64,000 nucleotides of DNA. Source: Octopus vulgaris (lineage: Eukaryota). Where the stretch lies: positions 54,932,001 to 54,996,000 of the forward strand of contig OX597831.1 of NCBI GenBank assembly GCA_951406725.2, read 5' to 3'. The notes under the pieces were generated by a model. That model was given only the letters and a program-made list of their open reading frames with translations, made no database searches and was not told the origin of the DNA. Shown one piece after another: positions 1-64,000 of the stretch. Each line of letters starts with the position of its first letter. Positions within the stretch are counted from its first letter, which is position 1. The translations under genes and the position numbers were made by a program.

Positions 1-871
1 AATTCATTGGAAAAGGAGTGGGTACATGAAACTTTAGGGAAAATACTTAAATACCATGTTTGCCATTTTTACTACTTTGAAGGATGAAGCAGACAGCAGG
101 TCAAAGTTCAATAGTCGACAGAATGCAATTACGTCGAATAGCATTTAGTAGCGTTGTCAATAATAACAGAGCTCAGTCTTCTCTTATAACTTTACAATAT
201 AGAATGACTAGAGAGTACAAGACAGTTCTCTAAACAAACAAACTGAATAATGTACGTTGCTTTCTGGAGGAAATTAAACTCGCATAACGAGTTGAAATTT
301 GATCTACGAACGACGAACAAACAACGCATACGCATAAGTGAGTGGGACCCTAGCGAGCTGTAATGTGAACAACAAACCACGAAAACCACGAGAAAACTAT
401 ACACACATGTAAGTTCTGAGAGTACATATATAAACGGTACCTCAAATGAACAAACTGTATAGCGAACAGTTTTTCTGGTGAAATTTATATTCAGCCAATG
501 AGTTGAAATTTGAACAAACTACGGCTAGACTAAGCACGCATATAAGTGTCTGTGAGAGTGTATACAAATGTTTCGTTAACGTTCATGTACACATTTCATA
601 TAGCTTGCAAATTTTCATATTTTATATCAAAAATAAAATTTCTCATTTCTGATTTAAATTTTCTTTTTAAACCATAACCATGATTCGACAGAATCAAGAC
701 AAAAAGGGGGAAAATACGCCCATACGAGCAGATATATATGTATTTGCTATTGATGAACAACTAAAACATCCTTTCATGTCGTTATGTGGAGTTTAGCTGT
801 ATCTTGGAACGGTTTACCTCTATTTATATGTATCTTGGAACGGTTTACCTCTATTTATATGTATTTCAGTT

Positions 872-943
872 ACTTATCTGACGAACAATCTGTTTAACGA
901 ACAGGGCTCCGAAATGGATATGTTCGTAAATACTGTAATAAGT
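872..943 (+). ncRNA. Degenerate type I hammerhead ribozyme motif
   Basis: Stem I acttat/ataagt, core CTGACGA (878-884), GAAA (911-914), GUA at 935-937; base of stem II unpaired and stem III rich in GU pairs. Confidence 0.5.
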
Positions 944-3004
944 TACAAAACTAATTAGAGCAGAAAGAAACTAACACTAATTTGAATCTGACTGCATTAA
1001 AATGTTGGATGTTGGTGATGATGGTAAAGACGATGTCAATGGCAACAACTTCTAATGAAACTAATACCACATAATCGTAAGCAGTTACAAATCGTGACAA
1101 ATTTCTGATAAAGATATTCTATCAATGTGTTAAGTGTGTTGACACTCATTCCCGTGACAATATTGACAAGAGCAAAAACATTAGAGATATTGAAGTAAAG
1201 TATACATTAACTTGCTTAATACGTAATCATGGTAACTCTAAATAACCAAGACTACCACAAAGAGGTTAACATTTTTTATTCAAATTAACCGAAAGAAATA
1301 CACACAAAATTAAAAAATATATATTTTTGAACTGACTTAATGTATCAAAGTGTAAATTAAATATAAATCAGGAATCAGTAAGGATAATGAGAAAAAAGGC
1401 TAGTTTGAATCTTAGCTGGGAAGATAAAAGAAACTCTTTATGATGCAGTCTGTAATATGCTTCTGTAATATTTGTTCTTGATGAGAGCACTTCATTATCC
1501 CATCAAGTATTGACAAGTAGTAAATGTCACTACACAGTATTCATGGTCTCTGGGTCTTCCTGAATGGCACACCTCTTGAACAATTACCTTGAATTATTTT
1601 AGCAGTTATGATGATGCATGTTTTATGTGGCCCACTTCTCAGAGAAAGTTGCCCTTGCTGGTCTACAGCTCGCTCACCAGTTCCTTTTGTACCCTTATCG
1701 TTTCCTTTACCCACTTCTTGTCCAGTGTGGTATCTGGCTAGAGTTTCACACTGTTTGAGTTTTTGAAACGTAAACACAGTTGGCTCCAATGTTATTAGCT
1801 CAACTAATCATAAATGTTGTTGAATGTTATTGAGGGCGGAGATGTATTCTAGTTTGTTCATTATATCAAAAGCTATTAAAAACGTCAGTTTTATGTTGGC
1901 AGCATGTATCATCAAGTTTAATTTCATGATAAATAATACATGCAAATATACCACAATATCAAAAATTGCATTGATCAGAGAATAAATAATTCAATGACAC
2001 TATCTGCATGATAAACGGTAGGTAGAGTTATTCAATGCATACAGTATTAAAAAGCTAAGGCTGAAACATGCTTGGAGTTGTTGTTTAACCTAGGCCAGCT
2101 CCTGTCATCCATCCTACCCATTGCATGGAGGATGGATATTAAATGATGATGATGATGATGATATAAATATGTAATGATATTAATTTGTTGTTATAGCAAC
2201 ATGTTGTAGGTGTGAAAGATGAACAATGCATGAAGTTTTAAGAAAATATTTATTTTTACCGTTACATTGAAAATACCTTACTTCGACGGGCAGGTTATAA
2301 AAATCCGAGAGCATGCAAAGTAAAGATAGATGTATAGTTTGTTCCCTTAGCAGTAAGCCACAGATTGCGATAGAATGATGTTGTAAGAGAACAGAATTAA
2401 GGTTAGTAAGAGTGAAATAGTGTAGAACAAATTGTCTCGTAGAGTCGCTAATTCTAGACTTCTCTGGATTATATATTTTCCAAACCATACAATTTTCTTA
2501 TGCCTATGTATGATCTTCAATATTTATTTAGTGATTCATTGATCACTCATTTTGCACACACAGTGAAGGCGGTGCTTTCCTGAGAAGACTACAATAAGAC
2601 TAGGACATGACCAGAATTGTCTTTGCTAGCACATATAAAATTTGCTCATAAACTTTTATATTTTTTACCCTTTCCTAAATGTGTCAGTAGATAATTATTT
2701 CTTTGAATATTTCCAACTATCTTTGGTCAATTCTAATCAATCATCCCATATCTTTCTTTGATCACTTCTACACTAAATACCATTTATTATATTATTAATC
2801 TATTACTGCTATCTTATTGTATTATATTAATATTTCTTTCCCTTTCATATTGTTTCTCATTTTCCTGTGTGATTAATATTTCTAAGTATCTATAACTCAT
2901 CTAGAAATATCTACATCATGCCAAATACAAAAACAACTTACCTATCTATCTCTTACACTCTATATTTTTTTTTAATTTTATTTTTAAATCTCTGTACCCA
3001 TCAG

Positions 3005-3342
3005 ATGCATCCCTGACAACACTAGGCAAATGGACTCGAATTCTGACAAGCAGCCTTGGTACGACTACCAGTCTAGAAGCAGATGAACCTACAAAAGCTG
3101 AAACTGATAGCTGGTACAGCTCGAAGTTTAGTGCAACAGCAAAGACAGCAACAACAACAACAGAAGCAGCAACAACAGCACCAACACAAGCACCAACAAG
3201 AAGAACCACAATTAAAACACGGAAATGTCAGGCTGTTGGTGCCTGGAGAAATGTTCCAGGAATGCCTACATGGTGTATTAATAATTGTAGGAGGGGATTT
3301 TGTCCTGAGAGTCACTGTTCACCTGGATGTGGAAATATTTAA
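3005..3342 (+). CDS. Terminal exon of a probably secreted, chitin-associated protein (Thr-rich linker plus Cys/Trp C-terminal module)
   Basis: Polypyrimidine tract plus cag at 3002-3004, then a stop-free frame ASLTTLGKW...TATTTTEAATTAPTQAPTRRTTIKTRKCQAVGAWRNVPGMPTWCINNCRRGFCPESHCSPGCGNI*; no upstream exons identified in the window. Confidence 0.78.
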
Positions 3343-5712
3343 TAATTTGGAGTTTTCACTGGTTATTTAAATGTAGTTATTCATGAATGTCTTTTAAAAA
3401 GATTTTATTCACTCATATAAATAAGTAAAAATTGATTTGCTTATGATGATTTGAACCTATGATACTTTCAATATTATTAGAAAGCTGCAATTATTAACAC
3501 TAAATCAGCTTTATGGACTCATCAGAATATCATTTTTTTTTTTTTTATTTACTTCAAAAAATTGTTTCCATTCAACAACAAAAAAAATTATTTTTTGTCT
3601 TACAGAATTTGAAGCATATGTTTCAAGAATACAATTTTCAAATTTTTCTTTGGTGTGGAAAAGAGAAGAATAACTTAATTTATATATTAAGTTGTTCTGT
3701 TGCTTGTTGCAATGAAATTGGTTTCCATATTATCCCTGCCAAGTTGATAGTTATCAACCTGTTTTTTGTATTATGGATTCAATTGTTGCATTGATGATGA
3801 TTCTTATAAGTATTAACAATCACAAACTCATTTCAAACAGTTGTAAATGATTGAACTGATTGTAAAAGGAATGTGATTTTTATTAACATCATTATGACAA
3901 GATGACACCAAGACAGAGAAATCAATTGGCATCAGAAATGATGTATGAGAAAAATGCTCCTATTTAAGTTCAAAATTGCTGTTTGATATCATCTATGTTG
4001 AGATGCAAGCAGTTGTTGTACTTTATCTTTTCCTACAATTTCACATTCATTGATTTCTCAATCATTGGGTGCTAAATGTGTTACCCACTTGCTTTCTCTT
4101 CTTTTGTAAGAGTATCTATTTTCTGCTATGTTAGCTTAAATTATATTGCAAAAATATATAATTCCTGCATCAAGCTATAAATATTTGACTGACTACTTAG
4201 AAGTGAACCCCCTCAGCTATATAATTACTTAAGATCTTAACAGGAATAAAGAAGAGAAAAATTCCATGTTTTTTCATGTGATAAAATAACTTGCAAAAGA
4301 AACCTCTCTTATTTAGTATTGTAAACAGAGCATATATTCTGTTTACAAAAGACACCAATAAGTCTCTACAACTGAAAAATATTCCAGATGCTATGAAATA
4401 AGTCCTATAATTTTTTGGTTCAGAGTTAAAAATTTTGATTAATGTTGAGTCCAGGATAGAACTTTATATGGCTAATAACAATGTTAAATCCAAAACTATT
4501 GGTAACACGTTAGCAAGTTAAATGTTAATAATACATTAATTACAACTTGTAATGAATATATGTATATATTGGCAAAAGAGGAACCATGATTCTGTAGACA
4601 AAAAAAAAAATGCGTAAATGCATGATAATTTATTCTTACCAGAATAAAGGGTTAATTAATAATTGCTGTGTAGGTTTCCCAATCAACATTATTGCAAACT
4701 AATTGGTAATTTTGAGTGACAGTTTAAAAACGTGAACACTTAATAAATTTTGTGTCAGACCATGCAAAAATTATGAAGATTTAAATTTTGAGAAAATTTT
4801 AAGACATCACCAAGAGTGATGTAGTCACAGAAAGCTGAATTTTTTAGTCAAAGGGTTCAACAGGTTGGAAGCTGTACACTAGCACTTAAGTTCACTGATT
4901 CAATTTACCCAGTTGTAAATAGGTTCCATGAGTTGGTGCAGCTTTCTGTTGTTGGAACTATCATTAACTGAGTTGTACCATACTCAAATCTTCCAGTTAG
5001 ACAGGAGTAATGGGAAAAAAAAACAATACTCTATGTTTTTCTCTATAAATAATCCTGTAAAACTGAAGAGGATCTGAGAAGTCAAAATCTTACACAACAG
5101 CTTCAACTCAGTACAAAAGCAATTATGATGAAAGAAGGATAAAAAAGTTATTTTATTCTTCAAGTATGTCTCCATGGAGCTTATATAATCTTTTCTGTAC
5201 CAACATATATTATAACATAATAATGTTTGATTTACAATATTCAATAATCACATTTTATTTTGTAAAGGACATGCATACTCAAGTTATTACATGTCTACAC
5301 CTAATATATTTCTATGCATATAAAAACTAGTCTTGCGGGGTAGGGGGACAGAAAAGAAATTGCAAGATTGGTCAATATGGTCAATGTGTAGTATGGAGTG
5401 TTAAGATTTGTTTTGTTTTTTTTGTTTGTGTTTCGTGTTTATGTTTTTTTTTTGTTTTTTTTTCTTTGTGTTTTTCGGAGGGGTTTTTTTTCTGGACCTC
5501 TTACGTGTGTATGAGTAAAATATATGCATTTAACTTAAACAACTTGCATTCAGTATTATTCAAAAATGAATACAATAGAAAGTTATACTTTCTTTCACAA
5601 ACACATGCATACATACACATATGCACATTTGTGCATTGTAAATTTTGCCAGTTCCTATGTGCACACATACATTTATTTATATATATATATACACACACAC
5701 ACACTTAAATAC

Positions 5713-5772
<60 letters not shown>

Positions 5773-6352
5773 TGTGCGTGCACGCACATGTGTATACCCG
5801 TCTATATATGATCCTATGTATTGTTACTGTTTTGTAATAGACTTTTGTAAATATAAACATCAACTGTTAAGTTTCCTTGAATGGAAAACACTCCAGACTA
5901 ATTCATTTTATATATTCTATTAAGGATCAACAGAAATTCTTTCCTGCAATATAACAAAATATTACATCTGTTCAAAAGTACAATTGCTAATAGCAATCCG
6001 CTTCAATGGTTATAAATGTTTTCAGCAAGGAATCGGGAGTCAATTTAACATATTAATATCTTTTATAATGATGATGATTATGATACTCTTTACTCTTTTA
6101 CTTGTTTCAGTCATGTGACTGTGGCCATGCTGGAGCACCGCCTTCAGTCGAGCAAATCGACCCCAGGACTAATTCTTTATAAGCCTAGTACTTATTCTAT
6201 CAGTCTCTTTTGCTGAACCGCTGAGTTACGGGGATGTAAACACACCAGCATCGGTTGTCAAGCGATGTTGGAGTTTCTACTATAGGTATAAGGCCTTTCA
6301 GGCCTTATACCTATAGTAGAAACAATTATTATTATCATTGTCATCATCATCA

Positions 6353-6392
<40 letters not shown>

Positions 6393-7119
6393 GGCTGTGA
6401 GCTGGCAGAATTGTTAGCATGCTGGACAAAATGCTTAGCAGTATTTCGCCCATCACTATGTTCTGAGTTCAAATTCTGCCAAAGTCGACTTTGCCTTTCA
6501 TCCTTTCGAGTTCAATAAATTAAGTACTAGTTATGTACTGGGGGTCAATGCAATCAACTTATCCACTCCCCCAAATGTTGCCCTTGTGACAAAATTTGAA
6601 ACCATTATTATTACTACTACTACTACTACTACTACTATAGCTATTATATTATGTATAATGTCACAAGGTGTCTGCTTTATTTTTAATTTCTCTAATTTTA
6701 TCAATCCCAATAACACGAGATAGGAAAATTGTCTTCCTTGCTTACACATCATCAGCACAACATTTGTAAATGAGTCATTATTGTATGTTGTAGGATTTTT
6801 TTTCTGTTGTTTCCATCATTTTTTTCCTTTCAAAAACATTTTTTTTTTCCCACACAGATCTTTATATGTAAATGTATAACAATTACGACCCATCTTTCAC
6901 TTTCAAATTCATCCTAGTACAAAAACAAAAAATCTGAAAAAATATATTTTTCTGATTCCTATTTTTAAAAAAATTGAGTGTAAATAATAATTAATATGAA
7001 ATAAAGATTTATATATATATATACATATTTTAAAATCAAGTATGTGTTTGGTTGTTTTTATTCCAGTCACTTTGGCTTTCATCCTTTGAGGGTTGATAAT
7101 ATAATGTAATTCCTTGGGT

Positions 7120-7606
7120 ATAATCTGCATTTTTTTCCCAAAATTTAAAGGTCAAAATCCCTTGTGCGTACTATATACGAGGTTAGAAATGAAAATTATG
7201 TTCTAAGCAATGTCCGAGTCTCTATTTGCTGTCCAGCAATGTTTATTCAGACGCATTTTGTGATGTTGGGCACGAAAATACCTTAAGCTCAGCCTGAAAG
7301 CAATGAAGTCATAAAAGAATCATCCATAACTTGCAGTAAGCAACATTTATTAAACGTAATTACTGTTATTTCTTTATTTTCTGCAAACAAAATGCACAAA
7401 AAAGCTCCACGTTTGCATTAGGTTATATACACAATAATAATAAAGGATGTTACCGTATACATTTTCACAAACCAAGGACGTTATGTAGAACTCCTTGACT
7501 AAAGTTAGAGAACGGGTGCATATCATAGGTTTTTCAGAGGTACAGCCCCCTAAAAATCCCCTGCGTATTATACTCAAGGGCGGACTATACTCGAAGATTT
7601 ACGGTA
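7120..7606. mobile_element. DNA-transposon remnant (Tc1/pogo-like end); left boundary approximate
   Basis: Ends in ...gcggactatactcgaagatttacggta; the same ~75-bp end recurs at ~26985-27063. Confidence 0.5.
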
Positions 7607-8249
7607 ACCCCATCATTTCAAAACTGTGCCTAAATAATAATTATTATTGTTCATTGCCTTGCTGAGTATGTTTTAGAGTAATTGTATAGTTTTATTATAG
7701 TGCTTTTAGTAGTTTTAGTATACTCTTTACTCTATTACTATTTTACTTGTTTCAGTCATTAACAAAAGCCTTGCTGGAGCACTGCCTTTTAGTCGAGCAA
7801 ATCGACTCCAGGACTTATTCTTTGTAAGCCTAATACTTATTCTATCGGTCTCTTTTTGCCGAACCACTAAGTTACAGGGACGTAAACACACCAGCATCGG
7901 TTGTCAAGCGATGTTGGGAGGACAAACACAAACATATACATATATATATACATATATACGACATGCTTCTTTCAGTTTCTATCTACCAAATCCACTCACA
8001 AGGCTTTGGTCAGCCCGAGGCTATAGTAGAAGACACTTGCCCAAAGTGCCACGCAGTGGGAATGAAACTGGAACCATGTGGTTAGTAAGCAAGCTACTTA
8101 CCACACAGCTGCTCCACTCCTGTGCCTAGTATAGTAATTTTATTGTTTCATTTTGTGAAGCTGACCAAGACTGCAAGGAACTAGTTCACAATCTTTTGTT
8201 ATTTGCTCCACAGGGCATAATTTCGGGGAAAAAAAGAAAACTTTTCAAA

Positions 8250-11200
8250 TCAAATCAAATGTTTCAAAATGGTTATCATACTTTCATCTTTGCCAGCTAA
8301 CCATCAAGAGAAGAAAGTGGGTGTGGCTTTAAGGGTAAATCTATCATTTATGGACAACACTTCCTGCTTGTATAGCAGTATACAAGTGAATTTTTACTTG
8401 GAGATGCTAGCCCAAAAGCACTCAATCTTTTCAAATAAAAGTGTTCACGTAAACTGATGCCAGTTTACTAGAGGTGAAGAGTGATCAAGGTAAAGTGTTC
8501 AAACATACAACCAGAACTAAACTTCTGGTGGGTGTGTTGTGTTGGAGAACCCTAGCATGCTACTGGAACTAAACACATTCTGAAAGGAAAATAAGGTTGG
8601 GATAAGTCTGGAGAACCTGATTCAGGTGAAACTTGAAGCAAGGGACTGAATCCCCAAGCTATCAGAGATCTGAGGGCATCCACTGCAGATGGTAATGGAC
8701 AGTAGAAGACCTTGATGCTACAAATGGGATAACATCGATCATGCCAAGGCCTTCTGTCCTCAACAAGAGGCGTCCACTCCTGCTAATACCACAACATCAA
8801 CAGCTACTGATACAACATCAGACGCAACTGCAATACCAGTGTAGTGATCCTATAACGGTGCGCGCGCGCGCACCGTCCATTTTCTATTTCGCGCGTGCGA
8901 GTGTTGGTGCCTTCACCAAGGCACAGAAAGGAAGGGCCCTCTCGCGCATGCGCGAACCACCGGAAGCACGACCCTTTTGCCTACGTGGTAGTTAGCCAAG
9001 GCAAGGGGATCGTAAGACGTTGACCACCAGCGTCCAGAAAGCAGCGACTTGAGACAGCAGCGACTGAAGGCGACGGTCACGCATATTTTCTCTCCGTCCG
9101 GACTTGATTCTAGCAGCACCATACCAAAAGGCCTTTAACCAAATTGTTGCAGACCTCATCTTCTTCCTCCGGACGCCATCTTTAACCCGTTCTGTTTTTA
9201 GCGGCTGAACATTGTAAATATTACAATCGATTAACTTTCAGCCTTGCGCGCCCAGAACCAAGGACATCAGATAACCACTTATTGTTACTGTTACCACATT
9301 AGAGAATAAAGTAGTATATATCTTTTACGTCTGCGTCTTGTTGTTTTCTGACTGGTAGAGAATCTGGATTATTAAAGCAACGGCTAGTGATTGCCTTTCT
9401 TGTACCCCGAAAGTACAAGGGAAGATATATTCACTCACTAAGTTCTTTACACCAGTAACAACATGAAACTGTACCAACAGTAGCTACAGCCCCTGCTACA
9501 AGAATGGAAGCAGTACCTACAATAATAATGACAAACCCAACAGTGAAAGCAACAGTAACAAAAGAAATATTGCCCTCAATGGTTATCACATTAGCAATAA
9601 CAGCAACAGAAAACCCCCAAAGAAACAGGAAAAAGAACAGGATAAAACTACACACCACAATAGATGCTTCTCAGACAATGTTACAGGGCGAAGGCAACGA
9701 GGTAAACTCTGAACGGCTAAAAGAATCTAAAAGAAATATTAAGAAAAAAAACCCATTATGTCAACATAAAAAAAGCTGGGACGTTTGAAAGAGTGGAATA
9801 AAACAACGTCCCACCAACACCACCTCACAACAACATCAGTACTATCAACATCACTATCATCATCGGCAGCAGCACCACCACCACCGCCACCATCACCACC
9901 ATCGTCACCATCATCTCCGCCACAGACGCTCCAACGTTAGAAACTCAAGCATAACGTAATTCATACTCGCGACCAACAGCACCACCCAACATGAACATAG
10001 AAAAATTAAGTCATTAACTACACAGCCGTAGACACAAGCAACAAAATGTTATGAATTATGCACAGTAATTACGTTGCACAGAAAACTACATCGCGGCAAA
10101 AATAGCAAACATATTGAAATCATCAAAACAACATAAAACACAAGACTTTAAAAAACAAATACCCCGATGACATATGAAATTTCCGGGGGGATGTTAATAA
10201 ACTCATCAAAAGCTTACTCGTGGAAACACTCACAAATAGCCAAGAGGACGAAACATCTACGGGAATAAGGTTTGTGTTCGTTTTATTTAGCATGGCCTTT
10301 TCGATGTGCGTAGCTTGGGAGCAGGCAATGTGAATGCGCGTAGCTTGGGATCGCTTTCATAGAAATGCCGCGTGGTCAATGGCCCACCAAACGGAACTAT
10401 TCATTATAGTTCACGAGCTCAGTTTGCGATGGTTGTCTCCTCTTGTCTTTTCTATATGTACTGACGTCAGAGTCATAACGTGAGAACAAGAGACTTTGAG
10501 AGAACTAGAATGCAAAAATATGTCTCGGTTTATATGGTCGATGTCATCGTAGTGTCAGACACCGAAAACACCGAAATGATCAGCACTGCTCAAAGGAAAT
10601 ACGAGGCAGTTACAGGAGCCCAAACCAACCAAGAAAAGTCGCTGGTCCTGCAGGTGGGAACCTGGAAAGGCAGATCCATACCGTCCAACAGTCGGGGGGT
10701 TCTGGGCGGATGTAGAGGTTTAATTGCTCGGGGTCTGGTTTGATTTCGATCTCTAGGTGAGGAACTAGATGAGGGCGAGGTAACGAGCAGGTGACTAGTC
10801 TCACCATGAAATGAACCGAGAGGAAGATATCCCTGAAGGGTCAGACAGAAGTGACCAACGCCTCCATGTTTGGTAGTACCATCAGCCATGCCAGTCCGAG
10901 ATGCACGCACACAGAGCGACGAAAACGTCCTACACGCACTCGTACACTACTCGTGCATTTGCTGACTTGTGAAATTATGTTGAACTGCTTCTATCACATG
11001 TTCCATGTAGGACAGATCCGTGTAGGGCAAATCCGGCTATCAACCAACTCCATCGAAAACTGCCTTCCCTTGGGGTAAAAGGGCAGGCAGTTATCCTCTG
11101 TTCAGTGGCTATAACGAAAGATATTATCTGGTGGACGAGGCTGAAATTACTGAAGAAAGACACATCGGAAAAGTCGTCAAGCCGCCTTCGTTTCACCGGG

Positions 11201-11430
11201 AAGGACAAGCAGTTTTTTTTTTATTTTGTCTGGTGGCTTTAGCAAAAGAGGTTCTGTGAAGGACCAGGCCGAAAAGGCTGAAGACAAATACCTTCTACTT
11301 TGGCCAAGCCTTCGTTAACTTTGAAAAGGAAATTGAGGCTTCACTGTGAGATGCTAGCTTCCTGCAGACTTGTTTGCAAATGGGTGAGATTGGCGAGTAT
11401 GGACCGAATGAATTGGCCTACTCTGTGGAT
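8250..11430 (+). mobile_element. Decayed Tx1/L1-like LINE (ORF1 and ORF2 relics); boundaries approximate
   Basis: Zinc-knuckle relic RRP*CYKWDNIDHAKAFCP at ~8705-8760 followed by a Thr-rich tract; RT relic VSVYMVDVIVVSD..RKYEAVTGAQTNQEKS..GTWKGR..LLGVWF..ERKISLKGQTEV at ~10520-10860; C-terminal GQAVF..LVALAKEV.RTR at ~11200-11290. Confidence 0.75.
8840..9451. mobile_element. Solo LTR (612 bp) inserted in LINE ORF1
   Basis: TGTA...TACA termini; CCAG target duplication (8836-8839 / 9452-9455); CpG-rich; AATAAA at 9305-9310; Thr-rich ORF1 relic resumes after it. Confidence 0.8.
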
Positions 11431-11599
11431 GAAGCGAGAACATCAGAGAAAGTTCTCGCTTTCATGGTCAAGGTAACTATGGTTTGTGGGGTTTCCACGA
11501 GTAACCCTCGGAATGTTGGAAGTCTACTTCTTTCGAGGTTCTTTTGGTAGGTCCTGAAAAATAAGAAAGATTAAGTCTGCTAACTATAGGTAGTTACAA

Positions 11600-14525
11600 T
11601 AATTAATTGTTCCTGTTATATCGTGGAAATGTGTACTTGAGTTTAGAGTTATATCTTTTACTTCTTTCGGAGCATCTGTTTTCTAAGTTCTCTTCACACA
11701 ATAAAATGCACAGGGATTCCCAGAGCATAGATGGAAATTTATAGAAAAAGTATTATATAGTTGTGCATTTTTTATTATGGACCAAGTAATACAATATTCT
11801 ATTTCTTCTTCTTCTTTTAGTCTCCATATGAAATTAGCTACTGAAGTAGAATACCTCTTATCAATTCTATTGAAACAGGCAACACAATTGCGACACCTCT
11901 ATATACATATATACGCCTCCTCTGCTATTCACTGTGCATTTGTATATAATATGTTACGACGTATGCACTGGTTTTATTGAGATGCGCCTTTGTCCTAGAA
12001 TGTACGTTGTTCCTTAGTTGTCTATTTACTGTTTCGTTATTCTTTTTTCTTCCATTCCTAGTATTTCCTTTTTCATTTATTATCATTTGGCCCTAATTGC
12101 CTTTCGTTAAGTTCATCACATCATGAGTATTATGAGCATTCGAATTTTCAACATTTCACTGTCAGCGGTATTTTCACCGTATTTACTTATACTATTAATT
12201 CTATTGTAATTATTGGGAAATGCCTGACTTGTTTCTTCCTTATTATCAGAGTCCTTATTAGCTAAATTATCCTTTAGTTTCCTCACTAACAGTGTTATTT
12301 ATCTTCTGGTCTAATAATAATTTCGGCCACTTGATTTTGCATATGAAACCTTCACTGTATGTCTGTTAAAAATTTTGTGGTATCTATTAGATTTTAGATA
12401 ACATTTATCCAATGGGGTAAAAAAAATTCCATGGCAATCTGAGATATTTGTAAGCTATAGATAGAATTATATTATAAAACATCTGATTTCTTATACTTTT
12501 TGTCCACTTTGTTGTTGCTAATATACGGTGTGGAAGTGTCACTATTTAATAGGTTATGTTTAAACTTCATATTTTGGTGTTCCTTAGTTTCAGTTCCTAT
12601 TTTACTTTTAGCATCTTTTTCTTATTCGTAGTTTAATCTGACCGTCTTCCTCAATTCTGTATTTACAATTTAGTGTCCTTATGGGAGGTTTAGTTCTCTT
12701 AGTATCGTAGCTACAAGAATTAACTATATTATTATCATACATATCTTTTATTTTTCTGTATATCCAATCCCAGCCAATGTAGCATTATAATAGGATGCAT
12801 GTGCGTTAAAATTTGCTTCGTTCGCTGATAATCTTGATATTCTATTAGATATGTGTTTTACTAGTCCTTTTATTATAGAAGGCGGATGACTTGACTGTAC
12901 ATTAATGTACCTCAGGTTCTCATTTTGCTTGTGGAAAAGCTCAAATGATCCTATATCTAAACTAAAAGTTGCATCTAGAAAATTTACCTTACAGTAATTA
13001 TTTCCAATGGTAAGAGATAACAAAAAACGTTTGAATAATTTATAAAGTTTTCTGTCTCTCCATTTCTACCTTACTATACTGGTCTAGTATGAAGCGTCGT
13101 CGTCATATAGACACCCCACACCCACCCCATCTTTGGTAACCAGAATTCGATTTGGTATACTCCAACAAGATCCGTTACTTGTGCTGAGTCACTAGATCTC
13201 AATGCTGTATCAAAAAAAGCTACCTTATCTGATCTACACCAAAGATTTCCATCAAAATCTACCATACCTCCTCGCGCGGCTAATATAATTTCTATCTCTG
13301 ATCTAGATAAATCCGTATTCCGCATTGTAAAAGTTAAGGTCTTATTTAGAAAAATGGGATTAATAGTGGAGTAATAGCTAGCTATGTCTAGTTGTATAAA
13401 TTATTACTATTATTTATCTCAAGTTCCATAAATCACCCGATTTCCTCCTGAGTATCAAACCACAGTTACAGTCTAATTTAAGATTTAAGGATTAGCATTA
13501 CTCTGTCGGTAATAGTTTTGCTAATCCGACCTATATCCGATTTGGAGAGGCATATCAATGTAACTTGGGATCGTTATTAAAATTATTTTTATGGTCCTTT
13601 AAATTTATCCTAGGTTTTCTAGGGACATACAGTTCTGTACTATCTTGTATTCTTCGTCTAGTGACTATGTCGAATCCCTTATCATTTATATTTGTTAGTG
13701 TGTTTTGGGGTGCATGTTTATACTTATTGCATAGTTCTTTTCTAATTAATTCCTGGTATAGTTCAGTTTTCACAATGTAAAGATTACCGGACTTGTCTGC
13801 TGGTGCTAAAATCCTTGGTGTTTGTTTAAAATCTTTGAGTACTTTCCATAATGTTTGCTGGTGTCAGTTATTTCTCCTGGGTTATTTTTTTGGAATTTAA
13901 CATTTTTTTAATGATTTTATAAAGTTTTCTTCGAAAGGTGCTCAGTATTGATGAGCAGTTGGGTTTTTCAGGGATTTAAGTTCCTGTCCAAGTGTATCCA
14001 CCGATCTTTTCTAATAATGTGTACTATCCTTCCTGTCGAAGAAGAATGCGTTCCACTGCATTCTACGTATAAAATAGCTAGTACTCTCTGAGAGTTTCTT
14101 AGTATATTCATTCTTGTTAGGTATTGATATATCTTTCAGCGAAACATCGAATGTGATTTTTTTTCTATTTTCAAAGCGCACTACGTAATAGTAACTTTCT
14201 TCGGGTATAGGATACTGTTGGTATTAGTAATAATTTTATATTTGGGTATACACATTGTAGCATGATGTCTAAAGCCCGTCCACAGTAATCGGTTACTTGA
14301 AGTCAACAACAGTGTGGAGACATATTCCACTGGATTTACCTCAGGAATTCTTTTGTGTCCGTTTCTATAAAGAAAATGCGAGGCAGAAAATAAAATTCAC
14401 GAGACGTTTTATTCATAACCACTACGATCGTTTCGATTCATCGTACACCGATACCTTACAGGTGATATACGGTACAAACAATTGTCATGCATCATAGTGT
14501 AGATGTATCTCCTCAGGTGACTTTT
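11600..14525 (-). mobile_element. Decayed near-full-length Penelope-like element (Naiad-like RT plus C-terminal GIY-YIG); boundaries approximate
   Basis: Frameshifted pieces in order: SLKDISIPNK..FIRRMQW, PADKSGNLY, LKDHKNNFNNDPK..SKSDIGRISK, SSDSAQVTDLVG, VNFLDATFSL..YINVQSSHPPSIIK, YHKIFNRHTVKVSY, YKCTV..YI..STSVANFIWRLKE..ITWSII; HHR at the 5' end. Confidence 0.85.
14417..14522 (-). ncRNA. Type I hammerhead ribozyme upstream of a Penelope-like ORF
   Basis: Minus strand: agtcac-CTGAGGA-gatacatctacact...ggtgtacgatgaatc-GAA-ACGATCGT-A-gtggtt; long stem II, palindromic stem III, GUA site. Confidence 0.8.
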
Positions 14526-15101
14526 AAAAAAGTATCTCATATACGTGTGTGTGCACGCGCGCGTGTATAATAGGCGCAGGCGTTGCTGTGGTAAGAAATT
14601 TGCTTCCCAACCACATGGTTTCGGGTTCTGTCCCACAGTATGATACTTTGGGCAAGTCCCTTCTGCTAAAGCCGTGTTTGTGGGTTTGGCAACTGGAAAC
14701 TGAAAGAAGCCCGTTGTATGTGTATGTCCTTGTATCTATGTTTGTACCCCTTGCATCATTTGACAACTGGTGTATAAATTACCCTCTGACTCGCACAGAA
14801 AAACAACTGGCTCCGATCTGTGTGCATATACATATATATATATAATTTCATTTTACTTTATTATACTATTTCTTTCTTCACTCTATAATAATTAGAATGT
14901 AAGAAGTATATATATATGAGCATGTATAGATGAATACACGTATGTTTTTGCACATACATCTATATATATAGATTATATGTGTGGATATATAAAAATATAC
15001 ACACTACACTGTATGTTAGTTAGACTTTCGACCTAACATTATATATCGATATAAATGGTAAAGATAGTCATAATATTAGTAGGAAGCAGATATGTGTGTA
15101 T

Positions 15102-15442
15102 TCTGAGACCCCCTTCGGTCACGACACAGACCATGGGATTGCACCTAGAAAGTTACCCTTCCAGGCACAAGTCCGGGCAAGGTTGTTTATGGAAGACCAG
15201 CAGTCGCCCATGCATACCGGCCTCCCCTCTCCACGCCACCAGTGTTATCCAAGGGAAAGGCAAAGGCCGATACAGCTTGGCCACCCGTGACGTCGCAACT
15301 CATTTCTACAGCTGAGTGAACTGGAGCAACGTGAAATAAAGTGTCTTGCTCAAGAACACAACACGCAGCCCAGTCAGGGATTCGAGCTCACAACCTCGCG
15401 ATCGTAAGCTCGATGCTCTAACCACTGAGACATGCGCCTTCA
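15102..15442 (-). mobile_element. tRNA-derived CORE-like SINE (family D)
   Basis: tRNA head plus tgtgttcttgagcaagacactt core; flanking direct repeat cagatatgYgtgtat; second copy at ~44516-44850(+). Confidence 0.8.
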
Positions 15443-16964
15443 CAGATATGCGTGTATATATAAATAGTTATCATCATCATTGTTTAACGTCTACTTTCCA
15501 TGCTAGAATGGGTTGGACGGTTTAACATAGAGCTGGCTGGCTGGCTGGAAGCTATCCAGACTCCAAATGTCAAATTGTTTCTATGGCTGGATGCCCTTCC
15601 TAACGCCAACCACTTAACAGTGTGCTGGGTGCTTTTTATGTGTTACTGGCACAGGTGCATTTATGCAGCACCGGCATAGGTGCTTTTTTATGTGGCACCA
15701 GCACCTGATAAAAGGACAAGCCTGTATGTGTGGAAGACAGCAATTTTACTTAGATTGACATGTCTTGTCAAGTACAGCAAATCGCCACATAAATAGGCAT
15801 GGATCTGTATATAAAACAATATAGATAACCATCTAAGTTGGTACATGGATGAATATGTATACAGGGCAGGTAAGGATACCTACTCTTACTCTTTACTCCC
15901 TATCTTTTACTTGTTTCAGTCATTTGACTGCGGCAATGCTGGAGCACCGCCTTTAGTCGAGCAAATCGACCCCAGGACTTATTCTCTGTAAGCCTAGTAC
16001 TTATTCTATCGGTCTCTTTTGCCGAACCACTAAGTTATGGAGACGTAAACACACCAGCATCGGTTGTCAAGCGATGTTGGAGGGACAAACACAGACACAC
16101 AAACACACACATACATATATATATACATATATACGACGGGCTTCTTTCAGTTTCCATCTACCAAATCCACTCACAAGGCTTTGGTCAGCCTGAGGCTATA
16201 GTAGAAGACACTTGCCCAAGGTACTAAGCAGTGGGACTGAACCCGGAACCATGTGGTTCGTAAGCAAGCTACTTACCACACAGCTACATAAAAAATAGCT
16301 TGTCGTAAATCAATTTTAAATAGAGGCACTTTTGAGTCTAGAATGGGGCCAGTTGTTTTGTCATAAGAGATGGATGGTAATTTACATGCTTAAAAGAGAC
16401 AAGGAAACAGTTGATAAGTATTGTAATGGTCAGTCTTCACCACATTATCCTTTTATTATCTTCAAATTCTTAATTTTATTCTTTATTCTTCAGTCTGTTT
16501 TGAACTTTCTTCCTTATAATCTGACCTTTAAGATAGAAAGGTAATTTTTAGTCAACTTGACCATTTTCTTTTCTTTTGTCTGTTTCTTTATTAAAGTACT
16601 TAGTATTTTAATTGTACTTTGTCCATCACTGTGGGGGTGCGAGACTTAGTGGTTAGGGTGTCATCATCATGATCATAAGATTGTGGTTTTGATTCCTAGA
16701 CCAGACGACGCGTTGTGTTCTTGAGCAAAACAATTCATTTCACGTTGCTCCAGTCCACTCAGCTGGCACAAATGAGTAACGCTGCGATGGACTGGCGTCC
16801 CGTCCAGCTGGGGAACACATACGCCATAGAAACCGGGAAACTGGGCCCATGAGCCTGGCTAGGCTTACAAAAAATAAGTCCTGGGGTCAATTTGGTCGAC
16901 TAAAGGCGATGCTCCAGCATGGCCACAGTCACATGACTGAAACAAGTAAAAGAGAGTAAGAGTA

Positions 16965-17467
16965 TATGATGGGATGCTGAAAAGTTCTTGGCTTTTAGGG
17001 GTCTCACAAAAGGGTAAGACCTGTTATCTTTACAGGGGAGGTAGGACAACTACTTAGGAGAAAATAAGCAAAATATAATGATGGTATACAATATATCTTT
17101 CTGTATTTTGCAGATTTAACACAAGATGGCAGCTCCTTCAGGAGATTTTGGTAAAACTGAAATACAAGCAGTCATGAAGTTCTTCTTTTTGCAAGGCATA
17201 GGAGTGGTAGAAATCCATGGTGAGATGAAGGAAGTCTTGAAGATGGCTGGCCATCTTACTCCACACAGATGAACCTGGTCAGGATGGCTGACTTCTGCAA
17301 CCACAAAGGTTAAAGCTGATGCTTTTCACAGGACTTAGAAAAACTGAAGGGCTACTACAATAAATGTGTGAATCTGGGAGGAGAATATGTTGAATAAAAT
17401 CATAATTAACTGATCCACCTATATTTTCTTTTACTCAAAGCCAGGAACCTTTCAGTACTCTCTCATA
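16965..17467 (+). mobile_element. Internally deleted mariner-family element
   Basis: TIRs ..gctgaaaagttcttggcttt / aaagccaggaacctttcagt..; N-terminal relic KTEIQAVMKFFFLQG..EIHGEM and C-terminal relic KCVNLGGEYVE*. Confidence 0.75.
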
Positions 17468-18118
17468 AATGTTAATGTTTTTGAGAAGGCATGAACATTA
17501 CTGCTCTCTGGCTTTACACTAAAAAAAAACAAAACAAACCTTTAATACTTATTTCTTCCTTAGATGTTTTCCTCTTTGACAATTTCAGCTCATTGTCATC
17601 ATTTAACAACCTTTTTTCTATGCTTCTTGCAAGGGTCAGATGAAATTTGTTGTGGCAGCCCTCATCTGTTTTCAGACAAGGTAATGTATCCCTCTCCCCA
17701 CCATGGGCAAACTTTTTTTCACAGAAGACTGGAAATGAACAACTTCCCTTGTATGACAGAATGATTCATTTACAACCCTCATGTGACATCAAGACAACAG
17801 TACACACACACACACACACACACAATGGGCTTCTTACAATTTCCATGTACCATATCCACTCACAAGAATTTGGTTAGCCAGGGACTGCAGCCGAAGACAT
17901 TTGCCTGATATGCTACACAGTGTGATTGATCTGAGAGCATATGATTAAAACCAGTTCTGATAAGTTGAATGAAGACAACCCTGATTAAAACCCTTTCTAC
18001 TGTTAAGAGAACAATCCTTTACAACAAACACAATAGACTCGGGATAGTTTCAGTGTTAAAACAACACAAAACAAAACAAACCTTAATTAAAAGAAAGCAA
18101 TCCCCATTCAACACAAAT

Positions 18119-18513
18119 GAGTGGCTGTGTGGTAAGTAGCTTGCTAACCAACCAAATGGTTCCGGGTTCAGTCCCACTGCGTGGCATCTTGGGCAAGTGT
18201 CTTCTGCTATAGCCCCGGGCCAACCAATGCCTTGTGAGTGGATTTGGTAGACGGAAACTGAAAGAAGCCTGTCATATATATGTATATATGTGTATGTGTG
18301 TGTGTTTGTGTGTGTCTCCCTAGCATTGCTTGACAACCGATGCTGGTGTGTTTACGTCCCCGTCACTTAGCGGTTCGGCAAAAGAGACCGATAGAATAAG
18401 TACTGGGCTTACAAGGAGTGGGTCCCGGGGTCGATTTGCTTGACTGAAGGCGGTGCTCCAGCATGGCCACAGTCAAATGACTGAAACAAGTAAAAGAGAT
18501 GAAAGAGAAAGAG
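18119..18513 (+). mobile_element. tRNA-derived SINE (family A)
   Basis: Reverse complement of 23301-23713 at high identity. Confidence 0.9.
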
Positions 18514-19136
18514 AATTGATGGAGACAACCCTTAGCTAATGGAGTCTACACCCACAAGAGTTACAATACAAACCCACACAATCCTCTCAGACAACTTGTC
18601 GGGAAGAATGGTGGAGGAAGTAATAGAGTTTTTAGAGTAGGATGTTTGTTTTAAGATAAATTTTTTTGGGAAAAGAGGTGACTGTATCCCAAAACAGGAA
18701 ACTAAAATAACAAAAACAAATAAACAACAGTTCTTTTATATTTACATATTTAAACAAAACAATGACACTTTTGTTGTGTTGTTTAGCCCCAGGTCAAAGA
18801 CCTGACCTGAATGAGCAGACCTATGACCATAAGTATTCAAGCCATGATCATCTTGCATTTTTTTTTCCTTTTTATTTTTCTGGTACTGGACTAGTACTAC
18901 ATTCTCTAATATTCTTCTTCTTACAAATAGCAGGGTATAATTTAATAGAGATTTGGTTGTTAGTTATTTCATACTACCACCATCACCACAATTTTCTGTT
19001 ATGCATAAACAATAACAATAATAACAAGAATAGTAATAGTAACAAAAACAACAAGGATGATTAATATCATTATATTAATTCAATACTCATTTCTCACTTC
19101 TTCCTATAATGACATTTAACAATAATAATGATTATT

Positions 19137-19170
<34 letters not shown>

Positions 19171-19785
19171 CGGTTTCTTGAAGGCGATGCACATTGGACA
19201 CAGTGCTTAGTATCCCTCTTTACATTCTGAGTCAAATTCTGTCAAGTTTGATTTTGCCGTCAAACTTGTTGGAGTCAATGAAACGAGCACCAATTAAGCA
19301 CTGGGGTTGATGAAATCAACTATCCGCTCCCCCAAAATTTCAGGCCTTGAACCTATTGTATAAAGGATTATTAAGGTTTCTACCATTTGTACAAAGCCAC
19401 AAATTTTGTGGAGAGAAGGGGACAATTGATTAAATCAACCTCAGTGCCTAGTTGGTAGACACCTATTTCATTGATCTTTCCGCTCTAAGTATGGAAAGGT
19501 AAAATCTACTTGGCAAGAAGCAGGATTCAAACTGATGAAAGAAAATGGCAAAACAAAATACCCCAAAGAGTTTTGTTGGATGCTTTAACAATCTTCTAAA
19601 CCTTTCAGTGAATACAAAAATAAGAGAGTATGAGACGAAAATAGTTGTTTGGAAAAAGAAGTCCAACATTCACATTCTAAGTGAAAGGTATGAAAATATG
19701 AGATTTGTGTGTGTTCATATATATATGTATATATGTGTGTGCGTGTGTACATACACACAACTATATGTACACACACACGTATACT

Positions 19786-19844
<59 letters not shown>

Positions 19845-19930
19845 GTATATGTATATATATATATTTGTGTATATATATATATATATTTGTATATATATAT
19901 TTATATATTTGTTTATATTTATATATATAT

Positions 19931-19984
<54 letters not shown>

Positions 19985-20234
19985 ATATATATATATATAA
20001 ATTTGTATATATATCTATATATATATATATAAATTTGTATATATCTATATATATAAATTTGTATATACTTATATATATAAATTTGTATATACCTATATAT
20101 ATGTAAATTTGTATATACCTATATATATAAATTTGTATATACCTATATATATAAATTTGTATATATCTATATATATATATATTTGTATATATCTATATAT
20201 ATATATATATTTGTATATATATTTATATATATAT

Positions 20235-20265
<31 letters not shown>

Positions 20266-20414
20266 TATAACTAACATATATACATATACATATGTGTGAA
20301 TATGTGTGAATATGTTTGACTTGTATAGCTACATCACTTGGTTGATAAAGGTTTCACACAACAAAATCTCAACATCTCTACAAAAAGGAGAGATTCCCAG
20401 ATTTCCAGAAATGA

Positions 20415-20472
20415 TTAACTACGCCAAAAGTTGAAAATCTTGCGAAATGCTCCAGGACCATGCCACAAACCT
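20415..20472 (-). CDS. SQOR: SQOR last coding exon (58 nt including TAA)
   Basis: tttcag|A+GLWHGPGAFRKIFNFWRS*; matches the SQOR C-terminal GxWxGP..RK.F segment; the nine exons total 1128 nt in frame. Confidence 0.93.
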
Positions 20473-20819
20473 CTGAAATAGAAATTAAAAAATTCTTTTA
20501 ATCAATTCTTTTAATCAATCTAATATATTTCTAACATATTACTCACAAAATGTCATGTCATCACCATTACTCAACATGGGCTTTCCATTCTGACATAATT
20601 TGGATTGTTTAACAGGAGCTTGCAACCTATTTTGGCATAACTTCTACAGCTGCATGTCATTCCTAATGCCAACACTTTACAAAATGTACTGGATACTTTT
20701 TATAATAATAATTTATTGTATACAATGCTCAGGTGTACAGCTCATCAGAAAATGCTACCAAAAATGCATACATACAATATGCCCAAGAAGTGATCAGTGA
20801 ATAAGTCTTTAAAAAAATG

Positions 20820-21131
20820 GTATTAGTGGGGTATCAGGTGTACTGTTGGCAAATTTCAGGAAGCATGGAAGTTTCGAAGGATATGGTGTCTCGACAGCAA
20901 ACAATTGATGCAGGTAGTTTATTCCATGCTTCAGCAATTCTTATAGTGAAAAAATGTTTCCAAATGCCATGGGTGCTGTGTTGATTTTTGATTTTATAAG
21001 CATGCCCACAAGTGTTGGACATATGGAATTCAAAAAGGTACTCAAGGTTGTTGTTGGAAAGATGGTAGATAATTTTGTGGGTATCTACAAAATCAGTTTC
21101 CAGACATTGGAGCTTTAATGTGTCCATGCCC
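20820..21131 (-). mobile_element. CR1-like LINE 3' fragment
   Basis: ORF2 C-terminus relic TCGHAYKI...HFFTIRIAEAWNKLPASIV. Confidence 0.8.
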
Positions 21132-21637
21132 AGGTGCTAGCACCAGTAAGATCACTGGGTAAATTGCAAGACAAGAACCCCTCAACTGAGAAGGGTGTGG
21201 TACTGAGCAATGTGGCTTTTTTGCCAAGTAACGAGAATTTAAAGTATAATCAAGAGACAGAAATAGGTGCCTTATTGTGTCTTATGTAGCTACCCCAGTT
21301 GGAAAAGTGAGAAGATGATGGTAAAGATGTATCAAGGTACATCATCAAGTTACAGGAAGGTAAATATAAGAGAAGTGATTGAGAGGTTTGGGCAGGGTAA
21401 GTAGGTAGGTGAATAAGTTCACAGGGAGAGGGGCTGATGGATAGAGATGGGGGATAGAGAAGAAAGCAGTGAGTGGTGAACAAGGGTGGATTTTGAAACT
21501 AATTAAAAATGCAAAACAATTTAATATAAATAACTTTTCATTAAGATGAGATTTAAAACATAATTTAATAAATGAAACCAAAAATTTCTTAATACAATTA
21601 CGATGGAAGGTTTTAATTCAAACATAAAACAATTTAA

Positions 21638-21849
21638 CCCTTTCGTTACTGTATTTATTTTGAGATGCCTTGTGTTTCAGTCAATTAATTTTAAATATAA
21701 CAAAGAATTTAGTAAAAGAACTTAGTTATCATTAAACTAGTGTTGGGAACATAAATTGTGACTATGGTTTGGTGGAAGATTTCAATTCAATACTTATGAA
21801 AACAAGACATTTGTACTACAGAGCCTTGGGCGGGTTGGTATCAAAAGGG
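21638..21849. mobile_element. piggyBac-like MITE
   Basis: TTAA|CCCTTT...AAAGGG|TTAA. Confidence 0.7.
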
Positions 21850-22065
21850 TTAAAGTAAGAGATTTTTCTATAATAAAACCAAGGTTGATCTTGGTGCAGT
21901 TGGTGTCATAAAGGTCACAGATGGATATAATTATCATGTGTTCTTCTACTGATGCCACAAAAAAAAAATTGATTTCAGACAAAACGATACTTTAATATTA
22001 AACAGTTACAATTTCTTTCATAAAAATTAGAACATGTCATTGACACACAGTACAAAGTGATGACC

Positions 22066-22096
<31 letters not shown>

Positions 22097-22824
22097 CACA
22101 AACACAACTTTATATTCAAGACGGTCATTGTACCAAGGTCATCCAAGTTCAAACAGTCATAAGCAAAAGTATTTCAACCCTGCCCATGCATATTTTTTTA
22201 TTTTTTTACGAGGCAATGAATTAGATTACCCAATAAGTATATGTACTTACTTATTTTAGAAAGACAGATTTAACTAATATTTCTACCATGGGAAATGACC
22301 ACATAAAGGCTCCTTTATTGCCTTATATACATACATACAGACAGACAGATATACATATATATCCACGTTTAAGTGGTGATAAATTTTATCTTTTGGTATT
22401 AATACTGCTTCTGTCACTTGAAGTATTTTTTACACACACACACACACACACACATATCATCATCATTATTTAACATCCCTTTTTCCATGCTTGCATGAGT
22501 CAGACAGAATATTTCAAGGCAGATTTTCTATAACTGGATGGTCTTCCTGTAGCCAGCCCTCAGGTTTCCAAGCAAGGTGGTATTTTCCCCATAGCTAGAC
22601 TTGATTTTCATGGAAGATTAAAAACAAACAACCTTGCTTGTATGAAGATAATGATCATTTACAATCATCGCATCATATCTAGACAAAGGTAAACACAAAA
22701 ACACACACGCATACACTTATAAATTTGTTTTGCAAGATACCTGCCAAATAAACACATGCACTGTATATCAGTTCTTCACTTACTCATAGTTCATATTTTA
22801 TCTTATGTCCATTGTCTGGAAATC

Positions 22825-22924
22825 NNNNNNNNNNNNNNNNNNNNNNNNNNNNNNNNNNNNNNNNNNNNNNNNNNNNNNNNNNNNNNNNNNNNNNNNNNNN
22901 NNNNNNNNNNNNNNNNNNNNNNNN
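22825..22924. other. Assembly gap (100 N) in the last SQOR intron
   Basis: Run of exactly 100 N; true gap size unknown. Confidence 0.99.
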
Positions 22925-23300
22925 GGGAGAGGGAGGGAGGCAGACAGACAAATAAATAGATCTGTGCAATTAAAGTTAACCTGAGACTACACAAAAACAA
23001 TAATTGCTTACCTACATGCTATAAATCTGCCCAGTCAAGACTGACAATAAACTAAATGACAATATCTCCAACTACATAAAAAAACGCCCATATCCGTTAA
23101 CACCATACACTAAAATCTATTTCTAAATTCAATAACACTATCACAAAAGATACATATCCATTTACACCGCCACAAAAATCAATAAAATCAATATCCTCTC
23201 TAGATCTAAGCTCTCCAATAAGTTATAAACATCATCCTTAGTATTTTATATCCATTTTGCTTTGATTCTTGCTCAGACTAGACTGGTATAGTCTCACTAT

Positions 23301-23713
23301 CTCTTTTACTCTTTCTTTTTACTCTTTTACTTGTTTCAGTCATTTGACTGCGGCCATGCAGGAGCACCACCTTTAGTTGAGCAAATCGACCCTGGGACTT
23401 ATTCTTTGTAAGCCCAGTACTTATTCTATCGGTCTCTTTTGCCGAACCGCTAAGTGATGGGGACGTAAACACACCAGCATCGGTTGTCAAGCAATGCTAG
23501 GGGGACAAACACAAACACACACACACATATATATATATATACATATATACGACAGGCTTCTTTCAGTTTCCGTCTACCAAATCCACTCACAAGGCATTGG
23601 TTGGCCCGGGGCTATAGCAGAAGACACTTGCCCAAGATGCCACGCAGTGGGACTGAACCCGTAACCATGTGGTTGGTTAGCAAGCTACTTACCACACAGC
23701 CACTCCTGCGCCT
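23301..23713 (-). mobile_element. tRNA-derived SINE (family A), representative full copy
   Basis: A box (tggctgtgtggt) and B box (gggttcagtccc), internal microsatellite, gactgaaacaagtaaaaga tail; near-identical copies at 7721-8127(-), 15881-16286(-), 18119-18513(+); partial or diverged copies at 6085-6270, 30850-31097, 35640-36058, 58690-59085. Confidence 0.9.
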
Positions 23714-23719
23714 GTTGCA

Positions 23720-24165
23720 AGTTTTTATCATGTCCTTTGTAAGGATCACAATCCTGAAATCAGCTGTATCACTTCTTACACATTCCTTGATCTTCATCTT
23801 CTATTTGGATCCATTGGAACTTCGTTACTCAACTATCATTCCCTGTATATATACCACATGTCCATACCAGTGCAGTCTCCTCTTTCACACACAACAATTA
23901 ATTCTTTGTATACCTGTGTTTTTTCTCAGTTACTTCACACATCATTGTTCATGCACACTAATATTTATGTATCCAGTAGAGCAAGCTCCTTCATTTTTTT
24001 TTCTTAGCCTATCCTCTGCATTCATTGTCCATGTTTTATTACCATGCAGCATCATACATCATACACAACCATCATACAATCTGCTCTCCAGTTGGGAGAG
24101 AATCCTTTTGTTACAAGCAGACATAATAGCACCCAGAAATTTTCTCATTCATTCATATTGTGGCT
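23720..24165 (-). mobile_element. RTE-like LINE fragment
   Basis: Minus-strand relic ..ESRLYDGCV*CMMLHGNKTWTM.., resembling the RTE ORF C-terminal region. Confidence 0.6.
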
Positions 24166-24791
24166 AAATGCTTTTAAAACTGTGTCTTTCATTAGTAATT
24201 AGATCATCAGATAAGTGGTTCTCAATTAGGGTTCATAAGGCTCCTTGTGGGAGGGAGGGGGCAAATAAGATTTATGTGCAATAAATTGGCTATACTTCTA
24301 TAAAACATGAAATATTTTGATGATTATTTTTATACAATTCCTGTTAATACATAATTTATAGAAATATAACAGGATTTTTTCAACATCAAATGGCTAGAAG
24401 GATCTATCTGAATAAAATAGAAATCAAAGGAGTCCATAGATAAAAAATGGTTGAAACCCATTGACCTAAGTGAACAGGAGCCATCAGCTACTTCTAGGAA
24501 GCCTTCAGCACATTTCAGAGAATTTATTTTATGACCTTTGTAACTGTTAACTACTCTTGCACATATGAAATTTTCCTTCACTGTCAACTTCTCTATAATC
24601 CTGCTACATCTCTTGTGCACTCGTGATTTTTATTGGATACACTGAACGGCGTTTCCACCTAGTCCTTTTCTTCATGTTATACACAACCACAGTTGAATCC
24701 TGTCTCTCTTCTGGCTGACTGAAACTTTTGTGTTTGCTATAAAATACTGATTCAAGTGAAAGGGAGATTGAAAGGAAAGCAGTCAAACTTA

Positions 24792-24971
<180 letters not shown>

Positions 24972-26038
24972 CTACAATACAGAAAAAGCAAAAAGAAAAT
25001 ATGTTGGAATCGCACAAAATTAAAAGCATGCAAATGGAAACAGTTTATAAATAATAAGAGACTGTGTTGGAGAATACCAGTCTAGTCTGAGCAAGAATCA
25101 AAGCAAAATGGATATAAAATACTAAGGATGATGTTTATAACTTATTGGAGAGCTTTAGTATATTGTTGATGTTTAAACCCAAGCAGTTCTCTATCAAAAA
25201 CGTTCTAGTAGTGACACAACCTGTCTCTCTTTTTTTTTTTTTTTTTTCAGGCAGCATACAACCAAGACTGACATGTCCAACATGTCCTTCCATTTGTAAG
25301 ATAATAAAACATCATCATCATCATCATCATTTAACGCCTGTTTTCCATGCTGGCATAGGTTGGATGGTTTGACAAGGATCCAGCAAGCTGCAGGGCTGTG
25401 ATGAGCTCCAATGTGTTTTGAGATAGTTTCTACAGTTGGATGTTGTTCCTAACCTAACCACCCTTCTTATACACACAGTGATATAAAATTACGAAGAAAT
25501 AAAGATATGTCCTATACTTTATTGGAAGGCTTTTAAGCCTAATTTTCTAGTTTTTACTCCTGCAATTTACACGTATGAGAGTGTACTATAATAAAAACTG
25601 ATTCATGTTCCTCGCTTAGAAAATTAATATAGTGTTAGTCAATTACGAAGATGTAAATAACAACGCTGAATAGATTTCAAAGGACAGAACTATGGTTTCT
25701 TTCATAAAATGACGTATAGAGTTATCTCCCTTGACGGGAAAAATTTGCTTTTGAGCATTAAATATTCAAATGGACTATTTTATATGTGCTACTCGTTGGT
25801 CTATGACCGGCCATGCTAGAGCACTACTTAGAAATTTTTTTAAGTATATCAACCCTGCTTATTTTATTTATACTTGTCTGTTGAGCCGCTAAGACGCGGG
25901 GTACTTATGGACACAACATAAACAGGGTTACATATACATAGAAGTTTGTTTTTATATATACTACTGTGACACATTAGGTTCAGGGTCGTAAGGTAAGGAG
26001 TTCAGTTCCCTTATTTGTGTTTTGGGATAAGGTACTTT

Positions 26039-26488
26039 GTATCTTTTCCTTTTGAACGACAGTTTTCGACACAATTTCTAGTTAACTAGACACTTTTAAA
26101 CTTCGTATACTGGTAGAATGTGTCAAAATAAAACATTTTTTTCTCTTGGCTTTCTTGAGAAAATTGTAATTTGTAAGTTTAACATAGTTTAATTTTTCGA
26201 ATTTTAACCAATCGATTGAGCTAAAATCATTTGATGCGTCTAAAACTGAGACACCATCCTGTCACTAACCCTAACATTAACCCTAAAATGATTTTAGCTC
26301 AATAGAGGCCATCGATTGGTTAAAATTCGAAAAATTAAACTACGATAAACTTACAAATTACAATTTTCTCAAGAAAGCCAAGAGAAAAAAATGTTTTATT
26401 TTGACACATTCTATCAGCATACGAAGTTTAGAAGTGTCTAGTTAACTAGAAATTGTGTTGAAAACTGCCATTCAAAAGGAAAAGATTC
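26039..26488. mobile_element. Fold-back MITE with ~190-bp TIRs and 8-bp TSD (possibly Merlin- or hAT-type)
   Basis: TSD ggtacttt at 26031-26038 and 26489-26496; long TIRs; spacer has taaccc units; inserted in an older SINE. Confidence 0.85.
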
Positions 26489-27580
26489 GGTACTTTATTT
26501 CATGTTGCTGCAGTCACAACATAGCTAGGACTAAATATTATGGAAAATTGTCATCATTTGCAGAGGAGTTTCATGTTCACATACTTCTTAAGCATACACC
26601 ACAGAAACGTCAGCCTAATACACCCATAAATTCGACACCTTATATGCACACACACACGCACAGAAGGATTGCATAGCATTCTCCAGCACCTCAGTGACTT
26701 TCTGCTTGAATTCCTCTCTCTCTCTCTCTGTATGCGTGCGCGTGTGTGCGTGCATGTCCAAAAAAATCGACACCATTTCCTAGTCTAATAACATAGCCAA
26801 TTCTTGCTCAAATGATCTCAAATTTTAGTAAAATATGTAAAAACTAAGTTTGGATTGAGCATGCCAGTGATAATGACAATGTGCTGTTGAAATGGCCATC
26901 ACGTTCAACCTAACTTGGCACCTTGTGATTTGTTTCTATGGGGCTATGTCAAAGGAGTGATTTATATCCCCCACTCTTCCCACAGGTTTTCCAGAAGCAC
27001 AGCCCCCTAAAAAATCCCCTGCATATTATACTCAAGGGCAGACTATACTCCAGGATTTACGGCATAAAATCTACATCCCTCTGAATTTCTTGTTCAAATA
27101 TTGATATATAAATCTTTTATTGTTCAACATGAAATCTATGTAATTTCGTTTGCCTTAGACATATAGTTACTCAGATATTCACATTTCAAATTATATCAAT
27201 TTTGGTGGGGACACGCTGTATGTATATATATATATATATACAGACAATGATCTTCTTTCAGTTTCCATCTACCAAATCCACTTACAAAGCTTTGGTTGGA
27301 ACAAGGTGTGGCACAGTGGGACTGAACCTGGAACAATGTGATAGAAAAGCAAGCTTCTTACCATACAGCCACGCCTGCTGTATATGCATATATGTGCACG
27401 AGTGCATATACACATATGTGCATATAAATTTTATATATCAACCCACCAAGTTTCCACCAATTATAACTGTTGGAGCAGACACCTGGGTTTGAATCAGGTG
27501 GTATACATGCTAGTTCACCCACTGCTGAGACCCTGACAGGTGCTACTATTCCATGGGTTGGGAGTCTCTAATCATGGTAA

Positions 27581-27634
27581 CGCATGCTGAAGAAGCTAAG
27601 GTTTATTTTACCAATGCAGAAACCGGTCCATGTG
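27581..27634 (+). ncRNA. Minimal type I hammerhead ribozyme motif
   Basis: cgcatg-CTGAAGA-[imperfect stem II, gc..ggt/acc..gc]-GAA-ACCGGT-C-catgtg; palindromic stem III, GUC site; A.A mismatch at the base of stem II. Confidence 0.7.
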
Positions 27635-27963
27635 AGTCCAAATACTTAAATGCATGTTAGTAGATCGTCTTAACCTGATTTTGTCTTCGTTTGATTTCTG
27701 TAGTTTTCATCAGTGTATTTTTGGCAATCTAATAAGAGTTTTGACTGTTATTTCAAGCAGGTAGACATACTTAGTATGTCCTTTCATAAATTTTAATATC
27801 TTGGCTATTTAATGCTATTTTTTAGCCTGCTATCGCCTGTGTCATTGATTCTGTTATTATCATTTTTTAAATAGTTACATTTGATAATAATAGAATTAAT
27901 GATACCTTCGTAAATTAATTTTTGGTGAATTATTTTTCTCGTAAATTGTATCGAGATTATTTT

Positions 27964-28250
27964 ATAAGACAATGGAGAAACAAATTTAGTTTGTTCATCA
28001 ACTTACGGATATTATAATGTTGGATTATTTATTCATTTTACAAATGAGAACAACAAAAGCATACAAAATAGGATTTCATTAATTTATAATATGACTTTTA
28101 AAATCTGTATTTGTATTATTATCTTATCTATCGATTTATATAATATTTTGCATGCTTTTGATGTTCTCATTTGTAAAATGAATAAATAATCCAACATTAT
28201 AATATCCGTAAGTTGATGAACAAACCAAATTTGTTTCTCCATTTTCTTAT
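27964..28250. repeat. Inverted repeat, 107-bp arms with 73-bp spacer
   Basis: 27964-28070 is the reverse complement of 28144-28250 with about four mismatches. Confidence 0.9.
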
Positions 28251-28428
28251 TTGTATCTTAAATTTACAGTAAAAATATTTCTTTACCTTCACCCGTTTAA
28301 TACAATAAATGAATTAATTGCATTGCAATTAAAAACATTTATGTATTAAGAATTTGGCTACTTTACCAACAGTATATTGGATAAATGATATCCCATAGTG
28401 GGTTACACCCATAACCCCTATCTTACTT

Positions 28429-28473
<45 letters not shown>

Positions 28474-28824
28474 CATCATCATCATCATCTTCATCATCGT
28501 TTAATGTCCGCTTTCCATGCTTGCATGGGTTGGACGATTTGACTGAGGGCTGGCGAACCAGATGGCTGCACCAGGCTTCAATCTTGATCTGGCAGAGTTT
28601 CTACAGTTGGATGCCCTTCCTAACGCCAACCACTTAGAGTGTAGAGGGTGCTTTTATGTGCCAGTCAGGTAGTACTGGCAACAACCTCACTCGAATCTTT
28701 TACACATGCCACCGGCACAGGTGCCAGTAAAGCGATGCTGGTAACGATCACGCTCGAATGGTGCCTTTTACGTGCCACCAGCATGGAGGCCAGTTAGCCG
28801 CTCTGGCAACAATCATGCTCGGAT

Positions 28825-28875
<51 letters not shown>

Positions 28876-29415
28876 GGCAGTTTACTGTGCTTGAGAACAT
28901 GTCAAATTAAGTAAAAGACCATGGTCGTCCTTGCATACAGGCATGTACTCTGCGTCCCTCTCCAGCTGAGCATTCCTAATTTTGCAGGCTTGTGAATCCT
29001 AGTGCCATGTAAAAAGCACCCGTACCATAAACAAACCCATAGTTCGTTTATGTACCCCATAACTTAGCAGCTTAGCATAAGAAACTGAGAGAACAAGTAC
29101 CAAGGTTAATTCATTTGACAAAAACCTTTCAAGCTGGTGCCTCAGCATGACCATGATCCAATGACTGAAAATAAATGCCTTTGGTGGAGAACATTTAGTT
29201 GTAAGCATTCTGACCTAAACTCCAGTCTAAATTTAGCTCCTCGTCCTTCCTAACTATTACTCCAGGAGGCCATATGGCCATGAGCATTGGCTTTCCACTT
29301 TCCACTATGATGTAATTCAATGTAAATTGATGATAACGTTCAGTGATGAAAGAAATTCCAGCAAAACAGAGAAGATATAACAAGAAAGTAACAAAAAATT
29401 AATTTGATTCCTTAC

Positions 29416-29486
29416 TTTAGACTTAAAGTCATTGCTTCCTTTCATTTTTGCCATCAAGTTTTTAGACAGAACACCACACTGACCGG
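29416..29486 (-). CDS. SQOR: SQOR coding exon (71 nt)
   Basis: ttttcag|CC+GQCGVLSKNLMAKMKGSNDFKSK|gtaagg; phase 1/0 bridges the flanking exons and corresponds to the AQxGxL segment. Confidence 0.9.
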
Positions 29487-29504
29487 CTGAAAACAAAAGA
29501 TCAC

Positions 29505-29892
29505 ATGACTACAAGTGACAGAAGACTGACAGTGATAGATGACTAACAATGATGAGTGAGTAACAGTGATACATTGGTAAATAGTTATAATGACTAAAAG
29601 TGATAGATGACCGACAGTGGTAGATGACTGACAGTGATAGATGACTAACAATGATAGGTGAGTAACAGTGATAGATGACTAACAATTATAGGTGAGTAAC
29701 AGTGATAGATTGATAAATAGTTATAATGACTAACAGTGATAGATGGATGACTAATAATGATAGATGACTAACAGTGGTGGGTAACAAACAGTGATGAGTA
29801 ACTAACAGAGACAGATAACTGCAATAGATGATAACAATGGTAGATGACTGTGATAGATGGATGACTAATATTAATAGATGACAAATAATGAT
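29505..29892. repeat. Degenerate ~17-bp minisatellite (gtgatagatgactaaca)
   Basis: Repeated units starting about 18 nt from the acceptor of the 71-nt SQOR exon. Confidence 0.85.
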
Positions 29893-31610
29893 ACATCACA
29901 AAACACAGTAGATATCCAACTCTGATACATGAATGAAAATATTTGATGACAAACACTGATGAATGATTAAGAAATAATTTGAAAGAACATTGCAAGACAG
30001 TTCAGATTAAAACTAATTTCAACAGGGAATACTTTCATTAATTCATATACTTAATTATTAATTCCTGTCTATGAAGCTTCAAGCAGATGAGAGACAAATC
30101 TCCTGGACAAGTAACTTTTTCCAAGATAAACTGGGACATATAAAACATATGCTATGATCCTTTGCACAAGCGATAAATATGAACTTGTAGCTAAGAGCCA
30201 GTAATTTCATATCTTTCCACTTAGCCATTTCCATGCTAAAATAATTAAAAACTAACTGTAGCAATTAGAGGTAGAAATCTATTAATTAAACAAGATGTGG
30301 TTCTCCTTGTTTAACTTCAGCTTGGTCATAAATGAGCAGACCCATATCATGAAATGTGTTCCAACTGTAACCTCCTATCTTTTGCTTAGACATAATGCAT
30401 CTTAGACTATATTAACGAAGGTGCATGGCTTAGTGGTTAGGGTATTAGGCTCATGGTCATAAGATCATGATTTCGATTCCCAGTGGCACATTGTGTCCTT
30501 GAGCAAGACATTTTATTTCACATTGCTCTAGTCCATTCAGCTGACAAAAATGAGTAGTACTTGTATTTCAAAGGGTCAGCCTTGTCACACTCTGTGTCAT
30601 GCTGAATCTCCCTTAGAACTACCTTAAGGGTATACGTGTCTGTGGAGTGCTCAGCCACTTGCATGTTAATTTCATGAGAGGCTGTTCTATTGCTCGGATC
30701 AACTGGAACCTTCGCTGTCCTGGCAGAGTGCCAGTTTAGACTACCATTATCCAATGTGTGGCTCTCTTTTTCAAGATGGTCATGTAAAGGCTTAAGAGAC
30801 ATTTGATTGCTATTTCTCTCATAGTGAGCAACCACACAGAGACTCCCATATATATGTATATATATATAAGTGTGTGTGCATATGTTTGTGTGTCTGTGTT
30901 TGTCCCCCTAGCATTGCTTGACAACCGATGCTGGTGTGTTTACGTCCCCGTCACTTAGCGGTTCAGCAAAAGAGACCGATAGAATAAGTACTGGGCTTAC
31001 AAAGAATAAGTCCTGGGGTCGATTTGCTCGACTAAAGGCGGTGCTCCAGCATGGCCGCAGTCAAATGACTGAAACAAGTAAAAGAGTAAAAGAGAGAGTC
31101 CGGGAACCTTTTGATACAACCTTCTACAACAAAATAATTGATTGCAAACCTCAAGACAGTAAAAGTAATTTATATCTCTCAGTAAACATTATAAGTATCA
31201 CCAGCCAACATGTCTAAACCTATCAGGAAACATGTTAGTTCTTAATGATATCATGACAGATGGCAATACTTTACATTTGTATAAAGAACAAATAATCTAT
31301 GTCCATACTTAATAATGCCTAACGGGAGGGGAGGGAGTAGAAGGAAGAGAACAGAAAAATGCACACAGGAAGGTGTGATTGTGTTGTTAAGAAGCTTGTT
31401 TCCCAATGACCCCAGGAAGCATGAGAAGGTGGTGGAGGAAGAAGAAGAAGAAGAAGAAGAAGAAGATGGTGGTGGTGGTGATGATGAAAATGATGGATGA
31501 GTGGCTTGCATGTGTGTGTGCATGTATGTATGTATGTATACATATATGTATGTATACATATATGTATGTATATATATATGTCTATATATATGTATATATG
31601 CATATATATA

Positions 31611-31643
<33 letters not shown>

Positions 31644-31901
31644 AGATGTGTATATATATATATATATATGGATATATATTTATGTATATATGTATATATA
31701 TGCATATGTATATATATATATGTATATATATGCATATGTATATATGTATATGTATATATATATGTGTTTGTGTATATATATATATATGTGTGTGTGTGTG
31801 CGTGTATACATGTGTGTGTGTATATGTATACATATATATGTGTATATATATAGTGTATATATATGTGTGTATATATATGTATATGTGTATATATATGTGT
31901 G

Positions 31902-31945
<44 letters not shown>

Positions 31946-32027
31946 GGTCCCGGGTTGAGTCGGGGTTAACCACAGTAAATAAGGTACTCAATACATAACA
32001 GAGTAAATTAATTTATTTTATAGAAGG

Positions 32028-32078
32028 AGCTTCTACAGGACTAGAACTGTTTCATTCAAATGAAATCATCAGGAAGCT
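32028..32078 (-). ncRNA. Type I hammerhead ribozyme (left arm of palindrome; SQOR sense strand)
   Basis: Exact reverse complement of 32620-32670. Confidence 0.8.
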
Positions 32079-32619
32079 TGGTGTCAAAATAAGTTCTGGC
32101 ATTTATACATTTAGGCAGATTTAATGGGGTGGTGGTGGGGGACATTTTTTGGGTAAGCAGGGCACAAACTGTCTTTCTTAGGGGAGTGGTCAAAAGAATC
32201 AGTGATAAAGTAAATAAATGAATAAATAGAATAATTGAATAGAGTTTTAGGTAAATTAGAAGACTATCGCTTTTAGTCAGTTTGTTGTTGTTGTTATTAA
32301 GTGGAGGGAAGAAGTAGATAAGTATACATAAATGAACATATAAAATAAAATATGTATACATATAAAATATGTATACTTATCTACTTCTTCCCTCCACTTA
32401 ATAACAACAACAACAAACTGACTAACAGTGATAGTCTTCTAATTTACCTAAAACTCTATTCAATTATTCTATTTATTCATTTATTTACTTTATCACTGAT
32501 TCTTTTGACCACTCCCCTAAGAAAGACAGTTTGTGCCCTGCTTACCCAAAAAATGTCCCCCACCACCACCCCATTAAATCTGCCTAAATGTATAAATGCC
32601 AGAACTTATTTTGACAGCA

Positions 32620-32670
32620 AGCTTCCTGATGATTTCATTTGAATGAAACAGTTCTAGTCCTGTAGAAGCT
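32620..32670 (+). ncRNA. Type I hammerhead ribozyme (right arm of palindrome)
   Basis: agcttc-CTGATGA-tttcatttgaat-GAA-acag ttctagtc ctgt-A-gaagct; 6-bp stem I, 4-bp stem III, GUA site at 32662-32664; weak stem II with U.U at its base. Confidence 0.8.
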
Positions 32671-32690
32671 CCTTCTATAAAATAAATTAG

Positions 32691-32756
<66 letters not shown>

Positions 32757-33724
32757 ACACACACATATATATATACACACAAGCTCTAAGAAAAATTTAA
32801 ATTCATCAAGGCTTTTCCCCAGTATGGCCACAGTCCAATGACTGAAAGAAGTCAAAGTATAAAATATAACTGGGCAACTGCCATGGAGGCAAAATCATAT
32901 TTTAGGGACAGGAACATTGTCAATGATGTCAACCCCAAGACATGGCTGGTACTTACTTTAAAGACTGCAGAAAGACAAAAGACAAAAAGGGTTTGAACTC
33001 ACAATAAAAAGGGAGAGGATTAAAAGCTACAAGGTTCTCACTTATAAAAACATCCTTTTAGAAATAAATACAATAATTAACCCTATGCATGGAGTATAGC
33101 TTTCAGGTGCAGGCATGCATGGGTGTGTGGTTACATCGTTCACAACCACAGGGTTTTGGGTTCCATCCCAGTGCTTGACACATTGGGCAAGTGACTTCTA
33201 CAATAGCCACAGGGCAACTAATGCCTTGTGAGTGAATCTGGTAGACAATACCTGACGGTAACTGTCATGTATATATGTGAGTGTGTGAATATGTACATGT
33301 GTACACGTGTGTGTGTGCGTGTATGTGTGTGTATGCATGTTAATATCTTCATGCTTCTTCACAGTAACAACATTTAACACTGACATTGTTTACATCCCAT
33401 CTACCTCAGTGGTTTCATCGCATGAAGACCAGTGCTACGAAAAAACTACTTGGAAAAACAATTAGAATTGGCCACATCATGGGCATCTGGCCTTAGAATA
33501 CTGTCTCAATAAATCTCATCCAACCCCTGCCAACATGGAAAAAGTGGATGTAAAACTGATGGTGATGATGGTGGCAATGGCAATAATGGTGCTGATGGCG
33601 ATGATGGTGGTGAGGTGATGATGGTGGCAATGGCAATAATGGTGGTGACAGCTATGATGATGAAAATGATGAAGCCTTGTTTTTTCTTTCAAAGTACATT
33701 GCTTAGAATCAGAAGAAGCTGTCA

Positions 33725-34093
<369 letters not shown>

Positions 34094-34386
34094 CTAATAA
34101 CTTTGAAGAAATTTTAGTCAAATGAATTGACCCCAGTACTTTTTTTTTTTAAAGCTTCGTACTTAGTCTGTCAGTCTTTTTTGCCAAACTGCTAAGTGAC
34201 AGGGGATCTAAAAATATCAACACCGGTTGTCAAGCGGTAGCAGGGAACATACACAGAGACAAAGACAGACACAAAGATACCTACACACACACACACGTAC
34301 ACGTTCTACTATGCCCTTGGGCCAACCAAATGCTTGAGTGAGCTTGGTAGAGGAAACTGAAAGAAGTCCATTGTGTTTACGTACGT

Positions 34387-34423
<37 letters not shown>

Positions 34424-34740
34424 TATATACACAACAGCACAATTAACCTCACTTTCAATATTTCATCTCAACTTAATTTCCTTTAATGAAAAAAAAACTA
34501 ACAATTTTTCAGGACAGTTAATCTCACCTTCCATGCAACATTCCAAACATCAACCTGGGCAAGATGGGTTACTGCAGCTGTTATAGCATAACATAATCCT
34601 CTTCTCTTCCCTATATTCATGACTTGTAACAGATTACTTCCTTGAGAACAGGAAACAATTTTTATAGGGATGGTGAGGGTCAGGATTAGTCAGTTAGCTG
34701 AAGAGACTTCAATATATTGCTGATATTGCAGAGTGAAATC

Positions 34741-35191
34741 GAAATCAAAATCGAAATCAAATTCAATGACTGGCATCTGTGCTAGTGGAGCGCTAAGACC
34801 ACCATCCGAGCATGACCGTTGTCAGAGCAGCTAATGGGCTTCCGTGCCGGTAGCACATAAGAGGCACCATTCGAGCGTGATCGTTACCAGCATCACATTA
34901 CTGGCACTTGAAAAAACATTCAAGTGAGGTCATTGCCAATGCCACTGTACAGGTGGCACATAAAAAACACCATTTGAGCGTGGCCATTGCCAGTACCGCC
35001 TGACTGGCCCTCATGCCGGTGGCACGTAAAAGCACCCACTACACTCTTGGAGTGGTGGGCGTTAGGAAGGGCATCCAGCCGTAGAAACTCTGCCAGATCA
35101 AGATTGGAGCCTGGTGCAGCCATCTGGTTCGCCAGTCTTCAGTCAAATCATTCAACCCATGGAAAGCGGACGTTAAACGATGATGATGATG
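34741..35191 (+). mobile_element. Retroposon with (GAT)n tail (family C; RTE-type 3' end)
   Basis: gttaggaagggcatccagc...ggaaagcggacgttaaacgatgatgat; copies at 28474-28826(-), 47898-48159(-), 15470-15790(-), 56727-57370(+), 33950-34065(+). Confidence 0.8.
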
Positions 35192-36100
35192 AATTAAGGT
35201 ATAAAATCATCAGCATGCCAGGCAAAATGCCTAGTGGCATTTCATCCATCTTTACATTCTGAGTACAACTTCTGCCTAAGTTGATTTTGCCTTTCATCCT
35301 CCTGGGGTCAATAAAATAAGTACCAGTTGAACAGTGGGATCAATGTAATCAACTAGCCCTCACCCCTGAAATTGCTGGCCTTGTGACAAAATGTGAAACC
35401 AGTATATTGCTGATAATTAAGGTGGCAACCTGGCAGAGTCATTAGCATGCTGAGCAAAATGCTTAGCAACATTTCGTTTGACTTCACATTCTAAGTTCAA
35501 ATTCCACCAAGGTCAACTTTGCATTTCAGGGTCAATGAAATGAATGCCAGTTGAGCACTGGGGCCAATGTAATCAACTTAACTCTCCCCCGAAATTACTG
35601 GCCTTGTGTTAAAATTTGGCACCAATATATTTTATCTCATATCTTTTACTTGTTTCGGTTAATAGACTGCCGCCATCATGGGGCACGGCCTTGAAGAATA
35701 TCGGCCAAATGAACTGACCCCAGTACTTACTTTCTTAAACCTGCTGCTTATTCTATCGGTCCCTTCTGCCAAATTGCTAGGTTATAGGGATGTAAACACA
35801 CCAGCACTGGTTGTCAAGTGGTGGCAGGGGACAAACACAACACAAAGACACACAAAAATATATGCATATATATATACACACACACACACACACAATGGAC
35901 TTCTTTCAGTTTCCTCTACCAAGTTCAAGTTCACTCACAAGGATTTGGTCGGCCCAAGGCCATAGTAGAACACACTTGCCCAAGATGTCATGCAGTGAGA
36001 CTGAACCCTGAACTATGTGGTTGGCAAGCAAGCTTCTTATCACACAGCTATGCCTGCATCTATTGATGATATTTATTTAATCAATCACAGATCATTAATA

Positions 36101-37385
36101 TATCAGGTCATTAAGAATGAAATGTCCAATTTTTTTATGCACCAAGTTTGATAGTCATTAACTCTAATGTTTTTATCCCAACAATTCTTTGTTTTAAAAC
36201 TTTGCAAAGTTAACTCATCATTTTTCGAAATGTAATTCATGGTGTCTGATTATATTGTGAGTTTTTCTTGTAAATCAGCTTTTATGAACCCATGGAGAGA
36301 TCAAAAATTCATGTTGTTTATGAATATGAGTTCTGTCATGGAACCAATGCATCCCAGACAGCGCGAAACATCAATGAGGTGTTTGGTGAAGATGTGGCAA
36401 ATGAGCACAATGTATGTCCATGGTTTGAGAAGTTCTAGTCTGGTGACTTTACTCTTGAAAATCAACCCCATGGTAGACCTGAGACCAAGGTGGATAATGA
36501 TGAGATGGAAACTAGTGGAAGCAGATATATCTCAAACTACACATAAGTTAGCAGCAAGGTTTGATGTTTCGATTCCAATAGTGTTGGACCATCTGAAACA
36601 AATCAGCAAGGTAAAGTAGCTGAACAAGTGGGTACCACATGAACTGAACAAGCATCAAATGACACATCATCTTGAAACTTGTTCTTTGCAGTCATGGCAT
36701 AAAAGTGAACCATTTTTGCATTGTATTGTTATATGTGATGGAAAATGCATTCTTTGCAAAAATAGCAAGCGTTCTGCTCAGTAGTTGGATAGAGACATAG
36801 TGTCAAACCACAATCCAAAAAACAATATTCACCAAAAAAAAGTAAAAGGAATTTGTTTGATGATCCAGCACTGGTGTCATCCACTAGAACTTCATGAGAT
36901 CTGGTAAGTCAATTACAGCAGATGTATTCATCAACCAATTGGGTGAAAAGATGAGTGAACTTGCAATTAAACAACTGAGATTGGTCAATAGAGACAGGCC
37001 AATTCTCTTGCAAGACAATGCTCAACCACATGTTGCACAAAGAACGCTACTCAAGTTACAGGAACTGAACTTGGAAGTACTCTGTCATTCACCATATTCA
37101 CCAGACCTTGCACCAACTGACTATCATGTTTTCCAGGCAATAGACAACTTTTTGCAAGGAAAAAACTTCAGATCTGAAGAAGATGCAAGAACAACCTTTC
37201 ATGATTTCATCACCTCTTGCTTTCCAGAATTCTTCGCTGCAGGCATAAATAAGCTACCAATAAAATAGCAATATCATGTTTATAATTTAGGTGCATACTT
37301 TGATTAATTGCATTACTTTTTGTCAAGATGAAGTAAAATAAACTTTCAGCTCAAAATCAAACATTTCATTCTTAATGATCTGATA
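36101..37385 (+). mobile_element. Full-length decayed mariner transposon
   Basis: TIRs tatcaggtcattaagaatgaaatgt / acatttcattcttaatgatctgata; transposase relics WVPHEL, ILLQDNAQPH, HSPYSPDLAPTDYHVF; several stops and frameshifts. Confidence 0.93.
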
Positions 37386-37693
37386 CATTGTTTATCAAGC
37401 CCATAGTTTCAACAATCTCTGATAATTAAAATCATAAACATTCAGAGAGATTCTTTTATTTTGTATCTTTTTACCTGTCTCTGTCATTTAGACTATGGCC
37501 ATGCTGGGGCACCATCTTGAAGAATTCTTAGTCAAATGAATCAATCCCAGTACTTTTTTTTTTAAACTGGTACTTATTCTATTAATCTCTTTGTTCAAAC
37601 TGCTAAGTTATGGGGATGTAAACACACCAACACTGGTTATCAAGTGGTAGTGGGGGACAAACACAGACACAAAGACATGCACATATAGATCTA

Positions 37694-37911
37694 TACGAGG
37701 ATGTAATGAAAAGTTTTTGGCTTTAAGGGTATCATGAAAGACCTGGTTGGAGGCCCAACCTTCTGAGTTCTTTTACAGGGTTTAGAAAAACTGAAGGACC
37801 ACTGCAATTAGTGTGACTCTGAGAAGAGAATATGTTAAATAAAATCATAATTAACTAATTCTCTTGTATTTCCTTTTACTCAAAGCCAGGAACTTTTCAG
37901 CACTCCTAGTA
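37694..37911 (+). mobile_element. Mariner-derived MITE (same family as 16965-17467)
   Basis: Shares both TIRs and the 3' ~120 bp with 16965-17467. Confidence 0.75.
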
Positions 37912-37915
37912 TTTA

Positions 37916-37994
<79 letters not shown>

Positions 37995-38087
37995 TAATAA
38001 AGTATTATTACCATTATCAAAAATAACAATAATAATAAAGTGGTCAGCAAGTTTAACCTATATAGGTAAAATATACAAATAAATTAA

Positions 38088-38433
38088 GGTACCAGAATGC
38101 TACTTGCTAGAAATAGGAGTTAACATGCCAATGCCACAAATTTCTCACTATTAAGAAGCACGCACGATGAATGTAACAGATATAATAAAAATAGGCCTCA
38201 CCTTGTATAAATCACAACCAAGAACAGATATCTTGACTAAATTGATTTCACTTGTACATTATGATTGTCAGCCAAGCTTGCTGTATTCATCTATTTTTCA
38301 AAATTTTCATTTTATTATACTGTACGTATTTGTTCATTTGAATATTTAAATGCCCATGTGTATTTCTAAATAGTGAGAAATTTGTGGCTTTGGTGTGTTA
38401 ACTCCTATTTCTAGCAAGTGGTATTCTGGTACC
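38088..38433. mobile_element. MITE with ~75-bp TIRs, flanked by TTAA/CTAA
   Basis: ggtaccagaatgctacttgctagaaataggagttaaca... mirrored by ...tgttaactcctatttctagcaagtggtattctggtacc. Confidence 0.8.
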
Positions 38434-38436
38434 CTA

Positions 38437-38472
<36 letters not shown>

Positions 38473-39516
38473 GACAGGCTTCTTACAATTTCTATCTACC
38501 AAACCCACTCACAAGGATTTGGTCAGCTTGAGGCTATAGTAGAAGATATCTGCCCATGCCATGAAGTGGGACTGAACCTAGAAGCATGAGGTTGGAAAGC
38601 AAGCTTCTTACCACACAGCTATGCCTGCACCTGTTAGTTTACTTTATTTAACAATCCTGAATCTTTGTCACTTCTAACCAGTTCGGGTTTGGCCCCTTTG
38701 GAGGTGAAGTGGAGGAGGGGGAGACATTAAGTCATATTAGAATATGTCTATTAGACATGAGTGTCCATTTGACAGCCAAAAGATATGTTTAATTCTCTCT
38801 GCATTTGTTATTGACTCCGATTCAGGAGCCCATGGCTGGATGAAAGACATTCCAATCAGGACCATCCTGTCTTATCCAGGCAATATTGGTTTCAAATTTT
38901 GGCACAAAGCCAGCAGGTTTGGGGATAGGGCTAAGTCAATTAATTTGACCACAGCTTTCAACTGGTGCTTATTTTATCGACCCTGAAAGGATGAAAGGCA
39001 GAGTTGACCTCAGCAGAATTTGAACCCAGAATGTAAAGATGGAGGAAATGCCACTAATCCTTTCACCTAACATGCTAACCATTCTGCCAGCTTGCCACCT
39101 TACATAATATTGCATCCAGGACTACATTATCCAATATGTCCTTCCTTTTCAAAAAAAAAAAGAAAATTGGCTGTGTGAGATTTAAGGGAAATTTAGCTGT
39201 TATTTCTAGCAGTTACTAAAGGCAGCAAGCTGGCAGAATCATTAACACACTGGATAAAAAAACACTGAGTGATATTTCTTCTAACTCATGACATTCTGAG
39301 TTCAAATTCTACCTTGGTCGGTTTTGCCTTTTGTCCTTTCAGGGTTGATAAAATATGTACCAGTTTATTAATGGGGTTGCTGCAATCAGTTAACCCCCTC
39401 CCCTAAAACTGCTAGTCTTGAGTCAAAATTTGAAATTATTTCTATTAATGCCAACAACCATGTAGGGACCACTCCTATACACTCCTATACACTTGTTACA
39501 AAATAAATCTACTTAC

Positions 39517-39625
39517 TTTAAAAGTTGCTGTTTCACCACTCTCACTGTCTAGCTTCTTAAAAATTGCCTCTCCAGTCTCTGGTCGCACTTCAATAAGACT
39601 GTGCTTGAAGTTCACATGAATACCG
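39517..39625 (-). CDS. SQOR: SQOR coding exon (109 nt)
   Basis: tag|C+GIHVNFKHSLIEVRPETGEAIFKKLDSESGETATFK|gtaagt; completes the Arg codon from the previous exon; absent from the ORF track. Confidence 0.93.
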
Positions 39626-39838
39626 CTACAGAGGAAGTAATACAAATAAAACATTATTCTACAAGATAATGTAAGTAATAAAGAACTTACATTGTTAAAA
39701 ACTGCCGAAATTTAGCATAACCCACAACCACTACCATCATCATTACTATCTAACATCAAGTTTTCCATGTTTTCCAGGATGCATGTGTGTGTGTGTAGCA
39801 CCATCTAACTCATGCCAACATGGAAAATGAACGTTAAA

Positions 39839-39889
<51 letters not shown>

Positions 39890-40039
39890 CATCATCATCA
39901 TCATCGTTTAATGTCCACTTTCCATGCTAGCATGGGTTGGACGATTTTGACTGAGGGCTGGCGAACCAGATGGTTGCACCTCAGTCAAATTGTCCAAGCC
40001 ATGCTAGCATGGAAAGCAGACGTTAAACGATGATGATGA

Positions 40040-41108
40040 TACATACATATATATATACATACATATATATATACATATACATACATATATATATACATAC
40101 ATACATACATACATATATACATACATACATACACATACATACACACACTCACACACACACACATATATATATACATATATATACATATATATATAGTTAC
40201 ATATATATACATATATATACACACATATATATATACATACATATATATGCATATACATATATATACAAATATATATTTACATATATATGCATATACCTAT
40301 ATATACATATATGCATATACATATATATACATATATGCATATACATATATATACATATATGCATATACATATATATACATATATGCATATACATATATAT
40401 ACATATATGCATATACATATATACATATATATATACATATATATATATATACAAATATACATATATATATATACATACAAATATACATAAAGATATATAC
40501 ATATATATATACAAATATACATATATATATATATATACATATATATATACAAATATACATATATATATATATACATATATATATACAAATATACATATAT
40601 ATATATATACATATATATATACAAATATACATATATATATATATACATATATATATACAAATATACATATATATATATATACATATATATATACATATAT
40701 ATATACATACATATATATATACATATATATATACATATATACATATATATATGTATACATATATATATATACACATATATATACATATATATACACATAT
40801 ATACATATATATATGTATACATATATATATATACACATATATATACATATATATACACATATATATACACATATATATACATATATATATACATATATAT
40901 ATACATATATATATACATATATATATATACATATATATATACATATATATATATACAAATATATATATACATATATATATACATATATATATATACAAAT
41001 ATATATATACATATATATACACATATATATATACCTATAGATTCACAAATATATACACATATATATATATACATATATACACACACACACACATATATTC
41101 ATATATAT

Positions 41109-41157
<49 letters not shown>

Positions 41158-41239
41158 TAAATACACACATATACGTATATATATATATACACACACACAC
41201 ATAAATACACACATATACGTATATATATATACACACAGT

Positions 41240-41273
<34 letters not shown>
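40040..41273. repeat. Compound (TA)n/(TACA)n microsatellite, ~1.2 kb
   Basis: Direct inspection; similar arrays at 19720-20290 and 31510-31942; source of the YI/HT-rich spurious ORFs. Confidence 0.97.
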
Positions 41274-41276
<3 letters not shown>

Positions 41277-41927
41277 GCGAAAACGGCCTATCTCCAGGAT
41301 GCTTGAAATGCTGGTACCTTCAAAGATTCCCTTAATATAATTATATACATATGTATATTATTATTAATTTAATGCATACATTGCGTATAAATTGTTGTAG
41401 CATGCTGACTACCTGATAAAACCCATTAACGTGATTTTTATCCTTTTGTTCTATTATGAATTAATAAATAAATATATATATATATTGTTGTATTTTGGAT
41501 GGTCATTTTCTTTCTCTTTTTTTGCCAACAAAACACTCTCACTGTATATCCGTTCTTCACTTGTTTATTACTGTTCTTATTAAATCTTTTATTTGGTGTT
41601 TTTAAAGAGGCAAAATTGAAGGTGTCCAAGTAAAAAAGACCAAAAGTTCAAATCTGCTGCAGGCATTCAGATGTTTCTGAATAGAAAAGTTTGTTCCACA
41701 TCACTTCAGTGTCCCTAACCATATGCAATATATTATTGATCATATGAGAATATTCTGTGATAGACCACTATCCTGGCCAAGGAAAATGTTGTTGCTTACT
41801 CACTTCACACAAGGGGGAACTAGAGAAACCGGTGCGGCTCCATCATTTTTAAAGGGAACGTTGCATGTAATATGAAAGAAACTCCAGTTGCTGAAATGAG
41901 ATATTGTAAGCGTGTGTATAAACTTAC

Positions 41928-42031
41928 CGGTCTTTGGCAATCACATACAGCTTTTCAGAATAGTGTTTCACAACAAACATCACACCCAGAGAAGTGTTGA
42001 ATAAAACGTTGGCTTTATCACGCTTGCCAGT
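41928..42031 (-). CDS. SQOR: SQOR coding exon (104 nt)
   Basis: cag|TGKRDKANVLFNTSLGVMFVVKHYSEKLYVIAKD+CG|gtaagt; ends phase 2. Confidence 0.94.
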
Positions 42032-42217
42032 CTGAAAAAAAGAAGAGCTAGACAGTAAGAAAAAGTGACAAAAAGTTGGTAGATATGTAAGTGAGTGTAT
42101 ATATGTATGTGTGTGTATGTATATGTGTGTGTGTATAAAATGAATGAGGCAAATGGAAAATGGGGTTAGCAAGAATCTTTATTCAACACAAATGTTTCAC
42201 CAAAATCCTACAGGTGA

Positions 42218-42253
<36 letters not shown>

Positions 42254-42860
42254 GACGGGCTTCTTTCAATTTCCATCAACCAAATCCACTCATAATGATT
42301 TGGTCAGCCCAAGGCTATAGAAGAAAACACTTGCCCATTATGCCATACAGCGGGACTGAACCTGGAGCCATGTAGTTGGGAAGCAAGCTTCTTACCAGAC
42401 AGCTATGCCATATATATATTAGAAGGTTTGGAGGTGATGTACAGGTATTATATATTAGAAGAAATAAGGTACTCAGAAATCTGGATGGTTTTATATTTAC
42501 AGATTTTTATTAATATGTCACATGTTTTTATAAATCATATATATATATATGTAAATATAAAACCATCCAGATTTCTTATTTCTCCTTATATATATATACA
42601 TTGTTCCCAGTGTGAGTTTGTAAGAATGTTCTTATGTATATGTCATCATTGTTTATATGATGCCAGTTCACTATACATTCAGTCAGAATTAGGTATTCAT
42701 AACGTTCTTTTGCTCTTATCTTTTTATTCTTTTCTTGGTTATAGTCACTGGACTGTAGCTATGCAAGGATACTACCATTTATGATGTAGTTGACTACATC
42801 AATTATTTCACAGAGTAGGTAAGAAATTAGGTAATTTCAACTGAAATGCATACTTTATTA

Positions 42861-43211
<351 letters not shown>

Positions 43212-43222
43212 TTAATATTATA

Positions 43223-43482
43223 TGTGGTGTATGCGAGAGATTCAAAATAAAGACACCTACCTTCTCTTTGCTCAGATGGAGAACCTTCAGCGGTAATGGA
43301 TCCTTCAACACAGCCTGACCTGAACACTAGAGATAGCAGCTGCTTCCCCTAACCTTAACAACGTGATGACCCATCTTCCCCGCTCGGCAACCTGACTGGA
43401 AAAAGCAGAATCGTGCCCTCACTGCACGCGCGTCACCGCTGCCCCTTCTGGTCAGCTCCCCAGCTGCTGACGTCATCCCACA
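43223..43482. mobile_element. Solo LTR (260 bp)
   Basis: TGTGG...CCACA termini; 5-bp TSD TTATA (43218-43222 / 43483-43487); GC-rich relative to flanks. Confidence 0.75.
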
Positions 43483-44149
43483 TTATATAACACCTTATAA
43501 CATATAATATCTAATGCATTCTCATATTTCAGCTGATTTCTAGATTGTGTTTGATATAAATAACCTTAATCTGGCAATCACCCTGTGGACAGAAAATGAA
43601 AGTAAAAGTACTTGTTCTCCAACAACGAATCTCTAGGGATGAAACTAGTTAGGATGAGCCCATTTTTTTATTTAATTTTTTTTGTTCATGGAAAATTATA
43701 AATATTTGTTTATATTTGTTTACATTTAGCAGCAAAGCATAATCTTCATCATCATTATCATCCTCGTCATTGTCATAATCATCATCACCATCATCATCAG
43801 TGTTTTAACATCTATTTTGCCATGCTTGCATTAGTCAGATAAGATTCCATTGAGGTAGAATTTTCTACAGTTGGATGTCATCCCTGTTACTACCCTCACC
43901 TGTTTCCTAGCAGGTCAATGATTCCCTCAGGCTACCTAACAATGAACACTCTAGAAGATAGCAAAACGATGAAAAAAATTATGCAATTCATATGTTTACA
44001 ATCAGTGCACACATGTCAAGATAGTGAAATAAACACTTTAGTCATACATGCTTATGTGCACACACAATGTGTGTGGGCATATATGTGTGTGTATGTGTGG
44101 GCATATGTGTGTGTGTGTGTGTGTGTATACTTATATTATTGTGTGTATG

Positions 44150-44217
<68 letters not shown>

Positions 44218-45029
44218 CATGTGTGTGTGTATACATGTGTGTGTATACATGTGTGTGTATACATGTGTGTGTGTGTGTGCACATGATTGGTTCCATCCCC
44301 ACTCAGATCATTTGTGATCAAGTAGGGTTAAATATATAATCAGACACTCTGACTCAACAAATTCCATCTGACCCAGGCAAGCATGAAAAAGTGGATATTA
44401 ATCCTGCAATGTTATTCTAAAAGTAAATAATTGCATTTTCAAAATCTTTAAGCTACAATATACTACATGATTAATTTTTTTTAAATGCGAATAAGTATGC
44501 ATTATATCTGTAGTGTGAAGGCATATGACTCAGGGGTTAGAGCGTTGGTGCTCACAATCATGAGGTAGTGAGTTCAATTCCTGGACCAGGCTGTGTTTTG
44601 TGTTCTTGAGCAAGACACTTTATTTTATATTGCTCCAGTTCACTCAGCTGTAGAAATGAGTTGTGACATCCCTGGTGCCAAGCTGTATCGGCTTTTGCTT
44701 TTCTCTTGGATAACATCAGTGACATGGAAAGAGAAAGTTTGTATGCATGGGCGACTGCTGGTCTTCCACAAACAACCTTGCTAGGACTTGTGCCCCAGAG
44801 GGGAACTTTCTAGGTACTTCCCATGGTCATTCATGACCAAAGGCAGCCTTTACCCTTTATTTGACAGAGTAATCTATATGCTAAAGGGTTAAAAGATAAT
44901 GGTGAACAAACAGTTTTTAATCAGAGAACTAGAAGCAATATTAATACAAGTTGGTATTATAAGCACTAAACTGAAACATATTATTTGAAAGCCTAAATGT
45001 ATATGAAAATAGAAAGATATTATGCTTAC

Positions 45030-45083
45030 CAAGTGAAAGTTTAGTTGTAAACCTAAGGCAAGCACCAAATATTCATAATGAAC
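45030..45083 (-). CDS. SQOR: SQOR coding exon (54 nt)
   Basis: cag|VHYEYLVLALGLQLNFHL|gtaagc; matches the SQOR YxYLxxALG segment; phase 0/0. Confidence 0.93.
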
Positions 45084-45356
45084 CTGAAATAGAAGAAAAT
45101 TCAAATGTTTTCATCAGAAACAAATAGTAATTCATATGGTGGGCTTTTAAATGTAACTGTTACTAGCATTATTGATATCTGGTAATAAGGTGGTAAGCTG
45201 GCAGAAACGTTAGCAAGCCAGGCGAGATGCTTAGCGGTATTTCGTCTGCCGCTATGTTCTGAGTTCAAATTCCACCGAGATCGACTTTGCCTTTCATCCT
45301 TTCGGCGTCGATAAATTAAGTACCAGTTATGCACTGGGGTCAATGTAATTGACTTA

Positions 45357-45584
45357 GTTAGTTAATTTGGCTCAAAAGCAAATAGCAAGGCTATGTAGGG
45401 GGACATGGAGTTAAGTACAGGGTGGTGTTCATGTAAAGAGTTCAGGCCACTTGAGGTCAAGGGAGGCTTTAAACAAAGCGGTCGTCGGCATCTTCACCAT
45501 CTCGTCTGGCAGCTTGTTCCACGGATCCGCAACCCGGACGGAGAAAGCTCCTCTCCTTCAATTGAGATGAAATCGTCGCAGGTA
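45357..45584 (-). mobile_element. 5'-truncated CR1-like LINE nested in a SINE
   Basis: TSD gactta (45351-45356 / 45585-45590); minus-strand GAFSVRVADPWNKLPDEMVKMPTTALFKASLD; (TAAC)n tail. Confidence 0.8.
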
Positions 45585-48500
45585 GACTTAATCCCTTTGT
45601 CTGTCTTTGTTTGTCCCCTCTATCTTTAGCACCTTGTGGGCAATAAAGAAATAAGAATCATTAGCAACCCAGGCAAAATGTTTAGTGGCATTTTGTCCAT
45701 CTTAACGTTCTAAGTTCAAATTCTGCTGAGGTTGACTTTGTCTTTCATCCTTTCAGGGTCGATAAATTAAATACCAGTGAAACACTGGGGTCAATGTAAT
45801 CGACTAACCCTGCATCCCCTAAAATTTCAGGCCTTGTCCCTTTAGCAAAAAGGATTAATGATGTCTAGTAATACAGTAGATATCAATAATGCTTTTTACT
45901 GATATCAGCACCAAGTAAACTCTGAATGGTAGTTTTCTTTCACTGAATAACAAACAGAAAAATCAAGTGATCAGTCAGTCACTGCAAGAATGGCTGTGAT
46001 TATCAGTCTACTTAATCAGGTTTGACTTAGTCAATCCATGTTGTAGGAGTAAATCTGGAAGATGGAAACTGTATGGAAGACTGTCATATATCTGTATGTG
46101 TCTATTTTATATGTGTACATGTCTGACTCTGCCACCTTATTGTCACTGTTTGACAACTAGTGTCAGCTTCTTTATGTACCTATAAGTCAGAGGTTCAACA
46201 AAAACAGTGAATAAAATAGTACCAGATTTAAAAAATAGGTACTATGGTGAATTTGATTGACTATACACTTCCAGGCTGTGCCTCAACAAGGCTGAAACAA
46301 AAAAAAAAGATAGAAAATATTGGAATATGTGATGATGATGATGATGATGATGGTGGTGGTAGTGGTGGTGGTTGTGATGATAGTGGCGGCGGTGGCAATG
46401 GCAATGGTGATGGTAGTGGAGATGATGATAATGGCATTGTTGCTGTTGTTGTTCATTTTTAATTAAGTACACATAATAATTACCACTCCAGTAACTGCAT
46501 CTTTTCAAAGTAATTTATTACCCTATATCAAGTTTGTGTTAGGAAGTATGTTCCATAATATCCTTCCTCCTTGAAAATTGGAACATCCTAATTTAGAATC
46601 CATTTAGCAATTAGTCTGTCATGTTACCAAAACAAATGCTGATTTCAAGTTTTGGCACAAGGCCAGTAATTTTGGGGGTGGGAGTAAATCAATTACAACA
46701 ACCCCAGTGCTCAACTGGTACTTATTTTATCAACCCCGAAAGATTGAAAAGCAATGTTGGCCTCAGCAGAATTTGGACTCAGAACATAAAGATGGATGGA
46801 ATGCCACTAAGCATTTTACTCAGTGTGTTAATGATTCAGCCAGCTTGTTACCTTACCAATACAAATATTGTTAATGGTAGTGATAAGGTGGTGAGCAGGC
46901 AGAATTGTTAAGAGCATCTGAATAAATGCTTTGTAGCATTTGTTCCAGCTCTTTATATCCTAAGTTCAAATACTGCAGAGGTTAACTTTGCCTTTCATCC
47001 TTTCAGGTTTGAATAAAATAAAGTGCCAACTCCAGTACTGGGAACGGTGCAACTGATTTATCCCACCCTCCTTTCAAAACGTTGGCCTTGAACGAAAACT
47101 TAAAACTATTAATGGCCTTAAAAGTTTATCGCTTAATTAATTAATGAACGTATGCTGAGCCATTAATTATAATGTTTTTTGTGTTTTTGTGAAAGATAAT
47201 CTGCGTCATTAAGTTTGAACAAAAATGTTTCACTTTGACTTCACAGTTGAGCAGTTAAAGTGAGGTAAGTTATCCAGCTGTAAAGATATTAGATACTCCA
47301 ACAATACACAAGTTTTTTTCTCAAAATTTGTAAAAATTCCTTCCATCCAGCCTAATCAAGGACCAATAAATAACAACAAAAAAAGTATAAATAAAACACC
47401 TAAAACAAAGCAGTAAACTAAAGTAGCTTTGATGAGATGAAATTTCTGAACTACGTGGGTCAATGGTTCAGTTCAAGCTCTGAGCTATTTTCTTCACTGA
47501 ATTTAGCATTAATAGTAATGTATGGTGAAGCTAATGCTCATCTGAGGAGAGTTGATAAGACTAGAACATGTCCAATATATTCTCCCTTATTAGCTGAAAT
47601 TATTAGAAAACTATTAATGATTGAGCTAATTTCTCTTCTTTATAATTATTATCTAATTATTTTTAATTATCTTCTTCATGCTTGCTATGTTAAATATCTT
47701 GAGGATACATAGACTAGACATCGTATGGAGGCTCTAAACATCTCACAGTATGAGCACAAAATAAAAGAAGAGATTTACAGACAAATGCTACTCATCTCTA
47801 CTACTGTTGCTCAATGCAGGGTAAGCTTTGCTAGCCACTGCTGTCATGCTGGACAACAGGCCATATCAGATGTATTTTGGAGACATCCAAACCCTAACAT
47901 CATCATCATCATCATCGTTTAACGTCCGTTCTCCATGCTAGCATGGGTTGGACGGTTCGACCGGGGATCTGGGAAGCCAGGAGGCTGCACCAGGCTCCAG
48001 TCTGATTTGGCAGTGTTTCTACAGCTGGATGCCCTTCCTAACGCCAACCACTCCGTGAGTGTAGTGGGTGCTTTTTACGTGCCACCTGCATAGGTGCCAG
48101 ACGAGGCTGGCAACAGCCACGATCGGATTGGTGCATTTTACGTGCCACCGGCACGGAGGATGAAAATCACTCAACTACATTATTATTGGCAGAGATATAT
48201 AATATGAAATGGAGGACCTTCCAAGACTAATGAGGACAGAAATTTCTAGTGTGGCTTGGTAAAATGCATCTCAGCTGCAGCCATTCAAAGACAACATTAA
48301 ATTTGTCAACATTAGTTTAACTTAAAAATAAAGTTGATTGGAAGAAGAAAAAATTCTGAGGCTTTGAAGCTGATATTTTCTATCATTTGATTAATTTTTG
48401 AAATTATACATCTGTATTATTAAATGTCCAGCATTAGTTCCAGCCCTTGTTGCAGTGCTGTGGTTTGTATACCTCAATGACCCTGAAAGTCAGAACACAA

Positions 48501-48892
48501 GCTCCTAGTATGGTCTCCAATGCTGAACAGGTCAAAGGACAGATGCTCGACTAATACAGACCATCTCTTCCCAGAGATAAAAATGGATTTGCATAGGGCC
48601 AACATCCTATGTAGAATAAAACAAAGTTAAAGAAGCATTGATTACAATTCAAAACCAACAAAGCCTGGGAGAAGAAGGTCTTCTCTTAGGGAAACATATA
48701 CTTTAAAAATAGCAGGAAGCAAAATGCTGAGGTAGTGCTGAAAAAAGCAGGGATCCAATTACAGAGAAGCAGAAAAGCCAGCCTAGAATGAAGGACAATG
48801 AGGGCTGGGGGTGTCATTGACAGCTGATGTTTCATAGGGAATGAAGGGCTTAAGTAAATCATTATCAAACATAAAAGAAAACAACATTATAC

Positions 48893-49063
48893 CTTGCTGC
48901 CATCTTTGAGAGTAACAAAGTTTTTGTCTGGATTAAAGCCGACAACTGAATCGTTAATCCATTCACTGTTTCGTGGTATCACTGAAGCCATGGTTCTCCT
49001 GGAATCGCTTAGTTTTTTCAGTCCTCCACCAACTAATGTCCATAATGGTTGATAGTAATGCTC
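48893..49063 (-). CDS. SQOR: SQOR coding exon (most 5' exon found; 171 nt)
   Basis: cag|EHYYQPLWTLVGGGLKKLSDSRRTMASVIPRNSEWINDSVVGFNPDKNFVTLKDGSK|gtat; matches the SQOR HxYQPxWTLVG motif; phase 0/0. Confidence 0.95.
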
Positions 49064-50813
49064 CTGTCAATAAAATGTAGGAAAAAAAAATTAATTAAAA
49101 TTAAAATTCAGTTTTGTTAGATGTATATGACTGAATCATCACCTCCATCAGTATCACCATCATCACCACTACCATCACTTAATCATTACCATCATCACTA
49201 TCCCCCACACCACTACCTCCATATGTTATCCCCACCACCACCACCACCATATATCATCACTGCTGTGTACTATCGACATACACTGCATAAGTTAATGAAG
49301 AAGCCTCTATGAAATCGTTTAACCTGCTAGAAGTAACACCCAAATTTCCTTCAACTCACAGTCTACCATCTTAGTAAAGGAACACTACATCATAACATAG
49401 TCCTTGGTTCTCTGTACATAAGAAAAAAAAGATGGGATGATCGTGGTGGGATACCTTTGATCATAGGTATACTAGATTAGGATGGGCCTGAAGCTAAACA
49501 ACACAGTCCTTCCTACTTTGAAACAGAAATATGAGACGTGAGAAAAAGCAGTCCAGCCTTGACCCTTCCATTTTCAAGAACTATACTACTCAACATTTCC
49601 AGTGTAATTTGTGAGAGATTTGGCAGCTATTTCTAGCTGATTGAGAAGACATGAAGAAGATCTCTCGTTAAAGTTCTATAACCTAAGCTTCAAATTTTTT
49701 CACTGCTAGAGTTACCTCCCTTTAATTTCGTTTCATAATAAATGCGATTCGATTTTTTTTTGCTGTCAATTCTTATCGAGCAAAGTTACGATAAAAGACG
49801 TCCCAATCGTGGCCATCCATTTTTTTTTTTTAGCTATTGTGTATTAATGTCTAGACTACACTATCCAGTGTGTTCTTTCGGTTAATGAGACATTATTACC
49901 CGGAAACGAAATCGAAAAAATAGTGCAATGAGTGTAAAAAAAAAGGTGGGGGAGGAAGCTAGGAAGCGAATATGAAAACAAAAATGCGAGGAAAGCAACG
50001 GGTGGTAGTGGGGGGGGGGTACTTCGGAAAATTCACAAGATCCGAGTTTTTCCCTCATAACTTTTAGGAAAATAAAATTTTATATAACGGCGTACATTAC
50101 GATTATAACGAATTGTGGGTAAAATCTTTCCCGGAAAAAGGGCAGGAACCCCAATAAACGCTTTTTAGAAGGTGAGATGCGAAATAGCATTTGCCACTTT
50201 TCTTTACCCAAACGTTTTCTAGAGTGTGGATTACATTGGAAAGAAAATTCAAACATATCTATGTGTGTGTGTATCTTTGTGTCTGTGTTTGTCAATCCCC
50301 ACCCTCATTGCTTGACAACTGGTATTGGTGCATTTACATCCCCATAACTTAGCAGTTCAGCAAAATAGTCTGATAGAATAAGTTCCAAAATTAGTATTGA
50401 GGAGGTCGATTTATCTAACTATAAATTCTTCAAGACAGGGCCCCAGTATGGCCACAGTGTAATGACTCAAACAAGTAAAAAAGGTACACAAAACTTTTTA
50501 AAGAATGGAAAAGTTCAATAATGAAAACAGTGTCTGCTTTGTACTTCTGTCTTTTTAACTATTGTTCACTAAAATATTTTGAACTGATGAACACAAAGTC
50601 GAAGAATAAATAAAAAAATTGTCATGATTTTAGCTGGGGAAAAAAGGTCAGTAAAATGAGACAAACATTCAAGTACCGAGATGTACTCGCATAGCAAGTA
50701 ATTTGATCTGAGATCGTGTGCTGAAACGAAAACAATTGCAGCGTGGAAGGTGTTTGTAAGCCATTTAAGAAACACACAAAAGCCGTTCGATTCACTTCAA
50801 CATTTAAGTTTAA

Positions 50814-50863
50814 TTTGTCAAAATATTTTCGTCGCTAAAATCCGCGACCTGTTCACTGACAAA
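50814..50863 (-). ncRNA. Minimal hammerhead-like motif with G3/C8-swapped core (left arm; sense to the PLE ORF and to SQOR)
   Basis: Exact reverse complement of 53792-53841, lying 3' of the GIY-YIG ORF. Confidence 0.68.
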
Positions 50864-51803
50864 AATCCGTGCTGCATCTGAGAAAGTAACAGCTAGTTCG
50901 TCATATATATGTACGTATGTATGTGTGTATGTATGCATACACGTATGTATGTATGTATGTATGTATGTACGTACATACGCCTGTGTATGCATGTATGTAT
51001 GTATATATGTATGTGTGTATATGCACGCACATACACACTATAAACATAAAGCTATAAACCTGTAGTGATGGATAGATGTAGAGTGACCACTCATCACAAT
51101 AATATCAAATTTCACCCCACCCCCGCCGAAACTAGGAAGTGATTTACGACCCTCACTCCCAAAACTACACCCTAAAACCTATTATCAGATATTTATCTCT
51201 ATATCACAGAACTTTTGTTTTACTATTGTGCGTATGTATGTATGTATGTATGTATGTATGTATGTATGTATGTATGTATGTGCGTATGTATGTAATATGT
51301 ATGTATGTATGTGTGTATGTACATACGTACGCATGTGCGTATGTATGTATACGCGCACGTATGCATGTGCCCATGTATGTGTGTGCGTACATGTACGTGC
51401 GTATGTACGTGTGTATGCCCATACGTAGGTATGTATGTATGTTTGTACTCATGTGCTACGTATGTATGTGAGTGTCTAGGAGAATGGGCAGACGCGTCTG
51501 TGAGAGTGTGTACATGTGTATGTGTATGTGAATGTATGTCCGTGTACTGGCATGTGTCCGTCCAAGTTGTGTACATGACTGTTACTTTGTTGAAGGTTGT
51601 ATACATACTCACATATATGTTTGTATAGACGCACACACATACATATATATATGTGTGGGTGTGTGTTTGTTCCTCTCATCACCGTCTAACTGTGAATGGG
51701 TACAACGCCTAAGTGTAGCTGTACGTATCAAACAACGTACGCTCATACGGTTATATATAACTGCACATAACGCATTGCAACATGTATGTAAGGACTACAA
51801 GTA

Positions 51804-51839
<36 letters not shown>

Positions 51840-52181
51840 GGTTATAGAATAGTCCTTCTGAATGGGATCTGGATGTTACCCCATTCGGATTTTCGGTTGA
51901 GAGTAGGTTTGTATTCTTGTATACAAACAGCTTCTGTGACCTGTCTCAACATTGCATCGGTGGGATGTGTTGATAGGATGTTCAACTTAAGTTTCCCTAA
52001 GGATCCTTTGTGGCAGTCTACAGCATGTTGGTAGAAGATGGAGTTTGGCTTCCTTTCAATGTAGTTGTCCAGGTGTTCTTTGAACCTATCATTGATGCTT
52101 CTAGAAGTCTCACCTATGTATGACTCTGGGTTAGTCGCGCAAGCTCCCTCTTGGCACTTAATCTAGTATACAGTGCCCTTG

Positions 52182-52413
52182 TGGCGGCGAGCTGGCAGAC
52201 ACGTTAGCGCGCCGGGCGAAATGTTTAGCGGTATTTCGTTTGTCGTTACGTTCTGAGTTCAAATTCCGCCGAGGTCAACTTTGCCTTTCATCCTTTCGGG
52301 GTCGATAAATAAAGTACCAGTTTCGCACTGGGGGCGATATAATCGACTCAATCCTTTCTTCTGTCCTTGTTTGTCCCCTCTATGTTTAGCCCCTTGTGGG
52401 CAGTAAAGAAAAA
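52182..52413 (+). mobile_element. tRNA-derived SINE (family B) inserted in the PLE endonuclease ORF
   Basis: 15-bp TSD tatacagtgcccttg at 52167-52181 and 52414-52428; related copies at ~6391-6604, 45188-45657, 60221-60430 and elsewhere. Confidence 0.9.
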
Positions 52414-53791
52414 TATACAGTGCCCTTGGTTTTTGCAGTTTACATGTGGATTTGTCGAACATACTGCACAATTACTTTGACAGGTGATTCTATCAAATGG
52501 ATATGATCTGCATAATGCCGATTTGATAGTCCTACCTGTCTTTTCTACAACTTTGATTTTTAGGCCAGTGGTGCGCAGGATTTTCTTGAATGCCTTACTT
52601 AGCTCGTTCTTAGGTGTGGCGTCTACGAACATTACTCCGTGAAATCTCCTGTTATCGTACCAAGTAACGTTTCTCATCCTTTTGTTGGTGTCCCTCTCTA
52701 ACCTATTCCAGAACCTATTCCGATGCAATGTTGAGACAGGTCACAGAAGCTGTTTGTATACAAGAATACAAACCTACTCTCAACCGAAAATCCGAATGGG
52801 GTAACATCCAGATCCCAATCAGAAGGACTATTCTATAACCACCACCCCCTCTCTCTCTCTCTCTCGTTTACTTGTAGTCCTTACATACATGTTGCAATGC
52901 GTATGTGCAGTTATATATAACCGTATGAGCGTACGTTGTTTGATACGTACAGCTACACTTAGGCGTTGTACCCATTCACAGTTAGACGGTGATGAGAGGA
53001 ACAAACACACACCCACACATATATATATATGTGTGTGTGTGTGCGTCTATACAAACATATATGTGAGTATGTATACAACCTTCAACAAAGTAACAGTCAT
53101 GTACACAACTTGGACGGACACATGCCAGTACACGGATATACATTCACATACACATACACATGTACACACTCTCACAGACGCGTCTGCCCATTCTCCTAGA
53201 CACTCACATACATACGTAGCACATGAGTACAAACATACATACATACCTACGTATGGGCATACACACGTACATACGCACGTACATGTACGCACACACATAC
53301 ATGGGCACATGCATACGTGCGCGTATACATACATACGCACATGCGTACGTATGTACATACACACATACATACATACATACATACATACATACATACATAC
53401 ATACGCACATACATACATACATACATACGCACAATAGTAAAACAAAAGTTCTGTGATATAGAGATAAATATCTGATAATAGGTTTTAGGGTGTAGTTTTG
53501 GGAGTGAGGGTCGTAAATCACTTCCTAGTTTCGGCGGGGGGTGGGGTGAAATTTGATATTATTGTGATGAGTGGTCACTCTACATCTATCCATCACTACA
53601 GGTTTATAGCTTTATGTTTATAGTGTGTATGTGCGTGCATATACACACACATACATATATACATACATACATGCATACACAGGCGTATGTCCGTACATAC
53701 ATACATACATACATACATGCATACATACACACATACATACGTACATATATATGACGAACTAGCTGTTACTTTCTCAGATGCAGCACGGATT

Positions 53792-53841
53792 TTTGTCAGT
53801 GAACAGGTCGCGGATTTTAGCGACGAAAATATTTTGACAAA
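53792..53841 (+). ncRNA. Minimal hammerhead-like motif with G3/C8-swapped core (right arm)
   Basis: tttgtca-GTGAACA-g-gtcgc ggatttta gcgac-GAA-AATATT-T-tgacaaa; 7-bp stem I, 5-bp stem II, palindromic stem III. Confidence 0.68.
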
Positions 53842-54694
53842 TTAAACTTAAATGTTGAAGTGAATCGAACGGCTTTTGTGTGTTTCTTAAATGGCTTACA
53901 AACACCTTCCACGCTGCAATTGCATTCAAGTACCATAAATGGTAAAATAATGAAACAGTATTTCAAAGTCATTTAATGACTCATAAGACGACTTTATAAT
54001 ACTGATTTCAAATTTTAGCACAAGGCCAGAAATTTCGGGGGAGAGAGTAAGTCAATTACAGTGACCCCAGTGTTCAACTGGTACTTATTTTATCAACCCT
54101 GAAAAGATGAAAGGCAAAGTTGACCTTGGCGGAATTTGAACTCAGAACACAGAGACAGATGAAATGCTGCTAAGCATTTTACCCGTTGTGCTAACAATTC
54201 TGCCATCTGACCACCTTACTGAGAAAATAACTTATTTATAATATTGATAGGGTATACAGTTATATGGAAGAATCCTGTTTTATTCAATATCTTACATGAA
54301 AACAATGAAAAGAAAAACAAAAGCAATTAGTAATATCTTGACGTTTTCCTGTGAGATTTTTTCACTGTGACTTTCTTTTCCTAGATTCTTTGAATCATGT
54401 CATGAACCTCAAAAGCCACTTCAACAAATCTTCATTTGTACATGTTTGACAAAAGATTGCTTCATAGGATGTGTCACATCATAAAAGACACACATAATAT
54501 ACATGAAAGTATTATGTCTGTTTATATACTTTAATCCAACTTTTATTTTATGTGGAAACAGGATATAACTCACATTTTAACAGGAGAGAATAATATAAAT
54601 AAATAAATATATATATAATTTTTAATCTTTGGATTTTTTTAAATATGCTAGGAAACTGGCTTTAATTGATTAATATTAATTTCTACCCTTTAAT

Positions 54695-54729
<35 letters not shown>

Positions 54730-54754
54730 TATGAACTCCAGGTCATATATATAT

Positions 54755-55186
54755 ATGACCTAAGGATTCACATGAGCAATGATGCAACATTTCATGTGTA
54801 TATTACCAAGATGGCAACACTGTGCAAGCAAGTGGCTGGCTGGATTCCGAGGACATTCAGAACCAGGAAAAGGGAAGCCCTGCTACTCCTATGGAAGACT
54901 TTCGTTCTCAGCTACTTCGACTGCTGCTCCCAACTATGGTCCCTAGAGAGTGTGAGACAAACTGTGGAACTCAAAGCAATCCAGCACCAATACACAAAGA
55001 AAATTGACTAAATGCAAAAGTTGGGCTACTGGGAGAGGCTAAAGGAGCGGAGTCTCTATTCCCTGGAGAGAAGATGAGAGAGATCTGTGGTGATATATAT
55101 TTGGAAGACCTTGGAGGGTTTAGCTCCCAATTTTGGAATTGACAGCTCTACCAATCCTCAAACTGGACAACACTGCATCATACCAA
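54755..55186 (+). mobile_element. CR1-like LINE ORF2 fragment
   Basis: GWIPRTFRTR..LLWKTFVLSYFDCCSQLWS...YWERLKE..LYSLERR. Confidence 0.82.
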
Positions 55187-55210
55187 TTTATATATATATA
55201 TATATAACTA

Positions 55211-55513
55211 AGTATTGAGGAGGTAGATTTATCTGAGTATAAATTCTTCAAGGCAGGACCCCAGTATGGCCACAGTGTAATGACTCAAACAAGTAAAAAG
55301 GTACACAAAACGTTTTAAAGAATGGAAAAGTTCAATAATGAAAACAGTGTCTGCTATGTATATCTGTCTTTTTAACTATTGTTCACTAAAATATTTTGAA
55401 CTGATGAACATAAACAAAGTCACAGAATAAATAAAAAATTGTCGTGATTTTAGTTGGGGAAAAAAAGTCAGTAAAATGAGATAAACATTCAAATACCATA
55501 AATGGTAAAATAA
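55211..55513 (+). repeat. ~300-bp local duplication that preserves the PLE empty site
   Basis: Matches 50393-50677 joined directly to 53935-53950. Confidence 0.9.
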
Positions 55514-56146
55514 AGATTTACCTTTGTCATAATGTAAAGAAATAAGAGAGAATATTCCATTCCAAATTAAATTGTATATTATGATCTTTTATATATCAGA
55601 TTAATTTACTAAGCCCAGTATTGTTATGTTTATTGATATGTAGAGTATGCCTAAATGTAGAGTAATGATTAGATATTCTTTTGGACAACCGAGATGAAGA
55701 ACTACCTATATAAAAAAAAACGTCAGAACCAGAAGTAATTTTACATTGATAAATAGAGTTTCTAGTCTTAGAATTACTGATAAGAAAACGAATGCGATTG
55801 GTGTTGACCTCATAAACAAAAACCCTGCTGTTAATATTTATTTAAAGAATGGTTAGTGTTAACAAAATTAATGTTGATATTTTCATTAAGTGGATTTCTA
55901 TTTAACAACTTATTATTATGCAAAGAGTTGATTTGTGAAAGATTTTTTGTATTAAAAAAAACCTATCCTAATTCAGTGATCACAACTGTCCAACAAACCA
56001 GAACATGAAACTCTGAGTAACAGTTTTTGTGATGTTTTGCAGCTTTGATAAAAAAGCCATTTTATTCTACCTTCAGTATTTGAGTACTATTTTTTCCACT
56101 TTGTTTTGCATTTATGTGCTTATTCATGTGTGTGTGTGTGTGTATG

Positions 56147-56208
<62 letters not shown>

Positions 56209-56860
56209 CTTTGAGCAGTATTCAGGCTAACTCCTACGGAGGACACCTTTGAGGCCTTTGGCCTCACTATCGGGCCGCTTCACAGCCCTCTACCCTTGTG
56301 TAATGAAACCTATTTCTGCAAATGTGCTAAGCACTGACATTGATCATTGTTTAATCAATAGGCGTAGGACCAGGGTAAAGGCATTAAAAATAGTGGGCGT
56401 CAGTGGAGTACCATTTAAGTGGCCCTTCAGAGACTGAACCTCTTTACAATATTCCTTGGGAGTTCATGGTATAAAATTCATTGTCATTGTTTCAATTTGG
56501 TTGCCAATGCCATGTATTTAGTTTAAAATGCAGTAAAAATAGGGAAATTAGACAGCCCTTAAAAAAACAGACCCCTTTAGGACATTCCCTGGGATTAAGG
56601 AAGTTGCTGGTTTGTGTTTCATTGTACTGCACCAACGGTCTAGGAGTAGTTAACGAACATAAAAACATAATGGACAGAGAAGCATCACTTAAATTTATAT
56701 TAAGAAGACATGGGACAAGGTGGTGAAGTATGATCTTCAAACTTTGAGCCTCACAGAGACAATGACTGGTAACCAAGACCTTTGGCAATATGCTGTGCTT
56801 GAAAGGACCCATCAAGCCAGGTGCACCTGTGTTGGTGGCATGTAAAGAACATCTTTTGAA

Positions 56861-57052
56861 TGTTGGGCCTCGTGGAGGCAAAGTGACTGAGTTCTTTTTG
56901 AGTGTTGGGCCTCACAGAGGCAAAATGGCTGAGTTCTTCATGAGCATTGGGCAACACGGAGGCACAGTGGCTGAGTTCCTTTTAAGTGTTGGGCCTCACA
57001 GAGGCAAAATGGATGAGTTCCTTTCGAGTGTTGGATCTCACAGAGGCAATGA
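56861..57052 (+). repeat. 42-bp tandem repeat, ~4.5 copies, within a family-C retroposon
   Basis: tgttgggcctcacagaggcaaaatggctgagttc...ag units. Confidence 0.8.
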
Positions 57053-58831
57053 CCAAGATCTTTGGCATGCTTGAGAAGAAGACCCACCAAGCCAAGCAAA
57101 ATTGCAGTTGTGACAGATATTGGTGTCACACAAATTGGCACCCATGCTGGTAGCATGTAAATGTACCTTGGTGTCACGCAAATGGTACCTGTGCCAGTGG
57201 CATGTGAAAGCACTCAGTACACTCTCAGAGTGGTTGACATTAGGAAGGGCATCCAGCTGCAGAAAACCATGCCAAATCAGACTGGAGTCTGGGGCAGCCT
57301 TCCAGCATGCCAGCCCAGTCAAACCATTCAGCCCATGCCAGTTGGACAACAGACATTAAATGATGATGATATACATATACACACATACACATATATGTGG
57401 GTGTGTGTGTACATACATATGAATATATGCATACATACACACGTTTTACCCTCTCCACACCACTTTGACAGCATTGGGCTCCACTCCCAGTTTGGATTTA
57501 CAAAATTCACTTAATAAACTATTCAGAAAGAAAAGAATAAAGAATGAAAAACTAAATCATGCCGTCTGCCTTTCAGATTGTCACATAACATTTCTCTATT
57601 TACCTCATTTTCAAAGTGCAATGGTTATTAAAGAAAATGAAAATTCATACGGCTATGTTTACCATAGTTGAAATCCTAGTTGAGCAACTCATGGTCTTTG
57701 AAATGATCTTTTATATTATGGGTGGATATATTTGTGCAATATTTTTAATGATGTCATAATTTGCTCTCTTTCCAGTAGTTTGAGAACATTTCAACTGAGC
57801 AGTTATTTTATACAGTTGCTATTCATTGTTTGAGGCTATAAGAGGCTTGCACTTACAATATCTTTTTATGTATTCCAATTGAAAGAAGCAAAACTTCATT
57901 TCTACCCAATGAAGGCCAACTACAAAATCCAAAGAAAAATAAGGTTTATAAGGAATAACCATTAGCCATTGCTATGCTGCCAGGTAATGACCTAATCAAG
58001 ATAAAATGTATCCTTCAGTAGAAGCCAACAGCAAGGATCATGCTGATATGCATAGCAAATTGAAACAAATTTTAATTCTATCTTTCAGACATACACACAC
58101 ACTCTCTCTCTCTCTCTCCCTTTCTATATATATATTTATATATTCCAACCCATGCTAGCATGGAAAGCGGACGTTAAACGATCACTGTATTTCCCTCTCG
58201 ACAACAACAACCACCTGTTATTATAGCGAAAGTCATTTTTTTAATGTCTGTGTTGCGTTGTCTTCATGTTGAAACACACACACGCACGCACACACACACA
58301 CACACACGCATGCACAGAGAAACACAAACAACCCCCAAAATAACTATATGTATTATATATATATATATATATACACACACATTTAGTTATTTGTTTCAAG
58401 TCTGTGCCACACTAAGTTGACAGGCTTGCACTTAAAATTCCCACATTTTTAATCAAAACTTATTAGTTACTATGGTGACAATACTACCTACCTATCTATC
58501 TCTCTTCTATACATGCATACACACACACACATACACACACTCTCACTCACTCGCTCACTCACAGTATTTCACTCTCAACATTGTGCTAACAATGAAACAG
58601 AAAATACATAATAAATTCTTTTCTTCTGAACTTGTTTTAAATGTTTTTGGAAGTCAGCATCAATGTAAAATAAAATGCAAAAGACATGGGCATAGATGTG
58701 TGGTTAAGAATCTTGGTTTGCAAACAAGTGGTTTCGGGTTCAGTCTCACAGTGCAGCCCCTTTAGAAAGTGTCTTGGCTGACCAATGTCTTACGAGGGAA
58801 TTTAGTAGATGGAAACTGTATGGAAGTCCAT

Positions 58832-58879
<48 letters not shown>

Positions 58880-59262
58880 CATGTGAGTCTTTGAGTGTCC
58901 CCCACCCCACTACCTGACAACCAGTGGTGCTTTGTTTACATCCCAGTAACTTAGCAGTTTGGCAAAAGTAACCAATAGAATAAGTACCAGACTTTAAAAA
59001 GAAAGATCCAATGTTAATTTGTTTGATTAAACTCATCAAGGCAGTGCTCCAGCATAGCCAGAGTCCTATGGCTAAAACAAATGAAAGATATGAGATAACT
59101 AAAGTAAATGATTTATGTTTTATAACACTGCAGAATGGCAAATTCAGAATTATCTCTGAGGTTTCTCTGCTGTAATTCTCTCATCTGATTCAATTCTAGG
59201 ATTCTAATAGAAGTTTTTCAAAGTTAACTTGCAACTACATCATTTGTTGATCAGCTTTTTAA

Positions 59263-59482
59263 CCCTGTAGCATTTAAACCGGTTTTATATGGCCCAAATA
59301 TTCTAGCTGCTTTATGTTCAAACCAGTCAGATCCAGCTTCTAAATCCTATCCTACAGTGTCATCCTCAAGATAAACAATCACAACATCAAATTCTCAAAG
59401 CTACAAGATAATACATGATCAATTCAAAACAATGTGAATAAGTAAGCATTACATTTGACAGAATAATGTGAATGCTAAAGGG
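59263..59482. mobile_element. piggyBac-like MITE
   Basis: TTAA|ccctgtagcatt...aatgctaaaggg|TTCA; a related internal fragment lies at ~44400-44510. Confidence 0.6.
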
Positions 59483-59718
59483 TTCAGGTCATCTAAGTCA
59501 ACACAGCTATGGCAGTAAATATACTAAAACATAGGGTGAATTCAAACTAACATATTAAATGTTTTAGTAGCCGAAATGAATTTCTAATTAGTAGAAATTA
59601 CATGCAAAACAGCAAAAATATAATCATTAGCCTTAATGATATTTCTAATCAGAGAAGGCATCAGAGAGAAGTTTGAAGTTTAAATTTAATTAAAATTCAG
59701 TTGAGACAACCAGTAATG

Positions 59719-61163
59719 TTGGACTGGGCAATGTGCTGTGTTCTTGAGCAAAACATTTCATTTCACATTGCTCCAGTCCACTGAGTTGGAAAAAATGAGT
59801 AATCCTGCAATAGATCAATGTCCAGTCCAATGGGGAATATTCACACTACAGAATCTGAGAAACCAGCCTTGTGAACTTATGGCTCAGGAAGAACCTCTGA
59901 TCTTTTTTTTTTGTCCTCTATCACTATACCTACAGTACCCTGCATTATTCTATCCAGAGTACCCTGTGTCCCTATCCTTACAATACTAAATGTTACTACA
60001 CCTATAGTACATGGTGTCATGTACTATAATTTAATCTTTAACAAGTACAGCGACCGCTGTAGACATATTTTAGACTTATTAGGCCTCCATAGTGACATGT
60101 AATTTAACATGTACCAACCAGATCACAAAACAGAGAGAATATAGCCACCTTCTCTTTTTTCCTGTTTTTGCAAAGATTAAGCTATTGATTAGGCAAATTC
60201 AAATAATTGGATATTTCTAAGGTGTCAAGCTGGCAGAATTGTTAGCACACCATGGAAAATACTCAGCAGCATTTCATCCATTTTTATGCTCTGAGTTCAA
60301 ATTCTGCTGAGGTCGACTTCGCCTCTTATCCTTTTGGGATCGAATAAAATAAATACCAGCTGAGCGCTGGGGTCAATGTAATTGACATAACCCCTCTTCC
60401 AACATTGCTGGCCTTGTGCCAATGTTTAAAATCAATATCTGTATATTTCTAAGAGATGTCTTTTACATGAAAAACATATAGTTACATGTGAGCTAACATT
60501 GTTTAGCAAACCAAAGTATCTGGATGATATAATAGTTCTTGTTCCACCCATACCACCCCAGTATAATGTTTTAACATTAGAAAACTTCAGTATACACAAT
60601 GTTGGTGCCACTAGAGCTACAACACCCTAAGTAGTTCATGACAGAGCTACATTTGAGTGTTACTCTACTAACTGTACTTTGTGTCACAAAACATATATTA
60701 TACCTACAGTACCCAGTGATATTATACCTATATTACCCTATGACACTACCTACAGTACCCTGTGTTACTAAATCACAGTACCCTATGTCATTATACCTAC
60801 AGTACCTTGTATCAGTGGATGTGCAGGTGGTTAGGGTGTTGTACTCTTGGTGGTAAGATTCTTGGATTGGGCAATGTGATGAGTTCTTGAGCAAAACATT
60901 TCATTTCACATTGCTCCAGTCCACTGAGTTGGAAAAAATGAGTAATCCTGCAATAGATCAATGTCCAGTCCAATGGGGAATACTCACACCACAGAATCTG
61001 AGAAACCAGCCTTATGAAATTATGGCTCAGGAAGAACCTCAGATCTTTTTTTTTTTTATCTGTATCACTATACCTACAGTACCCTGCATCATTCTATCCA
61101 GAGTACCCTGTGTCCCTATCCTTGCAATACTAAATGTTACTACACCTATAGCACATGGTGTCA
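59719..61163 (+). repeat. ~300-bp direct duplication (59719-60019 / 60862-61163) with ~25-bp tandem units
   Basis: Near-identical SINE fragment plus flank; repeated tgtcattatacctacagtaccc units. Confidence 0.85.
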
Positions 61164-62143
61164 CTCCATTTATATTACCCCTATGTCTCTACTCAGTGTC
61201 ATTATACCTACAGTACCCTGTGTCATTATATCTACTGTATCCTGTGACACTACACCTGCAGTACACTGTGTCATTCTTGACAAAATTATATATAAGTGTC
61301 CTACGTGAGAAATAGCAAACCAACATATGTTCAAGGTTAAAGTTAAACATAAGCGAGATAAGAATACATACGCAATATTATCTTTTTCAAACTTGATTTA
61401 ATCAGGAGATAAAAATGGTGTTGACGACCTTAACAAGACCTCTCATACTGATGAGACTGATATGATTGATGCTCATTTTGAACATTTTAAAGTCAACATC
61501 TGCAGAAAAACCATGAGCAGAAAGAACTGAAGTCATGGGAAGGAACAAACGAGAAATTAGTGCAGGGGCCTAGAAAGATAAAACGCAGTGTGTTGAGGAC
61601 ATGAGAAGAGTGCTAGGTTTGTCAGATAGCCCTGCATGGAAACATAAAAGGAAAAGCCAAAAGGCTGGTATTGCGTTTTCTTCTCATACTGTTCAGTTGA
61701 CACTTGTAAGTTTTGACTCTTTCCTATTGGTCTTCAATTCTGTGTGTATAGGTGCATGGCTGTATGATAATAAGTTTACTTCACAACCAAATGGTTTTGG
61801 GTTCAGTCCCACTGTATGGCATATAAGCCAAGTGTCTTATACTATAGCCCAAAGTCAACCAAAGCCTTGTGAATGGATTTGGTCGACAGAAACTGAAAAA
61901 GAAACTTATATATATATATATGGAGGCAGTGAGCTGGCAGAATCATTAGCATGCCAAGCAAGATGCTTAGTGCCATTCTGTCTGTCCTTATGTTCTGAGT
62001 TCAAACTCAGCTGAGATAAACTTTGCCTTTTATTCTTTCGGGATTGATAAAATAAGTACCAGTTGAGCACTGGGGTTGTTGTGATTGATTTACCTCCCTC
62101 CCCTAAAATCACTGACTTTGTGTAAAAATTTGAAACAATATGT

Positions 62144-62179
<36 letters not shown>

Positions 62180-62770
62180 ATGCATGTATGTATGTTTGTG
62201 TGAGCATGTGTAGTGTGAACGTGTGTCACTGTCATACAAGCAATGTTATTCCTTTCCAATATCCTGCAAGAACATGTCTTGTCATGGAGAAATATTACTT
62301 GAAACAAGTATACAAGTAAAAAATAAAAAGAGAAAATAAAAAATAGAAATATCAATATAAAAAATAATAAAAGAATACAAAAAGTAAATACAACAGCAGG
62401 TGTGAAAAAAGAAGAAAAGAGAAGGAAAAAGGAAAAGGTGGAAAAGAAAGCAAAAAAGAGCATGAAGAAGAGCAAGAGGAAGGTAAGGAATAAGAAGAAG
62501 AAGACAAAATGTAGTTGAAAATGGTAGGGAGAAGAGATTAGTCTATCAGGAATAAAGAATAAAGAAATAGGATACTTTAGGAGTGGTCAAAACATGTTGA
62601 GTTCTTGTTAAAAGATGACCTTTGTGAATCCTCCAATCTGAGGTCACCTTATTCATCCTTCACATCTGGCACAGTGTGCCTCCACCTAATCACAAATTAT
62701 CCCCACAAAAGCCATTTCTACTTACTTTTTCAAATATATTATAGTGTACCAAGAACTTTTTTTATTATTC

Positions 62771-62805
<35 letters not shown>

Positions 62806-64000
62806 GGAGTAAACACATAAATGTAAAACAAGGTGGAAAAAAGAGTACTCAAATACCAAGGGTAGAGTAATATGCTTTATTTAAAAGCTGCAGAAATACA
62901 CCTGCACCTATATTTTACTTATTATATTTTATCATTTTATATTTTACTTGCTTTTTTACAGCATTTCCAGATTTCTCACATGCTTTTATTCATACCAACC
63001 AAATTTTATAAAAATAGTGCTACTTATCAAAGATAACAGCTGCAATGAGATCATGTATAAATAATGAATAAATAAATATACAACGAACTAAAAATTGTTA
63101 AGCATCAAACCCATCAAGAATTCTATGACGCTGGTGAATCTATTTTTGTCTATCAAATACCATTAAACACGAAACCAAAGAAGTTAATGGTCTTTAGTTG
63201 TGAAAAGTTTCAGCAGGATAAAGTATTTCTGTCCTCTATTATTTACCTAAAACTATTGTTAATTATACTCAGGTAACAGCAGAAGCATTTGACATAGGGT
63301 TATGAAACAAACTTCTTAACCATGAAGCCATGCCTGAATTCAAAACTGAGCAACTACAAAATGAATAGTGATGACAAGTATTCATTTATCCTTTTACTTG
63401 TTTCAGTCATTTGACTGCATCCACGCTAGAGCATTGCCTTCAAGGGTTTTTTAGTCAAAGTAATTAACCCCAGGACTTATTCTTTGTAATCCAAGTATTT
63501 ATTCTATCAGTCTCTTTTGCCGAACTGCTATCTTAAAGAGACATAAACAAACCAACATCAGTTGTCAAGTGATGATTGGGGGGGGGAACAAAATAACACA
63601 GATGCATGCATATATACTTACATATATATACATATATCTATTATATAAATTGGACATGGCTGATTGTTGTATTCTTTCTTGTCTTAAGTTTCATAGCCAA
63701 ACAGCTGGGTGGATTCACGTGAAAAATAGCACACAGGTGGAGACAGGTGCATACACTGTGCTGCAGTTTCTATTTTTCTCCTAGCCCCCATAGTTACCGA
63801 GAAAATTGATTAAAACTTTTCTAACGGAATTCCCCTGTTTGTTCCACTCACACAGCCAGCATATACCATTTCACTAGCAACAAGGGGGGTACAGGATGAC
63901 AGTCAGCCAAAACTTTCACTATGCTGTTTCTCTTCTTTCCCCTCTTTGTGGGGTTAATAATCTTAATCTTTAGTTAGTTTCTCATTCAAACTACATAACA

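Follow-up and report, generated by a model that had tools for sequence, protein, structure and literature searches.

Hammerhead motifs of Penelope-like elements in a window of the Octopus vulgaris genome: a fixed 5′ boundary of their copies as a likely transcription start

Introduction

In a 64-kb stretch of Octopus vulgaris DNA (the window, analysed over its whole length), an earlier note had claimed five unrelated families of hammerhead ribozyme repeats. The locus raises two questions: which of these motifs are hammerheads of mobile elements, and what the many lone copies of such motifs are. Dense and diverse hammerheads of Penelope-like elements (PLEs) are already known from other animals (PMC4209133; this and the other papers are cited from excerpts), and many hammerhead families in one window are, taken alone, what is expected in such a genome. 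What is new here is that most copies of the two commonest families (F4 and F5) have a fixed 5′ boundary behind a TATA-like box, together with fixed downstream ends.

Results

Hammerhead motifs in the window

A relaxed type I hammerhead descriptor gave six matches in the window, at 14516(−), 27587(+), 32072(−), 32626(+), 50856(−) and 53799(+), compared to a mean of 0.07 and a maximum of 1 in 30 local dinucleotide shuffles. All seven stretches claimed earlier were found in place. Four of the five families (F2–F5, Table 1) were recovered, and the fifth, at 872–943 (F1), lies outside the descriptor matches. The families have no common sequence, as had been stated (the sole match among the five is 16 nt long, E 0.037), and the palindromes ACGATCGT, ACCGGT and AATATT are all present. 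The core at 50814 and 53792, which had been described as of the CUGANGA type, actually reads GUGAACA (G3:C8).

The earlier note had proposed a check by Rfam and a motif descriptor, of which only the latter detected the motifs. Rfam gave 0 matches in the whole window at the gathering score, and at E up to 10 no hammerhead was present among the best 150 of 273 matches, which were dominated by microsatellites. Model RF00163 (Hammerhead_1) scored 14.9 bits on F2, under its 34-bit cut-off, and no hammerhead family was listed by Rfam for F3, F4 or F5. The G3:C8 core of F5 is missed by Rfam and by CUGANGA descriptors alike.

Sampling supported the view of a dense, diverse PLE/hammerhead repertoire: 11 descriptor matches were found in 60 evenly spaced 10-kb stretches, compared to 0–3 in five shuffles, and a rough extrapolation gives about 45,000 matches genome-wide. 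About a dozen further motif types were seen in flanking sequence. When positions 3 and 8 were left free, 38 of 40 strict matches had C:G, U:A or G:C at these positions; U3-A8 variants are also present in this genome. The window is somewhat richer in hammerhead insertions than average, with 4 insertions where a 600-kb sample predicts 1.07 (P 0.023, not corrected for the reader's choice of window).

The interpretation of 872–943 as a decayed hammerhead was rejected, since the F1 family majority lacks CUGANGA and the stretch is the right end of a terminal-inverted-repeat element. The majority of 28 copies is 541 bp long, with matching inverted ends and TA flanks, and the CTGANGA core occurs in one of the 28, the window's own copy. 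Judging from this alignment, the stretch is a chance hammerhead look-alike, and F1 is likely a non-autonomous DNA transposon of what we take to be the Tc1/mariner type. Single old F1 copies seldom show both ends.

Table 1. Features of the window and the basis of their identification.
Feature	Position	Strand	Basis
F1, decayed ~540-bp terminal-inverted-repeat element	410..935		28 matches; left end approximate
Broken reading frame of a Hydra-type PLE, immediately downstream of F2 hammerhead	11725..14362	-	Six-frame reading, tblastn
F2 hammerhead: C3:G8 core, G10.1-C11.1, ~75-nt insert in stem II, stem III palindromic	14417..14522	-	Descriptor match, 71 pattern matches
F3 piece, 412 nt of a circularly permuted non-coding unit of 473 nt	27553..27966	+	Alignment of copies to circle
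F3 hammerhead: C3:G8, stem II flanked by an unpaired A on either side, stem III palindromic	27581..27634	+	75 pattern matches, covariation
F4 insertion: two 3′ arms of a Hydra-type PLE, placed back to back in (TA)n	31943..32689		96% inverted repeat, arm ends
F4 hammerhead, left arm	32028..32078	-	Descriptor match
TATAAAT box, 29 nt before putative F4 start 32620	32591..32597	+	Distance 29 in 16/18 long copies
F4 hammerhead, right arm: C3:G8, 3-bp stem II with U.U at its base, 4-bp stem III	32620..32670	+	5,308 pattern matches, control 0
F5 target-site duplication, 12 bp	50666-50677, 53923-53934		Flanks of F5 insertion
F5 insertion: two back-to-back 5′-truncated arms of a Neptune-type PLE	50678..53922		Inverted arms, ORF match
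F5 hammerhead, left arm, G3:C8	50814..50863	-	Descriptor match
F5 ORF, C-terminal part: linker CX3CX2C, GIY-YIG	51845..52737	-	tblastn 91-98%
TATA-like word (53746-53752) and putative F5 start (53776)	53746..53776	+	Boundary census
F5 hammerhead, right arm: G3:C8, additional G following A9, stem II of 5 bp, palindromic AATATT, H17 = U	53792..53841	+	8,052 pattern matches, control 5

Association with PLE coding sequence

Linked ORFs place the hammerheads of F2, F4 and F5 in terminal repeats of PLEs; F3 has no ORF. Within the window, PLE coding sequence is attached to two families, as claimed, namely F2 and F5, and F4 was linked to an ORF at two other loci, L149 and L162 (CxCX5C, CxxC and CxH motifs; N-terminus not seen). 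The F2-linked frame contains RMQW, DKS and RT motifs and a GIY-YIG-like end, along with many stops and frameshifts and an unreadable linker, and it matches the F4-linked ORF (tblastn E 1.5e-6). On the basis of motifs, both F2 and F4 were assigned to Hydra-type PLEs. F2 copies are about 80% alike. The F4 insertion carries a long tail on its left arm and the short end on its right arm, and an alternative fold of the window's F4 variant pairs away G12-A13.

Judging from its ORF, F5 belongs to a PLE that we provisionally name Neptune-type, from the likeness of motifs. The copy at L437 has a 997-aa open frame with RT, a CX2-5CxxC linker and, at its C terminus, GIY-YIG (PF01541, 25.5 bits, above the Pfam cut-off); Pfam gave no RT match for this ORF, whose RT motifs were read by eye. 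The ORF part in the window is interrupted by another repeat at about 52183–52348. A sister family, F6, has C3:G8, similar stems I and II and a Neptune-type ORF 43% alike. Seven canonical-core matches inside F5 were considered as an ancestral subfamily and rejected, two of them being F5 copies, one with G3:C8 in its partner arm.

Core structure and predicted cleavage

All four families have the hammerhead core (CUGANGA...GAAA...UH, with GUGAACA in F5) and a complementary 3:8 pair, which is C3:G8 in F2, F3 and F4 and G3:C8 in F5. The pair G10.1-C11.1 beside the core is present in the F2 majority and in F5; F3 has A.A and F4 U.U at this site. Stem III is a short palindrome in F2, F3 and F5 and an ordinary 4-bp stem in F4. 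Exact patterns, which pre-select intact cores, matched 8,052 times for F5, 5,308 for F4, 75 for F3 and 71 for F2, compared to 5, 0, 0 and 0 matches of the reversed patterns. Among the first 100 listed matches, variation is mostly confined to N7 and loop II in F4 and to loop II in F5. The F5 hammerhead fold has a z of −3.4, the monomer folds of F2, F3 and F4 are no better than shuffles, and in the dimer prediction for F5 the stem III duplex was not formed.

Of the stem covariation that the earlier note had suggested as a check, there is evidence in F3 (see below) and, by eye, in stem II of F5 versus F6, and F4 shows invariance only; such counts represent few subfamily events. The same note took cores no more conserved than flanks as refuting, a measure that is weak for dead copies; covariation at the subfamily level is the informative one. 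The layout of F2–F5 is that of minimal type I hammerheads, for which cutting is predicted, slow or as dimers only (after 14423 in F2, 27628 in F3, and 32664 and 53834 in the right arms of F4 and F5, respectively). In F5, the G3:C8 core probably represents a compensated variant of weak activity.

The motifs may alternatively be hammerhead-derived sequences that no longer cut and that serve the PLE protein as signals for binding or dimerisation, the likeliest cases being F5 (G3:C8, H17 = U) and F4 (U.U, 3-bp stem II). In line with such loss, all copies counted here derive from RNA that had escaped cutting at this site, a property for which the patterns select. Moreover, ribozyme mutants had no effect on in vitro insertion and no RNA-seq ends were found at the cut of an anole PLE (PMC11167929), and low activity of PLE hammerheads has been reported (PMC4209133). 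On the other hand, the 3:8 pair remains complementary across the families, protein-assisted cleavage has been reported, as has a partial rescue by C3G/G8C (PMC11167929), and an axolotl hammerhead with U.U at the stem II base does cut (PMC7229834). We consider this loss of cutting rather unlikely, while giving it real weight.

Fixed 5′ boundary of F4 and F5 copies

A census of boundaries revealed that 65 of 70 F5 arms and 38 of 56 F4 arms begin just upstream of the ribozyme, without native upstream sequence. The boundary lies 6 bases before core position 3 in F4 and about 23 in F5, in both cases with a TATA-like box, retained by long copies, 29–30 nt upstream of it. The distance from TATA to start is 29 in 16 of 18 long F4 copies, though the spacer varies among subfamilies. 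The copies are mostly inserted in (TA)n, often as back-to-back arms, and their 3′ ends fall at either of two fixed sites that lie downstream of the predicted cut. The TATA word of F5 sits in a TA-rich tract. In run X18, 42 loose contig ends fell at 53776; contigs can reveal neither ends nor expression.

An additional G is found ahead of the start in 9 of 17 short F5 arms and 11 of 25 short F4 arms, compared to 0 of 4 and 0 of 11 long arms, respectively (Fisher P 0.10 for F5), a difference confounded by the inverted arm, able to supply the G, that adjoins 43 of the 65 short F5 arms and all 38 short F4 arms.

These features suggest that the boundary is likely the transcription start, and that the short copies are likely copies of the uncut mRNA 5′ leader and not separate non-autonomous elements. 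Both boundaries resemble splice acceptors, and the short copies could instead derive from RNA spliced at a 3′ site there, with a very short first exon. Before the F5 boundary stand a word resembling a branch point and a pyrimidine tract with CAG at its end, YAG or AAG is present at helix I of F4, and in Drosophila virilis Penelope the intron extends up to the 5′ end of helix I (PMC4209133). However, the AG is retained in the short copies, no common exon-1 sequence is found upstream in the 65 F5 or 38 F4 short arms, and the F4 TATA box keeps its distance across subfamilies, which makes splicing quite improbable. It is very unlikely that the boundary is a mere hot spot of fold-back or template switching during reverse transcription at short palindromes: several of the short F4 arms, all with inverted neighbours, do fold back exactly at AAGCTT, but an inverted arm is lacking in 22 of the 65 short F5 arms, many of which nonetheless start near the same point, and the TATA spacing is common to long F4 subfamilies without the AAGCTT palindrome.

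F3, a non-coding permuted unit

All 47 F3 copies examined align to a closed 473-nt circle, 8 of them being longer than one unit. The longest open frame of the unit has 64 aa, and its predicted circular fold is stable (z −3.7). Double changes occur in 9 of 28 distinct rows in stem II, and likewise in stem III, a covariation score reached in 0 of 500 shuffles. By eye, stem III of the 75 matches is ACCGGT in 51, ATCGAT in 23 and mixed in 1, the palindrome being kept by double change. No same-strand pair at unit spacing was found among the 75 exact matches, although degenerate tandem arrays could escape this search. Copies starting at the predicted cut were not supported, since only 1 of 47 ends nearby, 8 nt upstream. 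Locus L226 was rejected as the autonomous partner, as its adjacent Neptune-type ORF ends in a different hammerhead-like motif.

On this evidence F3 is the only stand-alone non-autonomous element among the families. The earlier claim of non-autonomous ribozyme elements holds for F3 and probably not for the ORF-less F4 and F5 copies, which appear to be short products of autonomous PLEs. It is most unlikely that F3 is merely the terminal repeat of an autonomous PLE with an unsampled ORF, for although its footprint is the same as that of F4 and F5 and the sample comprises 47 places, every copy fits wholly within the closed unit, the unit has no long frame, and the sole adjacent ORF, at L226, belongs with another motif. 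Mobilisation of F3 probably takes place in trans, with a PLE protein using its circular or tandem RNA.

Discussion

The explanation that we favour, and regard as probable as a whole, comprises four PLE hammerheads in terminal repeats, a 5′ boundary that is the transcription start, and short copies that are uncut leaders. RNA polymerase II would start at the boundary, directed by a TATA promoter that lies upstream within the repeat, and the ribozyme likely sits within the first ~45–60 bases of the PLE mRNA. The element's protein would begin reverse transcription at two internal sites, such as have been shown in vitro for the anole PLE (PMC11167929), and traverse the uncut ribozyme as far as the capped 5′ end, yielding leader copies devoid of the promoter (150–210 nt for F5). 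The rarer long copies may derive from tandem, read-through or circular RNA.

Whether this applies generally is more doubtful. It is conceivable, and somewhat short of an even prospect, that the lone hammerheads present in thousands in animal genomes rich in PLEs arose by reverse transcription of the PLE mRNA leader in its capped, uncut form. The ribozyme would then be the first structure of the message, with stem I of F4 beginning at +1, 29 nt behind the TATA box, and its cut would remove the cap and switch a translatable and copyable RNA to a cut or circular one. If so, the genome would record the start site, the reverse transcription start sites and the cleavage state of each family, and a natural G3:C8 catalytic core would serve one of the most successful families. 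Such leader anatomy would explain the need of PLEs for partial tandems, and the short copies as dead ends. The boundary behind the TATA box defines a testable anatomy, with the promoter outside, the ribozyme at the mRNA head and the reverse transcription start downstream. Being young, present in thousands of copies and equipped with an open ORF, F5 lends itself well to testing a natural G3:C8 core.

The motifs resemble the minimal hammerheads described from PLEs of metazoans (Cervera and de la Pena 2014, PMC4209133) in being of type I with a short palindromic stem III, in the extra base between 9 and 10.1, in the U3-A8 variants, and in forming many unrelated families per genome, mostly as single or back-to-back copies. 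They differ in A.A (F3) or U.U (F4) at the stem II base and in the G3:C8 core of F5, absent from the descriptions in the excerpts of that paper. Single copies were interpreted there as probably truncated PLEs, whereas here they have a fixed 5′ boundary.

The Hydra clade (Craig et al. 2021, PMC8557442) has (TA)n targets, RWK-like and DKT-like motifs, which appear in F2 as RMQW and DKS, and a CxCX5C linker with CxxC and CxH near the end, as in the F4-linked ORF; Neptune/Nematis share the C-terminal GIY-YIG and CX2-5CxxC linker with F5. The supplement of that paper lists Hydra-1_Obim from octopus; four short words from F2–F5 were not found in the part of its text searched, where line breaks could hide them. 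The 3′ UTRs here are long and microsatellite-rich, unlike those of the Hydra and Neptune PLEs in the excerpts.

F3 is similar to the non-LTR retrozymes of animals (PMC7229834; bioRxiv 10.64898/2026.07.22.740005), which are also non-coding, with one type I hammerhead per unit, permuted copies exceeding one unit, a predicted stable circular fold and a proposed PLE origin. In the excerpts, retrozyme units are smaller (220–390 nt compared to 473 nt); retrozymes form tandem arrays with at least two complete hammerheads, a pattern not seen among the F3 matches.

A further parallel is Poseidon of Anolis carolinensis (Frangieh et al. 2024, PMC11167929), in which two internal reverse transcription start sites give an optional tail, uncut RNA serves as template and AT-rich sites are targeted. 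The tails here, with about 60–130 nt between the two ends, are longer than those of Poseidon, and the excerpts of that paper describe no start-site boundary. The C3G/G8C change that was engineered in Poseidon, with partial rescue of cleavage, occurs naturally in F5 as G3:C8.

Hammerhead motifs in the window and genome-wide

The earlier note claimed about five hammerhead families in the window (see table), with motif sequences that proved to be as it had stated. Four of the families, F2 to F5, were recovered by a descriptor search (at least 5 bp in stem I, a complementary 3:8 core pair, stem II, GAAA, a stem III that is palindromic or has 4 bp, and UH). The descriptor matched F2 and F3 once each and F4 and F5 in both arms (an arm being one half of a back-to-back, inverted insertion), six matches compared with a mean of 0.07 in 30 shuffles. 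With a stem II minimum of 3 bp F3 had been missed; the minimum was then lowered to 2 bp, so that the F3 match is partly by design; the support for F3 as a hammerhead comes from covariation among the aligned copies. Rfam models, which the earlier note had named alongside such a descriptor, recovered no family in the window at the gathering score (F2 obtained only 14.9 bits).

Candidate hammerheads, a related family and neighbouring elements (window positions unless an L-number, denoting another fetched locus, is given)
Feature	Position	Strand	Remarks
F1	872-943
F2	14417-14522
F3	27581-27634
F4	32028/32620
F5	50814/53792
Family F6	L297-L316; seed L200:1400-1600		2,340 first-look candidates, ~85% alike
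Hydra-type endonuclease region, remnant	55545-55784	-	no intact hammerhead by descriptor
Two ~85% palindromic elements, probably MITEs	26041-26486 and 27964-28250		second abuts F3 copy
Exon-like frame	33722-34093	-	no match in Pfam
mariner-type transposase fragments	36236-37268	+	DDE_3, E 0.0024
100 N	22825-22924

F1 was ruled out as a hammerhead family. Among its 28 genome matches, CTGANGA occurs at the site only in the window's own copy, and homology stops inside the supposed stem I. The family majority (541 bp, matching inverted ends, TA flanks) is organized like a non-autonomous DNA transposon.

The genome searched comprised 2.8 Gb in 227 contigs. An even sample of sixty 10-kb stretches contained 11 descriptor matches versus 0, 2, 3, 1 and 1 in shuffles, which by rough extrapolation gives about 45,000 in total; the window holds four insertions versus 1.07 expected. 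About eleven further motif types, five of them at two or more places, were recognized by eye in this sample and 878 kb of other loci. A repertoire of such density is expected; what merits attention is the G3:C8 core, together with the fixed boundary of the leader copies. The exon-like frame presumably resembles sulfide:quinone oxidoreductase, and a host gene may carry the ribozyme elements of the window in its introns.

Families linked to Penelope-like elements (PLEs)

As the earlier note held, two families are tied to PLE coding sequence in the window, F2 and F5; F4 is also tied, through an ORF with a CxCX5C linker in loci L149 and L162. Downstream of the F2 hammerhead, on the same strand, lies a broken 2.6-kb frame with RMQW, DKS and RT motifs and an endonuclease end. 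A search with the F2 pattern produced 71 matches (control 0), whose long stem II inserts vary. Its copies are ~80% alike, both core words being kept in 18 of 30 aligned copies, and the majority sequence is canonical; by this divergence F2 is an old family.

F4 (5,308 matches, control 0) is, on the same kind of evidence, a young one, its best matches being 97-100% alike. Among the 100 matches listed, change is almost confined to N7 and loop II. Its stem II has 3 bp with a U.U at the base, a mismatch also described for an axolotl hammerhead that cuts (PMC7229834). The F4 insertion in the window consists of two back-to-back arms within (TA)n. At L159 and L160 (G000:C27:8169000-8188999), F4 arms are joined with another hammerhead type, which has the palindrome ACAATTGT, in a repeated composite duplicated ~11.7 kb apart.

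The core of F5 (8,052 matches, control 5) is GUGAACA, i.e. the C3:G8 pair is swapped. With the usual core, the F5 pattern gave seven matches, one being the seed of F6, whose hammerhead resembles the F5 one in stems I and II, has C3:G8, and is tied to a related ORF of Neptune type (a PLE clade) in L298 and L310. With positions 3 and 8 left free, they were complementary in 7/7 strict matches in the even sample and in 31/33 in other loci, the latter, among which are many anchored F3 and F5 copies, not being independent. Natural U3-A8 hammerheads are published (PMC3088659, PMC4209133) and an engineered C3G/G8C change partially rescues a PLE hammerhead (PMC11167929); a text search, limited by the varying notation for the pair, found no natural G3:C8 hammerhead. 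F5 subfamilies vary in loop II, core and stems being mostly unchanged.

In one F5 copy, an open frame of 997 aa with GIY-YIG at its end lies 1 kb ahead of the ribozyme; the insertion in the window has a 12-bp target duplication. The F5 ribozyme stretch (window 53745-53922) is present in runs under six organism labels, so F5 is either older than related species or crosses between them.

At least three U3:A8 types were seen (L272:4717, L284:8313, L010, L250:8996, L257, L161:3821), one following a Penelope/Poseidon-type ORF end (L272, L010); every Watson-Crick option at 3:8 except A3:U8 occurs in the genome. A further Neptune-type family (L296:2268-4587; protein 50-60% alike to F5) has its own hammerhead-like motif in the 3' region, and an F3 copy adjoins its ORF.

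Boundaries of F5 and F4 copies

Among 70 F5 matches on contig C1 (30 from the top of the list plus 40 hand-picked, several close inverted pairs being skipped), 65 lack native upstream sequence; most start 15-27 nt before G3, and 3' ends fall near +87 or +150. Under another organism label, in run X18, 42 contigs leave F5 at window 53776, the same point as the census boundary. The F4 census (50 loci, the first 10 and 40 hand-picked; 56 arms) comprised 38 short arms, starting at or within stem I, and 18 long arms. In 16 of the latter a TATAAAT-type box lies exactly 29 nt before stem I, though the spacer differs between subfamilies; in four sequencing runs this spacer varies, and no variation at 10% was found in the TATA box or ribozyme stems. 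F5 has TATATAT at -30. Ahead of their first base, short copies often have an extra G that the long ones lack (P 0.10 for F5, 0.015 for F4); it would fit a copied cap, but inverted arms can supply a G.

The layout, the linkage to ORFs and the fixed ends are observed features of these elements. We propose that a TATA promoter upstream of the boundary would put the ribozyme at the start of the element mRNA, leader copies would be the main product, and long copies would derive from tandem or circular RNA. Published background includes internal RT start sites and an uncut RNA as template (PMC11167929), a promoter with a start site within the Penelope repeat (PMC2377424), and cleavage as dimers (PMC4209133, PMC6765202); the listings of a literature search showed nothing on PLE leader copies bounded by a cap. 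It is improbable that the fixed 5' boundary is a splice acceptor, and very doubtful that it is a hot spot of fold-back. That the hammerheads have lost catalysis is rather unlikely.

F3, a circularly permuted non-coding unit

The F3 pattern gave 75 matches (control 0); a separate first look yielded 538 candidates. The stem covariation check of the earlier note was borne out: in 30 pattern-picked copies, one stem II pair and one stem III pair are changed on both sides (9/28 distinct rows each), and the covariation score is equalled by 0/500 shuffles; this amounts to two or three events, and the search pattern had fixed part of the core. Of 54 copies fetched, 7 duplicates were dropped, and all 47 distinct places align to a closed 473-nt unit, eight being longer than one unit. 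Their 3' ends cluster ~167 and 290-335 nt beyond the predicted cut, none has an open frame >64 aa, and the circle is predicted to fold with a z of -3.7. In 13/47 copies the 5' end is near the second 3'-end hot spot (unit position ~265-300), and four copies cover almost exactly one unit between points near it.

Comparison with known systems

F3 would work like a non-LTR retrozyme with a PLE footprint, but falls outside the array definition of these elements, there being no tandem pair among the 75 pattern matches. The F2-linked frame fits the Hydra-clade description in PMC8557442. The same repertoire picture as here is given in PMC4209133 for trematodes, coelacanth and frog.
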